Assembly (NCBI GenBank): GCA_965644315.1
Contig: CBFFRQ010000149.1
Coordinates: forward strand, 1-64,000
Length of the DNA: 64,000 nucleotides
From: Caecitellus pseudoparvulus
Lineage: Eukaryota > Protista > Bigyra: Bicosoecida
Direction of reading: 5' to 3'
A program made the translations under genes and the position numbers. Below are positions 1 to 64,000 of the stretch, piece after piece. The notes below the pieces were generated by a model, which had not been told where the DNA came from, made no database searches, and worked only from the letters and a program-made list of their open reading frames with translations. Position 1 is the first letter of the stretch; each line of letters starts with the position of its first letter.

Positions 1-3000
1 GAACCTCGCACCGTCGCATTGCCAGTCCACGGCTGCACGTGCACAGTCCACGAGGCGATACCCAGTGCTCGCGTCACACGGTCACCTGGCCACAGCAGCA
101 CGATGGACAGTACGCCAGCGGGGGACTGCTGCGCGCAGAACAGGGTGGGGGAAGCTGTGGGTGGCTGCAGGGGCAGCTGGTACGAAAAGTCCGCCACGCC
201 TGCACTGGCGGGCAGTGATGCCTGCTGCCCAACAGTGTGCACTGTGATGGGCAAGGCGTCCAGGCGGCCGTCTGGCTGTGCAGGCACTCCTTGGTGCAGC
301 AGAATGCTGGTGCCACCCCCCCACTCAAACGGCACGGAGTGCAGGGCGCCCACTGAAACACGGGCGATGTGGGCTGCAGTGGCGCCAAAGTTGGCGCCGG
401 ACAGCGTCACGCGCGTGGTGTTCGCGAAGCCCTGCGCAGGGCTGACGCGAGTGACGAGGGGCGGCCCATGCACCAGCAGGCGAGCACTCTGCGCTGTCAC
501 GTCAATGCCTGTGTGCGTTCGCAGCACCAAGGCGAGTTCTACGACGTCGCCTGCTGGCACAGGCGGCAAGGCTGCCTCACGGAAGTCGGTGCAGCTGGCT
601 TCCACGCTGCTGCCGACTTGACGAGCACGCATGGTGCCGCCCATGCCGCTGCACGTCGCAAGTGTGTCGCCGTCGGCATCCCGCACGAACACCTCCTCCT
701 GCCCGGTGCTGGGCTGGTCCGGGCCAGCCAGCACCGGGCCAATGAAGGAGATAGTGGAGGTGGTGGGCGACGAGGGCGCTGCGAGGAACTGCAGCGTGCC
801 GGAGACTTGGATGATCTCGGGGGAAGCAAACCGCAGCGCAGATGCGAGGGTGAAGTTGCCACCAGACACCAGGGTGACGGTCACGGGCGCGAGGCCCACG
901 GCGCCCCCCGCAGCCTGCCACGTCGGCGCCGTGCAGGTGAGTGTGCCGGGCGAAGTCACCACAACGCCAGTGCATGGACCGCTGCCGACCGTCACGGAGC
1001 GCACGCCATCCAGCTCCAGCTCAGCGGCGAAGTTGCTGCCAAACACGGTCAGGGCACCGCCGGCCGTGGACAACGTGGATGGCTGCACAGCGCTGATGCT
1101 GGGTTGCAGCAGCACAGTCAGCGGTGCAGGGGCGGTGGCCACGACCTGCCCCAGCATGGACAGCTGCACGGGGCAGTTGGCGCTTGCTTGCCCACCTGCA
1201 CGTGCAGTGGCCGGCGCTTGCAGGGCAGCCGCATCCAGCCCAGCGCAGAGCAGCTGCCCTGGTGCCTGGGCTTGAACCGCAGGGCAGGGCACGCCGCAAA
1301 TGCGGATTTCGTGTGAGAAATTCACGCCAGCCACTGCCAGAGAGCTGCCACTGAGCGTGACATTCAAGAACGCCTGCCCTGCTGTTGGCCTGGCGAAGAC
1401 GGACGCAGGTTGCACCTGTGCCACAACTGGCGCCGCGTAACGTGCAATGGCTGGCGCTTCGACCAGCGTCGCAGACGCACCGCCCCGGCGCGTGAAGTGG
1501 ATGGGGGTGAGGGGACCAAGGCCAGGGGGCAGCTGGCACTGCACGGAGGCCCCTGTGGATGCCGCTGACAGGGGGATGCAGGAGGCGTTGTGGGGCCCCA
1601 GCGTTACGGCGGCCACCTGGCCCACGTGTGTGGCCAGCCGCAGCCCGAAGAGAGTGAGCACTTGCCCGGCAATGTCTGCTGGGAAGGGCAGCACGCCAGT
1701 CAGCAGCGGCTGGCCCAGCACGGGGGCTGAGGCTGGCAGGCGCGCAGCTACATCACCGCCGCCACGCAACAGGAGTGTGTCGACCAGGGGCAATTCCCGC
1801 TCCACGTCCGACAGAGGAAGGGCGGAACACAGAATGTAAGAGGCATTGATGACGGTGGCACTGCCACATTGCGCGTCCCCGACACTGGCGTGCACTGTGG
1901 AGTTGGCGAGGCCCAGGTTGGCGCCGTGAATGGCCACAGCAGCCGTGCCGCGCGCACCCCACACCAGGACAGCTTCCTGCCCCAGAACCTCCACAGCTTC
2001 GATGCTGGGTGTGGCGTACTGCACGGTCACGGGCGGCCAGGACTCCTGGCCAGCCACAGACACAGTCAGGCCCACCGTTCCCGTGCCTGGTGGCATGCGG
2101 CAGTGCAGCAGCCCAGACAGCCGCGAAGCGCCCAACAATGCACATTGCCCTGTCACCTGCCAAGTGGAGTTCGCCGGGGTGTGCACCCATACAGCCGTCG
2201 CGTTGAGGGGGAGTTGGAAGGGCACGGCGGCGGCGGCGAGGGCGCTGGTTGCCTGGCCCAAGCCGAATCCGCGCAGTTGGATGTCTTGCCCTGTGATGCT
2301 CAGCCCAGCGCTGGGGATGGCGGCGGTGATTTGCGGCGGCTCATACTGCAGTCGCGCTGCAGCCGTCGTGCCGGCGATGGGGGACGGCAGGCCCGGCACA
2401 GTGTGGTGCAGGAGGATGGGGACACCCCCCGACACGTTGGCGCTGGGTAGGGGCGGCGCGAGGCAGTGCAGGACACGGCCGCCTTGCCCGACGAGGGAGG
2501 GCGCAGTGCAGGCCGCACCGCCCACTGTGATGGTGAAGTGCTTGGAGGTGGATGAGACGATGCTGAGTGCCCAAAAGACGCCCCACAGGCGCACCAGCGT
2601 GCCTCCTTGAGACGCCACGGTGACTCCCGTGTCGGGTCCGGGGGGAGTGTCCAGCGGCAGGGCGGCATCCATGGCGGCGTGGATGGCAAGGGTGCCGTTG
2701 GCGTGCACCCACGTGTCTGGCCAGGCACACGTGGTGCTCCACGCCTGCACGGCGCTCTGCGTGCCCCCGCCGCCGGCCGAACACCCTGTCCAGGCTGTGC
2801 ACACGCCACTGCCCTCCTGTGTGGGCATGCCAGCGATGGTGCAGGGAATGCCCAGTGCGGCTTGCGGCAGCGGGATGGACACCTCGTCGGCGCCGTGCAA
2901 GGAGGCGAACAGCCAGGGGGGCAGTCCAGGCAGCTCAGCCATGTTGCACGTGACACATGTGTGCACTTGGGTGATGCTGCGCCACGAGCCACGGCTGCCC

Positions 3001-6000
3001 ACCACTGCAGGGCGCGTGGAGATGCCTGCCAGGGTCAGGTACCCTGACAGGTCCAGCGCCCACTGGGCGGCGTGTGTGGCGTGGCGGGCAATGCCTCGAG
3101 TGTCAGTGGACGTGGTGGTGCCGCGGCCACGCAGGCCGTCCTCATCGAGGCCGAAGCACTTGACAGCACCTCCCCACAGCACGACGCACGTTGTAGCGAG
3201 GGGCGTGGCCACAGAGCGCACGGCTGGAGGCAGTCCTGCCACGCCCACCTCGGCGGGGGCCTTGATGTCCCCCACAGACGCAGTGCCGCCCGTGACCAGG
3301 CCGCCTGACACACCCTCGCCCCAACACTGCAGGTGGCCTGACTGCAGCAGGGCACAGGTGTGCCGCGACCCAGCGAACACGTCGATGGCAGGGCCTGACA
3401 GCCGCACACGCGGCATGCAGGCCAACATGTACTGCGTCATGGAGTTGCACACGTTGCCGTTGGTGTCATACTCCAGTTGGCCATCATGGCCGACTTTTTG
3501 GGCCCCCTGCAACGGCACTCCGGCCTTGCCCTGTCCGTCAAAGCCGTTGTTGGAGGTGTGCTGCCCCCAGCACTGCACCCCACCATCTGCGAACACCACA
3601 CACGCATGCGTGTCCCCCGTTGACACGCGCACAGCCGGCACCCTTGCAAAGGTCTGGTTGAAGCGCAGGTATCCCTGTGCTGATGGGTGTCCACCCCCCC
3701 TATCAGCGCTGTTCACCATGTTGCCGTACCCCAGCTGGCCATGGTGGTTGCGGCCCCAGCACGTGACATTGCCGTGCACTGTCACCGCACAGGCAAAGTG
3801 GTTCCCCGCTGCGACAGCGGACAACGTGTCCGGGGGCGCACCAATGCCTGCCGCGAGGGGCAGGGGGGGGAACGCCGTGACTGGGTGAGCCAGGCCCAGC
3901 ACATTGCTGGAATTATGCAGTGCTGCCAAGTCTGCAGTAGGGTGTCCCAAGCAGCCATAGGCGCTGTCCCCCCAGCACCGCACCCGGCCAGCAGCGTTCA
4001 GAACACAGGAGACCTTGTCCCCCACCCTCACGTCCACGATGGCTTCATCGCTGATGCCACCAAACACGAAGGGGGGCGTGCGCACAGACAGTGGCAGCTC
4101 TTGCAGGGAGCGCCACGGAACTCCCTGCCCGCCATACGCTGCCTCATGAATGTACCCCCAACACACCAAGCGTCGTGAGTCGCGGAGGATGGCACAGGTG
4201 GCGCGCTGGCCCACCGACACTTGGCTGGCAGCTTCAGGCAGCGGCACTGACGGCGCCTGCCACCACATCTCGTCGTCCCCGATGTGCTGGGAGTCGCCCT
4301 GAAAGAAAGGCTGCGGCAGGCCCAAGTACGGCCATGTGCCGTCGCCACTGCCCCAGCACGACACCCGGCCGCCCTCACGCAGCACACAGACACGGCCTCC
4401 CCACCCCGAGATGCTGACACCGTCAGCGTGCCGGGGCGGGCGCAGAGCCAGAGATGCAGCGATGGTGGGGGTGGCGTCATACCGTTGTGGCACCAGGGGC
4501 AACAGGTACAGGGGCGTGGACTGGCCCTGCGTGGCAGACTTGCCCAGCCCCCCACGCCCCTCCAGCGACATGCCCATGTGCGTGAGTGCGCCGCCCTGCA
4601 TCAGCACGCTGGTGTACAGGAAGCCAGGCGCCGCGGCGACAGCCCCGCCCTGCAGCAGCACTGGTCCGTCCGCGCCCACTGGCACGCCAGGCCACTCGGC
4701 TTGGCCACTGCTGCCGTCGTTAGCCACTCGGATGAAGGCCTCCCCCGACCCTAGCAGGCTGCCCCCCTCGCCGAAGGTGAGGATGCCCCAGCAATACAGG
4801 TCGCCCCCCACCACGACGGCGCAGTTGTGCAGTTCACCACAGGCGATGGATGTGATGGGGGCGGGGAGCCTCACCACAGGGCCGTGCTCAGCAGTCTCAT
4901 CGTCGCCGATGCTGGCAGCCACAGCCAGCCCCAGGCGTCCGTACAGCACGTTGTCTGAGGTGGGGTCGTCGCCGTTCAGGCTGATGGAGGTGACCAGGAA
5001 GCCGTTCACGTTTCCGCCGAAACACAGCGCGCCCCCACTGGCGCCCACGACACACGCGTGCATGGAGCCCACTGCCATGTTCAGCACCCGTCCCATGCCC
5101 AGAGGCGTCGTGCCGACTGCGGATGGGTCGTTCACATTCCAGATGTGGCCCAGGCCCAGCTGTCCGCCGGTCTGTGTCAGCCCCACATCTGGCTTGTTCG
5201 AGCCCCAGCACTGCAGGTGCCCCGTGATGAGCAGCGCGCAGTAGTGCTGATGCCCGCCCTGGATGTCCACTGCTGCAGCGCTGAGGAGGGCAGGGAGGGC
5301 CTGGGCGGCTTCGCGAATGCCAGTGGACGTGCCGTCCCCCAGCTGCCCAACGTTCCCCTGTCCCCAGCAGTGCACCTGCCCCAGGGTGTTCAAGGCACAG
5401 GTGCTGGTGTCTGACGTCGCCACGTGGATGGTGAGCCCAGCACTGGCGGGAAGGGGCACTGGGCCGAAGTCTATTGGCAGCTCGTCATCCCCGATGTTGG
5501 TGGTGCTCGACGTGGGGTAGCGGCCACACTGGCCCCACCCATTCCACCCCCAGCACATGACTTGCCCGCTGTGCAGCACAGTGCACGTATGCATGGACGC
5601 CAGGGACAGGGCTCGAGCGGGGCCAGGCAGCGACACGAAGGGGATGTCCCCCAGGGGCTCCTCATCCCCCACATTGTCGGTGGAGCCGTAGCCAAGGCGG
5701 CCGGCGCCATTCTGCAGCAGTGACTGTGGGCCGCCCACACCATAGCACTTGACGCCGCCTCCCACGAAGATGCTGCAGCCATGAGAGTGCCCTGAGACAG
5801 CCAGCACCACCCCTGCCGTGGCCGGACGCAGAGCCTGTGTGAGCGGCGGGAAGGAGGCGACAGGGCCCGGGGCAGCCAAGCCCTGCCACGCCACCGGCCC
5901 CTGCTCGGCGACATCCACCCAGCTGGACGCATTTAGTAGACTTGCGACGCCGACAACTTGACTGGACTGCAGTCGCAGCGCGAGGGTCGGGTCGGGCGAC

Positions 6001-6938
6001 GTGTTCTGCCACAGGGCCACTTGCGTAGGGTCGAGGAGGGTCTCTTGCAGGGGCATGTGCAGTACGACACGGGCAGCATGGGCAGGGGCCTGCCATGCGC
6101 GTGGGTGTGCTGCGCTGCCTGCATCGGCGCTTGGCTGGCCAGGGCCGGTGGGCAGCACTGGGTGCTGCATCACCATGCCTGAGCAAACTGCCGTCGCGTC
6201 AAGGACGGCCCACCGCCACCCACGCCATACCCGCGCCTCTGCACAGGACACTGTGGGCTCTGCATGTCCCACAGTCCACTCCACGTGCACTTGGATGGCA
6301 ATGTTTGCTGGGCTGGGCAGGTTCAAGTCAGCGTCAGTGTGCTGCACGTCCCGGGCCACCCACATGACGCTGCCATTCCGCGTGTACAGCGCGTGCTCTG
6401 GTAAGGACGAAGGTATGGCGCCATTCACTGCATACCCAATGTTCCCCACCGCCAGCCAGTCCGCCTTGTATGGAAGGAAAGGCGAGGGGTCGCTGGAAGC
6501 GGGCAAGTCGCTACCGCCGAACGTCAGGTTGAAGTCCCACCGCAGAAACGCATCCTGCACCCCAACATGGGCCGCAGTGACGCCAACAGTCACGTTAGGT
6601 GTGGGCAGAAAAGAGCCTGGCGGCAAGCCCAGCGGCAGAGACACGCCACCGCCAACGCTGATTGGGCCAGCCGAGGCGCTGACGCCACTGGCTGCGCTGC
6701 CGAGCGCGTCAGACAGCGGTGTGTACGACAGGAACCGCAGGCCGCCCACCTGCGGCGTGGAGACGCCTTGCAAGGCTGTGGCTGCTATTGGCTGGACTCC
6801 AGGGACTGCATCCCGCCAAGGCTGGCGGGGATCACCACTCGAGCCACCAAGCGCTGACGGCTCGGCGCACGTGCAGTGCACCAGCAACACGAAGCCAGCC
6901 ACCGCCCAGGTGCTCCAGCCCCAAGTTTTAGAGAGCAT
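1..6938 (-). CDS. Large secreted/membrane RCC1-repeat + IPT/TIG-like protein; 3' end runs off the window; paralog of the interrupted gene at 13147
   Basis: The minus frame from ATG 6938 reads MLSKTWGWSTWAVAGFVLLVHC (signal-like)...FLSYTPLSD...FLRWDFNLTFGG, matching FLSYSPLSD...FLRLDFNLTFSG of the 13147 gene, with repeated xCWG RCC1-like motifs. The ORF track lists no terminated ORF in this frame, consistent with it being open to the window edge. Confidence 0.8.
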   Translation of the reverse strand, partial: MLSKTWGWSTWAVAGFVLLVHCTCAEPSALGGSSGDPRQPWRDAVPGVQPIAATALQGVSTPQVGGLRFLSYTPLSDALGSAASGVSASAGPISVGGGVSLPLGLPPGSFLPTPNVTVGVTAAHVGVQDAFLRWDFNLTFGGSDLPASSDPSPFLPYKADWLAVGNIGYAVNGAIPSSLPEHALYTRNGSVMWVARDVQHTDADLNLPSPANIAIQVHVEWTVGHAEPTVSCAEARVWRGWRWAVLDATAVCSGMVMQHPVLPTGPGQPSADAGSAAHPRAWQAPAHAARVVLHMPLQETLLDPTQVALWQNTSPDPTLALRLQSSQVVGVASLLNASSWVDVAEQGPVAWQGLAAPGPVASFPPLTQALRPATAGVVLAVSGHSHGCSIFVGGGVKCYGVGGPQSLLQNGAGRLGYGSTDNVGDEEPLGDIPFVSLPGPARALSLASMHTCTVLHSGQVMCWGWNGWGQCGRYPTSSTTNIGDDELPIDFGPVPLPASAGLTIHVATSDTSTCALNTLGQVHCWGQGNVGQLGDGTSTGIREAAQALPALLSAAAVDIQGGHQHYCALLITGHLQCWGSNKPDVGLTQTGGQLGLGHIWNVNDPSAVGTTPLGMGRVLNMAVGSMHACVVGASGGALCFGGNVNGFLVTSISLNGDDPTSDNVLYGRLGLAVAASIGDDETAEHGPVVRLPAPITSIACGELHNCAVVVGGDLYCWGILTFGEGGSLLGSGEAFIRVANDGSSGQAEWPGVPVGADGPVLLQGGAVAAAPGFLYTSVLMQGGALTHMGMSLEGRGGLGKSATQGQSTPLYLLPLVPQRYDATPTIAASLALRPPRHADGVSISGWGGRVCVLREGGRVSCWGSGDGTWPYLGLPQPFFQGDSQHIGDDEMWWQAPSVPLPEAASQVSVGQRATCAILRDSRRLVCWGYIHEAAYGGQGVPWRSLQELPLSVRTPPFVFGGISDEAIVDVRVGDKVSCVLNAAGRVRCWGDSAYGCLGHPTADLAALHNSSNVLGLAHPVTAFPPLPLAAGIGAPPDTLSAVAAGNHFACAVTVHGNVTCWGRNHHGQLGYGNMVNSADRGGGHPSAQGYLRFNQTFARVPAVRVSTGDTHACVVFADGGVQCWGQHTSNNGFDGQGKAGVPLQGAQKVGHDGQLEYDTNGNVCNSMTQYMLACMPRVRLSGPAIDVFAGSRHTCALLQSGHLQCWGEGVSGGLVTGGTASVGDIKAPAEVGVAGLPPAVRSVATPLATTCVVLWGGAVKCFGLDEDGLRGRGTTTSTDTRGIARHATHAAQWALDLSGYLTLAGISTRPAVVGSRGSWRSITQVHTCVTCNMAELPGLPPWLFASLHGADEVSIPLPQAALGIPCTIAGMPTQEGSGVCTAWTGCSAGGGGTQSAVQAWSTTCAWPDTWVHANGTLAIHAAMDAALPLDTPPGPDTGVTVASQGGTLVRLWGVFWALSIVSSTSKHFTITVGGAACTAPSLVGQGGRVLHCLAPPLPSANVSGGVPILLHHTVPGLPSPIAGTTAAARLQYEPPQITAAIPSAGLSITGQDIQLRGFGLGQATSALAAAAVPFQLPLNATAVWVHTPANSTWQVTGQCALLGASRLSGLLHCRMPPGTGTVGLTVSVAGQESWPPVTVQYATPSIEAVEVLGQEAVLVWGARGTAAVAIHGANLGLANSTVHASVGDAQCGSATVINASYILCSALPLSDVERELPLVDTLLLRGGGDVAARLPASAPVLGQPLLTGVLPFPADIAGQVLTLFGLRLATHVGQVAAVTLGPHNASCIPLSAASTGASVQCQLPPGLGPLTPIHFTRRGGASATLVEAPAIARYAAPVVAQVQPASVFARPTAGQAFLNVTLSGSSLAVAGVNFSHEIRICGVPCPAVQAQAPGQLLCAGLDAAALQAPATARAGGQASANCPVQLSMLGQVVATAPAPLTVLLQPSISAVQPSTLSTAGGALTVFGSNFAAELELDGVRSVTVGSGPCTGVVVTSPGTLTCTAPTWQAAGGAVGLAPVTVTLVSGGNFTLASALRFASPEIIQVSGTLQFLAAPSSPTTSTISFIGPVLAGPDQPSTGQEEVFVRDADGDTLATCSGMGGTMRARQVGSSVEASCTDFREAALPPVPAGDVVELALVLRTHTGIDVTAQSARLLVHGPPLVTRVSPAQGFANTTRVTLSGANFGATAAHIARVSVGALHSVPFEWGGGTSILLHQGVPAQPDGRLDALPITVHTVGQQASLPASAGVADFSYQLPLQPPTASPTLFCAQQSPAGVLSIVLLWPGDRVTRALGIASWTVHVQPWTGNATVRG

Positions 6939-7569
6939 GCGTGTACGTCGCTGCTGATCTACCGTATAACTTCGATGGGCAGCAGCACGCTCTGTGCTGC
7001 AGCTGTGCAAGCTAGAAAAAGAGTGCTTTGGTGCTCCCTGGGTGACAGGGGAGCTTGCAGAGAATGCCCAGCCCTCCATGCCCACGACCACGCCCAAGCC
7101 TGGCAAGTGGATGGGCAAGCGCCTGCTTTGTCTTCACCCCAGAGCACGACTGCCAAGTGCCGCCCGACCTTGCCGTGGGCGGCGGGGGGAGGTGGAGTGG
7201 ATGACCGCAGCGTTGCGTCGCCTGCGACGAGGGCACCGTGCTGAACTTGCCACCAATGCGAGGCCTGCAGCACCGAGATGGGGCGAACCTCTTTGAATTG
7301 CATGCCATTCTCACTTCCGCAGGTGAAGTTGGGTGGTTAGATTTGGGCCCGTAACGGTGCTCCGCGACCTGCTGTTGCCCTGTTGGTCACATGCGCCTCG
7401 TAGCCGCCCAAGCGTGTGATTTCGAATGCAAGACGGCCGGGCCGATGGTGGGGAACGATGGCTAGGGGTGCAAAGTGCTGCAACATTTCCGCCCTTGGCG
7501 TGGTGTCCAGAGCAGCTGCACTTGTTTCCCACACACCATGGAGGGCAGAAGTGTACAGCTCGCCCTTCC

Positions 7570-10059
7570 TCACGCATGCGCAGCTGCTAGGTGCATGTGG
7601 GGGGCGGAGTCACTGCCCATGGATGAGTCCACAGTGCGCGTGGAGGTGCGGGGGCCTGCCGCTGGCGGGTGGCGCGCGTCTGCTGAAGGTGGTTCAGAGT
7701 CCTCCTCCTCCGCCCCGAAGAAATCGGACGTGAAGTATGCGTGGTTGGCGGCAGGTTTGTGGGTGTCGCCGAGCAAAGAGGACAAGCCTGCCATGGCTGC
7801 TGCTTGCTTGCGTTCCCCTTGCGTCAGCGGCGCCCCTTCCCGCCGTGGGCTGGCTGTGGAGGCTGTGGTGTCGACAGCCGACCCAGCTTGGGCGTGTGGG
7901 GCAGGCCTGTCGGCGGCATCACTGCTGGCACCGTTGCGGCGCTGCTGTCCAGCATCGCTTGAGCCCACACGCAGCGAGTCAGCCATGGTGGCGACGCGGG
8001 CAGCCATGCGAGCTGCAATGTCAGCTGGGGGGCTGGTCGAGCTCGGCAGCGGCTGGGGCGGTCGTGAGGGTTCGGGGGCACGGGCAGTGTCATGGCGCGC
8101 AGCTGGGTTGGGCGTAGTGGCGAAAGACGTGTGCAGGTGCCGCGAGGCGCCGGTGCGACTTGGTGTGAAGGTGCTCGCATGCGAGAAGGTGCCCGGTCGG
8201 CTGAAGCGCTGTCCCTCCAACTCGTTCACAGCCCGGTTGAGGTGGTCGATGACTGCCGTATTGCGGCTGATGATGCCACGCGCTTCCTCCAACTGCTCTG
8301 TGAGTGTCGTGACCTTGGCCTGTGCTTGCTCCTGCAGTGACTCGGCGTCCCCGGCTCTGCGTTTCGCGTCGGCCACATCGGCCAACGCACGGCGCAAGTC
8401 GTCAGCACGGGCATTGGCCGTAAGCTCGGCTTGCTTGGCCTGGCTGGCGTGAAGCTTGACTTTGGCGCGCAGGACACGCTGGTCCTCCTTCAGGCGGGTG
8501 ATGATGCGGTTGCCCTTCTCAATTTCGGAGATGCTGGTGTTCAGCTTGCCCTGCAGCTTGCCGAAGGAGGTCTTGTACAGGGCCAGGCTGTCACTCGTGC
8601 GGCCATGCGCCGACACCTCAGCCTCCAGGCGCTCCCGCACAGCCTGCAGCAGCTGCTGGCCATCTGCCACCTGCTGCTCCAGCGCCGCCACCCGCAATGT
8701 GGAGGAGGACAAGTCTTTTTCCTGGGCCACCCGGTGCTGGCCGGCGGCCTCAGCGGCACTGCGATGGGACACCAGCTCCGCCTCGGCGGCTTCCGCCTTG
8801 CCCCGCCAGTCAGCGCCTTCCCGCTGGGCGTCCCGCAGGTCAGCCTGTAGCTGTGCCACCTGCCGCTCCAGCGCAGCACGCTGCGTGGCGCCCTCATCCA
8901 CAGTGGCTCGCAGGGAAGCCAGCTCCCTGCGAGCTTCCTTGGCGGCTGACGCGAGGTCGGCGGCATGCCGCTGCGAGGCGGCTTCAGCAGCCATGGCTGC
9001 TTCTTCCCGCACCTTGCTCAGCTCAGCGGCGTGGGTGACCTTGAGTGTGGCGGTGGTGGAGTCACTTGCGGACTGGGCAGATGCCAAGGCGGCCTCTGTG
9101 GAGGCCAGCCGATCAGCCATGCGAGAGTGGGCGTCTTGCAGTGCGTCCAGCTGGTTCTGCACCTCTGCGCCAGTGACCTTGACTTGGTGCAGGCGGGCAG
9201 CGAGGTAGGACACCATGTCGGCATCTTGGGCTCGGCTGAGGGGCAGAGACAGGTGGGTGACGTTCTTGAACCTGTTGGTTTCCACGATGTTCAAGACTTT
9301 CTTGGTGGCATCCTCAGTGTCGGTCAGCGTCGCAGAGTACCTGCGGCCGCGGTGGGGAGCGCGCACGTGTGGGGGAGGGCCGGTCAATTTCCGCGTTCCA
9401 CGCTCAGCTCAGCAAAGGGCTGGTAGAACCGACAGCAGGCCGCATGGCCACCACGGGGCAAGGCGAGGGATAACAAGACACGCATTGGGACAGTGGCATG
9501 CGGTGTTTGGCTGCAGACACTGCAGGATGGGGAAGCCCTCGCCTCCAACGGCACGTCCCTCAGTTCAAATGCCAGGCCCGGGCAACTCACCGTGGAAACG
9601 TCGTTGCACCCGCCGTCTGCTGGCAAGCCTGCACGAGCTGGATAAACTCAGAGGGGAACTCGTTGAAGTCAACGCGGATGCCCTCGGCGTTCTTGAGCGT
9701 GTGGAACTCGTTCTCGCTGACAGTCATGGACAGCACCGCCAGCGCGGTGCTTTCGTCCGTCAGCTCGATGCGGAGAATGGCTTCACGCAGGGCGCCGTCC
9801 TGGGCGGCGGGCGAAACGCGGCGTGAAACGCGGCTCCGTCCCCAGCCTGCGCAGCAGCACCACGCACTCGTGATCCCCGCAGCACTCGAATGACATATTC
9901 ATGGTGCACAGTGTCTCCCACAGCGTTGGACTCCACCACCGTCACGCGGTCTTCGAACAGCGGGCTGTCACGCAGCAGCAGCAGGCTGCCACCAGGCGAT
10001 GGTGTTACGAAGGGTGCAGGAGTGCTGCCGCCGCCCACGGCAGCGCTGGGCCCCGCCAT
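7570..10059 (-). CDS. SAS6: Centriolar cartwheel protein SAS-6 (multi-exon)
   Basis: Head-domain motifs IELTDE...ENEFHTLKNAEGIRVDFNEFPSEFIQLVQAC (~9620-9780) and VETNRFKNVTHLSLPL, followed by a long coiled coil. GT..AG intron at about 9341-9590. Exon limits approximate. Confidence 0.8.
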
Positions 10060-10135
10060 GATGGCGCAGTGGCAATGGCAGGCATGCGGCATGCACGGTT
10101 CATGTGGTCCGCGACTTGTGGATTGTGTGCCAGGT

Positions 10136-12354
10136 TCAGGGACTGCCCGGACTGCCGGCCGCTTGGTCAGCGATACCCAGCAGCGCCGCCAAGTCCGCAG
10201 GAGCCAGGCGCAGCGCAGTGCCCGAGTCACCAGCACAACGGACGGCAGCATCGTACACCTGTGTATAGCTCTGCAGCACCTCTCGGGCCACAGCAGTCCG
10301 CAGCCGGCGCCTGAGCAGAACGTCAACCACCCCCACCAGGCCTGGCTCCAGGTCACCCGAGTACGCCAGGGTAGCCACTGCCTCTCCTGCAGCCGCGACA
10401 TCGTCAGCAGAGAGGGAGGCTGCCTCGCCCTGGGCGGCGGAAGCAGCTGTCGTCTGCAGCTGCAGGAGCCCTGTGCGAAGCAGGATGCTTGAGGCGTGGG
10501 TGGAGGCACATCGCCGGCACCAGTACTGCACTTCCTCTGTCAGCACGCCTGCCCACGCAGCTGCTGGCGAATGTGTCTCTGAGGCACTGGCGCCTTGCAA
10601 AGCCCTGTCCACGGCAGCCGTGCAGTTCAGCATGTACCTGTGTGGAGGCGGGGGGCTTGCCGTGTGGACGGGTGTGTGACTCGCAAGCTCGACAACGCAG
10701 CACGTACATGCACAGCTGGGGTTCCTCAAGTGCACTGCCTCGCACGTGCAGGGAGTGCAGGAGAAAGGCAGCGCCATTCGCCACGGCGTGGTGCACCATG
10801 AGACTCGGGTCAACCGCGCCTGAGCTGGGCGGCGGCACGGCCAGAAACGCAGCAAGCTCTGGAGCCAACGCATCGGAGTGCTCTGGCTCCCCCCCATGCA
10901 GCACCCCAAACAAGCGGTGCTCGGCACACCACTCAGCAGGCCAGGCCCTCCGCTGGTCTGCGCATGCCCCGCTCCCGCTGACAGTTGCCGAAGTGAGCAT
11001 GCGCCGCAGCGCACCAGCTGACTCCACAGCAGCCTGAGGAGGCAGGAGATCAGAAGGCAGGGGTGCTAGCTGCTCCGACAAGCGTCGGTTCGCCTCAGCC
11101 GACGCCTTGTACACCTGCAGCGCGGCTGCGGCAACTGCCTCGTCTGTCGCGCGCAGAATGGGGGCGTCCTCGCCTGCACCGACGAGAGCCTTGGTCAGCT
11201 GGCCATGGTAGAAGACCACGGCGTCCCACAATGCCAGCGCGCTGACAGGGTCGGCTGCTGTGCGTTGCATCTGCTGGTGCAGCCTCGCTGCAAGGGACTT
11301 CGACAGGGGGGTGGCAAGGCTGGCCAGCTGAGAGGGCAGGTGCAGGCAGCCGTCGCTGACAGCGGCCTCTGCACTGGAGGCCTGGTGTGCCTGTGGCACC
11401 ATGCTGCTCAGGGCGTCTCCCTCCGTCACGAGGCACTGGTGTACCCACCCAAGGAGTGTGGACACCGTCTGGGGGGGGTCAGCCCCCCCTGCCTGCGCGG
11501 CAGTGGACAGGAACTTGCGAAGCAGGAAGGCACCGCGGGCGGACAGAAAGTCGCGTGTTATGGCAGAGAAGTATGACCACCGCGCCGACAGGAGGGGGAG
11601 GGCGGCGTGAAACGCTGCCACCTGGTCTGAGGCGCCCTGCTCCCGTGCCACGACACCTGCAACCTGAGTCGCCCACTGGAACGCCACACCCAGAGCAGTC
11701 TCCCGCAGCTGGGCAACGTGCTCCAGCACCGCCAAGGCCGCGTCGTTGGGGCCGCTGACGAGCTCAGTCTTGCACAGCTCTCGAAGGCGCCCAGCGCGGC
11801 GCAGAGCGTCGAGAAACGCAGCGTTGACGGAGGAAGGCGTGGCGTGCACCAGCAGCGCCTCAGCGTCACTGTCAAGGAAGTGTGCCTCATTGAACGCCTC
11901 TGCTGCCTCGCGCTGTCGCTCCAGGGCGCTGCGGCGTCGGAGCAGGCCCTGTGCAGTCTGCAGGAAGCCATCCGCACTGCCTTGCGTGGCTTGCAGCTGC
12001 TCTTGCAGTGCGCCTAGCTTCGTGCCGCACATGTCAACGCTGTCAAGCACGTTCTTCCATTGCTGCTCAAGTGGCTCCAGGGCTCGCAGAAGGGCTGTCG
12101 CCTGATCCAGAGTGGCGTCGGCTGGCGCTGCGTGCAGCACCTTGCGCAGCGAGGAGCAGGAGGTGCCTGCCTCGCTTCCTGCACTGCCCTGCACACGAGC
12201 CAGTGTCTGCAATGCCAGACCAGTACCAGACCCTTCCACATCAAGGCTAGCCTGCGCGCGCAGCAGGGGGCGCAGGCTCCTGCAGACCAAGGATTGGCGA
12301 ACCAATTTCCGCTCCACGCACCAGCTGTCGCAGCCGGGATGGCACTGCCGCCAT
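10136..12354 (-). CDS. COG6: Conserved oligomeric Golgi complex subunit 6 (multi-exon)
   Basis: AFLDALRRAGRLRELCKTEL...ALAVLEHVAQLRETALGVAFQWA, LLGWVHQCLVTEGD and YMLNC...VLQSYTQVYDAA resemble COG6 conserved blocks. Start and exon limits approximate. Confidence 0.7.
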
Positions 12355-13146
12355 GCCACTCGAGTGTGCTGCAGAGTGTGCAGATGCCAGCGTAGCCTGC
12401 ACGAGCTTGGCACTGCCAGACTCGCAGCCAGTCGGCGGGCCCGCGGCAGGGCGCTTCGGGCCTGGGCGTGTGACTGGCCGAGAAGCCAGTGGGCGAAGCG
12501 CGAGGTTGGCGTTGCGGCTTTTGGTGCCAGTGCACTTCGACCAGCTCAAGGGGCTGGGCAGGCCCGACGCCGACGAGTCAGAGGCCACCGGGGTAAAATT
12601 AACTCTCCTGAAACGTGTTTGGATTGTGCGAGGGCCACCAGACCACCACCTACTTCCACCAGCACATTGCTGAGCCTCGTGTGTGTGGCAAGGGAGGCAC
12701 GCGAACTGCTGGGGCACTGCACGAGAGCACTGAAGCACACAGGGCGAGTGGTAGGCCTCGCAAAGCCCCAGAAGCCCTGAAACGACACACAATCCCCTCT
12801 TGTGTGACTCACCCTGCGCCTATGGTCCCACCGACATTGCTGGGAGCCAACACAGCATCTCGAGAGCCACAGGCCCATCTTGAAGCCAGGCGTGGCGACG
12901 CTGCGCACACCCTCTGCCAGCGCCCCAGCTTGCGCCCCTACATTGCAGCGGCCACTGCAAACTGCCAGAGGTAGATCTGTGGGCAGGCCAATGGCCGCTT
13001 GGGCTGCCGCTGCCCTCTGGGGCAGCTCTGGGCTCCGTCCCGGCAAGCTGGGACGGAGCCTTCCCAACCTCGCTCCGCCAGGCCCGAAGCTGCAACGCCT
13101 CTGGAAAAGGGGCCCCCCTGCTTCTCTGGCCTCGGGGCAGAATGCT

Positions 13147-16126
13147 ATGCGTTGTTCTTTTCTTGTCTTTGTGATTCTTTTCTTGCGTGCTTGTGCGGTG
13201 CCCGTGTCGGCGCCGCCTGATCTGGCTGGCGTCCACTTCCTCTCGTACTCTCCACTTTCGGACACCACGCCACTGGGCAGCCCAATGGAGCTGCCCACCC
13301 CTCTAGCCCTTGCCATAGCTGCGGCAAACATGTCCTTGCACCTGCATGCGGCGCACATGGGCCTCCAGCGAGACTTCCTGCGCCTGGACTTCAACTTGAC
13401 GTTTTCCGGACCCGCCCTGTCGGATTCCTCTGCGCCCCACTGGCCCCAGGTGCAATACGAGGCCAACTGGCTTGTGGCTGCCCGAGTCAGCGGTAACGCC
13501 AGCTGGACTGTGCCGATTGGCGCTCCCAATGGCACTATCGGCATGCCTGCCACATGCCCCCCGAGCGCCGATACGCCAGGGCTTCCAGCCCCACACCGCC
13601 TGATGCTGCAGTCCGCTCAAGGGAACTCCACTGTGCCCTTGGTACTGCCATCCTGCGCGAACGTGCTGCTGTCTATTCAGCTCGCGTGGCGGCGTGGCGA
13701 GCTGGAGCCTCGGCTTGCCTGCAATGGCGTGCATGTGTGGCGGGGTTCTGCGTGGCACGTGCTGGACCCGCTGCACGTCTGTGGCGCAGGCTTCGCGGCA
13801 GGGCACCCTGTGCTGCCGTCCCTACCTGGCACGGCATTCTCGTGGCCACATGCGACTTGGTCGCCTCTGTCCTGGACGCTTCCACAGCACCCAGTGCGCG
13901 CCGTGCTGCATGTGCCCTTGCAGCGGCTGCTGTCGCCGTCCCCTGCTGAGCAGAGCACGCGTTGGCTGCTTGCATCCCTGGCCATCACAGACGGCGCCCT
14001 GGTTGGTATGGCACTCAATGCGTCAGTGAGAGTGAACTCGCTGCACGGCCACGCCGCAAGTTGGGCTGTGGGCGGAGCAGGGCAGCAGCCTTTGTCTGTC
14101 CCTAGCCCAATCCGCATCATGCCAACAGCGCAGGCCATCGTGCAGGTGGAGGCTGGCATGGAGCATACATGTGCTGTATACCGCGAGGGGCGGCTAAAAT
14201 GCTGGGGTTTTAACGGCCCTAACCCTGACTTTGACGGCGCAGGGGCGGGGAGACTGGGGTATGGTGACACGCGCACGCGGGGCCAGCGGGAGCACCTGAA
14301 GGACATAGAGTTCGTCGACGTGGGGGGTGTTGTCATGGACGTTGTGACTGGTGGCTTGCACTCGTGTGTGCGGCTGGTGAGTGGTCAGGTGCGGTGCTGG
14401 GGCTCGAACTTTGCAGGGCAGCTTGGCGTGGGGCACTTGTTGGATGTGGGCGCAGTGAACACGCCCGCCGAGGCTGGCTTGGTGGGCCTCACCTTTGCGC
14501 CGGTGGCCTTGTCCATCGGCGCGTTCACCACGTGCGCCCTGGCACCCGATGCCAGGGCGCACTGCTGGGGTTCCAACTTGGGCTGGCAGCTGTCCCCTGG
14601 TCAGCTGGAATACCCCACCGTGCCTGTTGTCCCAGCGCCTGGAATGGCACCTCCAGTCGAGGTGCCGGGAGGCATAGCGTCGATGCGAGTGCACAGTGAC
14701 GGTATTTGCGCCGTGTCGCGGCTTGGGGCAGTGTACTGCTGGGGTGAGCACGACCCTGCGAAATCTGGGTTCTTCTCCGGAGGCTTCGGGATCCTGGGTG
14801 TTGGAGGGGGAGTGCTGGGCCGCGGCAATGCCTTGGGACAGGTGCCCGCTGTGCTTGGCCCCGTGCCGCTGGGGGAAGCCGTGATGAAAGTCGAAGGCGG
14901 CTACTATCACGTCTGCGCCTTGACCCCCGCTGGACGAGTGCGGTGTTGGGGCGCTAACGGGCCATACGCGCCCAACTCAGTGCGCCTCTTCGGGCGTCTG
15001 GGAGCTGGGCACAGCGAGAGCATCGGCGACAACGAGCCTGCATCTGAGTCAGTGTACGTGCCCTTGCCTGGGCCAGCAACTGACATCTGTGCTGGGCTGG
15101 GCATGTCCTGCGCGCTGATCATGCACCCTGACGAAGGGCAGGGCATTATATGCTGGGGCGAGAGCGGCACAGGGCCCCTTGGGGCAGGCATGTTTATCAG
15201 CACGGGGTATGCAACTGGGCCGAGCGCGCCACGAGTGGACAGCATGGGGCTGATCCCCCTTCCGGGCGTGCCTGTATCACTCACCTGCGGCGCATACCAT
15301 GTGTGTGCGCTCTTTAGGCACGGTGGGTTGCTGTGCTGGGGGCCGGGGCTGAACGGCCTCCTTGGCCGCGCATCAGGCGCTATTCTGGGCGATGATGAAA
15401 CGCTGGAAAAGCTGCCGTTTGTGAGGGAGAGCACCCCAGTGCCGCCTCAACTGCTGCCGTGGGCCATTCTCACCCAGCGCCGTCGGCTACGCGCCGTGCA
15501 GGGCAGTGCAGCTTTGCAGCACGCTTGTGCTCGTTTTGAGGGTGGCAATGTGCGTTGTTGGGGGCGGGGATCTGGCTTTGAGTTGGGGGGCTCTGGGCCA
15601 GACGTCCTGGGCGACGACGAACACATGGACACGGCCATCACAGTGCCGCTTGGACACAGGTCGGCGGCAGTGAATGTGGGGCACCAGTACTCCTGTTCTG
15701 TTGGAACGGATGGGTCCTTGGTGTGTTGGGGTGACAACAGCTTCGGGCAGTTGGGTGTGGGGGACACTGAAGAGCGCCCTCTGGCGTCATACTACACTGG
15801 CGCAGCCACTGCCGAGCCTGTCGTCTTCCCAGCGCCAGCAGTCGCAGTGTCAGCGGGAGTTGAACACACCTGTGCAGTGTTGAGTACACAGGCGCTGTAC
15901 TGCTGGGGCTCGAATCATCAGTGGAAGGCAGGTCACCCAAGCTTGACCCAGATCGGCCAGTCCCCAAGCACCCTCCCTGGCGACGTCGGGCATGTTGAGG
16001 AAGTGGGCCCAGTGACAAGTGTGGGGGCTTCTGACGACTTCACATGCGCGTCCATGGTGAATGGCAGTGCACTATGCTGGGGATTGAACCGCTTTGGGCA
16101 AATTGGGGGAGGCGCACTGCGCTATT
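13147..16126 (+). pseudogene. 5' part of a host RCC1-repeat/IPT/multi-TM protein gene, interrupted by the provirophage
   Basis: Signal-like MRCSFLVFVILFLRACA, then many HxC...CWG.N..GQLG RCC1 repeats. The frame stops at the element edge (GGGALRY*) and resumes in frame after 54816. Confidence 0.85.
16122..16126. repeat. Left target-site duplication CTATT (outer element)
   Basis: CTATT immediately precedes the TIR start AACAACAAAGG; identical copy at 54812-54816. Confidence 0.95.
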
Positions 16127-16816
16127 AACAACAAAGGAGGAAGGAGATTATTTCGCTCCGCTTATTTCTCATTCCTCCTCCTTGCTCCGCATTTAATTTC
16201 TGCGAAATTATATTTTATGGTATTTCTCATATGGGAAATTAAAAGGATTTTCGTAAGAAAATATTATAATATAAAGTCCCCAAAAAAAAATAATATTTTT
16301 TATAAATAATAAAATAAAAATAGTTTTTCTTTTTTAGGGATTTATCCCTTATTTAGTCCCTAATAATAAAAATATAAATAATTAAAGTTTTTAGGGTTAA
16401 AATTTTAAAATTACCCCAAAAAAAAATAATATCTTTCAGAAATAATAAAATAAAAAAAGTTTTTTTTTTAGGGATTTAACCCTTATTTTTACCCTAAAAC
16501 AGTATAACCTTCTAAAAGCATATAAAACCTTCATACATTCGCTCAATCAATAAATTTTTAAAAAATAAATAAAAATAGTTAGGGATATAAAAAGTGCTAG
16601 GGAAAATATATATTTATTCAATCAGTCAATTAATTATTTTATTAATCAGTCAATCAATCAATAAAATAGGCTTCATCAAATGAGATATTAAAAGGCATCA
16701 CCAATAAAATAAATAATAGAGTATATAATAAAAGCCTCTTCAATTGTTATTTTTTTATTATTTTTATACTTAAACAAAACCACTTAAAGATTTATTTATA
16801 TGGGATATTATATGGA
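16127..16816 (+). repeat. Left TIR of outer element (690 bp)
   Basis: Reverse complement of 54120-54811; the only difference noticed is one homopolymer length (T10 vs A12). Confidence 0.95.
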
Positions 16817-16878
16817 AATTAGACAAAAAATAAATAAGTTATTATAAAATAATTTATTTATTAGTATATTTATAAAAA

Positions 16879-17298
16879 TTATTCATTCTTTTGCTTTTGT
16901 GATTGATAACGTGTTTTGGCTTGTTGTAATATTTTTTGTTTATTGGCTTCATAATATGCTTTTTTATTTTGTAATATTTTTTGTTTGTTAATTTGATAGC
17001 GTGTTTTGGCTTGTTGCAGTATTTCTTCTTTTGTTCTATTTGGAATAATTTTATTTACACATTCTGTATTTTCAATATAGTATCGCTCCCTTGCGTGCAA
17101 TTCCTCTTTACTTTCACACGGAAAATTTTCAATAAGAATAATATCAAAATCATTATATTTAACTAATTGTCTGGATGAGCAGTTTTTCCTCCTTATGTGT
17201 TGATGTTTTCTTTTGAATAAATTTTGAGTAGTTGAGCCAATATAAGTTAATCCACCACCAACAAGCTTATATATTTTACCGTTTTTATAATTTACCAT
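16879..17298 (-). CDS. GIY-YIG endonuclease (copy 1)
   Basis: KIYKL...TYIGST...ELHARERYYI...CVN motif set, with C-terminal basic repeats. Confidence 0.8.
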   Translation of the reverse strand: MVNYKNGKIYKLVGGGLTYIGSTTQNLFKRKHQHIRRKNCSSRQLVKYNDFDIILIENFPCESKEELHARERYYIENTECVNKIIPNRTKEEILQQAKTRYQINKQKILQNKKAYYEANKQKILQQAKTRYQSQKQKNE

Positions 17299-17374
17299 TT
17301 TATTAATTATATATAGTTTTCCTTTTAAGTATTTTATAATAATTTATTTATTATTTTTTTACTTAAATAAAATC

Positions 17375-17383
17375 ACTTAAAGA
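17375..17383 (+). promoter_or_regulatory. ACTTAAAGA putative promoter motif (representative copy)
   Basis: Recurs ~21-29 nt upstream of ATGs at 16782, 17375, 19185, 19707, 22192 and 24335, with variants at 23941 and 26622, and on the minus strand at 53469 and 54146. Confidence 0.65.
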
Positions 17384-17412
17384 TTTAATTATATGATATG
17401 TTATAATATAGT

Positions 17413-19134
17413 ATGGAAATTTTTAATTTTGAAGAATTTAAAAAGTATATTGCAAATGACGAGGCTAAATGGAAAGCTCAAAACTTAGATAATAAAAAGT
17501 TTAATGAAATTAAGAAAATAAAACATTTTGAAGCGTGTGAATATTTAGAATCAAAAGAATATATTAAAAGAACTATATATTTAATTAATGATGATTATAT
17601 AACAGGTGGTCAAATTGTTTCAAAATCATCATTTGACCCAAAAATTAGGAGATTTCCCAAGGTTATTAAAGATTGGTTTAATTATGAATATTCTAATTTT
17701 AAAACACCAGTAATTAAAACGGATAAAGAGGAATTATTACCAAATGAATTTAATTTATTACCTGAAGGATTACATAAATATAAACCATTCAAAGATTTTG
17801 ATAAAGAAGCAAAAAAATATGCATTATATTTTCTAAATGAATATATACGCCCTGTATTGTGTAATAATAACGAAGAGTATTATAAATATATCATAAATTG
17901 GCTTTCATATATGATTCAAGGAAATAAAAATGATTCTATGTTGGTTTTAAAAGGTATTGAAGGATGTGGAAAATCAACATTTACGAAAATGATATGTGAT
18001 AATATTCTGGGGCGTCAAAGAACGCAGAAAGCATCATCAAAGCCTTTGACTGGTGGATTTAATAGCGAATTAATGGGCAAACAGTTTGTATATTTTGAAG
18101 AATTACGAGCAGGAAGTAAAACCGAGCAAGAAATGGCGTCAAGTGCTTTAAAAGATATGATTACGGACGAATATATGAATTATGAAGCCAAATATAAAAC
18201 ATCCTTAAATAATATTAAAAATGTTTCAAATTTTGTAAGCTTATCTAATAATTACTACGCAATTAAAGATAACCAAGGAAGGCGATATTTTATATTAGAT
18301 ATTAATACATCTCATTATAATAATAAAGAATTATGGGATAATATATATAAAAAATGTTTAAATAAAGAAGTTGGACACGCTCTATTTTGTTATTTTATGG
18401 AAGTAGATGTAAAAAATTTTAGATCACAAAAAATGCCACTAACCGAAAATAAAATATCAAGTTTTATAAAATCCTACACGCCTGAAATTGTATTTATTAG
18501 AGAAAAATATTTATTTACAAAAATCCCAATGAATATTAAAACAAATGATTTATATAATGAGTTTTTAGACTATACAGAAGTAAATAAACCATCAAAAAAA
18601 TCATATTTCTATGACAAATTAAAGCATTATGGTTTGCAATTCAGAAAATCAAATGGATTTAATAAATATATTTATAGTCCTGTAGAATTACAAGAATTAG
18701 CCGATAAATTTAAATGGAGTTTTATTGATGAAGCTGAAAAACACGAAAAGGAAGAAGGAATAAAAGAAGATGAAGAATATACAAGAGAACAAGAATTAAT
18801 AAATAATCAATCAAAAAGAATAAAAGAACAAGCCGAAGAAATAAAACGATTAAAAAAGGAATTAGAAAAATTAAAAATTAAAGAACTTCCAGAATATGAA
18901 CCAAAAATAAAAGAGCCAAAAGAAAAGCAAGAAAAAAATAAAAAAATTGAAGAAGTAATTAATAAAGTTCAAGAAGAAGAAGAAGAAGAAGACGAAAAAT
19001 TAAGCGATTACGCAAAAAATATAATAAATGATGTAGCTAATAATATAAACGAAGAAAAAGAAAATTTAACAAAACCAAAAATAAACAATAAAGTAAATGA
19101 CCCATTCAAACATATTGAAGGGCTTTTTAATTAA
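17413..19134 (+). CDS. SF3 (D5-like) helicase, outer element
   Basis: Walker A GIEGCGKST, Walker B FVYFEE, motif C SLSNN, RRY arginine finger; charged C-terminal tail. Confidence 0.85.
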   Translation: MEIFNFEEFKKYIANDEAKWKAQNLDNKKFNEIKKIKHFEACEYLESKEYIKRTIYLINDDYITGGQIVSKSSFDPKIRRFPKVIKDWFNYEYSNFKTPVIKTDKEELLPNEFNLLPEGLHKYKPFKDFDKEAKKYALYFLNEYIRPVLCNNNEEYYKYIINWLSYMIQGNKNDSMLVLKGIEGCGKSTFTKMICDNILGRQRTQKASSKPLTGGFNSELMGKQFVYFEELRAGSKTEQEMASSALKDMITDEYMNYEAKYKTSLNNIKNVSNFVSLSNNYYAIKDNQGRRYFILDINTSHYNNKELWDNIYKKCLNKEVGHALFCYFMEVDVKNFRSQKMPLTENKISSFIKSYTPEIVFIREKYLFTKIPMNIKTNDLYNEFLDYTEVNKPSKKSYFYDKLKHYGLQFRKSNGFNKYIYSPVELQELADKFKWSFIDEAEKHEKEEGIKEDEEYTREQELINNQSKRIKEQAEEIKRLKKELEKLKIKELPEYEPKIKEPKEKQEKNKKIEEVINKVQEEEEEEDEKLSDYAKNIINDVANNINEEKENLTKPKINNKVNDPFKHIEGLFN

Positions 19135-19202
19135 TAATATAATTTACTTTAATTTTTTAATTAATAAAATTATAAATTTAAACCACTTAAAGAAATAATT
19201 AT

Positions 19203-19634
19203 ATGGTATATTATACAATGGCACAAAATAAATTTAAAAATGTTAAATTAGTTAATAAAGGAATAGATTATAACCCATTACGAAAAGAGGTTGAAAAAGA
19301 TTTATACTTATATAATAAGTTAAATGAAAACCATAAAGAAGGGGACAAAATACATAAATTAACAACAAATACGAAGGATTCCTCCGAACTAGTGTTTAAA
19401 GTCGTTGAAGCAGTAATAAAGGATATACCAAATAATAAATTTCATTTGGCTTTAACATATACCACAAAATACGGCAGATTTACGGAATATGTAGGATTTG
19501 ATATAACAAAATATAACGGTATAAATGATATTAAAAAAATATTTCAAGACTACGACGAATATTTACAAAGTAAAATGCAGAAAATAGATAAAGGAATGTA
19601 TGATTTAATAATAAGAATAAGTTATAAACAATAA
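19203..19634 (+). CDS. Hypothetical protein between helicase and PolB (start may be 19218)
   Basis: 143-aa ORF with upstream ACTTAAAGA; positional counterpart at 23978. Confidence 0.6.
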   Translation: MVYYTMAQNKFKNVKLVNKGIDYNPLRKEVEKDLYLYNKLNENHKEGDKIHKLTTNTKDSSELVFKVVEAVIKDIPNNKFHLALTYTTKYGRFTEYVGFDITKYNGINDIKKIFQDYDEYLQSKMQKIDKGMYDLIIRISYKQ

Positions 19635-19739
19635 GGCAATTTAAGATATAACAAAACATAATTTAATTTAATTTTTTAATTAATAAAATTATATATAATA
19701 AAAACTACTTAAAGAGATAATTATAATATTGTTTATAAA

Positions 19740-20999
19740 ATGCAAAAAATACAACTAGTAAAATATAATATATCTAATAAATGGTATTCTTACGATGGAA
19801 AGCAACATAAAATAACAGATAAGAACCCAGACCAAGGGTTTATTTTATTTAATGGTTATGAAATGAATAAAAAAGGTTTAGAAAAGTTTTATGATGATAT
19901 GAATATATGGAGCGAACAAATATATAATTTAGAACGTAAAAGCAAAACAGGCAAACAACTAACAAAAATAAACGTAGGAAAATTTAAGAGTTTAGACTCC
20001 TTATTTTTTACTTTAATTAATGATACTAAATATTTTAAAAATCAATATATTGACATTGAACACGACCCAATAACAGAAAAAGAGGAAATATACCGCCAAG
20101 GGTGCTATAATTCAGGGTTAATTTATAAAAGCAAAGAAAAAGACCCAGAAACAGGCGAACCCAAAGTATTTAAAAAAGTTAAAGCTTATGATTTTAAAAA
20201 CTTTTATTTAGGTTTATGTAATTCAACGCATAAAAATTCAATACGTAAAATACCATATAAAGAAGGCGAGGTTAAATTATTAGATAAATTAGATTTTAAT
20301 AAACCCCCTTTCGGAATGTTCAAGGTTAAAATTAAATCTTCACATCCTGATATTTTTAAAGTGTTTTCTTTTTCAAAGGATAATATTTATACACATACGG
20401 ATATAAAAACGGCTTATTTTCTAATGAAATATAAAAATATGGTTGATTCAATGGAATTAATAACAGATGAAGAAGACAACGCCATAATATACACAGAAGA
20501 TAAATTAATAACAATTGGTAATTTATTTAATTATTATTATAAGTTCATTACAGAAGGACGAAAAAAACACCCAGAAAATAAATTATTAAAATATTTAGGT
20601 TCGCATTATTACACGCGATTATATCCACAACGTAAGCCGTTTTATGTTAGCAGAGATAATCCAAAAAGTGCAATTTATCATATGCACCATATAGAATTAA
20701 GTATAATTAATGGTAAAGTAGAATCAAAATATTATATGCTTAAAACATTAGCCCCCAAAAAATCGGCAATACGTCTTCGCCCTTATGTTGAATCATACGC
20801 ACGGCATAAAATGTATAGTTTATTAATGGAATCAAAATATAAAATAAATTTAGATGATGTTATAAGAGTATATATTGACGGTGTAATTTTAAAGAAACGA
20901 ATTAAAAAAAAATTAAAACCTATTGAATTAGTAAAAGAGGAAAAATACCATAATAAAAATATTCAATTAGACGGCAACATATGCAATATAATAAATTAA
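19740..20999 (+). CDS. Short, divergent family-B (protein-primed-like) DNA polymerase, outer element
   Basis: Motif A-like AYDFKNFY, motif B-like LLKYLGSHYY, motif C-like RVYIDGV; position next to helicase and integrase. Confidence 0.65.
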   Translation: MQKIQLVKYNISNKWYSYDGKQHKITDKNPDQGFILFNGYEMNKKGLEKFYDDMNIWSEQIYNLERKSKTGKQLTKINVGKFKSLDSLFFTLINDTKYFKNQYIDIEHDPITEKEEIYRQGCYNSGLIYKSKEKDPETGEPKVFKKVKAYDFKNFYLGLCNSTHKNSIRKIPYKEGEVKLLDKLDFNKPPFGMFKVKIKSSHPDIFKVFSFSKDNIYTHTDIKTAYFLMKYKNMVDSMELITDEEDNAIIYTEDKLITIGNLFNYYYKFITEGRKKHPENKLLKYLGSHYYTRLYPQRKPFYVSRDNPKSAIYHMHHIELSIINGKVESKYYMLKTLAPKKSAIRLRPYVESYARHKMYSLLMESKYKINLDDVIRVYIDGVILKKRIKKKLKPIELVKEEKYHNKNIQLDGNICNIIN

Positions 21000-21000
21000 A

Positions 21001-21098
21001 TTATTTTTTATTTTTTTTATCAAAATCTTTTATTAGTTCCTCTGCTGTTTTTATTAATTCCGTTCGTGGCTCATATGTTGCGTCCTTCTTTCTGTAAC
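21001..21098 (-). pseudogene. Detached C-terminal chromodomain part of the outer rve integrase
   Basis: Reads (G)YRKKDATYEPRTELIKTAEELIKDFDKKNKK* and joins in frame to ...YYLVWWD at 38801. Confidence 0.9.
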
Positions 21099-21103
21099 CA
21101 TCC
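21099..21103. repeat. Left TSD CATCC (inner element)
   Basis: Identical CATCC at 38801-38805, both copies flanking the TIRs. Confidence 0.95.
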
Positions 21104-21521
21104 AAAAAAAAGGGATGGGTGGGTGTTTAGTGTAAAACACCACCCCCCGGTAGATACATACGTAATGCGTGGCTAAAGCCACTATATTTAATGGTTCATT
21201 TTATAGTAATTTAATAGTCAATAAAATATATATTATTTAAGGTATATTTAAAAACAAGAAATAGTAAATTATAGGAAATATAAAAAAGTAATAAGTTAAA
21301 ACATTATTTCCTATTTCCTTAATTTCTCTTTTTTTTATGGATTTTTAAATATTATTATAATTTTCTTAAAATAGACTTTGAGAAAGAAAATATAAGATAT
21401 AGGAAAAGTCTCTCTTAATCGCATGTGTTATACTTTTAGTGAATGAGTAAGTAAATATCTCTCTTAATTGCGGTGTGTGTCCCCTTCAAGAACAATTTAA
21501 ACGCAATATTAAAAAATAAAT
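21104..21521 (+). repeat. Left TIR of inner element (418 bp)
   Basis: Reverse complement of 38383-38800. Confidence 0.95.
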
Positions 21522-21707
21522 AACATAAAAGTGAATTATGTATTAGTAATATATATGAGTATGAAACCGAAAATTTCTATGAAAAATAGAAAATCATACT
21601 ATAAAAAGGAACTAACATTTAGTAGTAGTAAATCTTTTGTAAGGAATTTTATTATTGAAATTTAAGATGTAGAAGACCTAAAAAATGAAGATTTTTATAT
21701 ACACATA

Positions 21708-22097
21708 ATGTTATATTTTACTCATAAAAAAGAAAGTAATGAAGAATATTTAAATCATATTAAGTTAAATATAGACCTTTATTACAATTTAAGAAAAGTT
21801 TTATCTTCAGATTTACTAAATGATTATTTTCAACAAAGTGAAAATATTAATTTATATGATGAAAGGAATGAATTTAATACAACATATGGTGAACATCGTG
21901 TGAGTAAAGACAATTTTTCATTTGTAGCGTTTAAGTTAGAAAAGAAAAAGCATTTTTATGGATATAATTGCTTAACTGATGATCAATTTAATTGGTTATG
22001 GTTCATTATACATGAGTATATTAGTAGACATATGAAAAGTGGAACTAAAAATTCACGTAGTAGATACATGAACGCAATACTAAAAAATAAAGTATAA
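21708..22097 (+). CDS. Hypothetical protein
   Basis: 129-aa ORF in AT-rich DNA, followed by a hairpin at 22149-22169. Confidence 0.5.
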   Translation: MLYFTHKKESNEEYLNHIKLNIDLYYNLRKVLSSDLLNDYFQQSENINLYDERNEFNTTYGEHRVSKDNFSFVAFKLEKKKHFYGYNCLTDDQFNWLWFIIHEYISRHMKSGTKNSRSRYMNAILKNKV

Positions 22098-22229
22098 GAG
22101 TATAGTATAGGGGTTTAGTGTTTTCCCCCTTTGAGTTTTATAGAATTATCTTCATAATAATTATGAGGAGAATTTAAAAAATAAAAAAATTACTTAAAGA
22201 TAAATTTCGTATTGTAATTATAATAGCAA

Positions 22230-23933
22230 ATGGTCGTATTTAGTGTAATGACAATTAAGAATTTACTTAATGAAAACAAAATAGAAGATGTCAAACAGTA
22301 TGTGCAAAAATACTTTTTTAAGACTACAGATAGTTATTTTTTTAAGAATGTGCAAACTGGGAAATATGATAACTTCAAGCAAAAAGACTTAAGACAATAT
22401 ATCCCAAAAGATTTAACTAATCAAGATTATATTGAAGAGAACAATTTAAAATCAAATAGACAAACAAAATTTAATTTGTTTGATTATATGGTAAGTTCTG
22501 AATTTTGTGATTGTTCCAATAATGTACAATATGGTATATTTCCAGATACAGATGATGATATTGTATCCATTACAAGAAATATTAAGGGTAAAGCCTTAAC
22601 TCAAAAATATTTAAATATGGTTAAACCTTTACCTTTTGATTTAAGTGAATGTAAAGACATAAAAGATAAAGATTTTTTAAAAGAAATTGGAGTTATTGAT
22701 AATCATATTAAGGAAGTACTATGTGGGGGAAATATTGCTATGTTTGAATATTTACGTTTATTTTTTGCTTTTTCAATTGCTGGTGTAAAGGTGCGAAAAG
22801 CAATCTTTATGTTATCAGAAGAGAGAACAGGAAAAGGAATATACTTAAACTTCTTAGATCGTGTGCTTGGCGAAAGAATGCTTAAAACATCCTCAACCGA
22901 AACTATAACAAAGTACACAAAACCATTAGAAGGGGTTGTATTAGTAAATATTGATGAGCTACCAGAACTAAGAGGAAATTTACTTATACAAGATAAACTG
23001 AAAGGATTAATAACTGAAGATAAATTTGATTGCCGTGATATGTACAGTGTAGGATACACTCAAACAAATACATTTAACATAATTATAACGACAAATATTG
23101 AAGGATCAATTAATTTGAGTCAATCAAACAAAGAGCGGTATATATGCCCCGATGTATCAGACCATCGTAAAGGTGATTTTAAGTATTTCCAAAGTGTCAT
23201 TAAGGCTATGAATTGTAAGGGGGTAATACCTGCATATTTTAATCATATGAGAAAGCTTTATGAAGAAAACAAAGATTTTAATTTTGATATTATGCCAAAT
23301 TCAAGAACAAGGGATGAAAAAATTATATCTGCTCTTCCTCCTTTATACAAGTATATCAAAGATGAATTTATATTTAATAATGCTGATATGGATATAGAAT
23401 GCAAGCAATTATTGGATGAATACAATACGAACGCAAAATTTAAAATGACCCTTCATAGATTACATAAAGATTTAAAAAAGATAGGTATTATTAAAACTAC
23501 TGTATCTGTAAATGGTTCAACAAAGAGAAAATTTATTGTACCTGTTGAAACATTACGCAAAATATTTATAAGTAAAAGATGGTATGACCCAGAAATAGAA
23601 GATGATGAAGCACCAGAAGAAGAGGTATCAGTTGATGACATGGATTATATTAAAGTTTTGTATGCAAAACATCCTGAAAAGTTCAAAGAGTTTATGTCAA
23701 TTTTAGAAGGGAAGAAACCAAAACCAATAACAGTAGAATCAAAAAAATCAAAACCAAAAAAAGTTAAATTATCTGAAAACAAGAAAATATTCAAGAAAGA
23801 AAAGGAAGCCAAAGCAAAAGCAAAGAAAGAGAAAACAGAAAAGGAAATTAAAGAATACAAAAAGAAAGCAACAAAAGCAAGTAAGAACGGAAAATTAATA
23901 ACTAAAGAAAATGATAATTTAGGAATTTTTTAA
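22230..23933 (+). CDS. SF3 (D5-like) helicase, inner element
   Basis: Variant Walker A SEERTGKG, Walker B VNIDE, motif C IITTN; collinear with the 17413 helicase. Confidence 0.8.
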   Translation: MVVFSVMTIKNLLNENKIEDVKQYVQKYFFKTTDSYFFKNVQTGKYDNFKQKDLRQYIPKDLTNQDYIEENNLKSNRQTKFNLFDYMVSSEFCDCSNNVQYGIFPDTDDDIVSITRNIKGKALTQKYLNMVKPLPFDLSECKDIKDKDFLKEIGVIDNHIKEVLCGGNIAMFEYLRLFFAFSIAGVKVRKAIFMLSEERTGKGIYLNFLDRVLGERMLKTSSTETITKYTKPLEGVVLVNIDELPELRGNLLIQDKLKGLITEDKFDCRDMYSVGYTQTNTFNIIITTNIEGSINLSQSNKERYICPDVSDHRKGDFKYFQSVIKAMNCKGVIPAYFNHMRKLYEENKDFNFDIMPNSRTRDEKIISALPPLYKYIKDEFIFNNADMDIECKQLLDEYNTNAKFKMTLHRLHKDLKKIGIIKTTVSVNGSTKRKFIVPVETLRKIFISKRWYDPEIEDDEAPEEEVSVDDMDYIKVLYAKHPEKFKEFMSILEGKKPKPITVESKKSKPKKVKLSENKKIFKKEKEAKAKAKKEKTEKEIKEYKKKATKASKNGKLITKENDNLGIF

Positions 23934-23977
23934 TTAAATGACCTAAGGATAAATTACGTATTTACGATATAATAGAT

Positions 23978-24322
23978 ATGGTAAATATGAATAAGTATAT
24001 TGTAAGAAGAAATGAAGAGAAGGTAGGAGGACATACTCAACATGATATGTATATTGAAGCAAAGGATGGAGAAGAAATAAATTTTGATACCATCAAAGAA
24101 CTATATGGTCATATTGTCCCAAAGATAGATAAAAAATATGATGTTGATGAACTTGTTGTACTTGGACTTCGTAAAGATGGCATTATGAATATTAAAGGGT
24201 ATGGATCAACTATTGCCGAAACATTAGATAATTTAGATGAGTACCTAAATGGTAAGGTAAAAGTACAATCAAAGTTTCAATCTGTAAGATCATTAACTAT
24301 TTCATGGTTAGTGGAAGAATAA
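23978..24322 (+). CDS. Hypothetical protein between helicase and PolB
   Basis: 114-aa ORF with the upstream variant motif ACCTAAGGA. Confidence 0.6.
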   Translation: MVNMNKYIVRRNEEKVGGHTQHDMYIEAKDGEEINFDTIKELYGHIVPKIDKKYDVDELVVLGLRKDGIMNIKGYGSTIAETLDNLDEYLNGKVKVQSKFQSVRSLTISWLVEE

Positions 24323-24365
24323 ATTAATAAAATGACTTAAAGATAAGATTAGTATTTTATAATAT

Positions 24366-25604
24366 ATGATAGTATATTATAAAGACTCAGTATCAAGAAC
24401 TTATTTTTCATATGATGGAGGAAAGGTAAAGAAGAGCTATAAAAAAGCAAATGGGTATGAGATGTTAAAGAGCTTTGGAATAGATGCAGATGAAAACGGA
24501 CTCATAGAGTATTATGAAAAGATTCAAGAATATTCGAATGAATTAGAAAAATACTTATCCAATATACCAAGTACACGAAATCCTAAAAGAATGTTATTTA
24601 AAGGACTGGATCTAAGATTCTTTAAAAAGGATGGATGTAATACCTCACTAATGAATACTTTACTGAGCAATACACGCAAAGATAAGAAGAATTTGAAATC
24701 CTATGAACATATGACATATGAAGAATATAAATTTATGGATCAATCATACGATTCAGGTTTAATTGCAGGTACACCATACAAAGGTAAAGTATATGCTTAT
24801 GATCAAAAGAAATTTTATTCAATGACTTATGGATGTAGAAAAAGAAATTTTAAGTTTCCAGTAAAAAGAGGAAGATTTGAAACATTAACAGAGACACCCG
24901 AAAAGTTTGAATATGGATATTATCATATTAAAGTTGTTTCATCGGATCCAAGAGCAAAATTTCTTATTGGCTTTTCTAAGAAAAATTATTATGATCATTT
25001 TACATTGAATAAACTGAAATTTTTTCGTGATTGGGTCGGCCTAAATCTTAAATGGGAAATTATACAGGATGGTAAACCAAATGCTTTAATATATGATAAT
25101 GATACATTAGTAGATTCACATATTATTTTTGGATGGTATCAAGATATACTAATGAAAGCAAATGATAAATTACCAAAGAACCCTCTTATTAAGTTTATGT
25201 TAAATAATATGTTTGGATATCAAAAAATTAAACATCGGCCAATTTATAGAAAACTATCAAGTATTCAAAGCAAAACCGAAGAGGAACAAAAAAATATTTT
25301 ACCAATTCTTAGTAAGTCTTATGTAAACAAGAAAGGTGAACGTGTGTATTATACAGTAAAAAGAGAGCGTATATTCTTATATACAACTGCAAGAATGGGA
25401 TATTTTCTACCTGCCACTTGTAGAGCTAAGATGTCAAATTTAATAGCTCCAATTCTTGATGATGTAGTAAGGATATATATTGATGGTTTCATATGTAAAA
25501 AGAATCATGATGAAGTAATAACAAAGTTTATTTGTCAGGATCATAAGTACCACAATAAGACAATAGATATTAAAAGCTCACAAACAATTTACTTTTTGGA
25601 TTGA
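24366..25604 (+). CDS. Short, divergent family-B (protein-primed-like) DNA polymerase, inner element
   Basis: AYDQKKFY, IKFMLNNMFG and RIYIDGF motifs; clearly homologous to the 19740 ORF (SYDG, SGLI, FSK.N.Y, KYHNK). Confidence 0.7.
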   Translation: MIVYYKDSVSRTYFSYDGGKVKKSYKKANGYEMLKSFGIDADENGLIEYYEKIQEYSNELEKYLSNIPSTRNPKRMLFKGLDLRFFKKDGCNTSLMNTLLSNTRKDKKNLKSYEHMTYEEYKFMDQSYDSGLIAGTPYKGKVYAYDQKKFYSMTYGCRKRNFKFPVKRGRFETLTETPEKFEYGYYHIKVVSSDPRAKFLIGFSKKNYYDHFTLNKLKFFRDWVGLNLKWEIIQDGKPNALIYDNDTLVDSHIIFGWYQDILMKANDKLPKNPLIKFMLNNMFGYQKIKHRPIYRKLSSIQSKTEEEQKNILPILSKSYVNKKGERVYYTVKRERIFLYTTARMGYFLPATCRAKMSNLIAPILDDVVRIYIDGFICKKNHDEVITKFICQDHKYHNKTIDIKSSQTIYFLD

Positions 25605-26599
25605 TTCTTCTTTTTTTCTTCATATTCCTTTACTATATCTGGAACTTGTTTTTTAATTCTTATTTTGTTTTCCCAAGTTGCATTTTTCTTAGGAAAACCT
25701 TTCCACCATACTTTATATTGTCCTCTCCTATCATCTATTATTTCTCTGACTTCAAATGTTTCTTCACCACTGGCTAGTTTAAGTTCTGATTCTGCAAATG
25801 ATACATTTGGTAAATAATTTAATTGATATCGTACTGGAACATTTCCTTTATATGCCAGTATTTGTTTAATTTTTCTAGCTTTCTTACTAAATCTTCTATC
25901 TCCTGTTCTAAATCCTCCTTGAACGGGATTTCCTAATGAATCTTCGGCCTGAGATGGTGTCAGCTTATAATATACAAGATCACCTATTTTAAATTTTGGA
26001 GAGATCATCTTAATTTTTGCAAATTTAAATTTGTTTGGTTCAACTTTTCTTATTTTGTTTAATTTAGTTCTTACCTGAGATAAAATATCTGTCCATTCTC
26101 TATAAGGTTTATTAGTTTCTTCTTCTTTTTTGTTCATGTATCCATTAAATAGTCTTCCAAGTGTTTTATTTAATCTTTCCACATTTGCCATTTGCTGGTG
26201 TCTTCCTTTCATTGCTGTTTTTTTTAAAATTGATTCATCAAATAGAAATTTGGCAAAATCACCTTTAAACTCTCCTCCTCCATCTGTTCTTATACTTGCT
26301 TCTGGTAAATTAATATGTTTTCGTTTAATCATCTTTTTAAATGCACCTAAAACAGTATTTGGTCTTTTAGTTTTTAGTGGTTCAATATCAAATTCATTAG
26401 TCCATAAATCAACAACAACTAATAAATATTTAAATCCTTCTTTGGTCTTTGGTAGCTCTAATAAATCAGCTTGAAAATTATAATCTTCTTCAGGATAGAT
26501 TACCCCTTTAACTTTTGTAAACTGAGTTTCTTTAGGTTGTGGTTTAGTAAAAGTCTCATCAATTCCCAATTCAGATATTAACTCTTTTATTTTGCTCAT
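25589..26599 (-). CDS. rve (retroviral-type DDE) integrase with C-terminal chromodomain, intact
   Basis: FQADL, RTDGGGEF and VERLNKTL catalytic motifs; chromodomain FEVREII...YKVWWKGF...ATWE. Confidence 0.92.
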   Translation of the reverse strand: MSKIKELISELGIDETFTKPQPKETQFTKVKGVIYPEEDYNFQADLLELPKTKEGFKYLLVVVDLWTNEFDIEPLKTKRPNTVLGAFKKMIKRKHINLPEASIRTDGGGEFKGDFAKFLFDESILKKTAMKGRHQQMANVERLNKTLGRLFNGYMNKKEEETNKPYREWTDILSQVRTKLNKIRKVEPNKFKFAKIKMISPKFKIGDLVYYKLTPSQAEDSLGNPVQGGFRTGDRRFSKKARKIKQILAYKGNVPVRYQLNYLPNVSFAESELKLASGEETFEVREIIDDRRGQYKVWWKGFPKKNATWENKIRIKKQVPDIVKEYEEKKKNQSKK

Positions 26600-26658
26600 T
26601 ATATAATTAATTAATAAAATAACTTAAACATAAAATGCGTTTTAAGGAATAAACTAAA

Positions 26659-26967
26659 ATGAAAATTGTTAATGCGAGATATTGTACTTTAAATGGAAAG
26701 CTATTGACTTGTCCCAGACAGAACACATCTATCAGATTTGAAGATAAAGAATTAATTCTAACATTCACAACTCCCTTATTTATAACTAACGTTCATGCAT
26801 ATGATTTTAAGAGCTGTGTAGAGGTAGATTCAGCAAGCTATAATGTAATACTAAATTTTCCAGATATTGGAGTATCACTTGTTTATAAGTTTACTAAATC
26901 AGGATTTGAAAAAATTAATGATGCAATTAATGAGAGATTAAAACTTATTGGTGAATCAGAAAAATAA
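26659..26967 (+). CDS. Hypothetical protein
   Basis: 102-aa ORF with ACTTAAACA upstream and a hairpin downstream. Confidence 0.6.
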   Translation: MKIVNARYCTLNGKLLTCPRQNTSIRFEDKELILTFTTPLFITNVHAYDFKSCVEVDSASYNVILNFPDIGVSLVYKFTKSGFEKINDAINERLKLIGESEK

Positions 26968-27022
26968 CTCAATTTATTATTTCAAGAAGCAAAACATAAT
27001 TATTTATATTTTGTTTCAAGTA

Positions 27023-27253
27023 CTATTCTTTCATTTTATTTTGATCATCCAATACATCAATAATTATTTTTATTCCAAAAGTTTCAATGAGATCTTTTGT
27101 ATTCTGTTCAATGATTTTTTCTCTTTTTTCTTGAATGGCTTTCGTCATAATGGAATACCAGATGCCATTGTGTTTTCTCCTTTGCTTTGATCTTGAAATC
27201 ATATTATATAAGTAATATATAAATGACAGAATTTTCAAAAACTGTTTATTCAA
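27023..27253 (-). CDS. Hypothetical small protein (start likely internal, MISRSK)
   Basis: ORF with protein-like composition, converging on the 26984 hairpin. Confidence 0.4.
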   Translation of the reverse strand: MNKQFLKILSFIYYLYNMISRSKQRRKHNGIWYSIMTKAIQEKREKIIEQNTKDLIETFGIKIIIDVLDDQNKMKE

Positions 27254-27696
27254 TGACAGAATTTAAAAAAGACTTTGAAACATGTATGAATATGTTTGAT
27301 TACATTCTTTATAAAGTAAAAGATTCTCCATTAGAAGATAGAATTGATATGAGTTTGAGAACAAGACAAGAGAACTTACAACATTTATTTAATGTCTATC
27401 ATGATTGCGTAAAAATAGATGAGTACAAGAGTGATTGTAATTTAATAAGATGTAGAATTAAGCGATTATCTGAAGAAGATGATAAAGACTTTAGGAGAGA
27501 GTACAACAGACTATACACATACAGACTAAGAAAGGAAATTACATTAGAACATTGGAAAGATATTTATGAAAGATTGAAAAAGAAATATAGGAGAAAAGGA
27601 AGGGATAGAGAAGCTAGAAGAAAGAGAATTGAAAGGCAAGATAAATTAGATTTTGATAAATGGACTAAAATGAAAAAAATAACAATGATAATATAA
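27223..27696 (+). CDS. Hypothetical basic protein
   Basis: 157-aa ORF; duplicated MTEF start; hairpin downstream at 27711-27743. Confidence 0.55.
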   Translation: MTEFSKTVYSMTEFKKDFETCMNMFDYILYKVKDSPLEDRIDMSLRTRQENLQHLFNVYHDCVKIDEYKSDCNLIRCRIKRLSEEDDKDFRREYNRLYTYRLRKEITLEHWKDIYERLKKKYRRKGRDREARRKRIERQDKLDFDKWTKMKKITMII

Positions 27697-27770
27697 TAAT
27701 ATAGTTTTTTAAGAAGCAAAATATAATTATTTATATTTTGTTTTAAATAAAAGTTCTTTGAAAGTCCTTT

Positions 27771-28334
27771 TCAGAATTTATTACGCAATTTGAACGTGGT
27801 GCGAATGACAGAATAAAGAGTATCATAACTATCAAAAATATTTAGTACGTCCTCACTACAAGCACTAATTAGTTCCATTCTTTTACGTTCCATTTCTGCT
27901 ACATTTGCAGTATTACGACCTTCACATATTGATTTAAAAAGCGAGTTTGAAGGTGTCAGAACAGCAATGTTTGATTCATCAACACCAAGATACTTTGCTT
28001 CACCAATAGAGGAACAAATCAAAATTAGTTTGTAATCTTTCAAATCCTTTTTTACTTTATCTACATATTCCTTAGCTTTCATTAAATAATTAATATCTGC
28101 GTTTGTATCACCATCAACAGCGACAGATTGGCCAACATCAATTAAATAGACACCTGAATCTGCTTTAAGTTTGTTTGCCAGTGTAGATTTTCCAGTCATG
28201 CAACTCATAACAATAGCACCAAATCTAATTTTAGACCATTTCTTCTTTTTTGATTTTCCAAAACATGAATAAGCGGTTTTAGCACCAATTGATACCAAAC
28301 CAGCACCTAAAATTAATGCATTTTCCATTTCCAT
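27771..28334 (-). CDS. N-terminally hydrophobic P-loop-like protein (inner)
   Basis: FGAIVMSCMTGKST; 187 aa; close homolog at 40220-40783. Confidence 0.6.
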   Translation of the reverse strand: MEMENALILGAGLVSIGAKTAYSCFGKSKKKKWSKIRFGAIVMSCMTGKSTLANKLKADSGVYLIDVGQSVAVDGDTNADINYLMKAKEYVDKVKKDLKDYKLILICSSIGEAKYLGVDESNIAVLTPSNSLFKSICEGRNTANVAEMERKRMELISACSEDVLNIFDSYDTLYSVIRTTFKLRNKF

Positions 28335-28380
28335 AAATATATTATAGTAAGAGAAAAAAACTATATTTCCATAAATATAA

Positions 28381-28665
28381 TCATTTTTTATTAAAGAAGA
28401 ATTGCTTATTATATGCTTTCATTGCATCTTTTAAGTTTGTCTCATCACCCCATAAAATATAATATGATAAGTATCCTGCTCTTTTTGGGTCTTTAGTTTC
28501 TAAATCTCTTTCATGTCTGGCTCTATAATTCTTTCTTTTCTCTTTGTCCTTGTGGTCAATAAATGTGCTACCTTCCTTTTGTCCAAATGAAGTTTTTGAA
28601 CCATCTTTAAATATAGCTGTAAATCTTTTATCCTTTCTTGCTGATGGTATTATATCTAGAATCAT
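28381..28665 (-). CDS. Small conserved viral protein (RK.KRF...FGQ..G..F/YIDHKD...RH type)
   Basis: Close homolog at 41980-42255; the pattern is recalled from small NCLDV/virophage proteins. Confidence 0.65.
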   Translation of the reverse strand: MILDIIPSARKDKRFTAIFKDGSKTSFGQKEGSTFIDHKDKEKRKNYRARHERDLETKDPKRAGYLSYYILWGDETNLKDAMKAYNKQFFFNKK

Positions 28666-28702
28666 ATATACTTATACTACAAATTTTATTTTATATTTAA
28701 AT

Positions 28703-31243
28703 TTATACTACTACTCTAGATATTATAGCATTTCCATAAAATTCAAATGGTGTTCCACTACCACTTCTTGAACCTATATCCATTGTAAGTTGCTTAATTC
28801 CTGTTGAGGTATATTCAACAATCCATTTTAGATTAATACTACCAGTAGCCGTAGATGAATTGCTCATACCAGTCCTTGATAAATCAATTCCTCTTGCTCC
28901 ACCAGGTGCTGATAGATTACCAACAGACCCGGGAGCAGTTAGAATTAGCGTAAAATGTCTATCAGTTAATGTCGGTTCGTTTTGTTTTATATTAATAGTA
29001 TAATCAATCATATAATGTCCTGTCTTTGTTAAATTAAAAGCACCAACATTATATGAAGAATATATAGGTAAATTAGTACAACTCATACTTAAACTCGTAA
29101 CCGTAGCAGAGTAAGATCGAGCAATATTATCAACATAATTTTTTGTTGCTGCGTCTGAGCCTACTACTGGTTCTGCTAATTCTTCTATTTTTTGGTTTCC
29201 CATTCTTAATTCAAAATTGCTTTCTATAAATGAATTTGCGATTCTAAAAGCCAAATCATTTGTAAAACCATTAAAAGTATAAAAACGGTGTCCAGCAGCT
29301 CCTGAATTAACTAAATTATCATATCTAATATAATTTGACTCCATATATATGCTTGAAACGTTTTTATTGTTATCACTAGGGCGGATTAATATTAATTTTT
29401 TTGCTTCTGCTTCATTAATATTTTGAATGTTATTATCATTCATATTTATATCAGTATTGAAAGAACCAGCAGTAGCAACAGCATTATCAACATAATTTTT
29501 TGTTGCTGCATCTGTATTTGCTGTAGGTTCCGCCAGTTGTTCTATTTTATTATACCCCATATTTAATTTATAATTAGTATCAATATGATTTCTTGTAATT
29601 TGAAGAGCCATAACATCGTTTGCTCCGTCTTTTACGTAAAATCTGTGACCTCCAAATGAGCTATTTATTAAACTATCATAACTTATATAATTTCCAACCA
29701 TTCTAATATTTGCCACGCTTTTATTCCCATCATCAGGTTTGATTAATGTTAATCTTTTTACTTGTGCTTCATCAATATCTAAAATGTCATTATCATTTAA
29801 ATTTTGTTGTGTATATATTGAAACGCTACTTTCTGAAAATTGGGCTATGTCTTGGTCTCCTGAAGTTTCTGTAAGTGTAGTTATTTTAAATCCTTTTTCT
29901 GGTGCTGTTGAGTACAATTCTAAAGATGTTCCTGCCCCTGCATTATTAGTTCTAAATTCCCAAGGTCTTCCAGTTTCAAAACGTAATAAGCTTTGCATTC
30001 CTGCTGATGTATTCTCAAGTATCATTTTATTTGTGAAAGTTTTTTCACCCCCTACATTTTGATTTGTTGTTAAATTTACATAATCAGTTGGTATATTATC
30101 ATCTACATATTTTTTTGTTGCTGCTTCATCGTCATCTACAGGCTCAGCAAGACCATAAAGAATATTATTTGACATATTAAAAGGTAGTAATGATTGAACG
30201 CTATTATAATTTATATTAAATGTATTTATTACAGTTCCAGAATTATTATTAAAAAATGAATGTCTATTATTTCCACTACCATTAACATAACGCATTATAT
30301 TTGTTGTTGGTTCTGACTCAAGATAGTTTGCTTCACTGCCGTCAGTCCTAATTAATATCATTTTATTAGTTTGTATATCTTGTTCAGTAATCAGGGTATT
30401 TGTGAAAGTTTTTTCACCCCCTACAGTTTGATTTGTTGTTAAATTTACATAATCAGTTGGTGCATTATCATCTACATATTGTTTTGTTGCTGCATCTCCA
30501 GGAAGTGAAGGAGAACCAACAGATACCAATCTATTATTATTCATTGAAAGCCCTTTTAAACAGTCAATTTGATTCGTTTGTGCGTTAATTCGTAGCATTA
30601 ATGTTTCTGTTCCTCCCTGCATAGTATAAAATGTGTGGCTTCCTGATGATGATTCATTTAAAAATACCAAATCGCCGTTTTCATCTGAATATATTGCTCT
30701 GTCTGTGTCTTGTGTGCTTGGATTAATGAACTTTGATTTGTGTAAATGTGTATCAGTATTAAATGTTTTAACCCCTGAAATATCTTGATTACCTGATAAT
30801 TTAACCGTATTATTATCAAATTGTTGCTTTGTAATTGGTTCGTTTTGGCTGTTTGCATCTCGCACTCTTACCGTGCCTAAATCATAAGGTTGTTCTAATG
30901 TTGTTAATGGCTCTGCTGAAGCATTATTATAAACAATACCTACATCTTGACCACTTTTGAATATTAAACCTTTGTATCTTGTATTTCCTCCTATAACTTC
31001 TTTTGAAGTAAAACCAGTATCAGCATTTACAGCAGGTGAAGCATTATTAAATTCAACAATTGCATCTTTTACTTTGAATGTTTCAACTTCATTAATGATT
31101 TCTTCACCATCTACTTCTAAATTATTTTGAATAGTTACATTTTTAAATGTTATGTTCTCTGCATTCTCCAATCCTTCTATTACTGATTCAATAACACCTG
31201 AACCATTTAAATTTAAAGAATATGATAATCTTGTATCGTCCAT
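28703..31243 (-). CDS. Putative fibre/receptor-binding protein (inner)
   Basis: Repeated DAATKxYVD, NQxVGGEKTF and MNNNxI shaft motifs; adjacent to the penton gene. Confidence 0.7.
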   Translation of the reverse strand: MDDTRLSYSLNLNGSGVIESVIEGLENAENITFKNVTIQNNLEVDGEEIINEVETFKVKDAIVEFNNASPAVNADTGFTSKEVIGGNTRYKGLIFKSGQDVGIVYNNASAEPLTTLEQPYDLGTVRVRDANSQNEPITKQQFDNNTVKLSGNQDISGVKTFNTDTHLHKSKFINPSTQDTDRAIYSDENGDLVFLNESSSGSHTFYTMQGGTETLMLRINAQTNQIDCLKGLSMNNNRLVSVGSPSLPGDAATKQYVDDNAPTDYVNLTTNQTVGGEKTFTNTLITEQDIQTNKMILIRTDGSEANYLESEPTTNIMRYVNGSGNNRHSFFNNNSGTVINTFNINYNSVQSLLPFNMSNNILYGLAEPVDDDEAATKKYVDDNIPTDYVNLTTNQNVGGEKTFTNKMILENTSAGMQSLLRFETGRPWEFRTNNAGAGTSLELYSTAPEKGFKITTLTETSGDQDIAQFSESSVSIYTQQNLNDNDILDIDEAQVKRLTLIKPDDGNKSVANIRMVGNYISYDSLINSSFGGHRFYVKDGANDVMALQITRNHIDTNYKLNMGYNKIEQLAEPTANTDAATKNYVDNAVATAGSFNTDINMNDNNIQNINEAEAKKLILIRPSDNNKNVSSIYMESNYIRYDNLVNSGAAGHRFYTFNGFTNDLAFRIANSFIESNFELRMGNQKIEELAEPVVGSDAATKNYVDNIARSYSATVTSLSMSCTNLPIYSSYNVGAFNLTKTGHYMIDYTINIKQNEPTLTDRHFTLILTAPGSVGNLSAPGGARGIDLSRTGMSNSSTATGSINLKWIVEYTSTGIKQLTMDIGSRSGSGTPFEFYGNAIISRVVV
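30029..30493. repeat. ~96-bp near-identical direct repeat within the fibre gene (30029-30124 and 30398-30493)
   Basis: Both copies encode AATKxYVDDNxPTDYVNLTTNQxVGGEKTFTN. Confidence 0.85.
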
Positions 31244-31291
31244 ATATTATATAGTGTATAAAATTAATTTTTATAAACTACAGTGTACAAT

Positions 31292-32134
31292 TTAATAATG
31301 TTCTTGGGCTGTTCTATATTGCTTAATTATTAAAGATAATTTGACTGAACCACCTTTCAATTTGACCTCTTGATATTCATCATCTAATAAAATAAAATCC
31401 ATTTGGTTAATTTGATTGTTTTCTAATAAATCATGATTAAAGAATATTTCATCATCTGATACATAACTTGAGTATGTACCTGTTCCTGATTCTATATTTA
31501 AACTTAATAGTACTGGATACTTAAGCCTGTTTAATCCTGAACCAAAGAATGAATTATTTAAAATACCATTTTTCATACAAATAAAAACTTTACTGGTACT
31601 AATTAAATTTGGATAATTTAAACCTTCCATATTATCGGATGGATCAATTTTTAATGCTTCACCATCATTATACTGTTCTTGTGTAAAACCTATTTTATTC
31701 CAAAACTTACCATAATTACCAACTGTTGAAAATTTAACATAATCAGTATCATTATTCACAATTTTTAATTTTAATGTTGATTGTTCTTGTGATACTGAAA
31801 CATTACCACCAGCATTATTTATTGTTGTTTGTAAATATGTTGCAAATTGCTCAGTAGATGAAAAAACTAAATTTTCGCTTATAGTGTGTTCTGTTGTTGC
31901 TCCATTTTCTATTTCAATAGAAAATGTAGCTCTATCAATTGGGTTAAATTGTGGAAATGTATTAGGGACGGATGCAGATTGAACAATAAGACGGTGGATA
32001 TAATCACCACCTGATAAAACTAATGGTGTAGTATTAAATTCAGTTGTCCATTCAAAAGATGTATCACTTGGTCTTTTGTCAATTGCACTATTAATATAAA
32101 CTTCTAAAGTATTATTGATGTCAATTAAGCTCAT
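31292..32134 (-). CDS. Putative PLV-type minor capsid protein (penton)
   Basis: 280 aa; VYINS, SASVPNTF and C-terminal FILLDDEYQEVKLKGGSVKLSLII pattern typical of PLV/Polinton pentons; adjacent to the MCP. Confidence 0.7.
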   Translation of the reverse strand: MSLIDINNTLEVYINSAIDKRPSDTSFEWTTEFNTTPLVLSGGDYIHRLIVQSASVPNTFPQFNPIDRATFSIEIENGATTEHTISENLVFSSTEQFATYLQTTINNAGGNVSVSQEQSTLKLKIVNNDTDYVKFSTVGNYGKFWNKIGFTQEQYNDGEALKIDPSDNMEGLNYPNLISTSKVFICMKNGILNNSFFGSGLNRLKYPVLLSLNIESGTGTYSSYVSDDEIFFNHDLLENNQINQMDFILLDDEYQEVKLKGGSVKLSLIIKQYRTAQEHY

Positions 32135-32215
32135 TTTATATATTCTTAATTGAGAAAATAAAAATTCAATTATTCTTTTATTGTTTTATAAAATAAAAGA
32201 ATACTATATATTTAT

Positions 32216-33544
32216 TTATTCAACTACTTTTGCTACACCACCTGCTAGTTCTAATTGTCTTTTGAATTTTACTAAGCATACTAAATTTTTATTTGCATAA
32301 TTTGCAGGTGCAGCAGATGTATCAAAATCAACTACTAAAGCAGATGAACCAACTAAACTATTAAAACCATTTTCTGTTGCATGTTGGCTGTCTTCTGGTG
32401 TTTTTAGGAACAGACCGCCAAGGACTTGACATTTATTATTACTTCTTTTCATTTGATCTGAATATTCAGAAGCATAGCTCTTACTGTGTAGTTCTGGTTT
32501 TGCGGTTCTTAATACTCCTTCAAAATGATCAGTATATAGAGATTCACCATTTGCACCATTTACATTTGCATAGGGTTCTCCTGTAAATTGTATACGATAA
32601 TTTGAAACAAAATTAAAATTTGTGCTAGTAGTCCATAAAAAATCGTTGACTGGGTCTGTATTAAGTGTATTAAATCCATTAGCATCAGAACTTCCTGCGG
32701 GAATGGTAACATAAGCAGGTAATAAAAGTGTGCTGATAATATCACGCTTTTTAATATTAAATTGGTGTGAATGTGTGGTTGCTTGTTGAAGGGTTTGATA
32801 AGATAAATCATAACCATAAAATCTATTTACAATTCCTTTCATACTTGAACTATTTGAAGTTGGATCAACCTTTTTTAACATCAGTTGAGCACCTAGATTT
32901 GTTAATTGGTATGCTTCCATACTAAATTTTACATTATTTAATTCATATTTTATTGGTGCTGTTGGAGCTGTTCCACCAGATACAAATAACATATCTAATT
33001 TACTTTGAAGAGTAATTTGTATGTTAATAGGAGTGTTGCCAACAGGAATTAATTTCTTTAAATCTAAACCAAAAAGAGACATAGGAATTGAAAAACTATA
33101 ACTTGATCCACCTGTTGCATCAAATACAACATTTTGAAGAGCCTTAACGTTATGAATTGCTAGTTCTTCTGCACTCATATTTAATTTTTTATTCATCATA
33201 GCTACTAAATATGCATGTTTGCTTAAATTTACAACTAAAGCACCTCCTACATAAACTTTTATTTGTTCAATAGCTGAGCAAATATCGCCACACAGTTTTA
33301 CATTTGAACCTGCTTGACCTCCAGAAACTTTAAATTCACCATCTAATGATAGCGTATCAGCTTGTGGAACATGTGAGCCTGTTTGAATTGTAGCATTTAG
33401 ATTAGTATTTAAATTACCAAATCCGCTTCGTGTTCCTTGTAAATCATATTGTAATCTTGAACGTGAATTAACAAGTTTATTTGCTTTCGTTCTTACACCA
33501 TCCAAAACACCACCTAATAGATAAATTTCATCTTTCTTTTCCAT
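32216..33544 (-). CDS. Putative PLV-type double-jelly-roll major capsid protein
   Basis: 442 aa, beta-rich; SAIEQIKVYVGGALV and FSIPMSLFG...LIPV...INIQITL patterns; lies between ATPase and penton. Confidence 0.72.
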   Translation of the reverse strand: MEKKDEIYLLGGVLDGVRTKANKLVNSRSRLQYDLQGTRSGFGNLNTNLNATIQTGSHVPQADTLSLDGEFKVSGGQAGSNVKLCGDICSAIEQIKVYVGGALVVNLSKHAYLVAMMNKKLNMSAEELAIHNVKALQNVVFDATGGSSYSFSIPMSLFGLDLKKLIPVGNTPINIQITLQSKLDMLFVSGGTAPTAPIKYELNNVKFSMEAYQLTNLGAQLMLKKVDPTSNSSSMKGIVNRFYGYDLSYQTLQQATTHSHQFNIKKRDIISTLLLPAYVTIPAGSSDANGFNTLNTDPVNDFLWTTSTNFNFVSNYRIQFTGEPYANVNGANGESLYTDHFEGVLRTAKPELHSKSYASEYSDQMKRSNNKCQVLGGLFLKTPEDSQHATENGFNSLVGSSALVVDFDTSAAPANYANKNLVCLVKFKRQLELAGGVAKVVE

Positions 33545-33590
33545 TATATATATATTTATAAAAGAAAAAATATTTTACTAAAAGAATTAA

Positions 33591-34316
33591 TTAAAACTTA
33601 CTATATATTTCTTTCATTTTGTTATTATAAATCTTCCCTGTTTTCTTGTTCAATAAAATAAAACTATACTTTTCATTCAAATTATCATATACAAGGTCTT
33701 TGAAATCATCTGTATTTATATATTGTGAAAAATTATCATCATATACTTTCCATATTTCACCATCTGAGCAATTCCAATAAATAGAAACTAAAGTTGAATT
33801 AAGCATTCTTACATCACGTCCTAAAAAATGATACTTTTGTGTTGCTATTATGCATCCTGTGTTCTTATGTCTACCACTTGCAAACAATTCAGATAAAAAA
33901 TTTGTTCTATGATTTGTATTCATTTCATGGTTATATGCCATATCATCAAAAATAAAAATATGTGGAACTTTTGGATTTAATCCTTTGTAAATACTCTTTA
34001 ATTCTTCAAAATCTAAAAAATCCATAATTAATAATTGCTCCTCATCTAGCTTTAGTTTGTCTGCCATTTTTGATATATGTCTTATTGTTGTATCTGTTCC
34101 ACTGATTACAATAATTCTGCTATCTTCTGATTTCGTGTAATAATCTTTACACCAATTCCATAATATGTTATGTATCATTTGAGTTTTTCCTGCTTGACTG
34201 GGCCCTATTAATATCATTCGTGGATGTTCTCCTATAATTGGATGAATTAAACTTTTATATTTTTTATCTTTGGTTATGTCATCTTCTTCAAATGTATAAA
34301 CTTTAAATTCTGTCAT
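33591..34316 (-). CDS. A32/FtsK-HerA packaging ATPase (inner)
   Basis: GPSQAGKT, FIFDD, SGRH and IATQ motifs. Confidence 0.9.
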   Translation of the reverse strand: MTEFKVYTFEEDDITKDKKYKSLIHPIIGEHPRMILIGPSQAGKTQMIHNILWNWCKDYYTKSEDSRIIVISGTDTTIRHISKMADKLKLDEEQLLIMDFLDFEELKSIYKGLNPKVPHIFIFDDMAYNHEMNTNHRTNFLSELFASGRHKNTGCIIATQKYHFLGRDVRMLNSTLVSIYWNCSDGEIWKVYDDNFSQYINTDDFKDLVYDNLNEKYSFILLNKKTGKIYNNKMKEIYSKF

Positions 34317-34337
34317 ATACTATTTATTTAGATTTTT

Positions 34338-36407
34338 TTATTGACCTCTTCCTTTTAAAATTCGCCCCTTTCTTGCTTGTGTTCTGCGTCCTTGGGCTTG
34401 TCCTCCACCTCCTCCTTCTATTCTACCAGCATAACTTTTTACAATATTATCTATTTTTCCTTCTTTTGCTTCTTGTGAAACAGTATCATATTCCTTTCTT
34501 GTATCAGGTGAAATAAAGTATGCCTTACGTTTAATTATGTCTTTCATTGTATCTTCTGTTATGCCCATTGATTTTATTAAAGCTTTCATATCTCTACTTG
34601 GTGAGCCTGATAATAATAAATCTATTTCCTGTCCAATAAATTCATCTGGATTTGCTCCACCCATTTTACTTACTTCAAATGTATCAATTAATCTATTTAG
34701 TTGTCCATCTTCTGCATCTGTTAATTCTCTTACTTCATCTCCTGCATCTGCTGGGGTTGGTGCGTCTGCTGGGGCTGGTGCATCTGCTGGTTCTGGTCTT
34801 CTTCTTGTTGTATATATTCCGCTTTCGGGGTTAGCTAGTATTCCAATTACTCGTTTAGCATATGCATTCGCCTTCTCGCCTGCATCCCTTGGTACTTTTT
34901 CCGCATTAACTTTAATTAAATCAAAAATTTGTTTTCCATAATAACCCATTTGTGTCTTATGCCCACCTGTTGGAGTCGTTATTTTATTGTCAGCTAAGTA
35001 CCTGTTTAATATATCATACAAAACTGATAAGTACTTTGGGGTTTTCTTAGCATTAACACTAGCAGTATACATTTTTTGCCCTAGTTTCTCTGGAGTTTCT
35101 TCTGTTTGCTTTAAAATACTATCTAATGAAATTTTCCCAAGAGTTAGTAATTGTCCAAGGTACAAATAATAAACCTCATTTCTTTGTGCATCTGGTAATG
35201 TACCATACTTAATATCCGCTCTTGCTTTTTGTTTTTGTTCTTCTATTTTATTAAAATCTATTTTAGAAATTACAATTACTTTATCTTCTAAGTTTAGTTT
35301 TGTATATTCTGGTATACCTTCTAATATTCCTTCAAATACTTCGGCAGATTTTGATGTGCTACTTTGTGTAATAATATCTACATCATCGGCTGTTATTGCT
35401 TTGTCTGTTCCTGTTGTATTAAGTGTATTTCTTGATCTTTCAACTAATTTGTTTATTATATTTATCATATTTGTTTTTGCAACACCAGATACACCTTTTA
35501 TTGCTTCTATAAATTCTCGTGCTATCTTATCGGCTAAATCTTGGTATTCTTTATCTTTGTTTTCTCTTCTTACTTCATCTCCTCTTTGTTGAACTCTTTC
35601 TAATAATTTAAGTCGGTTTGCTCTTAGCTCTGCTTGGTTTGGAACTACTGCCCCCGCCCCTGTATCCGCCACTGGTTCAGGTCGTCTTGGTGCTGGTGCT
35701 TCTGTTGTTGGTTTATCTACTGTATGAATACCCCCACTAGTGTCTATCATTTGGGCAGTTCCCGCTCCTTCTTTGCTCTCACCTGCTCCCCCTTGTGCTG
35801 GTGCTTGTGGTTCTGCTGGTGGTTCTGCTGGTGGTTCTGTTGGTGGTTGTGCTGGTGGCTGGTCTGAAGCACCACTGAATTTTTGGTTTATTTCTTGTTG
35901 CATTTGATTTATTGGTTGTTGTTGTGCTATGAATGAAGGATTAAATTTGTTCTTTAAAAATGATTCAGTAGCTTTTGATCTTAAATTTAATACTTCAGCT
36001 TGTGAAAGGTTATGACGTTTTCCAAAAGCATCAATATAATTTAATATATTTTTTAATTCTTTTTGTTCTTCATCTAACTCTAAAGTTTCTGGTGTTAATC
36101 CTAAACTTCTAAATAATTTATTTTGTATTTCTTCTTCTTTTTTTTGCTCATTAAAAAAAGCTTCTTCAAATGATTCATCTGTTGTACCCCATCCTTCATT
36201 GTAGAACTGTTTGTTATGTAGTATTAAATCGGCATTTGTAATTGCTTCATCTAAATTTATATCTTCCTCTTCTTCTGCTTCTTGAGGTACTAATAAATCA
36301 GTTGTATAATTCAATAAGCCTAGATTTACAAATTGTGTATTTCTTTCCTCATTCAACTCTTCCTGCATGTTATAAATTTGCTCATCTGTCAAATTAAATG
36401 GATTCAT
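34338..36407 (-). CDS. Hypothetical 689-aa protein with Pro/Ala-rich repeats and a basic C-terminus (possible core protein)
   Basis: Long ORF with PAEPPAEP and PADAPAPADA repeats, upstream of the ATPase. Confidence 0.65.
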   Translation of the reverse strand: MNPFNLTDEQIYNMQEELNEERNTQFVNLGLLNYTTDLLVPQEAEEEEDINLDEAITNADLILHNKQFYNEGWGTTDESFEEAFFNEQKKEEEIQNKLFRSLGLTPETLELDEEQKELKNILNYIDAFGKRHNLSQAEVLNLRSKATESFLKNKFNPSFIAQQQPINQMQQEINQKFSGASDQPPAQPPTEPPAEPPAEPQAPAQGGAGESKEGAGTAQMIDTSGGIHTVDKPTTEAPAPRRPEPVADTGAGAVVPNQAELRANRLKLLERVQQRGDEVRRENKDKEYQDLADKIAREFIEAIKGVSGVAKTNMINIINKLVERSRNTLNTTGTDKAITADDVDIITQSSTSKSAEVFEGILEGIPEYTKLNLEDKVIVISKIDFNKIEEQKQKARADIKYGTLPDAQRNEVYYLYLGQLLTLGKISLDSILKQTEETPEKLGQKMYTASVNAKKTPKYLSVLYDILNRYLADNKITTPTGGHKTQMGYYGKQIFDLIKVNAEKVPRDAGEKANAYAKRVIGILANPESGIYTTRRRPEPADAPAPADAPTPADAGDEVRELTDAEDGQLNRLIDTFEVSKMGGANPDEFIGQEIDLLLSGSPSRDMKALIKSMGITEDTMKDIIKRKAYFISPDTRKEYDTVSQEAKEGKIDNIVKSYAGRIEGGGGGQAQGRRTQARKGRILKGRGQ

Positions 36408-36441
36408 ATAATATAGACTAATAAAATATTAATTTATACTT

Positions 36442-36936
36442 TCAATAATTTTCTTCCTCCATTTGTTTCAAAAGATCCTCTATTATGTAATCATCATTTA
36501 TACTCTTATTTTTTACTGGTTGTTCAACCTCCTTTATTATCTCTGGTTTAATAATTTTTACATATTTTTTTATTCGCTCTTCTTCCTGCAATCTTGCTTT
36601 TTGTTCTCTTCTCCTTCTATATGTTTCTTGTGCCTTCTTTCGTGCATTTATTAATTGCTGTTTTTTCTTCTCAGATAATTGCTTTCTTTGCTTTAATTCC
36701 CTTTTTGGTTTATAATAATATTTGGTTTCTATATTTGAAATAACTGGAACATTTTCCTTAGTTTGAATATCAACAAAATCATCTTTTACATTTTCAAACT
36801 TATTTTCAGTCTTAGTTTCAGTTTCTTTCAATCTTTTTAACTCTGAACACTGAAAGACTGAAAATTTCATTTTTATATAATTCAAAAATTCTAATACTCT
36901 TTCATAAATTAAAAATAAAAAATACTCAATTATCAT
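36442..36936 (-). CDS. Hypothetical basic/coiled-coil protein (start probably ~36870)
   Basis: ORF containing QLSEKKKQQLINARKKAQE. Confidence 0.55.
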   Translation of the reverse strand: MIIEYFLFLIYERVLEFLNYIKMKFSVFQCSELKRLKETETKTENKFENVKDDFVDIQTKENVPVISNIETKYYYKPKRELKQRKQLSEKKKQQLINARKKAQETYRRRREQKARLQEEERIKKYVKIIKPEIIKEVEQPVKNKSINDDYIIEDLLKQMEEENY

Positions 36937-36968
36937 TTTACAGAATATAAAATTAGTCTATAAAATAT

Positions 36969-37337
36969 TTAATTTGATGTAGCCATTAATAGTTCCTTAT
37001 GTACATTATCCATTTTCATTTTTGTTGCTTCCTTTTGTGTCTTGTCTTTTTCATTTTCAATTTCTTTTTCATATTCTATAAATTCTTCATATGATAGGTA
37101 ATCTTCTGAAAAATCTAAGTGTTGTACCAAATAATAATCACTACAACTTTTAATTAATTCAATACGCTTTTGATTTACTTCTTTTAAATGATCAATATAT
37201 TCTTCATACTCTTTTCTTGTTGGTTCTTTTCCATTAAATGGATCTTCATAATCATATTGTTTATTCATATTATATATTACTTTCATAAAAAAATCTTTCT
37301 TAAAAACCAATTGATGGTTTACTATAATATAATTCAA
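36969..37337 (-). CDS. Hypothetical protein
   Basis: Acidic helical ORF in a co-oriented gene run. Confidence 0.5.
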   Translation of the reverse strand: MNYIIVNHQLVFKKDFFMKVIYNMNKQYDYEDPFNGKEPTRKEYEEYIDHLKEVNQKRIELIKSCSDYYLVQHLDFSEDYLSYEEFIEYEKEIENEKDKTQKEATKMKMDNVHKELLMATSN

Positions 37338-38096
37338 TATTTGTTGGTGCTACACTTTTTAAAATAAAATCAATTGAATGGGCTTCTATTAAATTTTTTG
37401 GTGCTGGTTTTGGTTTTAAGACTGTTGTGTTTGGAATTAAAACTTTACTTGTTTCAGCTATTAAATCACCTTCCATAATGTACGATTTAATTATACTACT
37501 ATCAAAAATATCTTTATAGCTATTACGAATGCCTAAAACTTTATTTTTAAATTCCCTTATACTTTTACTTAGTTCTTGTGTTGGTGATGCACCAATATTA
37601 TATACAATTGCAGGAATACCATATTCATTTGAAGCATACACAGCTTCAAAACCTCCTAAAGAATGACCCGTAAAATATATGTTTTGAATACCTACTTCAT
37701 TTAAAGTATTTAGCATTTTATTTAGTCTCTTTGTATTAATTAATAAATTTAATGAAAAACTACCTCCTGCAATAATACTTAAATCATCAATAAAATCAAT
37801 TACGTCTGTTTGTGTCCCTCTAAATACAATAAATGCTTTTGGTGTTTCTGATATATCAACAAATACAGCCATTTTATTATTACTTAATGTTTCATTATAA
37901 ACTAAATTACTTGTAATAAATGGACGTGTTGAAGGGCTATCATATACTAATTTGCACGCTACAGCACATTGGTAAGCGTCCCATGGTATAGGTACTTGAT
38001 AAATATCTTTTTTTGTAATTGTTGATGTTTGTAATGTTTGTGTATTTGCTGGATTACCTAAAAAAAGTCATTAAAATAGTTTATAACTTTATCCAT
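37300..38096 (-). CDS. Class-3 lipase/alpha-beta hydrolase (apparent frameshift at A7, 38060-38066)
   Basis: IVFRGT, GHSLGG, GDLI and AHS motifs. The frame stays open upstream of the track start (37872) to ~38068; removing one base from the run joins it to ATG 38096. Confidence 0.8.
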
Positions 38097-38121
38097 ATAT
38101 TATTATACATAGATAAAAATT

Positions 38122-38364
38122 TTATTCAACAATTAATGTATCCTCTGTTTGAATTTTATAAATCTTCTCTTTTACTTTTAATTCTTGTTTATTTTCTGTT
38201 TTCATTCTATTACTTAGCAATTGTAATTTTTCTTTCATTTCAGCTTGAAGTTCTTTTAGTTCTTTCTTTAGGTTTTGTATGTTCTCCTTTTGCTCTTCAA
38301 TATCAAAAGCTAATAAAGATAAATCCATGGTTAAGTACTTTTTAGATAGGTTCTTTTTTTGCAT
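38122..38364 (-). CDS. Small coiled-coil hypothetical protein
   Basis: Heptad-like EEQKENIQNLKKELKELQAEM. Confidence 0.45.
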   Translation of the reverse strand: MQKKNLSKKYLTMDLSLLAFDIEEQKENIQNLKKELKELQAEMKEKLQLLSNRMKTENKQELKVKEKIYKIQTEDTLIVE

Positions 38365-38382
38365 GATTATTATAGTCTCATA

Positions 38383-38800
38383 ATTTATTTTTTAATATTG
38401 CGTTTAAATTGTTCTTGAAGGGGACACACACCGCAATTAAGAGAGATATTTACTTACTCATTCACTAAAAGTATAACACATGCGATTAAGAGAGACTTTT
38501 CCTATATCTTATATTTTCTTTCTCAAAGTCTATTTTAAGAAAATTATAATAATATTTAAAAATCCATAAAAAAAAGAGAAATTAAGGAAATAGGAAATAA
38601 TGTTTTAACTTATTACTTTTTTATATTTCCTATAATTTACTATTTCTTGTTTTTAAATATACCTTAAATAATATATATTTTATTGACTATTAAATTACTA
38701 TAAAATGAACCATTAAATATAGTGGCTTTAGCCACGCATTACGTATGTATCTACCGGGGGGTGGTGTTTTACACTAAACACCCACCCATCCCTTTTTTTT
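38383..38800 (-). repeat. Right TIR of inner element
   Basis: Reverse complement of 21104-21521. Confidence 0.95.
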
Positions 38801-39719
38801 CATCCCACCAAACCAAATAATAAATTTTACCTTTAATTTTTTTCTTATCAAGAATCTTTTTAATTTTAAATAATTCTTGGTCTTCCTCTGCGTGTTTTAA
38901 ATCATTTTCAACATAGCTAACATTATCCATATTGTTTAACATATATCTATATTTTGTGGGATATCTTAGAACCTGTGTTATTTTATGTGGAAATCGTGAC
39001 CACCTCCGATCGCCTTCTCTAAATCTATTTATATCTTGTTGTTCCTGTGCTAGTGCATTTTCTGGAACATCAAGCCGATATTTTATAATATCCCCAACTT
39101 TAAATTTAGGGTGTCCTAATGGTTTCATATTTACAAAATGTAGCCCTCTTTCTTTTTCTTCCCTAAATTTATTTACTTTCTCACGTATTAAATTTAATAC
39201 TTCTTTATTATTCCATTCATTAAATGGCTTGTCTGTTTTAAGTTCTACTGCGTTCATATATGAATTTAAAAGCCTTGATAAAGTTTTATTTAATCGTTCT
39301 ACAACGCTCATTTGTTTATGTCTTCCCTTCTTTGCGACCCTTAATAAATAACCGTTATCATAAAGAAAGCTCTTCAAAAGCCCTTTAAATTCTGCCCCAC
39401 TATCAACTTGAAAATTAGCCCCTTCTTTAGGTTGAATATATGGGCGTTTTGAAATTGTTTTGAGTGCGTTTAAAACTGTAAGAGGGGTTTTATTTTTCAG
39501 GGGTTCAAAATCGAAATTATTAGTTTCCAAATCGCAAATAACCAATAAATATTTATATCCATCTTTTGTATGAGGTAAAAATAATAAATCCATCATAAAA
39601 TTATAGCCTTTAAATGGGAATATACGATTTTTAACACTACTAAAATTTTTTTCTTTCTCTTTAAAAATCTTAAAATCGCTATCATCTGTGCCTCCTATAT
39701 CGTCAATTATTTTATTCAT
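38769..39719 (-). CDS. rve integrase of the outer element, truncated in its chromodomain by the nested element
   Basis: MMDLL, QVDSGAEF and VERLNKTL motifs; the chromodomain breaks at YYLVWWD and reads into the inner TIR (EKKGMGGCLV*). Reconstructed length is 338 aa vs 336 aa for the inner homolog. Confidence 0.92.
   Translation of the reverse strand: MNKIIDDIGGTDDSDFKIFKEKEKNFSSVKNRIFPFKGYNFMMDLLFLPHTKDGYKYLLVICDLETNNFDFEPLKNKTPLTVLNALKTISKRPYIQPKEGANFQVDSGAEFKGLLKSFLYDNGYLLRVAKKGRHKQMSVVERLNKTLSRLLNSYMNAVELKTDKPFNEWNNKEVLNLIREKVNKFREEKERGLHFVNMKPLGHPKFKVGDIIKYRLDVPENALAQEQQDINRFREGDRRWSRFPHKITQVLRYPTKYRYMLNNMDNVSYVENDLKHAEEDQELFKIKKILDKKKIKGKIYYLVWWDEKKGMGGCLV
38801..38805. repeat. Right TSD CATCC (inner element)
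   Basis: Identical to 21099-21103. Confidence 0.95.
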
Positions 39720-39765
39720 ATATAATATAATAGATATAAAGAAATATTAATTAAGTATATATATA

Positions 39766-40014
39766 ATGTGTGAAAAAGACACCAAAAAAGATAAGCCATA
39801 TAATGAAGTTGATACATATTGCCGAATATGTGGTTCTCATCATAAATACACTTCAAATTTAAACCATACACGAACCGTAAAACATCAAAAATATAGAACG
39901 ATAACACTAGGCGTAATTAATTTATATAAAGGGCGATTGAATGATTTAAAAAAACTTATAGAAAAATACGAGGAAATTGAAAAAGAAGCTAAAAAAAATA
40001 ATCTAAATATATAA
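39766..40014 (+). CDS. Small C2H2-type zinc-finger protein
   Basis: CRICG...NHTRTVKH. Confidence 0.65.
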   Translation: MCEKDTKKDKPYNEVDTYCRICGSHHKYTSNLNHTRTVKHQKYRTITLGVINLYKGRLNDLKKLIEKYEEIEKEAKKNNLNI

Positions 40015-40219
40015 TATGGTAAAGTTAAAATAAAATAAAAATCTTCTAGTTGTATTAATCCATTTGTTTAGTATTTTGCATTTTAAATATAGTATAGTAA
40101 ATTTTATCCTTTAATTATTTTGTTTTTACAAAATAATTATAGAATAAGTAAAAATACTGATTTAATTTAATATTGAATTTTGATTTAATAAAATTTATTA
40201 TACATTCTTAAAAATCGTT

Positions 40220-40783
40220 TTAGAATTTATTTTTCAGCTTAAAAGTCGCCCTGATTACTGAATATAACTCATCATAAGACGAAAAAATATTTAATAAATC
40301 GTGACCACAAGCGGAGATAAGCTCCAGCCGTTCTTTTTCACATTTTAAACGTTCGGCGTCATCTTCTACAGCCCTTAAATTTGCTTTAAAAAGCTTATTA
40401 CAAGGTGTGAGAACTACGATGCACTCATCCGCAACTCCTAAATATTGAGCTTCTTGAATGCTTGAACAAACTAATAATAAAGAGTGACCTTTTAAAGATG
40501 CTCTTAAATTTTCAACGTATTTTTTAGCCTCAACTAAATAATTTACTTCACTATTTACGCCATCTTCACGCTTGACACTTTCGCCAACATCTACGAGCTT
40601 AACCTTATCATTTCCTTTTAAAGCTTCACATAATCGGCTTTTACCTGTCTTTTTACTCATCACAATTGCTCCAAATTTAACCGCCTTAAATTTTTTTGCT
40701 TTGCTTCGTCTCCAGCATCTATAAGATGATTGAAGACCAAACGACACGAGCGAACCTAACATAAGCCCCTGTTCTAAATTCAT
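40220..40783 (-). CDS. N-terminally hydrophobic P-loop-like protein (outer)
   Basis: FGAIVMSKKTGKS; homolog of 27771-28334. Confidence 0.6.
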   Translation of the reverse strand: MNLEQGLMLGSLVSFGLQSSYRCWRRSKAKKFKAVKFGAIVMSKKTGKSRLCEALKGNDKVKLVDVGESVKREDGVNSEVNYLVEAKKYVENLRASLKGHSLLLVCSSIQEAQYLGVADECIVVLTPCNKLFKANLRAVEDDAERLKCEKERLELISACGHDLLNIFSSYDELYSVIRATFKLKNKF

Positions 40784-40845
40784 ATATTATAGTATTATAT
40801 TTTATTTTGGTAATATATGGAAATTAATATTAATCTCTATATATT

Positions 40846-41304
40846 CTATTTTAAGTTTTCCCTTTCCTTCTCTTCCTTCTTTCGTAATCTATATTTTCGT
40901 TTTTGTTCCTTTATTTTATTTCTATTCTTTTCTCTATAATTCCTCATTCGTTGTCTTATTATTTCTCGGTTCTTTTCTCTATACACTTTATTTTTTTGTA
41001 AAAGAATACTTTTATTATCTTCGTAATATTCTTTATTGTTTCTGGTGGGTATAATTTTATTTACACATTCTGTATTTTCAATATAATATCGTTCTCTTGC
41101 GTGCAATTCCTCTTTACTTTTACACGGAAAATTTTCAATTAAAATAATATCAAAATCGTCATATTCAATTAGTTGTCTAGATGAGCAAATTTTTTTTGAT
41201 TTGTGTTGTGATTTTCTTTTGGAAAGTCGCTGAGTAGTTGAGCCAATATAAGTTAAACCACCACCAACAAGCTTATAAATTTTACTATCTTTATAATTTA
41301 CCAT
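40846..41304 (-). CDS. GIY-YIG endonuclease (copy 2)
   Basis: N-terminal ~88 aa highly similar to 16879-17298. Confidence 0.8.
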   Translation of the reverse strand: MVNYKDSKIYKLVGGGLTYIGSTTQRLSKRKSQHKSKKICSSRQLIEYDDFDIILIENFPCKSKEELHARERYYIENTECVNKIIPTRNNKEYYEDNKSILLQKNKVYREKNREIIRQRMRNYREKNRNKIKEQKRKYRLRKKEEKERENLK

Positions 41305-41469
41305 TTTATTAATTATATATATTTTCTTCTTTTTAAGTCGTTTTTTTTTTCATTTTCATTCATTTTCATTATGTGACGTGGCACAACCCTGCGACCTCCA
41401 GCCCACTGGGTGGCACATCATATGAGTTTTTTCTACGGTCTATATATACAAGCCCCCCACACACACGAG

Positions 41470-41750
41470 AGCCACGGTGGGTGGCACGGCGAGTCTAAAA
41501 GTTAAGACTCTGAGGATTTAGGGTTTCCTCAAGTTGCTTGGGACAAAAAGAGCCACCGAGAAAAAAATTCGGTGAATCGTCTCGAGTATCCTCCAATGGG
41601 AGGAGCAACGCAGCACGAAGAACTGTTCTGCGATTTGTCACTACGTCCCCTAAGATTCGCCCTAAACAAAAAACTGGTGGGTTAGCCCACGGTTTCAGCC
41701 CAATAAAAACTTACCGAAAACGTAAGGGCTGTTTTTTGTTTGAGGTTTTT
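41470..41750. ncRNA. Candidate structured non-coding RNA
   Basis: At least nine adjacent or nested stems, a TATATATA at 41441 upstream and a T5 at 41746-41750; GC-richer than the surroundings; no family recognised. Confidence 0.45.
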
Positions 41751-41979
41751 CAAATTCCGCACGAGTCACAAAAAATAAAATGAAGCCCACATCAAGCCCT
41801 ACAATTTCCGCATATTTTCAAATTCCGCATTGACTCGGAACACATAAAAAAATCAAATTTGAACTTTTTTTACATACTTCAAAAAATATTTTAAGACAAT
41901 AAAAAAATTTTTTTTGTCTTAGAGAATTTTAAATTTTTTCCTCCAAAATTTTTTTTTCACAAGGCTTTTAGATTGAAAC

Positions 41980-42255
41980 CTAATTGAAGAACCTTTTATT
42001 ATATGCATCTAAAGCATCCTTTAAATTGTCTTTTTCACCCCATAACAAGAAAAAACTTAGGTATCCTGCTCGTTTAGGGTCTCGTGTTCCAAGGTCGCTA
42101 ACGTGTCGTTTATGATAGTTTAGCCTTTTCTTTTTGTCTTTGTGGTCTATATATGTGTTTCCTCCTGCTTGTCCGAAATGTGTTTTAGTTCCATCATCAA
42201 ATATAGCCGTAAATCTTTTATTCTTCCGTGTGCTGGGTATAATATCTATAATCAT
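41980..42255 (-). CDS. Small conserved viral protein (outer)
   Basis: Homolog of 28381-28665. Confidence 0.65.
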   Translation of the reverse strand: MIIDIIPSTRKNKRFTAIFDDGTKTHFGQAGGNTYIDHKDKKKRLNYHKRHVSDLGTRDPKRAGYLSFFLLWGEKDNLKDALDAYNKRFFN

Positions 42256-42272
42256 ATATTATATATTACATT

Positions 42273-44180
42273 TTAATTGCTGATTCTATCCATTTTATAA
42301 GTTATTTCAACGTCAATATTTTCATTTATATCACTTTTAACCGCCACATTCCACGTAGGAAAGTTGCCAGATGCTGAAACTGTCATAACCTTACTTAATG
42401 TAATTTGTCCGTAGTTTTTTGATGCCTCGGCCTCCATAAATATACGCCCTATAGTTGTATCAATACCTGATGCAGAAGCAGGGGTAGTTAATCTACCAAA
42501 TACAACGGCTGTTGTTTGTCCCGGGCCATCTATTACTAAATTAATAGTAGCACTTAAAATATATGTTCCTGTTTGGTATGATTCAACAGGGATAACAGTA
42601 TCCATTACGAACGTTTTCCAAGTATTAGCGGTGAAAACATCATTAAGAGCTATTTTATAACTTTGAAAATTTGCTGTTCTTGCTAATAATTGCCCGTAGT
42701 TTGTTGCGTGATATTGTGTTGTAGCATCTTTTAACCATTCAATATTTCTATTGCCCATATCTAATTTAACATTTGTTTTAATTTCTGTGTTTGAAACTGA
42801 GAAACGCTGAACCGCTCCCCCCATATTATTACAAAAAAAGGCGTGTTCTGAAGAGCTACCGCCAGACATATTAACATATCGTGTTTCGTTGCTTAATTGT
42901 TCTATCCAATATGAAGCCAAAGAACCATCAGGACGAATTAATATTAATTTATCGGCTTGAATCTCTCCTACATCTTCAATATTATTACCATTCATATTAA
43001 TATTATTATTAAAACTGCTACCACCTGCCACACTATCAACATAAGCTTTATTAGCTCCATCAGTTCCTATAGTTGGGGTCGCTACATTTTCAATTTTATT
43101 ATTATTCATATCTAGCAAAGCTTCTATACTTGTAATTCCTGAAAATGTCTTATTTCCTGCTATGCTTTGATTTCCTGTAAGTTGAACACATTTATTAATT
43201 ATTTCATCATCAACATATTTTTTATTGGTTAAACAATCATCATTAAAAGCGGTGTCAGTTTGAAAAATACGACAACTAGGACTCAGATAAATTGCCCCTG
43301 TTTCATAAAAATATGTTAGTTGTTTATTTGGGTCGTTTCCAATTCTAAATTGAGCGGTTGTAGGGTTCTTCGCTGATAAAGTTAAAATTTTATTATTATT
43401 ATCTTGATTTAATAAAACCTCAGTTCCACCAAATAATAAATTTCCGTTAATATTTAATTCATCGTCGCCGTTATATGTTAAATCCATAGTTGTAGAGCCA
43501 TTATTAAAAGTTAATGAAGGGTTAGAGGCTTTATTCAGTGTTACCGTTTCATATGTTGGATTGGTAGGAGGAACTGGTGCAGGGTTTCCAGCATTACTAT
43601 TACCTAATAAAACATATAATTTATTATCGCTTGTTTTTAATAATCCTCCTTGTGGTTGTTGTTCTTGTGTTGTTGCTACTTTTAATGATGCGTGTTTAAA
43701 GCTTACGGTAATATTTGAAGTTCCATTATTTTGAGCTCCAATATATACATATCGTGCATTTGCTGGATAATCTAAACCGTCGCCGATAGCTTGAATATCG
43801 ATTTTATTATCTTTATTTACAAGATTAAAAGGGAAACCAGAAGAAATATAAGTATTATCCTTATCATAATAATCAACACGAATATTTAAATTTAATTCTT
43901 CCTCTTCTACTGTTTCCAATTCAACATAATAATTTAAATAAAGTTTATAATATGTCCCTTTATTTGATGGTAATAATAAAGCGTCTTGTATTGGTTGCGT
44001 TAAAAATAAGGTTTTATAAGTTGCATTGTTTGTTAATGTGTCAGTTGTTCCAAATGTTATGCCTGATGTGCTGATATAATTAAAAGCCTCTTGAAGTCGT
44101 GCTATGCTGTTATTTTGTGTTGGTTCATTATAAACCCCAGCATTCGCCATTTCGTAACGGTTATTAATTGCGTTAAACAT
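42273..44180 (-). CDS. Putative fibre/receptor-binding protein (outer)
   Basis: TNKKYVDD, NQSIAGNKTF, DMNNNKIENV and GANKAYVD shaft motifs shared with the 28703 protein. Confidence 0.7.
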   Translation of the reverse strand: MFNAINNRYEMANAGVYNEPTQNNSIARLQEAFNYISTSGITFGTTDTLTNNATYKTLFLTQPIQDALLLPSNKGTYYKLYLNYYVELETVEEEELNLNIRVDYYDKDNTYISSGFPFNLVNKDNKIDIQAIGDGLDYPANARYVYIGAQNNGTSNITVSFKHASLKVATTQEQQPQGGLLKTSDNKLYVLLGNSNAGNPAPVPPTNPTYETVTLNKASNPSLTFNNGSTTMDLTYNGDDELNINGNLLFGGTEVLLNQDNNNKILTLSAKNPTTAQFRIGNDPNKQLTYFYETGAIYLSPSCRIFQTDTAFNDDCLTNKKYVDDEIINKCVQLTGNQSIAGNKTFSGITSIEALLDMNNNKIENVATPTIGTDGANKAYVDSVAGGSSFNNNINMNGNNIEDVGEIQADKLILIRPDGSLASYWIEQLSNETRYVNMSGGSSSEHAFFCNNMGGAVQRFSVSNTEIKTNVKLDMGNRNIEWLKDATTQYHATNYGQLLARTANFQSYKIALNDVFTANTWKTFVMDTVIPVESYQTGTYILSATINLVIDGPGQTTAVVFGRLTTPASASGIDTTIGRIFMEAEASKNYGQITLSKVMTVSASGNFPTWNVAVKSDINENIDVEITYKMDRISN

Positions 44181-44256
44181 ATCTATATAATTAACATATA
44201 TTTTTTATTATTCAGTTAATACAAAATAATAAAATACTTTTTTATAATTTAATTTT

Positions 44257-46029
44257 TTAAAGTAAGTTTTTTAAATAGTTTGAATTTTTACGCCGTCCTC
44301 CTGTGGTTATTCCTCCTCCTGCTGCTCCTCCTGTATTTTTACCATATCCTAGAACTTCCACAACATCGGCGGCTTTTTTTGCTCTGTCATCTCCTGAGGC
44401 TCTAGCAAGGCTTTTTCCTAATTTTGCCATTTCTTTCGTTACTGGACTAGAAGCGATTTTTTTTAATGTGCTGTTTAGTTTGCTCCAAAAATTAGACCCT
44501 CCGACATAACGTTTTAAGCTCATTGTGTCGCCTTGGACTGGTGCTTCTATAACTTCGCTTTCTGTAAGTGGTGCAGTGGTTATAGCAGATTGTCCGCCTT
44601 TAGTTACAAAGAATCCAGAATTTACAGCAACTAAATATAAAATGGGGCTTGTTACTGCTTCTGCTTGTTGGTTTTTGACTTCGACATCAAACTGCAGCGT
44701 GTAATTTCCGCCCACACCTGACGCAGCGCCATTGTTTAAAGCGAAATCAATCCCTGGACGAACGACAAGGAAGCCACCTACGAGGGGAACTTCTACAGCT
44801 GTTCCATTACCGCTCCACGCTGTGCCGTCGTATGTGTTATAATCCATATCTAGTCCGTTACGTTGTGACATATGGAATAATTGCTCTTTAGTCATACTGG
44901 ACATAATACCGCTTACATTATCAAACTGCATACTAATTGACTGAATAGGGAGGTGATAATCGCCGACTTTATTATCTGTTATATTTGGTTTTACATAAAT
45001 TAGCATTAAATCAGGAATTTGCGAAAGTGTGACCGTTTGGCTTTTTAATTTTGCGGTTGCTCCTGCTCCAATTGTTACACCTGTATTATTAGAAACAAAT
45101 CTAGGGAATTCCATATATGGGACGATGTTCTGTTCAGGTAAAGGAATAGATAAACTAGGAGTTCTAAAAACGCAATTAATGCGAGGGTCAATAAATGGGT
45201 TACTTCCTGTAAATCTAACGGTTGAAATTGCTAAATTATCAGGATTATAACAACGTAGAAGGCGTGAAGGGTCGCCGACATTTGCCTGAATTCTAATATT
45301 GTTTATTCCAAAAAGTCCGCAACTGTCTTCTTCTGATTCATTCCAAATAAAGGGACTAACCATTAAATTTTCGGTGACGTCTAATTCAAAATATAAAACT
45401 TGTGTTCCGTTAGCGTCTTTAGCTGCGTCCCATACTGGCTGAGTGCCTAGGGGGTTACCATTTGCATCAACCCATTTAAAGCCTGTAAATGCTCCATTAG
45501 GTTGGTTATCATTTGAGAGGGCTGAACCGTAGCCATTTAATACACTTGCTGGTTGGGTTTTACCATCATCATACTTTAAAAATTTATCAAGCATAACAGG
45601 CGTTGTTTTGCTTTTATGGTTATGTTTTGTTGCGGTGATTCTTTCAATTTCATATAAAATATCCCTTACGTTGCTTGTGGTGGTTGCATTATTAATAGTT
45701 GCTGAAAGTGTGGTAAATAAGGAATGTAAAGGATACGCACAAGATGCTAAATGAACCCCATAATAAATCCCTATTACAGCTCCTGCGGTTCGTGCTACTG
45801 CTGTCGTTACCGTAAATTCGCCACGAATTTTGGTAGAAATTGGGACTGGTCTATCCATAAAAACATTTTGATTTGGTGAGTTAATATTAAAAGCAAGAGC
45901 GGAAGAAGAGCTATTATTAGCTTGAAATGATGTGTTTGAAACGCTTAACGCTCCTTCATTTACTGCATATCGTGGGGTTGGTTGCACGATGCGAGCATCC
46001 ATAATTTTAACTTTTTCTACTTGAGACAT
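44257..46029 (-). CDS. Virophage major capsid protein (Sputnik-like)
   Basis: 590 aa; blocks recalled from Sputnik MCP: YPLHSLFTTLSATINN, SPFIW, KSQTVTLSQIPDLMLIYVK, GNYTLQF, and a YVGG/SNFW maturation-type tail. Confidence 0.9.
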   Translation of the reverse strand: MSQVEKVKIMDARIVQPTPRYAVNEGALSVSNTSFQANNSSSSALAFNINSPNQNVFMDRPVPISTKIRGEFTVTTAVARTAGAVIGIYYGVHLASCAYPLHSLFTTLSATINNATTTSNVRDILYEIERITATKHNHKSKTTPVMLDKFLKYDDGKTQPASVLNGYGSALSNDNQPNGAFTGFKWVDANGNPLGTQPVWDAAKDANGTQVLYFELDVTENLMVSPFIWNESEEDSCGLFGINNIRIQANVGDPSRLLRCYNPDNLAISTVRFTGSNPFIDPRINCVFRTPSLSIPLPEQNIVPYMEFPRFVSNNTGVTIGAGATAKLKSQTVTLSQIPDLMLIYVKPNITDNKVGDYHLPIQSISMQFDNVSGIMSSMTKEQLFHMSQRNGLDMDYNTYDGTAWSGNGTAVEVPLVGGFLVVRPGIDFALNNGAASGVGGNYTLQFDVEVKNQQAEAVTSPILYLVAVNSGFFVTKGGQSAITTAPLTESEVIEAPVQGDTMSLKRYVGGSNFWSKLNSTLKKIASSPVTKEMAKLGKSLARASGDDRAKKAADVVEVLGYGKNTGGAAGGGITTGGRRKNSNYLKNLL

Positions 46030-46080
46030 ATATATATAACTTTTAGAAAAAAAAAATATATATTATATATTAAAAAAAAT

Positions 46081-47199
46081 TTACTTTTTAGAAAATAATA
46101 ATTTCATAGTTACATTTCCTAAATTACTTAATTTTATAGGTATTAGTTCCCCTGTTAATCTAGCCTTCCAAAATACATTTATATTTATGCTTCTTATAGT
46201 TTCTGAATTATTTGATAAGCTTATCCAACGTGGCGGACCTTGTGGAATGTAGCTTATAAATTGTTTATATTCGTATGCATCGTCAAGGGTTAGGGCAATG
46301 TCTGTTATAATACTTTCATAATTACTGCTCGAATCTGTGGGGGTTGTTGTGTTACTGCTTCCGAATGTGATAGGCTGGGCGACTCCTTCAGGAATAATTG
46401 GTAATATTGAACTTGTAAAAACTAAAGAAGACACAGGCGACCAATAAGAACCGAGGCTGATAGCCTCTTGCTCAACCTTTACATAATCTGTATTATCGCC
46501 CCCTATATCTAGCGTTACACTGTTTAACCCTGCGTTATTTCTTGGTAAAATGCGGTATCTTTGGGCGTTGTTGCTGTCGTCTAAATCGTGAGGATAAAAG
46601 CCTATTAGATTATATAAATTACTATTAAAATATATTTTTATTTTTAGGTCATCCAAAATATAAAAATCAAATTTCTTTTTTGAAGGTTCATAATTTAAAA
46701 ATGATTTTTTTAAATCTGTGAATGCTGGGTCATCAATTTTAACCTGTGCGTTTATATCTGTTATAGCACTTGATAAAGCATTATTAATTAAGCTTACGAA
46801 ATGTTCGTATGAATTACAATAATAATATTCATACTCCATTTTCTGCGTTGTGAATGGGTCATTTGGTGGGGTTTTGCTTGCGTCTTCAGGTTGCCATATT
46901 ACGGCTTGTGTGCTTTCGTATAGTGTCAAATTAGTGTGTAAATAAGCAATTTTGACAGAATAAACGGTTTTATTTGGGTTCGTTTGATTTGGTTCAATAT
47001 GAGGAATAAATAACGGTATATCTTGAACGCCGTTCATAGTAAAACGCATAACCGCCATTTTATATTTTGATATATCTCTTATTATCGGTTGGTCTCTTGT
47101 TTCGTTAAATGTGGCTCTTGGGTCATTTACTATTCCTTGACTTGTTGTGCGACCGTTGATAATATCAATATTATAATAAATATTCTCTTCTTGATTCAT
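46081..47199 (-). CDS. Virophage minor capsid protein (penton)
   Basis: YYNIDI...FNETRDQPII...Y.MAVMRF, WSPVSSLVFTS, IITDI and INVFWK motifs typical of virophage pentons. Confidence 0.85.
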   Translation of the reverse strand: MNQEENIYYNIDIINGRTTSQGIVNDPRATFNETRDQPIIRDISKYKMAVMRFTMNGVQDIPLFIPHIEPNQTNPNKTVYSVKIAYLHTNLTLYESTQAVIWQPEDASKTPPNDPFTTQKMEYEYYYCNSYEHFVSLINNALSSAITDINAQVKIDDPAFTDLKKSFLNYEPSKKKFDFYILDDLKIKIYFNSNLYNLIGFYPHDLDDSNNAQRYRILPRNNAGLNSVTLDIGGDNTDYVKVEQEAISLGSYWSPVSSLVFTSSILPIIPEGVAQPITFGSSNTTTPTDSSSNYESIITDIALTLDDAYEYKQFISYIPQGPPRWISLSNNSETIRSININVFWKARLTGELIPIKLSNLGNVTMKLLFSKK

Positions 47200-47217
47200 A
47201 TATATAATAGTAATATT

Positions 47218-47802
47218 TTAATTTTTTATTTTAGTTATTAAATCGTGCGTCAATTTCGTGACTATATCGTCATAATCTTTCAAATATTTATTTTTTAATT
47301 CATTCAATAATTTAGAATATTTTTTTAATGGTAATTTATGAAATATCAGCCGTGAGGCTGTATGCCTTCCACACGTCCCTATATCATCGCCTAATTTTTG
47401 AAATTTTTTATTATTATATTCTAAATTATAACCTGCTTCTTGTATCATCTTTAATAATTTTGGTTCGGTTTGTCCTACTTTTTCGGCTACGTCTGGAGGT
47501 GTTCCTAAATTTTGGATTGATGTATCAGGGGGGAAGCCGTAAGGGTCAAAATATTCAATTGTATTATTTCGTTTTATTATGCATACCCAATGCCCCACGG
47601 TTTCACTTTGTGTAAGATATAATAAAATACAACGCCCTAATTTATCGAGTATTTCGTCAATATGTCTAAAATTATAAAGTTGATTATATGGGTATATGTT
47701 AGTATCAGGATTTAAAATATAATCTAAATCGTCATTGCTTAAATATTGAGCCTTTAAATATTCTCTAAATTCTTTATTTTTTTCTACATCTTCACCGTTC
47801 AT
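47218..47802 (-). CDS. Adenain/Ulp1-like cysteine maturation protease
   Basis: GHWVC, YFDPYG, FQ and TCGRH catalytic motifs. Confidence 0.9.
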   Translation of the reverse strand: MNGEDVEKNKEFREYLKAQYLSNDDLDYILNPDTNIYPYNQLYNFRHIDEILDKLGRCILLYLTQSETVGHWVCIIKRNNTIEYFDPYGFPPDTSIQNLGTPPDVAEKVGQTEPKLLKMIQEAGYNLEYNNKKFQKLGDDIGTCGRHTASRLIFHKLPLKKYSKLLNELKNKYLKDYDDIVTKLTHDLITKIKN

Positions 47803-47849
47803 TTTATATATATAATTATAAATATAAAATTAAATTTCAATTAAAATTA

Positions 47850-48629
47850 TTAATCGGTATGGAGTAAATATGCACTGTTTGCAGATAATATAAAGTTAGG
47901 ATAATTACAAAATACACAAGCCCACCTACCCAATCTCTTTAATGGTTTTACTTGTTCCTTATCACAATTTCCATAATTTTTAAGTAAATAACCCAATTGG
48001 TGAGAGCCTGAATTTTGGGGAAAAATTATAATATGTGATGATTCATTCAAAATTAAACGTGTTTTACTATAATTTGTTAAATTGTGGGCTATATAGCAAA
48101 GGCTCATATTTTTATGACGCCCCATAATGCATATATCATCAATAATTTTTAATACCTCGTTTAAAATTGGCTTTTCTAAAGTTTCAAAATCATCAAAAAT
48201 ATAAAAGCCTTCGTTATCTTCGTTGTTAATATCAAATGCTTGAATAAAATCCTCAATATCGACCCTTGTTATAAAATCTAATTCATCCAGTGTTTCATCT
48301 TTCATAAGTTTTGAAATTAAATAAATTGGCAATTCTGGGTTTAACCTATGGTAATTATTTATAATTATTTTTGCTTGGTATGATTTCCCAGATCCACTCG
48401 CCCCAGCAATATAAAAAATATCTCTTTTTCCTTTCTTTGTGTTGGGTAGAATATTATATATTAAATCCGCTGGTAAATCAATACGTTTTTTTCCGTGGTG
48501 TTTATCACTGAGACATAATAATTTATTAAAATTCTTGTTGTTTTCATCACCTTTAACTATTGCTACAGGATTAAAAGAACCCTTTTTAATTTTTGGGCTG
48601 TTATAGTCTAGCAATTCAAAGCCAACCAT
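47850..48629 (-). CDS. A32/FtsK-HerA packaging ATPase (outer)
   Basis: GASGSGKS, YIFDD, MGRH and LILNES motifs. Confidence 0.92.
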   Translation of the reverse strand: MVGFELLDYNSPKIKKGSFNPVAIVKGDENNKNFNKLLCLSDKHHGKKRIDLPADLIYNILPNTKKGKRDIFYIAGASGSGKSYQAKIIINNYHRLNPELPIYLISKLMKDETLDELDFITRVDIEDFIQAFDINNEDNEGFYIFDDFETLEKPILNEVLKIIDDICIMGRHKNMSLCYIAHNLTNYSKTRLILNESSHIIIFPQNSGSHQLGYLLKNYGNCDKEQVKPLKRLGRWACVFCNYPNFILSANSAYLLHTD

Positions 48630-48759
48630 TATATATTTATAGTTTATATATTTTTTATAAATTTTTAAAAAAAAGATTTACAAAAAGTTAAAAAATGTTA
48701 TTGTTTTAGTGTAGGCTTAGCGGTGGGTTAAATAGTTTTTCAACTTTTTGTAAAACTTT

Positions 48760-50484
48760 TTATTTAAATATTCCAAGAGCTTTACCCATTTTATCTCCTA
48801 CATCTTGCATCCAATTTATCAAACCTCCAGAACCAGCACCAACAATAAATTTTTTGGTGAATTGTTCAGGGCTTAAATATCGACCTTGTCCAATTATTAA
48901 GCGGTCATCTTTTGGGCGGTCGTCGTCGCTCTCTTCTCCTTCACCATCGCGGAACATATCTAATATTTCAGGTTGAACATCCCCCTTTTTTCTACCTTTT
49001 CGCCCTCTTGTTCGGTCTGCTACTGGTTGGGCTTGTCCTGCTGTGTCGTCTTCGCCTTCTTCTTCGCTTTCTAATTCCTTTAATTCTGCTTCATTCCTTA
49101 TTAATTTTTGCCTTAAATCTTCCATTGTCTTCTCTAATTTATTAATTTGTTGTTCAATTTTATTTTGTTCTTTCAATATGATTTTTTCCCTTTCTCTTTC
49201 TAATTTATTTAATTGCATTTGATTTAGTCGCACTGTCTGCGCATCTAGTGTGCCTGTTTCTAATATTTCGTTAATTCTTCTTGCTTCATCTACAATTTTA
49301 AAATATCTTGTGCGTTCTTTTTCATTTTGAATATCTGGATTATCTGTGTTTAAACTGTTTAGCCTTGTTGTTAATTGTTCGTATTCTTCTAATAATCTTT
49401 CCCTTAGTTGTTCTTGTTCTTGAATTAATTTTTCTAATTTCTGCATTTTTTCGGCTCTATCTTTTGCTCTTTTATATTTTTCTTCGGTTTCTTTAATTTC
49501 TTGTAATCTCTTTTTAACGTCTTTTCTATCTGTTAAATTGGCGGTGCGTTGGTCGCTGTCCTTATCGTCTTTATATTGTCTTACGAATCGTTCAATTTCT
49601 TGATATGCACTTCTTGGGAGTAAATCTTTTAAATTATCAACTCCTTTTTTAACCTCTTCATTAATTCGCCTCATATCTTCATTAAATAAATCATTCTTTT
49701 TAGCTTTTATTATTTGGTTAAAATCACCGTTAAATTTTTGTAGTCTGTCGGATGGGTTCATATTATAGCTATTTATTAAGGATTGTAAAACTAAATATAT
49801 TTTAAAAATAACCTCATAATAATCCACACGCTCCAAATAATCGATATAAGTAGAAGATATTTTATTTTCGGTTCGTCCTTGTCCTGAGCCTTTTTCAGTG
49901 ATAAATTTGCCGAATAAATCACGACCTATAAATAATTTCTCCATATTTCCCAAATAATTATCTATATGTGTTTCTGTTATTTGGGCGTATCTTTCTAATG
50001 AACTTATTGATAATCCTAAACCGTAGGCTTTTAAATTCCCTAGCACTTGTTTTGCTTCTTTGGCGTTATTTGTTACTTCTTTTAAAGAAAAATCAACGTT
50101 TGAAAGCTCACTAAAAAATAATTCAAATGAAGTTTTTACAGTTTCAGGCGTTTCAATATCCTCACGTTTTGGAGGTGGAAGCCCTAAATTTAGCGTTTTT
50201 AGTTGTTCTGCTCGTCGTTTTAATTGCTCTCTTACTTTCGTATTATCACTAAGAACACCACCTCGTATATTTCCTAATACCATATTATAATTTAATTGAT
50301 TACTGTTTCCGCTGAAGCTATCAAGCCTATTAAATGAGCCCTGAGGTTGTGGTTTAGGTAATTTATATAAACCTTTTAAAAATCGTTCTTCATTTTTAGC
50401 GGTTTGTTTTAATCTATTTAATACGTTTCTTTTTGAATAATTCGCATATTTCAAATGAAATAAATCTCTTTCTTTATTACTCAT
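48760..50484 (-). CDS. Hypothetical coiled-coil protein, possible protease-processed core protein
   Basis: 574 aa; long coiled coil; IRGG, IIGQG and IVGAG sites. Confidence 0.65.
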   Translation of the reverse strand: MSNKERDLFHLKYANYSKRNVLNRLKQTAKNEERFLKGLYKLPKPQPQGSFNRLDSFSGNSNQLNYNMVLGNIRGGVLSDNTKVREQLKRRAEQLKTLNLGLPPPKREDIETPETVKTSFELFFSELSNVDFSLKEVTNNAKEAKQVLGNLKAYGLGLSISSLERYAQITETHIDNYLGNMEKLFIGRDLFGKFITEKGSGQGRTENKISSTYIDYLERVDYYEVIFKIYLVLQSLINSYNMNPSDRLQKFNGDFNQIIKAKKNDLFNEDMRRINEEVKKGVDNLKDLLPRSAYQEIERFVRQYKDDKDSDQRTANLTDRKDVKKRLQEIKETEEKYKRAKDRAEKMQKLEKLIQEQEQLRERLLEEYEQLTTRLNSLNTDNPDIQNEKERTRYFKIVDEARRINEILETGTLDAQTVRLNQMQLNKLEREREKIILKEQNKIEQQINKLEKTMEDLRQKLIRNEAELKELESEEEGEDDTAGQAQPVADRTRGRKGRKKGDVQPEILDMFRDGEGEESDDDRPKDDRLIIGQGRYLSPEQFTKKFIVGAGSGGLINWMQDVGDKMGKALGIFK

Positions 50485-50547
50485 ATATATTAAATAAGGA
50501 TATTTTATTTTTATTGTTATATTAATTAATTAACGATAAAATAAAAT

Positions 50548-51189
50548 TTAATCTAATAAATGATTTTGTTTTATGTATTTTGAAGCTTCCCCAAGGCTCA
50601 TATTATGCTCTTTCATCAGTTGTGAAACTAATTTATTCCGTTTTTTTTGTTTCTCTGATAATTTACGAGGCTTCTTAGCTTTTTTCATTTTACCATATCC
50701 AACAGCCTCTAAACCTGCCTTAATATGTTGTCCATATGGAAGAGCTGGAGAAATGGCTTTTATTACCTTTCCTGCGGGCTTCCACACCATATCGAACCCT
50801 TTCTTAAAATCCTTCCAGAAGCTACCACCCTTAATATGTCCGAGGTGTTTCTGTAATTCTTCCGCATATTTTTCGCCTAATTTCTGACCCCCTAAAAATT
50901 CACCCTGCTCACGGTCTGGAATTTTTGCCTTTTTAGCTCGTTTTCCTCCTACGGTTCTTTTTGTGCTTCCTAATAGACCCTCGAGGCGTTTATCTGTATA
51001 TGGTTCGGTGTTTAATTCGCCATAACTTCGTCCTCCGTAAGTGCGGTTATGTTGTGATGGTAAGTGAATAAGTTGCGGAAAATATACTGTATGACCTTTA
51101 CCCCCTTCAACTGTTGAATTTTCAAGGGTTCTTGATTGTTCCATATTTAATAATAAATCCCTTAGTTCTTGGTTTTCTACTTGTGACAT
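50548..51189 (-). CDS. Basic, di-glycine-rich putative core/membrane-active precursor
   Basis: Five xxGG sites; IKGG/SFWKDF...VGYGK resembles the MCP tail. Confidence 0.6.
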   Translation of the reverse strand: MSQVENQELRDLLLNMEQSRTLENSTVEGGKGHTVYFPQLIHLPSQHNRTYGGRSYGELNTEPYTDKRLEGLLGSTKRTVGGKRAKKAKIPDREQGEFLGGQKLGEKYAEELQKHLGHIKGGSFWKDFKKGFDMVWKPAGKVIKAISPALPYGQHIKAGLEAVGYGKMKKAKKPRKLSEKQKKRNKLVSQLMKEHNMSLGEASKYIKQNHLLD

Positions 51190-51218
51190 ATAATATATAT
51201 AACTATATTTTTTTTTCC

Positions 51219-53201
51219 TTAGCGTAAAATAAATTTTTTAGTGTGAATATTTAAAATATTTTTTAGTATATCTTTTAATTTATTTAGGTTTTGCTCCATT
51301 GTTTGAGGTTGTTTTAATATTGTTCTTATAGTTTGTAAAATATTATTTTCCTTTTTTAAATAGGAATTTACACTGTATATATTAGATAACCTATAAATAA
51401 AACTTTCTATCGTATTTTTTATTTTATCGTTATTTGTTTTTGTTTCTAAATTTATTAACGTTAAAATAGCTACAATATCATTTATTACACTGTATAATAT
51501 GCCAACTTCACCATTAAAAAAATTTGTTAATTCTTGTAGTCTTTTTAAAGTTTTTTCTTTTATTTTATCGCTTTTATTGTAAGTGTAAATATGTTTTAGT
51601 TTGGAATATTCACGTTTTAAAGCCTTGTAATATTCACCCTTCATTATATACGTTTTTATTTGGTCGTTTAATGTGTCCTTAATATTTACTCTATAATTAT
51701 TTATTCTTTTATTTTGCTTATCCCTTAATTCGTATATTATGGAAAAATCCATATATTTATTTCTTGTGAATCCTAAAGCGTCTATTTTTATTAATCCATC
51801 CGTTTTAAATGCTTGTTTTAGTGTGATTGTCTCGCCGTTTAATAGTGTTTTTTTTCCGTTTAATACTTCATCAGCAGTCCAACGCATAATATGAAATCTT
51901 AAAGCGTCTTTTATTTCTGCTAATTCTGCAGGTGTTGGATTTTCCTTAATTAATTTATATAATTTGGCTTTTTCTATTTCGCTTAAAAATGATAACTTAT
52001 TTTTTATATCTTCCTTTATTTGGCTTGGTTTGTATCCTATTAATTTATTATTTTTTTTATAAATATTGGGTAAAATTTCAAATGGTCTATATTCACCGAT
52101 TTTTATATCATCATAAATTAAATATATATTTTGTGCTTTTATTAATTGTTTTACTTTATTTTGAAATTCTTTAACAAATTTATTTAAATTATCAACTTTA
52201 ACGACTTCATATAAATCAAAATCTGAGGGGTAAATAGTCGCTTTTATTGCAGACGAGCCCATAACCTCAACATTATTTATATTAAATGAAAGAGCTTTTA
52301 TTATTTCTATTGTATCGATTCCGTAATTTTGAGGCTTTTTTTTTGTTAATACTGACCCAGCACCCGTTATTTTATTCCACCAAGCCCCAAGGCGTGTGGC
52401 TACCTTTGACACTGGCGATAAATAAGAAGCGTTTTTTTTTAAATTATCGTAAATCTCGGATATATCCTGATATATAAATTTTGTTGTTCTGTCACTGCTT
52501 AAATTATTAGCTTCTAAAATTGATAATATGAAATTTTGGCAATTATTACTAAATGCATCATAATCAAAATATTTTTTATCGCCCATAAATTCCCTTGTTT
52601 TTTTTAACATTTGATTTAAATTTAAGCCTCCTTGATATTTTTCAACTGGTGTGCTTTCGCTGTGTTTATTTTGTTTTACATTAAAAGACACGTTTATTTC
52701 TGCGTTTTTCTCAACCACTACATAACGCCCATTAATAGAACAAATTAAAGATAAATGAAAAAAATTATCAAATCCGTAATTATGCATAAGTTCCTTAAAA
52801 TAACCAAAAGAAAGCGTATTTAATATATTAATTAAAGTTTTTTGAACTGGTGTGCGAACTATCATAATATTAGTTATTGGTTTATCGCCTACTTCTTTTA
52901 ATGTGCGTTTTGTTTCGTTCGTGTAATCTGTGCGGTAATTAAAAGGCTTTGTTATGTTATCTTCAATCCTATCTATTGGTTTAAATTTATCTTTTACTTT
53001 ATTATAACCTTTCTTTAAAAATGAAAATGTTGAACTTGCACCTTTACGGAAAAAATCACCGATTCCTGAGCCGTGGAAGCTACTTAATATAATTTGTTTT
53101 AATTCTGCTTTTTTTATTTGTTTTGGTGGATATTCTCCATAAAGCTCTTTATATAATCCTTTTAATTCCGCTTTTGTTAAATTATACGCTTGAGCTTTCA
53201 T
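51219..53201 (-). CDS. Fusion of a permuted papain-like (PPPDE/LRAT-type) domain and a Pol-beta-superfamily nucleotidyltransferase
   Basis: FFHLSL...YDAFSNNCQNF (His before NC motif); VMGS-x10-DFD...IKID. Confidence 0.6.
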   Translation of the reverse strand: MKAQAYNLTKAELKGLYKELYGEYPPKQIKKAELKQIILSSFHGSGIGDFFRKGASSTFSFLKKGYNKVKDKFKPIDRIEDNITKPFNYRTDYTNETKRTLKEVGDKPITNIMIVRTPVQKTLINILNTLSFGYFKELMHNYGFDNFFHLSLICSINGRYVVVEKNAEINVSFNVKQNKHSESTPVEKYQGGLNLNQMLKKTREFMGDKKYFDYDAFSNNCQNFILSILEANNLSSDRTTKFIYQDISEIYDNLKKNASYLSPVSKVATRLGAWWNKITGAGSVLTKKKPQNYGIDTIEIIKALSFNINNVEVMGSSAIKATIYPSDFDLYEVVKVDNLNKFVKEFQNKVKQLIKAQNIYLIYDDIKIGEYRPFEILPNIYKKNNKLIGYKPSQIKEDIKNKLSFLSEIEKAKLYKLIKENPTPAELAEIKDALRFHIMRWTADEVLNGKKTLLNGETITLKQAFKTDGLIKIDALGFTRNKYMDFSIIYELRDKQNKRINNYRVNIKDTLNDQIKTYIMKGEYYKALKREYSKLKHIYTYNKSDKIKEKTLKRLQELTNFFNGEVGILYSVINDIVAILTLINLETKTNNDKIKNTIESFIYRLSNIYSVNSYLKKENNILQTIRTILKQPQTMEQNLNKLKDILKNILNIHTKKFILR

Positions 53202-53255
53202 AATGTATATATATAATAGGTTGATAATTTATTTAAATAAAATATTTATTAATAC

Positions 53256-53459
53256 TTAATTTAAATTATTGTATTCTTTTAATAGTTCTACATATTCATT
53301 TATCTCGTGAGGTAAAAAATATATTGAAATTTGAGAATAAAAAAACGGACGGTTAATATCCATAAATCCACTAATGCTCTCATTAAATCGCTCTTTTAAT
53401 GAAACAGTTTTTAAATATTGTTGATTGGTTTTTGAGATGAACTCCATATAATATAACAT
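53256..53459 (-). CDS. Small hypothetical protein (start probably 53447, MEFISK)
   Basis: Preceded by a copy of the TIR-type promoter block. Confidence 0.45.
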   Translation of the reverse strand: MLYYMEFISKTNQQYLKTVSLKERFNESISGFMDINRPFFYSQISIYFLPHEINEYVELLKEYNNLN

Positions 53460-53506
53460 ATAATTAAATCTTTAAGTGGTTTTGTTTAAGTATAAAAATA
53501 ACATAT

Positions 53507-54136
53507 TTAAAAAATTTCAGGTGGATTAAATGCAAAAAAAATATGCTCTTGTGTTATATTTTCAATTTTTGCATAAAATTTAACCAGTTCTTTATCAATA
53601 TAATAATGGGTATTACAATATCTATTATCCGATTTTTTAATATGTTTATATTCTTCGTGTAACGTATTTTTTAATTTATTATAAATAATATCATAATTTA
53701 AACAATCTATATATTTATATATTGAGCGTATATTATATTTAAATCCAAAATTAATTAAATCAATTTTTTTATTATTATCACTAATCTCTAATTTAACGCC
53801 AATAAAAATTTTTTCATTTCGAAACTTTTGAAAGTATGGTTCGTTATCTACTTGTATTAATTTTACCGTTTTTTTTAATTCTTCATAATTTTTTAATCGT
53901 TTTCTAAATATACAATATCCAAAATAATTTTTTATGGATTTATGATTTAAATCGTATCTCATTAAAATATATTCAGAATCCCATAATTTAGTTTCATAAT
54001 AATTATTTATTAATGTGCTTATTTTTGTTGCATAAAATAATTGATCTTTAAATATATCTTTGATAGTAATATTATTATGTTCATTTGTAAAATTAAATAA
54101 ATAAAATTTAATATCAACCTCCATATAATATCCCAT
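53507..54136 (-). CDS. Hypothetical protein starting inside the right TIR
   Basis: 209-aa ORF; promoter motif and ATG lie within the TIR. Confidence 0.6.
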   Translation of the reverse strand: MGYYMEVDIKFYLFNFTNEHNNITIKDIFKDQLFYATKISTLINNYYETKLWDSEYILMRYDLNHKSIKNYFGYCIFRKRLKNYEELKKTVKLIQVDNEPYFQKFRNEKIFIGVKLEISDNNKKIDLINFGFKYNIRSIYKYIDCLNYDIIYNKLKNTLHEEYKHIKKSDNRYCNTHYYIDKELVKFYAKIENITQEHIFFAFNPPEIF

Positions 54137-54811
54137 ATAAATAAATCTTTAAGTGGTTTTGTTTAAGTATAAAAATAATAAAAAAATAACAATTGAAGAG
54201 GCTTTTATTATATACTCTATTATTTATTTTATTGGTGATGCCTTTTAATATCTCATTTGATGAAGCCTATTTTATTGATTGATTGACTGATTAATAAAAT
54301 AATTAATTGACTGATTGAATAAATATATATTTTCCCTAGCACTTTTTATATCCCTAACTATTTTTATTTATTTTTTAAAAATTTATTGATTGAGCGAATG
54401 TATGAAGGTTTTATATGCTTTTAGAAGGTTATACTGTTTTAGGGTAAAAATAAGGGTTAAATCCCTAAAAAAAAAAAACTTTTTTTATTTTATTATTTCT
54501 GAAAGATATTATTTTTTTTTGGGGTAATTTTAAAATTTTAACCCTAAAAACTTTAATTATTTATATTTTTATTATTAGGGACTAAATAAGGGATAAATCC
54601 CTAAAAAAGAAAAACTATTTTTATTTTATTATTTATAAAAAATATTATTTTTTTTTGGGGACTTTATATTATAATATTTTCTTACGAAAATCCTTTTAAT
54701 TTCCCATATGAGAAATACCATAAAATATAATTTCGCAGAAATTAAATGCGGAGCAAGGAGGAGGAATGAGAAATAAGCGGAGCGAAATAATCTCCTTCCT
54801 CCTTTGTTGTT
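54120..54811 (-). repeat. Right TIR of outer element (692 bp)
   Basis: Reverse complement of 16127-16816. Confidence 0.95.
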
Positions 54812-54816
54812 CTATT
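54812..54816. repeat. Right TSD CTATT (outer element)
   Basis: Identical to 16122-16126. Confidence 0.95.
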
Positions 54817-57800
54817 ATGCTTATCGCGTGACGACTGCACCCCTCATCCAAACTCAGCCCGGAGCATTTGTGGTGGGGGTGTCCGCTGGCTGGCATCATG
54901 CGTGTGCGCTGTTCACCGGCGGGCGTGTGGCCTGCTGGGGCCAGCCCGCGGAGGAAGACGAGTACAATTATGGCGGTCGAGGGCGGCTCGGGTATGGCAA
55001 CTTGGACTGGGTGGGGCTGGCCAACAGGACTTCAGTTGCCGAGGCTGGGTATGTGAATACGTCTGCAGCCGTGGTGGAAGTGTTTGCCGGCGCCCGCACC
55101 ACATGTGTGACGCTGGTGGACGGGGGTGCCCAGTGCTGGGGTGAGGGTGCAGGGGGCCTGTTGGGGTACGGCAATGTGGATGACATCGGAGATGATGAGG
55201 TGCCAGCCTCGGTGGGGCCACTGCCGCTGACCAAGAATGTGCGCAGCATGATTGTGGGTGCGCGATTCACCTGTGCGATCTTCGACTCCGGCGACTTGCA
55301 CTGCTGGGGAAGCGCAGCGTACGGGCAGCGCGGCGACGGCGGGGGCGGTGACCGTGCCGCAGATGGCGTGCCCATGTTCCTCATGGCGCCAGTGCGGTAT
55401 GCCTTGGATCTGGGCATGATGGTGACTCTGGGGGGCATTGATACAAACCTGGCAGTGGTCGGCAGTCGTGGCGCGTGGGGCAGCGTCGCGGAAGTGTTCA
55501 GCGGGGGGGACACAAACCTGGGCGGGCTGGTGGCAGTGCCCCCTTGGCTGCTGCAAATCATGCAGGGGGCGTACTGGGTGGACATTCCCACGCCCACTGC
55601 GGTGTTCGGCTCAGCATGCTCGGGGTCTGGCATGCCGACCACTGAAGCCAACGGCATTTGCGCCGCTGACAGCAGCTGCTCGGTAGTGGCAGGGGGAACG
55701 GCTGTGCAGCCTTGGTCCATGTCCTGTGTGTGGCCAGAGGATTGGGCAACCTCCCCTGTGCTGCGCGTTGACGCCGTCCGCTCTGCAGCAGACGTGTCCA
55801 CCCGCCCCCGTGTGCCCAGCACGGGGGGCGTGCCGCTGGCTCTGATCGGCTCCTTCTGGCCTCTCGTGCTGCAAACGCCGGATCCATCTGCGTTGTTGCC
55901 GTCTGGGGCTGCCTTTTGGGTTCAAGTCGGGGAAGCACAGTGCACGGGAGCTCGAGTCCTGTCAGCGACGCTCATTTCTTGCACGGCCCCTGCTCTGCCA
56001 GACGCAGACGTGTCTGGGGGCGTGGGAGTGACGCTGCACCACGTCTTCGATTCTCCTGCCGGCTCTGTGGGTGCACAAGAGGTGCTGCTGTATGCACAAC
56101 CCTCCCTCACGGTGGCCCTTCCCAGCAGCGGCTTTCCTCAGGGTGGTGGGGCTGTCGTGTTGCGTGGGGAGCACTTGGCCCAGCGGGCTGTCAATGGCTC
56201 TAACTTGCAGTATGAGCTGCCGCCAGCAGCCAGTGAAGTCTTCGTCGCGAATACCAGCGAGCCTGGCGCAGTTCCCATGACATCATGCCCACTACTTCTC
56301 CCCCTCCTGGCAGGTGAAGTGCGGTGCTTGCTTGGGCCTGGTACAGGCAGCGTGTGGCTGCGCATGACAGTGGCAGGGCAAACGACACAGTCCGTGCGGG
56401 TGGACTACGCTGTGCCGGAGCTCCTGAGCGTGGAGCCCGCCGAGCTGCTGACGACCAACGACTCCTCCGCTGCCAACTTGGTGTTTGCCGGCCAGAACTT
56501 CGGCACGCCCGGGACGCCGCTGCATGCATCTGTGGCCGGCATTCCTTGCACAACGACAACTCGGCTGAGTGCTACTGCAGTACAATGCGGTGGCCTGCCG
56601 ACTGACGCGCTCTACGGGGTGTCAGAGACAGTTGGTGCCGAGGTGCAGGTGGGCGAGGCTTCAGCTGCCCTTCCACAGGCAGTGCGGGTTGTCGGCAGCA
56701 TGAGCCTGGTGTCCCTGGAACCGGTGCCGCTGCCTGCTTCTGGCGGCCTCGTGACTATGTACGGAGTCGGCCTTGGGCGGTCACCAGCATCCGCAGGTGC
56801 AGGTGGTGACGTGGCAGACGTTGTCTTCGGCTCAGGCACCAACAGTGTGCGGTGTACCAACATCTCCGCAGATGCCAGCCAGCTCACTTGCCAGCTTCCT
56901 GCTGGGGCGGGCCCACTGGGAGTCGTTCGCGCTGTGCGTGTGGGGGAGTGGTGGCCACACTGCAAGGCGAGTACATCCAGTATAGCCCCACATCAGCCAC
57001 GGGCGTGTCTGTGGCACGCTTGGTCGTGTCTGCGCCAGACATGGCATATGCTCAGTCCTTCAGCATCACGGGGAGGAATTTCGCCTCCCGCAGCGGTGCT
57101 CCAGAAGTGTCCAGCGCTTTGGTCGTAACTGTGAATGGTATCAGCTGTCCTTCTGTAGAATGGGTGTCGCTTGAGCGGGTGAACTGCTCAGGGCTCGTTG
57201 TCCCGCACACCACAAGTACCCCCCTCCAGCTACAGGTCTCGCTGCCCGGGCTATGGAGTACCACGCCACTGGTTCTTCCTGTACAAACTCAGCCCCTCGT
57301 GGCAGCCGTGTTGCCGCCCCTCGTCTCGGCGGGCGGCGGGCGCACCATCCGCATTGTCGGCAGCGGCTTCGTGCCAGGTGGGGGCATGGGGCCAGGCCCC
57401 ACCTCCTTCGTGAACGTCACAGTCGGAAAGGCGGCTTGTGGGGCGGTGCACGTTCTGAGCGATGGGGAGATCGCCTGTCAGTCTCCGTCCTTGGACGCCG
57501 CCGGCGCAAGCTCCAGCGAGGTGCGCGTGCATACAGCAGCTGGGTGGGACAGCGGGCCCGGCCCCGAGTTGCTGTTTTCCACGCCCGAGGTCTTGCGGGT
57601 TCAAGGCCTTGCCGTGCAGCATGCTGTCCTTGGCGCACCTGGCGATGTTGCCACGCTGACCCTGGACGGGCTGGCCCTGGGCGACCCTGCGGCAGGGGCT
57701 GGAAACGGCTCGCTCATGCTGGGCGACATGGAGTGCAGGGCGGCAGGGGGGCGCGTGGCCCTGGATAGTGCAGGAAGGCAGGTCAAGTGTGCAGGGTACC

Positions 57801-60637
57801 GCCCAAGTGCTCTTCCGCGACCTCCGCCGGGCGGCAGTCTCAGTCTGCAGCTGTCCTTCCGGACCAACGAAGGCGTGCTGGCAGCCATGCCAGCTGGGGC
57901 ACTGCTCGTTGCAGGCCCACCGGCCCTTACACGCGCAACTCCGTCTGAAGCACAACCAGGCGCCCCACTCTCCGTGCTGGGTATGAATCTGGGGCTGTCT
58001 GACGCAGACGTGGTGGCTGTCATGGTTGGGCGCGTGCAAGTGCCACGCAGCCAATGGAGCCGGGCGGGGGATGCGGGCATTCGCATTGACAGCCTCCCCC
58101 CTCCAGCATCGTTGATGCTCCAAGATCTCATTGACGTCCGCTTCACAGTTGCCCTGCGCAGCGGGTACAATGCTTCGACGCCCGCCTCGCAGGGTGGCGG
58201 CTTTCGGTACCTGTTACCGCCGCAAGCTCCCCTCACTGCGCCACGTCAAGTGTGTGGGTATCGAGAGGGGCCAGGGGGGGCCACTCGAGTGGTGTTCCGG
58301 TGGACAGACGACGCCATCACTGCTGTGTCCCCTGTCCAGGCATGGGTGGTTAACTTTGCCGAGCGGCCGCCACGCACAACGGCGGGTGTCGGAAACGAGA
58401 CGGCTGCCATGTCAAGGCGTGTCGTGCCGGTGGGAGGGGCAACTTCCGGAGATGTGCTGGAGCTTGACGGTGTGCCCGCTGACTGCGCGCACATTCTGCC
58501 ACCCACCGGGCCGGGCCAGTTGCTGGATGTGCGAGTGTTGGACACGCCTGCAGCGCCGTTGTGGCTGGCTGTGCGTGCAGCGACTGGCGTCAGCGACGAT
58601 GCCTTGCTCGGCCCTGCATCCCCCCCTGCTGGCCCCGTCTTTTCTGTGTGCAGCTCCTCACAATACCTGGCGACGCACGCGCTGTCGGGAGAGGACTGGA
58701 GCGCCGTTCTCTGCCAGCCATGCCCTGCTGGGGCGCTGTGTGATGGCTTGCCGTGGGAGGGCATGCGCAACGCGGCTGGCTTCTACCGTGTGCCGTGGTC
58801 GGAGGCTGGTCTGGCCTTCTTGCCCTGTGTGCAGGAGGTGGTGTGCCCCAGTCCTTCTCGGGTGCTTGTGAAGCGCAGCGACTTGGCGTACTTGCAGCAT
58901 GACACCTGTCGACCGGGCTGCCCCCTGCCTGCTCCGTTCGTCGGCAGTGGCACGCTCATGGTCGCCAACGCGTCGCAAGAAACCGGCCATGCACAGGGTA
59001 GCTCGTCAGTGGCACCGACACAGGGGTTTTCCGAGTCCCCCACCAGCGCGCCGATCTCTCAGTGCCTGGAAGGACACACGGGCCCTCTGTGTGAGCAGTG
59101 CACAGCAGGGTACGGCCGTGTCGGCGCGGGGACCTGTTCAAAGTGCTCGGGTGGGCGTGCTGGGGCGGCAGGGCTCATCGTCTTGTTTGCCCTGGGTGTG
59201 ACCTTGGTCGTGGCGTGGTTGCTGCAGGGGCAGGTGCGCACTCGTGCCCTGGAGCGTAAAACGCACAGTGTCGTGAAGAAGGTGCTGCTGAGTCACCTGC
59301 AGCAGTGTGCACTAATGCTGTCGTTCGACCTGAAGTGGCCCAACCCCTTCCGCAGCCTGCTGCAGATCTCGGACATGGCCGGCTCGGCAGCGTCCACGTT
59401 CGCCAGCGTGGACTGTGTGCGGGCAACGGATGGTGCCGGCCTGGACTCGACGTTCCGTGTCACCGTCGTGGCCACCCTAGTAACTCCCGTGCTGCTGGGC
59501 ATCGGTGCTGTCGCAGTGTTCTGGGCACTGTGGCTGTGCCGCCGGGCCGACGCAGAGGAGACGCGGCGCCGCTGCCTCGTAGCACTGGTGGTGCTGACGT
59601 ACCTGTTCTACACGCCCATAAGCCGCGCCACCATGCAGCTGTTCACATGTGTCGATGTAGGGGGCCAAACCCGCTTGCTGGAAGACCTCAGCATTGAGTG
59701 TGACTCCACGGAGAACCGCATTTGGTCCCTGGGGCTGGGCGTTCCCCTCCTGCTGCTGTTTGTGCTGGGCTACCCTGCCCTGGCAGCAGTTCACCTCTGG
59801 CGGGAGCGGGAGGTGTTGCAGACCAGCACGTGGCATCGCCGTACACTGGGCCTGCTGTACCTAGGATACAAAGATCAGTACTTCTGGTACGAGGTTGCAA
59901 TTATGGCACGCAAGGCTCTGTTTGCGCTGGTGCTCGTGGCGCTGCGCCCCGTGGGGCTGCTGTGGCAGATTGGCTTTGGGCTGCTGGTGCTGTGTGCTGC
60001 GTGCATGTTGTCTGCTGCCCTGCAGCCGTACGAGGCGCCGCTGTTCAACAAGCTGGACATGGCCAGCATGGCCCTCTCAATTACAACCCTGGCCGGCGGC
60101 GCGCTGCTGTTTCAAGACCGTGTGGACGATCTGCGTGCAGCCTCCAGTGCAACGCACAGGCGGTGGCAGCACCTGGATGCCGCTGCGCAGTCCATCTCCA
60201 CTGTACTGTGCGTGGCCAATGCTGCGTTCCTGGGCTTCGTCCTCGTGTGGTGGCTGCGCGAGTGGTACGGGTCAGAGGTAGCGCCTGTTCTGCGCAGGCG
60301 TGCTGGAAAAGCAAAAGATCCCTCCAGCCCCTGCCAAGCAGCTGAGCCGCAGACAGTGCAGGGTGCTGCTGGTCCAGCTCAGAAGCGACAAGTAGACCTT
60401 CCCGACTTCCAGCTAAAGGACGCAAAGCAAGGACCATTTCCAGGGAGTGGCAAGCAGCCTCTGGCGAGCGCGCAGACACCCTCGGGCCTTTCTGGACAGT
60501 GTGCTTTCCTCGCACAGACAGAGAACCCGTTGCGGGCATCCATCACAGCGGGCATGGGGGGCGGGAAGAGACCCATGCCGCCTCGAAGAGTGCTGCAGCA
60601 GCGACGTGCCTCGAAGGCCTCCGCCAGCAAAGTGTGA
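54817..60637 (+). pseudogene. 3' part of the interrupted host gene: RCC1 repeats, IPT/TIG repeats, Cys-rich segment and multi-pass TM C-terminus
   Basis: Continues YAYRVTTAP...HHACAL...CWG; IPT-like GxNFG repeats; CQPCPAGALC...CLEGHTGPLCEQC; TM region with YFWYEVAIMARK and LQPY. One frameshift at G5, 56942-56946. Confidence 0.85.
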
Positions 60638-60946
60638 TCGTGTGGAGCGTGTGTGTTCAGTGCGGCTGCTCATGGCGAGTGCAGCTGCGCAACGTACCAA
60701 TGCATTGTGGTTTGTGGTGAACAACAGCACTCTGAGCTGCCGGGCTTGAAGCTGGGATGCTCGCTCGTGGGCCGACTTGGATGCGGCCCAGCGTCAGCCC
60801 GAATAGGCTGCTTCTCGAGACTGTGCGGTCTCGCTTGCCTTCACCAAGGACGAGCAGCGACCTCCGCGCAACCTGCTGGCCAGCGCAGCGTGCACGGGGG
60901 CTGTTCCACGCAGGCGGCTCTGACAAAGCACACCCAGTCCCCCCAC

Positions 60947-62504
60947 TCACTGCTGGCTTGCCTCAAACTCCTCCCTTGTGACGAGGTCGGGCACTGCAAG
61001 GCAGGGAAACTCGGTCGCCTTCATGGCCCGCAGCGTCTCCTTGCGCCAAGCGGCGTACCAAGGCGTGCCCTTGCCCACGACGTAAATGACAGGAATGGTG
61101 GGCACAACGTGGTCGGGCTGCACCAGCGGCAGCAACAGCGGCGCGGCGAGTGGAATCTGCACCCACACATGAGGCCCCTGGGGAGCAGGCTGCTCTGCGG
61201 CAGAGGCTGCGGAAGCGGTGGGGGCGGCTTGGTCACTTGGTTGGTCTGGGGTGGCGGGGGCTGGCAACCACTCGCTCCAAGCCTGTTCCAGGGGTTTGGC
61301 AGGCACGATGTTCCGCACGTAGAAGGCATCGACGTTGTCCAGGGTGTACGCGCCCGCTCGATCCCACGGGAGAGGGGGCAGCCCCCTTCGTCTTGGGCAG
61401 CATGGCGCCCAGAAGGGACTGCAGTGTGTCCACCTCAGGCCACGTCTGCACGTAGTCGCTCTGCCCCGTTTCTGGGTACAGCACCACCAGGGGCCAGTGC
61501 ATGCATCCGTCCTCCGTGATGTGGGGCTCGCCAGGTGTCCGACGCATGTCTTCGAACAGAGGCTTGCCCACGCGAATGCCCCGATCTGCACAGGCCTCTG
61601 CCGCGACGGCCAGGCGGTCTTTCGTCGCCTGCACTTTCGCCGCCTCTGCTTCCGCCATGCGCTGCACCTTGTCCAGGCCTGCCTGGGCTCGGCCAGCCAG
61701 GGTCTGCAGAGCCTTGCTCTCGGGGTCGCCTGCGAGGCCCTTGTTTGCGAGCTCTAGAGCCTTGCTGTAGCGCCCGAGGAGCACGGCGCACTTTGCGCCC
61801 CGCTGCACGGCACGGGCATTGTCAGGGTTCAGGCTCAGCGCCTCGAGGCACTCATCCAAGGCCATGCCCAGCTTCTTGCGGGACTGGAGAGGGGGCAGCG
61901 GGTGTGAGGGGTGTCGGTCTGCTGCTTCCCTTGCTGCGCCGTCGCCACGCACCATGAAAATTGCCGCCAAGTTGCTGTGCACGACGCTCTCCAGTGCTGT
62001 CATCTCAGACGATGGGGGGGCATTGCCGATGTGTCGCAGGGCATCCTGTGCAGGCGCGCTAGCGAGGCAGGTGAGGCGCCGCCAGGGGTGCAGCTCCAGC
62101 CACGGCACCGCACGTTGTAGAACTTCAGCGCGTTGCCATAGAACGCCTTGCCGCGCTTGAAAGCGACGTTGCCTCGCTCTTTGCAGTCGACGGCCAGCTC
62201 TGCAGGGCCATGGTCGTCGCTGTAGTCCAGATCTCGCAGGGCTTTCAAGTACGGGTTCTTCTCATAGTCCTCCTCCTGCGCAGCACGCGCGATCGAGCGA
62301 GTGACCAGGGCGGGGGACAAGGACGTGGAAAGCCACAGCACGAACTGTGGGCAGGTGGTCCATGAAAAAGGGATGGTTCTCGAAGTCGTCGTCCAAAGAA
62401 TCTAGATGGCCCGAGGCTTTCATCTTCTTGTACTCCTCGATAAGCTGGTCCAGCTGCTCCTCATCCAGCTCAGAAGGGGGCTGTGTGCCTGGCGCTGCTG
62501 CCAT
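60947..62504 (-). CDS. TTC4: TTC4/Cns1-like TPR Hsp70/Hsp90 co-chaperone (multi-exon)
   Basis: HPFFM, CKERGNVAFK TPR start, HSNLAA, and the wheel-domain motif HWPLVVLYPETGQSDYV. Confidence 0.8.
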
Positions 62505-62858
62505 GTCGAACCAATTTCCGCACAGCGAGACAAGAACGGGCAATGGAGTGGGCAAGGAACCAGAGCAAGGATAAAACCATCAAGGGACGTAATTGGGACG
62601 ATTTTTGTGTGCATCACAACCTGCCCCGTGGCAGGAAGCTTGCCGCTGCGTGGCCTCACCGTCCGGCTGGGCCGAGCGTTGGTTTGAGACGCATCATTTC
62701 ATCATTCGCGCACCGCAAAAATCAAGCCCCCCACACCAGCACCTTCAGCAGTGCAAATGCGCCGCATGCCAGCACTTTTCCCCACCCAGTACCCACGACA
62801 AACCAGTAGATGTGGCAAGAGCCTCCTTTGTGCTGTGCTTCTCCACCCAACTCTCACC

Positions 62859-63612
62859 ATGGGAAAGACTCGCCCCGCATCCACCCCCGTTGACAGTGCG
62901 TGCCAGTTTCCGCACTCGGGCAGCGCTACGTCGCGCTGGCCTGAGCGTCAAGGGGGCGCCAGGGCAGACCTTTGATGGCAGCCGCGCACTGTGCTTTTGT
63001 CCCGCTTCGCAGCCCCTGTGGTGAAGGAGGCCACGATCAACCTCCACAAGCGCCTGCACGGCATGTGAGTCTCGGCGCCTGGTCAGCTGCGGAACTAGCA
63101 CCAGCCTCCTTGGCCGGCTGCTCAGAGCACAGCCGAGGTGGTGGCGGCCAAGAGCAGTGTGCAGGAAGTCCGCACTGTGCACTTCCTCACCCCCCTTGCT
63201 GTGTGCAGTGGCTTCAAGAAGCGTGCCCCCCGCGCTGTGCGTGAGATCAAGAAGTTCGTCGGCAAGGAGATGAAGACCACCGACGTGCGCCTGGACACCT
63301 CTGTCAACAAGTATGTCTGGCACAAGGGCATCCGCAACGTCCCCACTCGCATCCGCGTGCTCATGGAGCGCAAGCGCAACGAGGACGAGGACGCCAAGGA
63401 GACTGTGAGTGCAGCGCCTGGCACGGCGAAACGCTGCGGTGAAACTCCAGCTCACCTGCACCTGCCATTTGCGCTCGCCTCACCCGCAGATGTACACCCT
63501 GGTCAAGTACGTCGATGTGGCTGTGGACCCCAACACCGGCAAGAAGGTGAAGGGCGGCTTCAAGAACTTGCAGACCGGCAAGACCACCGTCGCCGCTGAG
63601 GAGGAGGAGTAA
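62859..63612 (+). CDS. RPL31: 60S ribosomal protein L31 (eL31), four exons
   Basis: [10 protein letters not shown] / [15 protein letters not shown]...DVRLD...KGIRNVP.RIRV...RKRNEDED / MYTLV; GT-AG introns join in frame. Confidence 0.95.
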
Positions 63613-64000
63613 ACCCCCCCCCCAGACACACACCACAATGCAGCTGAGGAGGACACCACAGCGCCCCGCCCGTGCTCTACATTGCAATTTAGCTTGCCTC
63701 AGCCTGTCCCTGGCAGGCGGGTCGTCACGCCTTTGTCTGTTTCGTGGTACAGCAGCTCCTCACAAGCTACGCCGCGCCCTCGAAGCACCTTCACTTTCAT
63801 GTGCCCAGACACTGCGGTGCTGTAGCCACTGGTCAGCGGCGCCAGGTTGAACTGCCAGTCGCAGTTCTCACACGCAGAGTGCAGGTGCCACCCCGGCACG
63901 TCAGAGTGCACCAGCGCACCTGCGACTCCAACCTCACCCGTTCCCACACCACCAACGCACCAGTCCCACGCGTCTGCCACACCCCCTGCATCTCCACCAA

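Follow-up and report, generated by a model that had tools for sequence, protein, structure and literature searches.

A polinton-like virus nested in the integrase gene of a virophage within a host gene of Caecitellus pseudoparvulus

In the 64,000-nt stretch of Caecitellus pseudoparvulus DNA that was analysed as a whole (contig CBFFRQ010000149.1, hereafter the window), a polinton-like virus (PLV) lies within the integrase gene of a virophage, and the virophage lies within a host gene encoding RCC1 and IPT repeats. This nesting was confirmed to the base level. The 17.7-kb PLV probably entered the 21-kb virophage by ordinary, untargeted cut-and-join integration, and the locus most likely represents a single disabled copy that exists alongside an intact sister. 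Both virus families colonise the genome of this protist, likely a marine one, which would explain how a PLV came to lie in a virophage.

Junctions and dimensions of the two insertions

The inner element occupies positions 21104-38800 (17,697 nt), and the outer element spans 16127-54811, which amounts to 38,685 nt with the insert and 20,983 nt alone. The composite is 1.84-fold longer than the outer element alone, in agreement with the near-doubling to about 38.7 kb in the original prediction. The terminal inverted repeats (TIRs) of the inner element (21104-21521, plus strand; 38383-38800, minus strand) are 418 nt long and 100% complementary, while the outer arms (16127-16816, about 690 nt, plus strand; 54120-54811, minus strand) align over 690 of 692 nt (99.7%), with a gap of 2 nt at a run of Ts, so that both pairs are essentially identical, as had been claimed. 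The inner element is bracketed by the target-site duplication CATCC (21099-21103 and 38801-38805) and the outer element by CTATT (16122-16126 and 54812-54816), all on the plus strand; given the local composition, the chance of an exact 5-mer duplication was estimated at p 7e-4 for the inner and 3.7e-4 for the outer element. These exact inverted ends and 5-bp duplications at both elements bear out the predicted nesting at three levels. The GC content is 23.5-29.8% in the elements versus 64-66% in the flanks. A COG6 search aimed at the host lineage gave one match, at 95%.

The 5' piece of the host gene (12991-16126, plus strand, 1045 aa to the junction) encodes an RCC1-repeat protein (Pfam WD40_RLD 1e-67, RCC1_2 4.5e-52), and its 3' piece (54817-60637, plus strand) encodes RCC1 and IPT/TIG repeats (Pfam TIG 8.5e-14 and 4.1e-13) and a hydrophobic C-terminal part. 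The reading phase is continuous between the two halves, in keeping with the proposal that removal of the outer element and one CTATT restores the gene; a separate frameshift lies near 56945. The same holds for the virophage integrase, for which removal of the inner element and one CATCC was predicted to restore a protein of 338 aa: translated apart, its pieces yield 306 aa plus 1 nt and then 31 aa, in matching phases. The 5' piece (38801-39719, minus strand; 44% identical to the inner integrase) contains the catalytic core and the first half of the chromodomain, and now runs into the inner repeat to end at 316 aa. The 3' piece (21001-21098, minus strand; 31 aa and a stop) carries the remaining half of that domain (Pfam Chromo E 3.4e-4, profile positions 26-53). 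The insertion cuts off just the end of the C-terminal chromodomain and leaves the catalytic core, in which the D, D and E columns are conserved in the alignment. Damage to the integrase had been claimed; the loss of the chromodomain end is real, but the claim was overstated, because the D-D-E core is intact and the related integrase L007 naturally stops before the chromodomain, i.e., has none.

Each element would have been inserted by its own integrase through a 5-bp staggered cut, with the virophage probably arriving first and the PLV after. Because the ends are identical, the duplications are intact and empty forms occur in the reads, both insertions are read as recent, as was originally proposed.

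Gene content and shared layout of the two elements

The left part of the outer element encodes a first GIY-YIG nuclease (16879-17298, minus; Pfam GIY-YIG 4.4e-7), an SF3-like helicase of 573 aa (17413-19134, plus; Pfam DUF5906 2e-17, VapE-like 5.8e-11), a small ORF of 143 aa without a Pfam match in the helicase/polymerase-like gene interval (19203-19634, plus), and a short PolB-like protein of 419 aa (19740-20999, plus), which shows 27% identity to its inner counterpart and has aligned motifs that we take to be those of PolB. To the right of the insertion are genes for a P-loop-like protein of 187 aa recognised by homology to its inner counterpart (40220-40783, minus), a second GIY-YIG nuclease (40846-41304, minus; Pfam 1.1e-7) whose DNA is 85% identical to the first copy over 297 nt, a DUF5754 protein of 91 aa (41980-42255, minus; Pfam 8.6e-16), and a fibre-like protein of 635 aa (42273-44180, minus; Pfam BppL_N 3e-5). 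They are followed by a virophage major capsid protein of 590 aa (44257-46029, minus; Pfam Sputnik_MCP_1st 1.3e-54, MCP_V20_C 1.3e-40) and a virophage penton (46081-47199, minus; Pfam V18-19 6.7e-23). Homologues of the capsid protein numbered 271, and MCP_V20_C was found in 120 of 120 among the matches listed. A putative maturation protease of 194 aa (47218-47802, minus) had no match in Pfam or PDB; it is 32% identical to a syntenic ORF of the related element L001, in which its His and Cys are kept, and its His, Asp and Cys have a spacing that we take to be adenain-like. The P-loop protein of 259 aa beside it (47850-48629, minus; weak AAA_22, 29% to the ATPase-like ORF of L001) is the candidate packaging ATPase.

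A penton and a genome of 15-45 kb are expected of the virophage class (Maveriviricetes/Virophaviricetes) (PMC9952930). The outer element has a capsid of the virophage type by Pfam, a penton and a genome of 20,983 nt and, as judged from its genes, is a non-mavirus virophage with a Sputnik-type capsid and penton. Its rve-chromo integrase and TIRs suggest that it works like an EMALE, though it is not classed as one. Assignment to the mavirus/EMALE family was rejected, with the capsid nearer to Sputnik V20 (PDB, E 1.7e-25) than to mavirus (E 6e-4).

In the inner element, an SF3-like helicase of 567 aa (22230-23933, plus; Pfam DUF5906 8.5e-10, 23% to the outer helicase) is followed by a small ORF of 114 aa (23978-24322, plus; 77% to its L002/L003 counterpart), a short PolB-like protein of 412 aa (24366-25604, plus), and an rve integrase of 336 aa with an intact chromodomain (25589-26599, minus; Pfam rve 3.7e-7, Chromo 2.7e-7, and PDB chromodomains). 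The PolB-like protein had no sequence match in Pfam or PDB and its profile gave 0 matches against PDB; it matched an ESM Atlas cluster (score 0.96) in which PF03175 DNA_pol_B_2 occurs in 11%, a weak lead. Further genes encode a P-loop-like protein of 187 aa (27771-28334, minus; 52% to the outer one), a DUF5754 protein of 94 aa (28381-28665, minus; Pfam 2.5e-15, 70% to the outer one), a fibre-like repeat protein of 846 aa (28703-31243, minus; weak BppL_N, 32% to the outer one), an A32-type packaging ATPase (33591-34316, minus; Pfam Pox_A32 7.7e-6) and a lipase-like protein (37300-37872, minus; weak Pfam Mbeg1-like and Lipase_3). An ORF of 280 aa without a Pfam match (31292-32134, minus; 32% to a syntenic ORF of L003) is a putative minor capsid protein, named solely for its size and its position adjoining the capsid gene.

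The inner major capsid protein (32216-33544, minus; 442 aa) was recognised by its predicted double jelly-roll fold. It had no virophage Pfam match and no match among phage records, and its alignment of 17 sequences contained no conserved stretch. The model built from this alignment reached a pLDDT of 83.8, compared with 28.8 for the single-sequence model; its best Foldseek match was PBCV-1 VP54 (E 1.6e-15), and structural comparison gave Z 28.3 for VP54 (VIA; rmsd 2.8, 342 aligned) versus Z 18.6 for Sputnik. No protease was found by Pfam among the 17 inner ORFs scanned, a search that a divergent one could escape. PLV genomes measure 14-40 kb (PMC12220804), and the inner element has a non-virophage double jelly-roll capsid, an A32 ATPase, a length of 17,697 nt and 418-nt TIRs. 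Of the Polinton/Maverick features, the rve integrase is present and the polymerase-like protein has just 412 aa. On the predicted capsid fold, the A32 ATPase and the rve-chromo integrase, the inner element is a PLV. The predicted identities of both elements were upheld by this fold and by the Pfam capsid and penton matches of the virophage. Pattern scans of viral contigs, which reach only close relatives, found no relative of either capsid, of the P-loop protein or of either terminus, and Rfam gave 0 matches.

Six homologous genes are arranged in the same order in both elements, around unrelated capsid modules, and a motif, ACTTAAA(G), chosen after inspection of the data, precedes the replication genes of both. 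The motif also occurs in L001 and L007; in the form ACTTAAAG it is absent from L003, whose integrase is the closest relative of the inner one. A literature search on the motif yielded no relevant match among those listed and no known giant virus tied to it. The shared gene order and motif hint at a shared helper and at module swapping: the same transcription machinery, likely that of one giant virus, may switch on both families, and this common activation may keep them in the same cells and allow swaps of replication and accessory genes. The motif gives indirect support to the suggested co-induction of both elements by one giant virus. The common layout and motif, missed by the original prediction, are a more useful point than the nesting itself. 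A TATA lies within 10 nt of the start in 14 of 18 outer and 12 of 18 inner genes, counts on which no weight is placed, being made in very AT-rich DNA and without a shuffle control.

Empty forms, further copies and the choice of site

The un-nested form that had been sought was present in 4/4 sequencing runs examined, as the joint 21098>38801, at which the inner element is skipped and the virophage integrase is uninterrupted. Two of the four runs represent diverged strains, with at least 255 letters on either side of the joint. Uninterrupted virophage copies dominate run X1, in which the copy matches the window without a difference over 17779-21103, and the form was seen in X5 and X8, the runs examined among the 13 with shares under 0.5. 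In X3, the depth was 35 at the joint versus 84 nearby, which is a hint only, as depth ratios are not copy numbers. Two loose ends at the inner terminus in X1 lead into GC-rich DNA, and the 5-mers opening them, which differ from CATCC, are mutual reverse complements. One further PLV insertion in host-like GC-rich DNA, with a different duplication, is therefore likely, which brings the known inner insertion sites to two, one in a virophage and the other in host-like DNA.

The support from reads for the nested junctions is indirect, and it is conceivable, though extremely improbable, that the assembly joined two repeat families that are separate in the genome. No contig bridging a nested inner junction was found among the matches listed, an X1 contig runs through the left inner site without a fork, and an X1 repeat contig has one extra letter unlike position 21103. 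An assembly chimera does not account for an exact duplication that flanks the inserted element and, at 5 bp, matches the other insertions in length; the contig of X1 stops precisely 30 letters beyond the joint, and the short side of the X3 joint, 25 letters, is as long as co-existing nested and empty paths would predict.

The inner element had been proposed to parasitise the virophage in a targeted manner. This is unsupported, because the uninterrupted virophage occurs in every run examined, a second copy apparently lies in host-like DNA with another duplication, and the integrase core is kept. It is unlikely, then, that the PLV, by means of its chromodomain or by co-replication within a giant-virus factory, prefers virophage DNA (or viral DNA that is AT-rich and silenced) and so puts a rival for the same helper out of action. 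Such a preference would agree with one of two known sites lying in a virophage, presumably a small share of the genome, with the intact inner chromodomain and with the common upstream motif; elsewhere, 91% of Ngaro type 1 retrotransposons were inserted in EMALEs (PMC8547959), and 5 PLVs and 9 virophages were nested in Halocafeteria (10.64898/2026.07.28.741278). Two sites are too few to dismiss a bias towards viral or AT-rich DNA. The second, GC-rich site and the dominance of intact virophage copies in X1 speak against it, however, and viral DNA is also a tolerated landing place, in which enrichment can arise by selection alone (10.64898/2026.07.28.741278). In line with untargeted integration, other PLVs and virophages of Halocafeteria were reported to use viral sequences as insertion hotspots (10.64898/2026.07.28.741278), and the integration of EMALEs was reported as not sequence-specific (PMC8547959).

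A broader version of this reading appears similarly doubtful. It holds that one chassis (helicase, small ORF, short PolB, rve-chromo integrase, P-loop, DUF5754 and fibre proteins in the same order, with the same early motif), dependent on one giant virus, exists in two capsid versions, the PLV and the virophage, that the PLV competes with the virophage by integrating preferentially into virophage DNA, and that nested copies are the substrate for capsid-swapped hybrids.

That microhomology of the PLV terminus to the chromodomain codons guided the integration, and so made this a preferred site, is very unlikely. A 7-nt word is common to the target and the inner terminus, CATCCC is found just 2 times when both strands of the outer DNA (21 kb) are counted, and the target and the inner terminus can form a small junction hairpin (-4.9 kcal/mol), but this is one case only, the second site opens with unrelated letters, and the 5-bp duplications, clean at the two sites, are as expected from an integrase.

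Under untargeted integration, the 38.7-kb composite would probably exceed what a capsid made for 21 kb can hold, and the nested copy would therefore be a dead end for packaging. Intact sister virophages would carry the family on, and the PLV would lose nothing and stay mobile. The composite could instead be mobile or reversible, if a free virophage genome received the PLV before joint integration or if the PLV leaves on induction to release a working virophage, although we regard this as quite improbable. Its outer ends are intact, its catalytic core survives and integrase could come from an intact sister; the Ngaro inserts present in the endogenous source were missing from reactivated EMALEs, which was read as excision (PMC10945749), and the class criteria allow virophage genomes of up to 45 kb (PMC9952930). 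A second locus with the composite was not seen, however, and the 1.84-fold oversize argues against it. Ngaro elements differ in that they are mobilised by a tyrosine recombinase, and we know of no shown route for the precise loss of an rve element together with one duplication.

Known systems and significance

Nesting and gene sharing of PLVs and virophages are already known from Halocafeteria seosinensis, and nesting alone is no surprise to specialists. In that genome, PLVs (n=5) and virophages (n=9) were found inside other viral elements; the PLVs lack a protease, rve integrase, pPolB and GIY genes are shared, TIRs and duplications are present, and copies lie near telomeres (10.64898/2026.07.28.741278). 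The host has 47% GC and its elements 34-35%, compared with 64-66% and 23-30% at the present locus, and H. seosinensis was rejected as the host of the window because of its GC content. The text consulted describes neither a PLV inside a virophage integrase gene nor base-level empty alleles, which the supplements may contain (10.64898/2026.07.28.741278). The EMALEs of Cafeteria burkhardae are likewise AT-rich, TIR-bound virophages with an rve-chromo integrase in a GC-rich host, with duplications mostly of 3-5 bp, 13 sites in exons and interruption by another mobile element (PMC8547959, PMC10945749). They differ in being all mavirus-like and in being invaded by a Ngaro retrotransposon (PMC8547959), whereas the present capsid is nearer to Sputnik V20 and the invader is a capsid-coding PLV.

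In the mosaics reported for Polisuviricotina, replication and DDE-integrase modules re-associate with different capsid modules, and tandem integration was proposed as a route to this mosaicism (10.64898/2026.10.13.758929); the present locus differs in containing two full elements of the same layout with unrelated capsids, one inside the other, whose accessory genes are up to 70% identical. Gezel-14T / PgVV is a giant-virus-dependent PLV with a conserved motif upstream of its replication and integration genes, which was read as helper dependence; its mimiviral early motif AAAATTGA, tyrosine recombinase and TVpol set it apart from the present element with ACTTAAA(G) (10.1101/2022.07.28.501842).

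Giant viruses can be countered by endogenous virophages, which serve as an inducible defence, and insertions that disable these virophages therefore change the defence of the host. The present locus is a clean, base-resolved case with a documented empty form, and its host is either grown in culture or has been sequenced as an organism (runs X1-X4). Because the layout, accessory genes and motif are shared, two questions become testable in one system, namely whether the PLV and the virophage use the same helper and whether nesting is a route for the exchange of capsid and replication modules.

Architecture of the nested elements and its read support

The nesting is real and cleanly resolved. Outside the block at 16127-54811 the window has a G+C content of 64-66%; inside it the value is 23-30%. 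This block, the outer element, is bounded by terminal inverted repeats of about 690 nt (99.7% identity) and flanked on both sides by CTATT, and the inner element at 21104-38800 ends in 418-nt terminal inverted repeats that are 100% complementary and lies between two copies of CATCC. The chance of an exact 5-mer, calculated from local composition, is 7e-4 for the inner and 3.7e-4 for the outer duplication. Translated separately, the two pieces of the outer integrase gene fit together in phase, the first yielding 306 aa with one base left over and the second 31 aa, and the translated pieces of the host RCC1 gene (12991-16126 and 54817-60637) keep their reading phase past the outer insertion for 769 codons. 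The original prediction that removing the inner element restores a 338-aa integrase, and removing the outer one the host gene, was thus correct in exact ends, duplications and phases; it also rightly held that the insert about doubles the virophage genome (20,983 nt alone, 38,685 nt with the insert). Coding density is 83% in the outer and 87% in the inner element.

COG6 and TTC4 genes are present in the host DNA, which also has long open reading frames, and marine metagenomes contain the stretch; the host is probably a marine protist. The host gene has a frameshift at a G run at about 56945, 2.1 kb downstream of the virophage, which is either an assembly error or post-insertion decay. The disrupted RCC1 gene may have a paralogue, since a second RCC1-like gene appears to lie at 1-5244 (minus strand), facing away from 12991-60637 (plus strand); a 52-nt inverted match links the two.

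Four of 18 listed sequencing runs (coded X1, X3, X5 and X8) were examined, all in contig form; the source sample may be X1 or X3, and these two are not independent. With 31-letter words, an empty path bounded by both nested junctions would carry 25 letters on the left and 30 on the right. The X3 joint has 25 letters on its short side (depth 35 versus 84 nearby) and an X1 contig ends 30 letters beyond the joint, which indirectly supports the nested junctions. An X1 contig that runs through the left inner site without a fork counts against the nested junction, and bridging of either junction was seen in none of the contig pieces listed. Misassembly, by which the nesting would be an artefact of the contig, is considered scarcely credible.

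Identity and shared genes of the two elements

The outer capsid matches virophage Pfam families (1.3e-54 and 1.3e-40) and the penton has a Pfam match of 6.7e-23; the element also carries the broken integrase gene and genes for a helicase, two GIY-YIG nucleases, a likely ATPase and a likely protease. Assignment to the EMALEs was ruled out because the capsid matches Sputnik V20 better (E 1.7e-25) than mavirus (E 6e-4). The 660-aa ORF at 51219-53201 is apparently a two-part protein with no significant Pfam family. At 41305-41980, 676 nt hold no ATG-initiated ORF of at least 36 aa, are richer in G+C than the neighbouring sequence and contain the repeated word GGGTGGCAC, possibly a cis element. The promoter-like block ACCACTTAAAG recurs in the stretches 16732-16835, 53424-53527 and 54104-54204, within the terminal repeats and, at 53477, ahead of a 67-aa ORF. 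At 16459 the left outer repeat is two T shorter than X1, and a homopolymer error therefore probably accounts for the 2-nt difference between the two outer arms.

The 442-aa inner ORF has no Pfam match and 17 matches among 1.84 billion representatives. Its model, built with 16 homologues (pLDDT 83.8), matches double jelly-roll capsids, the best being PBCV-1 VP54 (E 1.6e-15, Z 28.3, rmsd 2.8 over 342 residues). Together with an A32 ATPase, an rve-chromo integrase, a short PolB-like protein (assigned from an Atlas lead) and no protease seen in a profile scan of 17 ORFs, which a divergent one could escape, this capsid identifies the inner element as a polinton-like virus (PLV).

The capsid modules of the two elements have no sequence relation. 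Six of the 17 inner proteins have outer counterparts, and their order and orientation agree: helicase (23% identity), PolB-like (27%), integrase (44%), P-loop (52%), DUF5754 (70%) and fibre (32%). DNA identity at DUF5754 reaches 73% over 292 nt, and the best outside match of DUF5754 in a low-sensitivity scan was 50%. Among the related viral contigs fetched, L003 is 85% identical to the inner element in integrase and 72% in PolB-like protein but only 25% in capsid, and the same replication block occurs in L001 alongside a virophage-like ATPase and protease. Because these contigs pair the block with other capsid modules, it appears from sequence comparison to move between capsid types. By its integrase and PolB-like genes, L003 (12643-14412) is a near relative of the PLV; the helicase beside them has no match to the window's helicase and the capsid block is inverted, a layout that points to module swapping at short range.

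The motif ACTTAAA, picked after inspection of the data, lies 10-70 nt upstream of 6/18 outer and 3/18 inner ORFs (0.50 and 0.31 in 2000 shuffles), and a looser form precedes six outer and five inner ORFs. Its sites belong to replication, nuclease and small genes, and none among the 18 outer and 18 inner ORFs lies upstream of capsid, penton, ATPase, protease or fibre genes. It is also present in L001 and in L007, another related contig, and was not found in the literature searches. The motif suggests a common regulation of both elements and does not name a candidate helper. The six-gene overlap and the motif were overlooked in the original prediction. A wider reading, in which one chassis with two capsids competes for one helper through targeted insertion, is regarded as unlikely.

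Other copies and the mode of insertion

Un-nested virophage copies, a search for which had been proposed, are present: the joint 21098>38801, without the PLV and one duplication, occurs in 4/4 runs. Single contigs of X5 and X8, which are a few percent diverged from the window, cross it with at least 255 letters on either side, and the uninterrupted form in X1 is identical to the window across 17779-21103. At the host site, an X5 contig spans 15000-16123 and continues for 2614 letters without alignment to the outer repeat, and the X1 host contig ends at 16127; both hint at an empty host allele. That the composite is itself mobile or reversible is judged improbable. Long loose ends in X1 at 16469, 16572, 18211 and 18865-18882 represent further related virophage subtypes, which have terminal repeat or helicase pieces in common with the outer element.

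At the PLV terminus, X1 has two loose ends that enter GC-rich DNA and whose starting 5-mers are mutually reverse complementary; they are read as both ends of a further PLV insertion, which would lie in host DNA and have its own, different duplication. A preference of the PLV for viral DNA as target is rather doubtful, and guidance by microhomology, for which a 7-nt word common to the target and the PLV terminus can be cited, is most unlikely. Another X1 contig departs from the PLV at 27444 into telomere-like (TTAGGG)n, which suggests that a truncated copy lies at the end of a chromosome. Within 21663-24324 many sites distinguish the nested copy from the form in X1, X5 and X8, and X3 has both letters at several of them; the PLV family has diverged copies, of which the nested one is a minority type. 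Depths in X1 (host 76, outer element 65, listed inner body pieces 92-161, inner repeat 242), which are not copy numbers, hint at a few copies of each family.

Nesting of PLVs and virophages is already known as a kind, and this locus is an additional case. The accessible parts of the sources report five PLVs and nine virophages within other viral elements of Halocafeteria seosinensis, with integrases and polymerases in common (10.64898/2026.07.28.741278), Cafeteria EMALEs that occupy exons and themselves harbour Ngaro insertions (PMC8547959), and module mosaicism and tandem integration (10.64898/2026.10.13.758929); further literature, likewise accessible in part, includes PMC12220804, 10.1101/2025.10.09.676808, PMC11161782, PMC10120064, 10.1101/2022.07.28.501842 and PMC11502894. 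The literature searched, with few subscription papers, described neither this exact locus nor any virophage integrase gene interrupted by a PLV; a virophage gene with a PLV insertion may be listed in the Halocafeteria supplements (10.64898/2026.07.28.741278).

Consequences for the virophage and the PLV

Damage to the integrase had been predicted, and the insertion does split the chromodomain, cutting off profile positions 26-53. Loss of activity does not follow, because the core retains its D, D and E columns in the alignment and the L007 integrase, one of four fetched related integrases aligned, stops short of any chromodomain. At 38,685 nt the genome would presumably exceed the capsid; the criteria of the virophage class permit 15-45 kb (PMC9952930), and EMALEs, once reactivated, were without their Ngaro inserts according to the accessible part of PMC10945749.

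Our favoured reading, held as probable, is that each element integrated by means of its own rve integrase and a 5-bp staggered cut, first the virophage and then the PLV, with no special aim. The virophage would have entered a host exon, and the PLV would later have entered the virophage. For packaging, the nested virophage is probably a dead end that sits alongside intact sister copies, and the PLV itself would be unharmed by the nesting.
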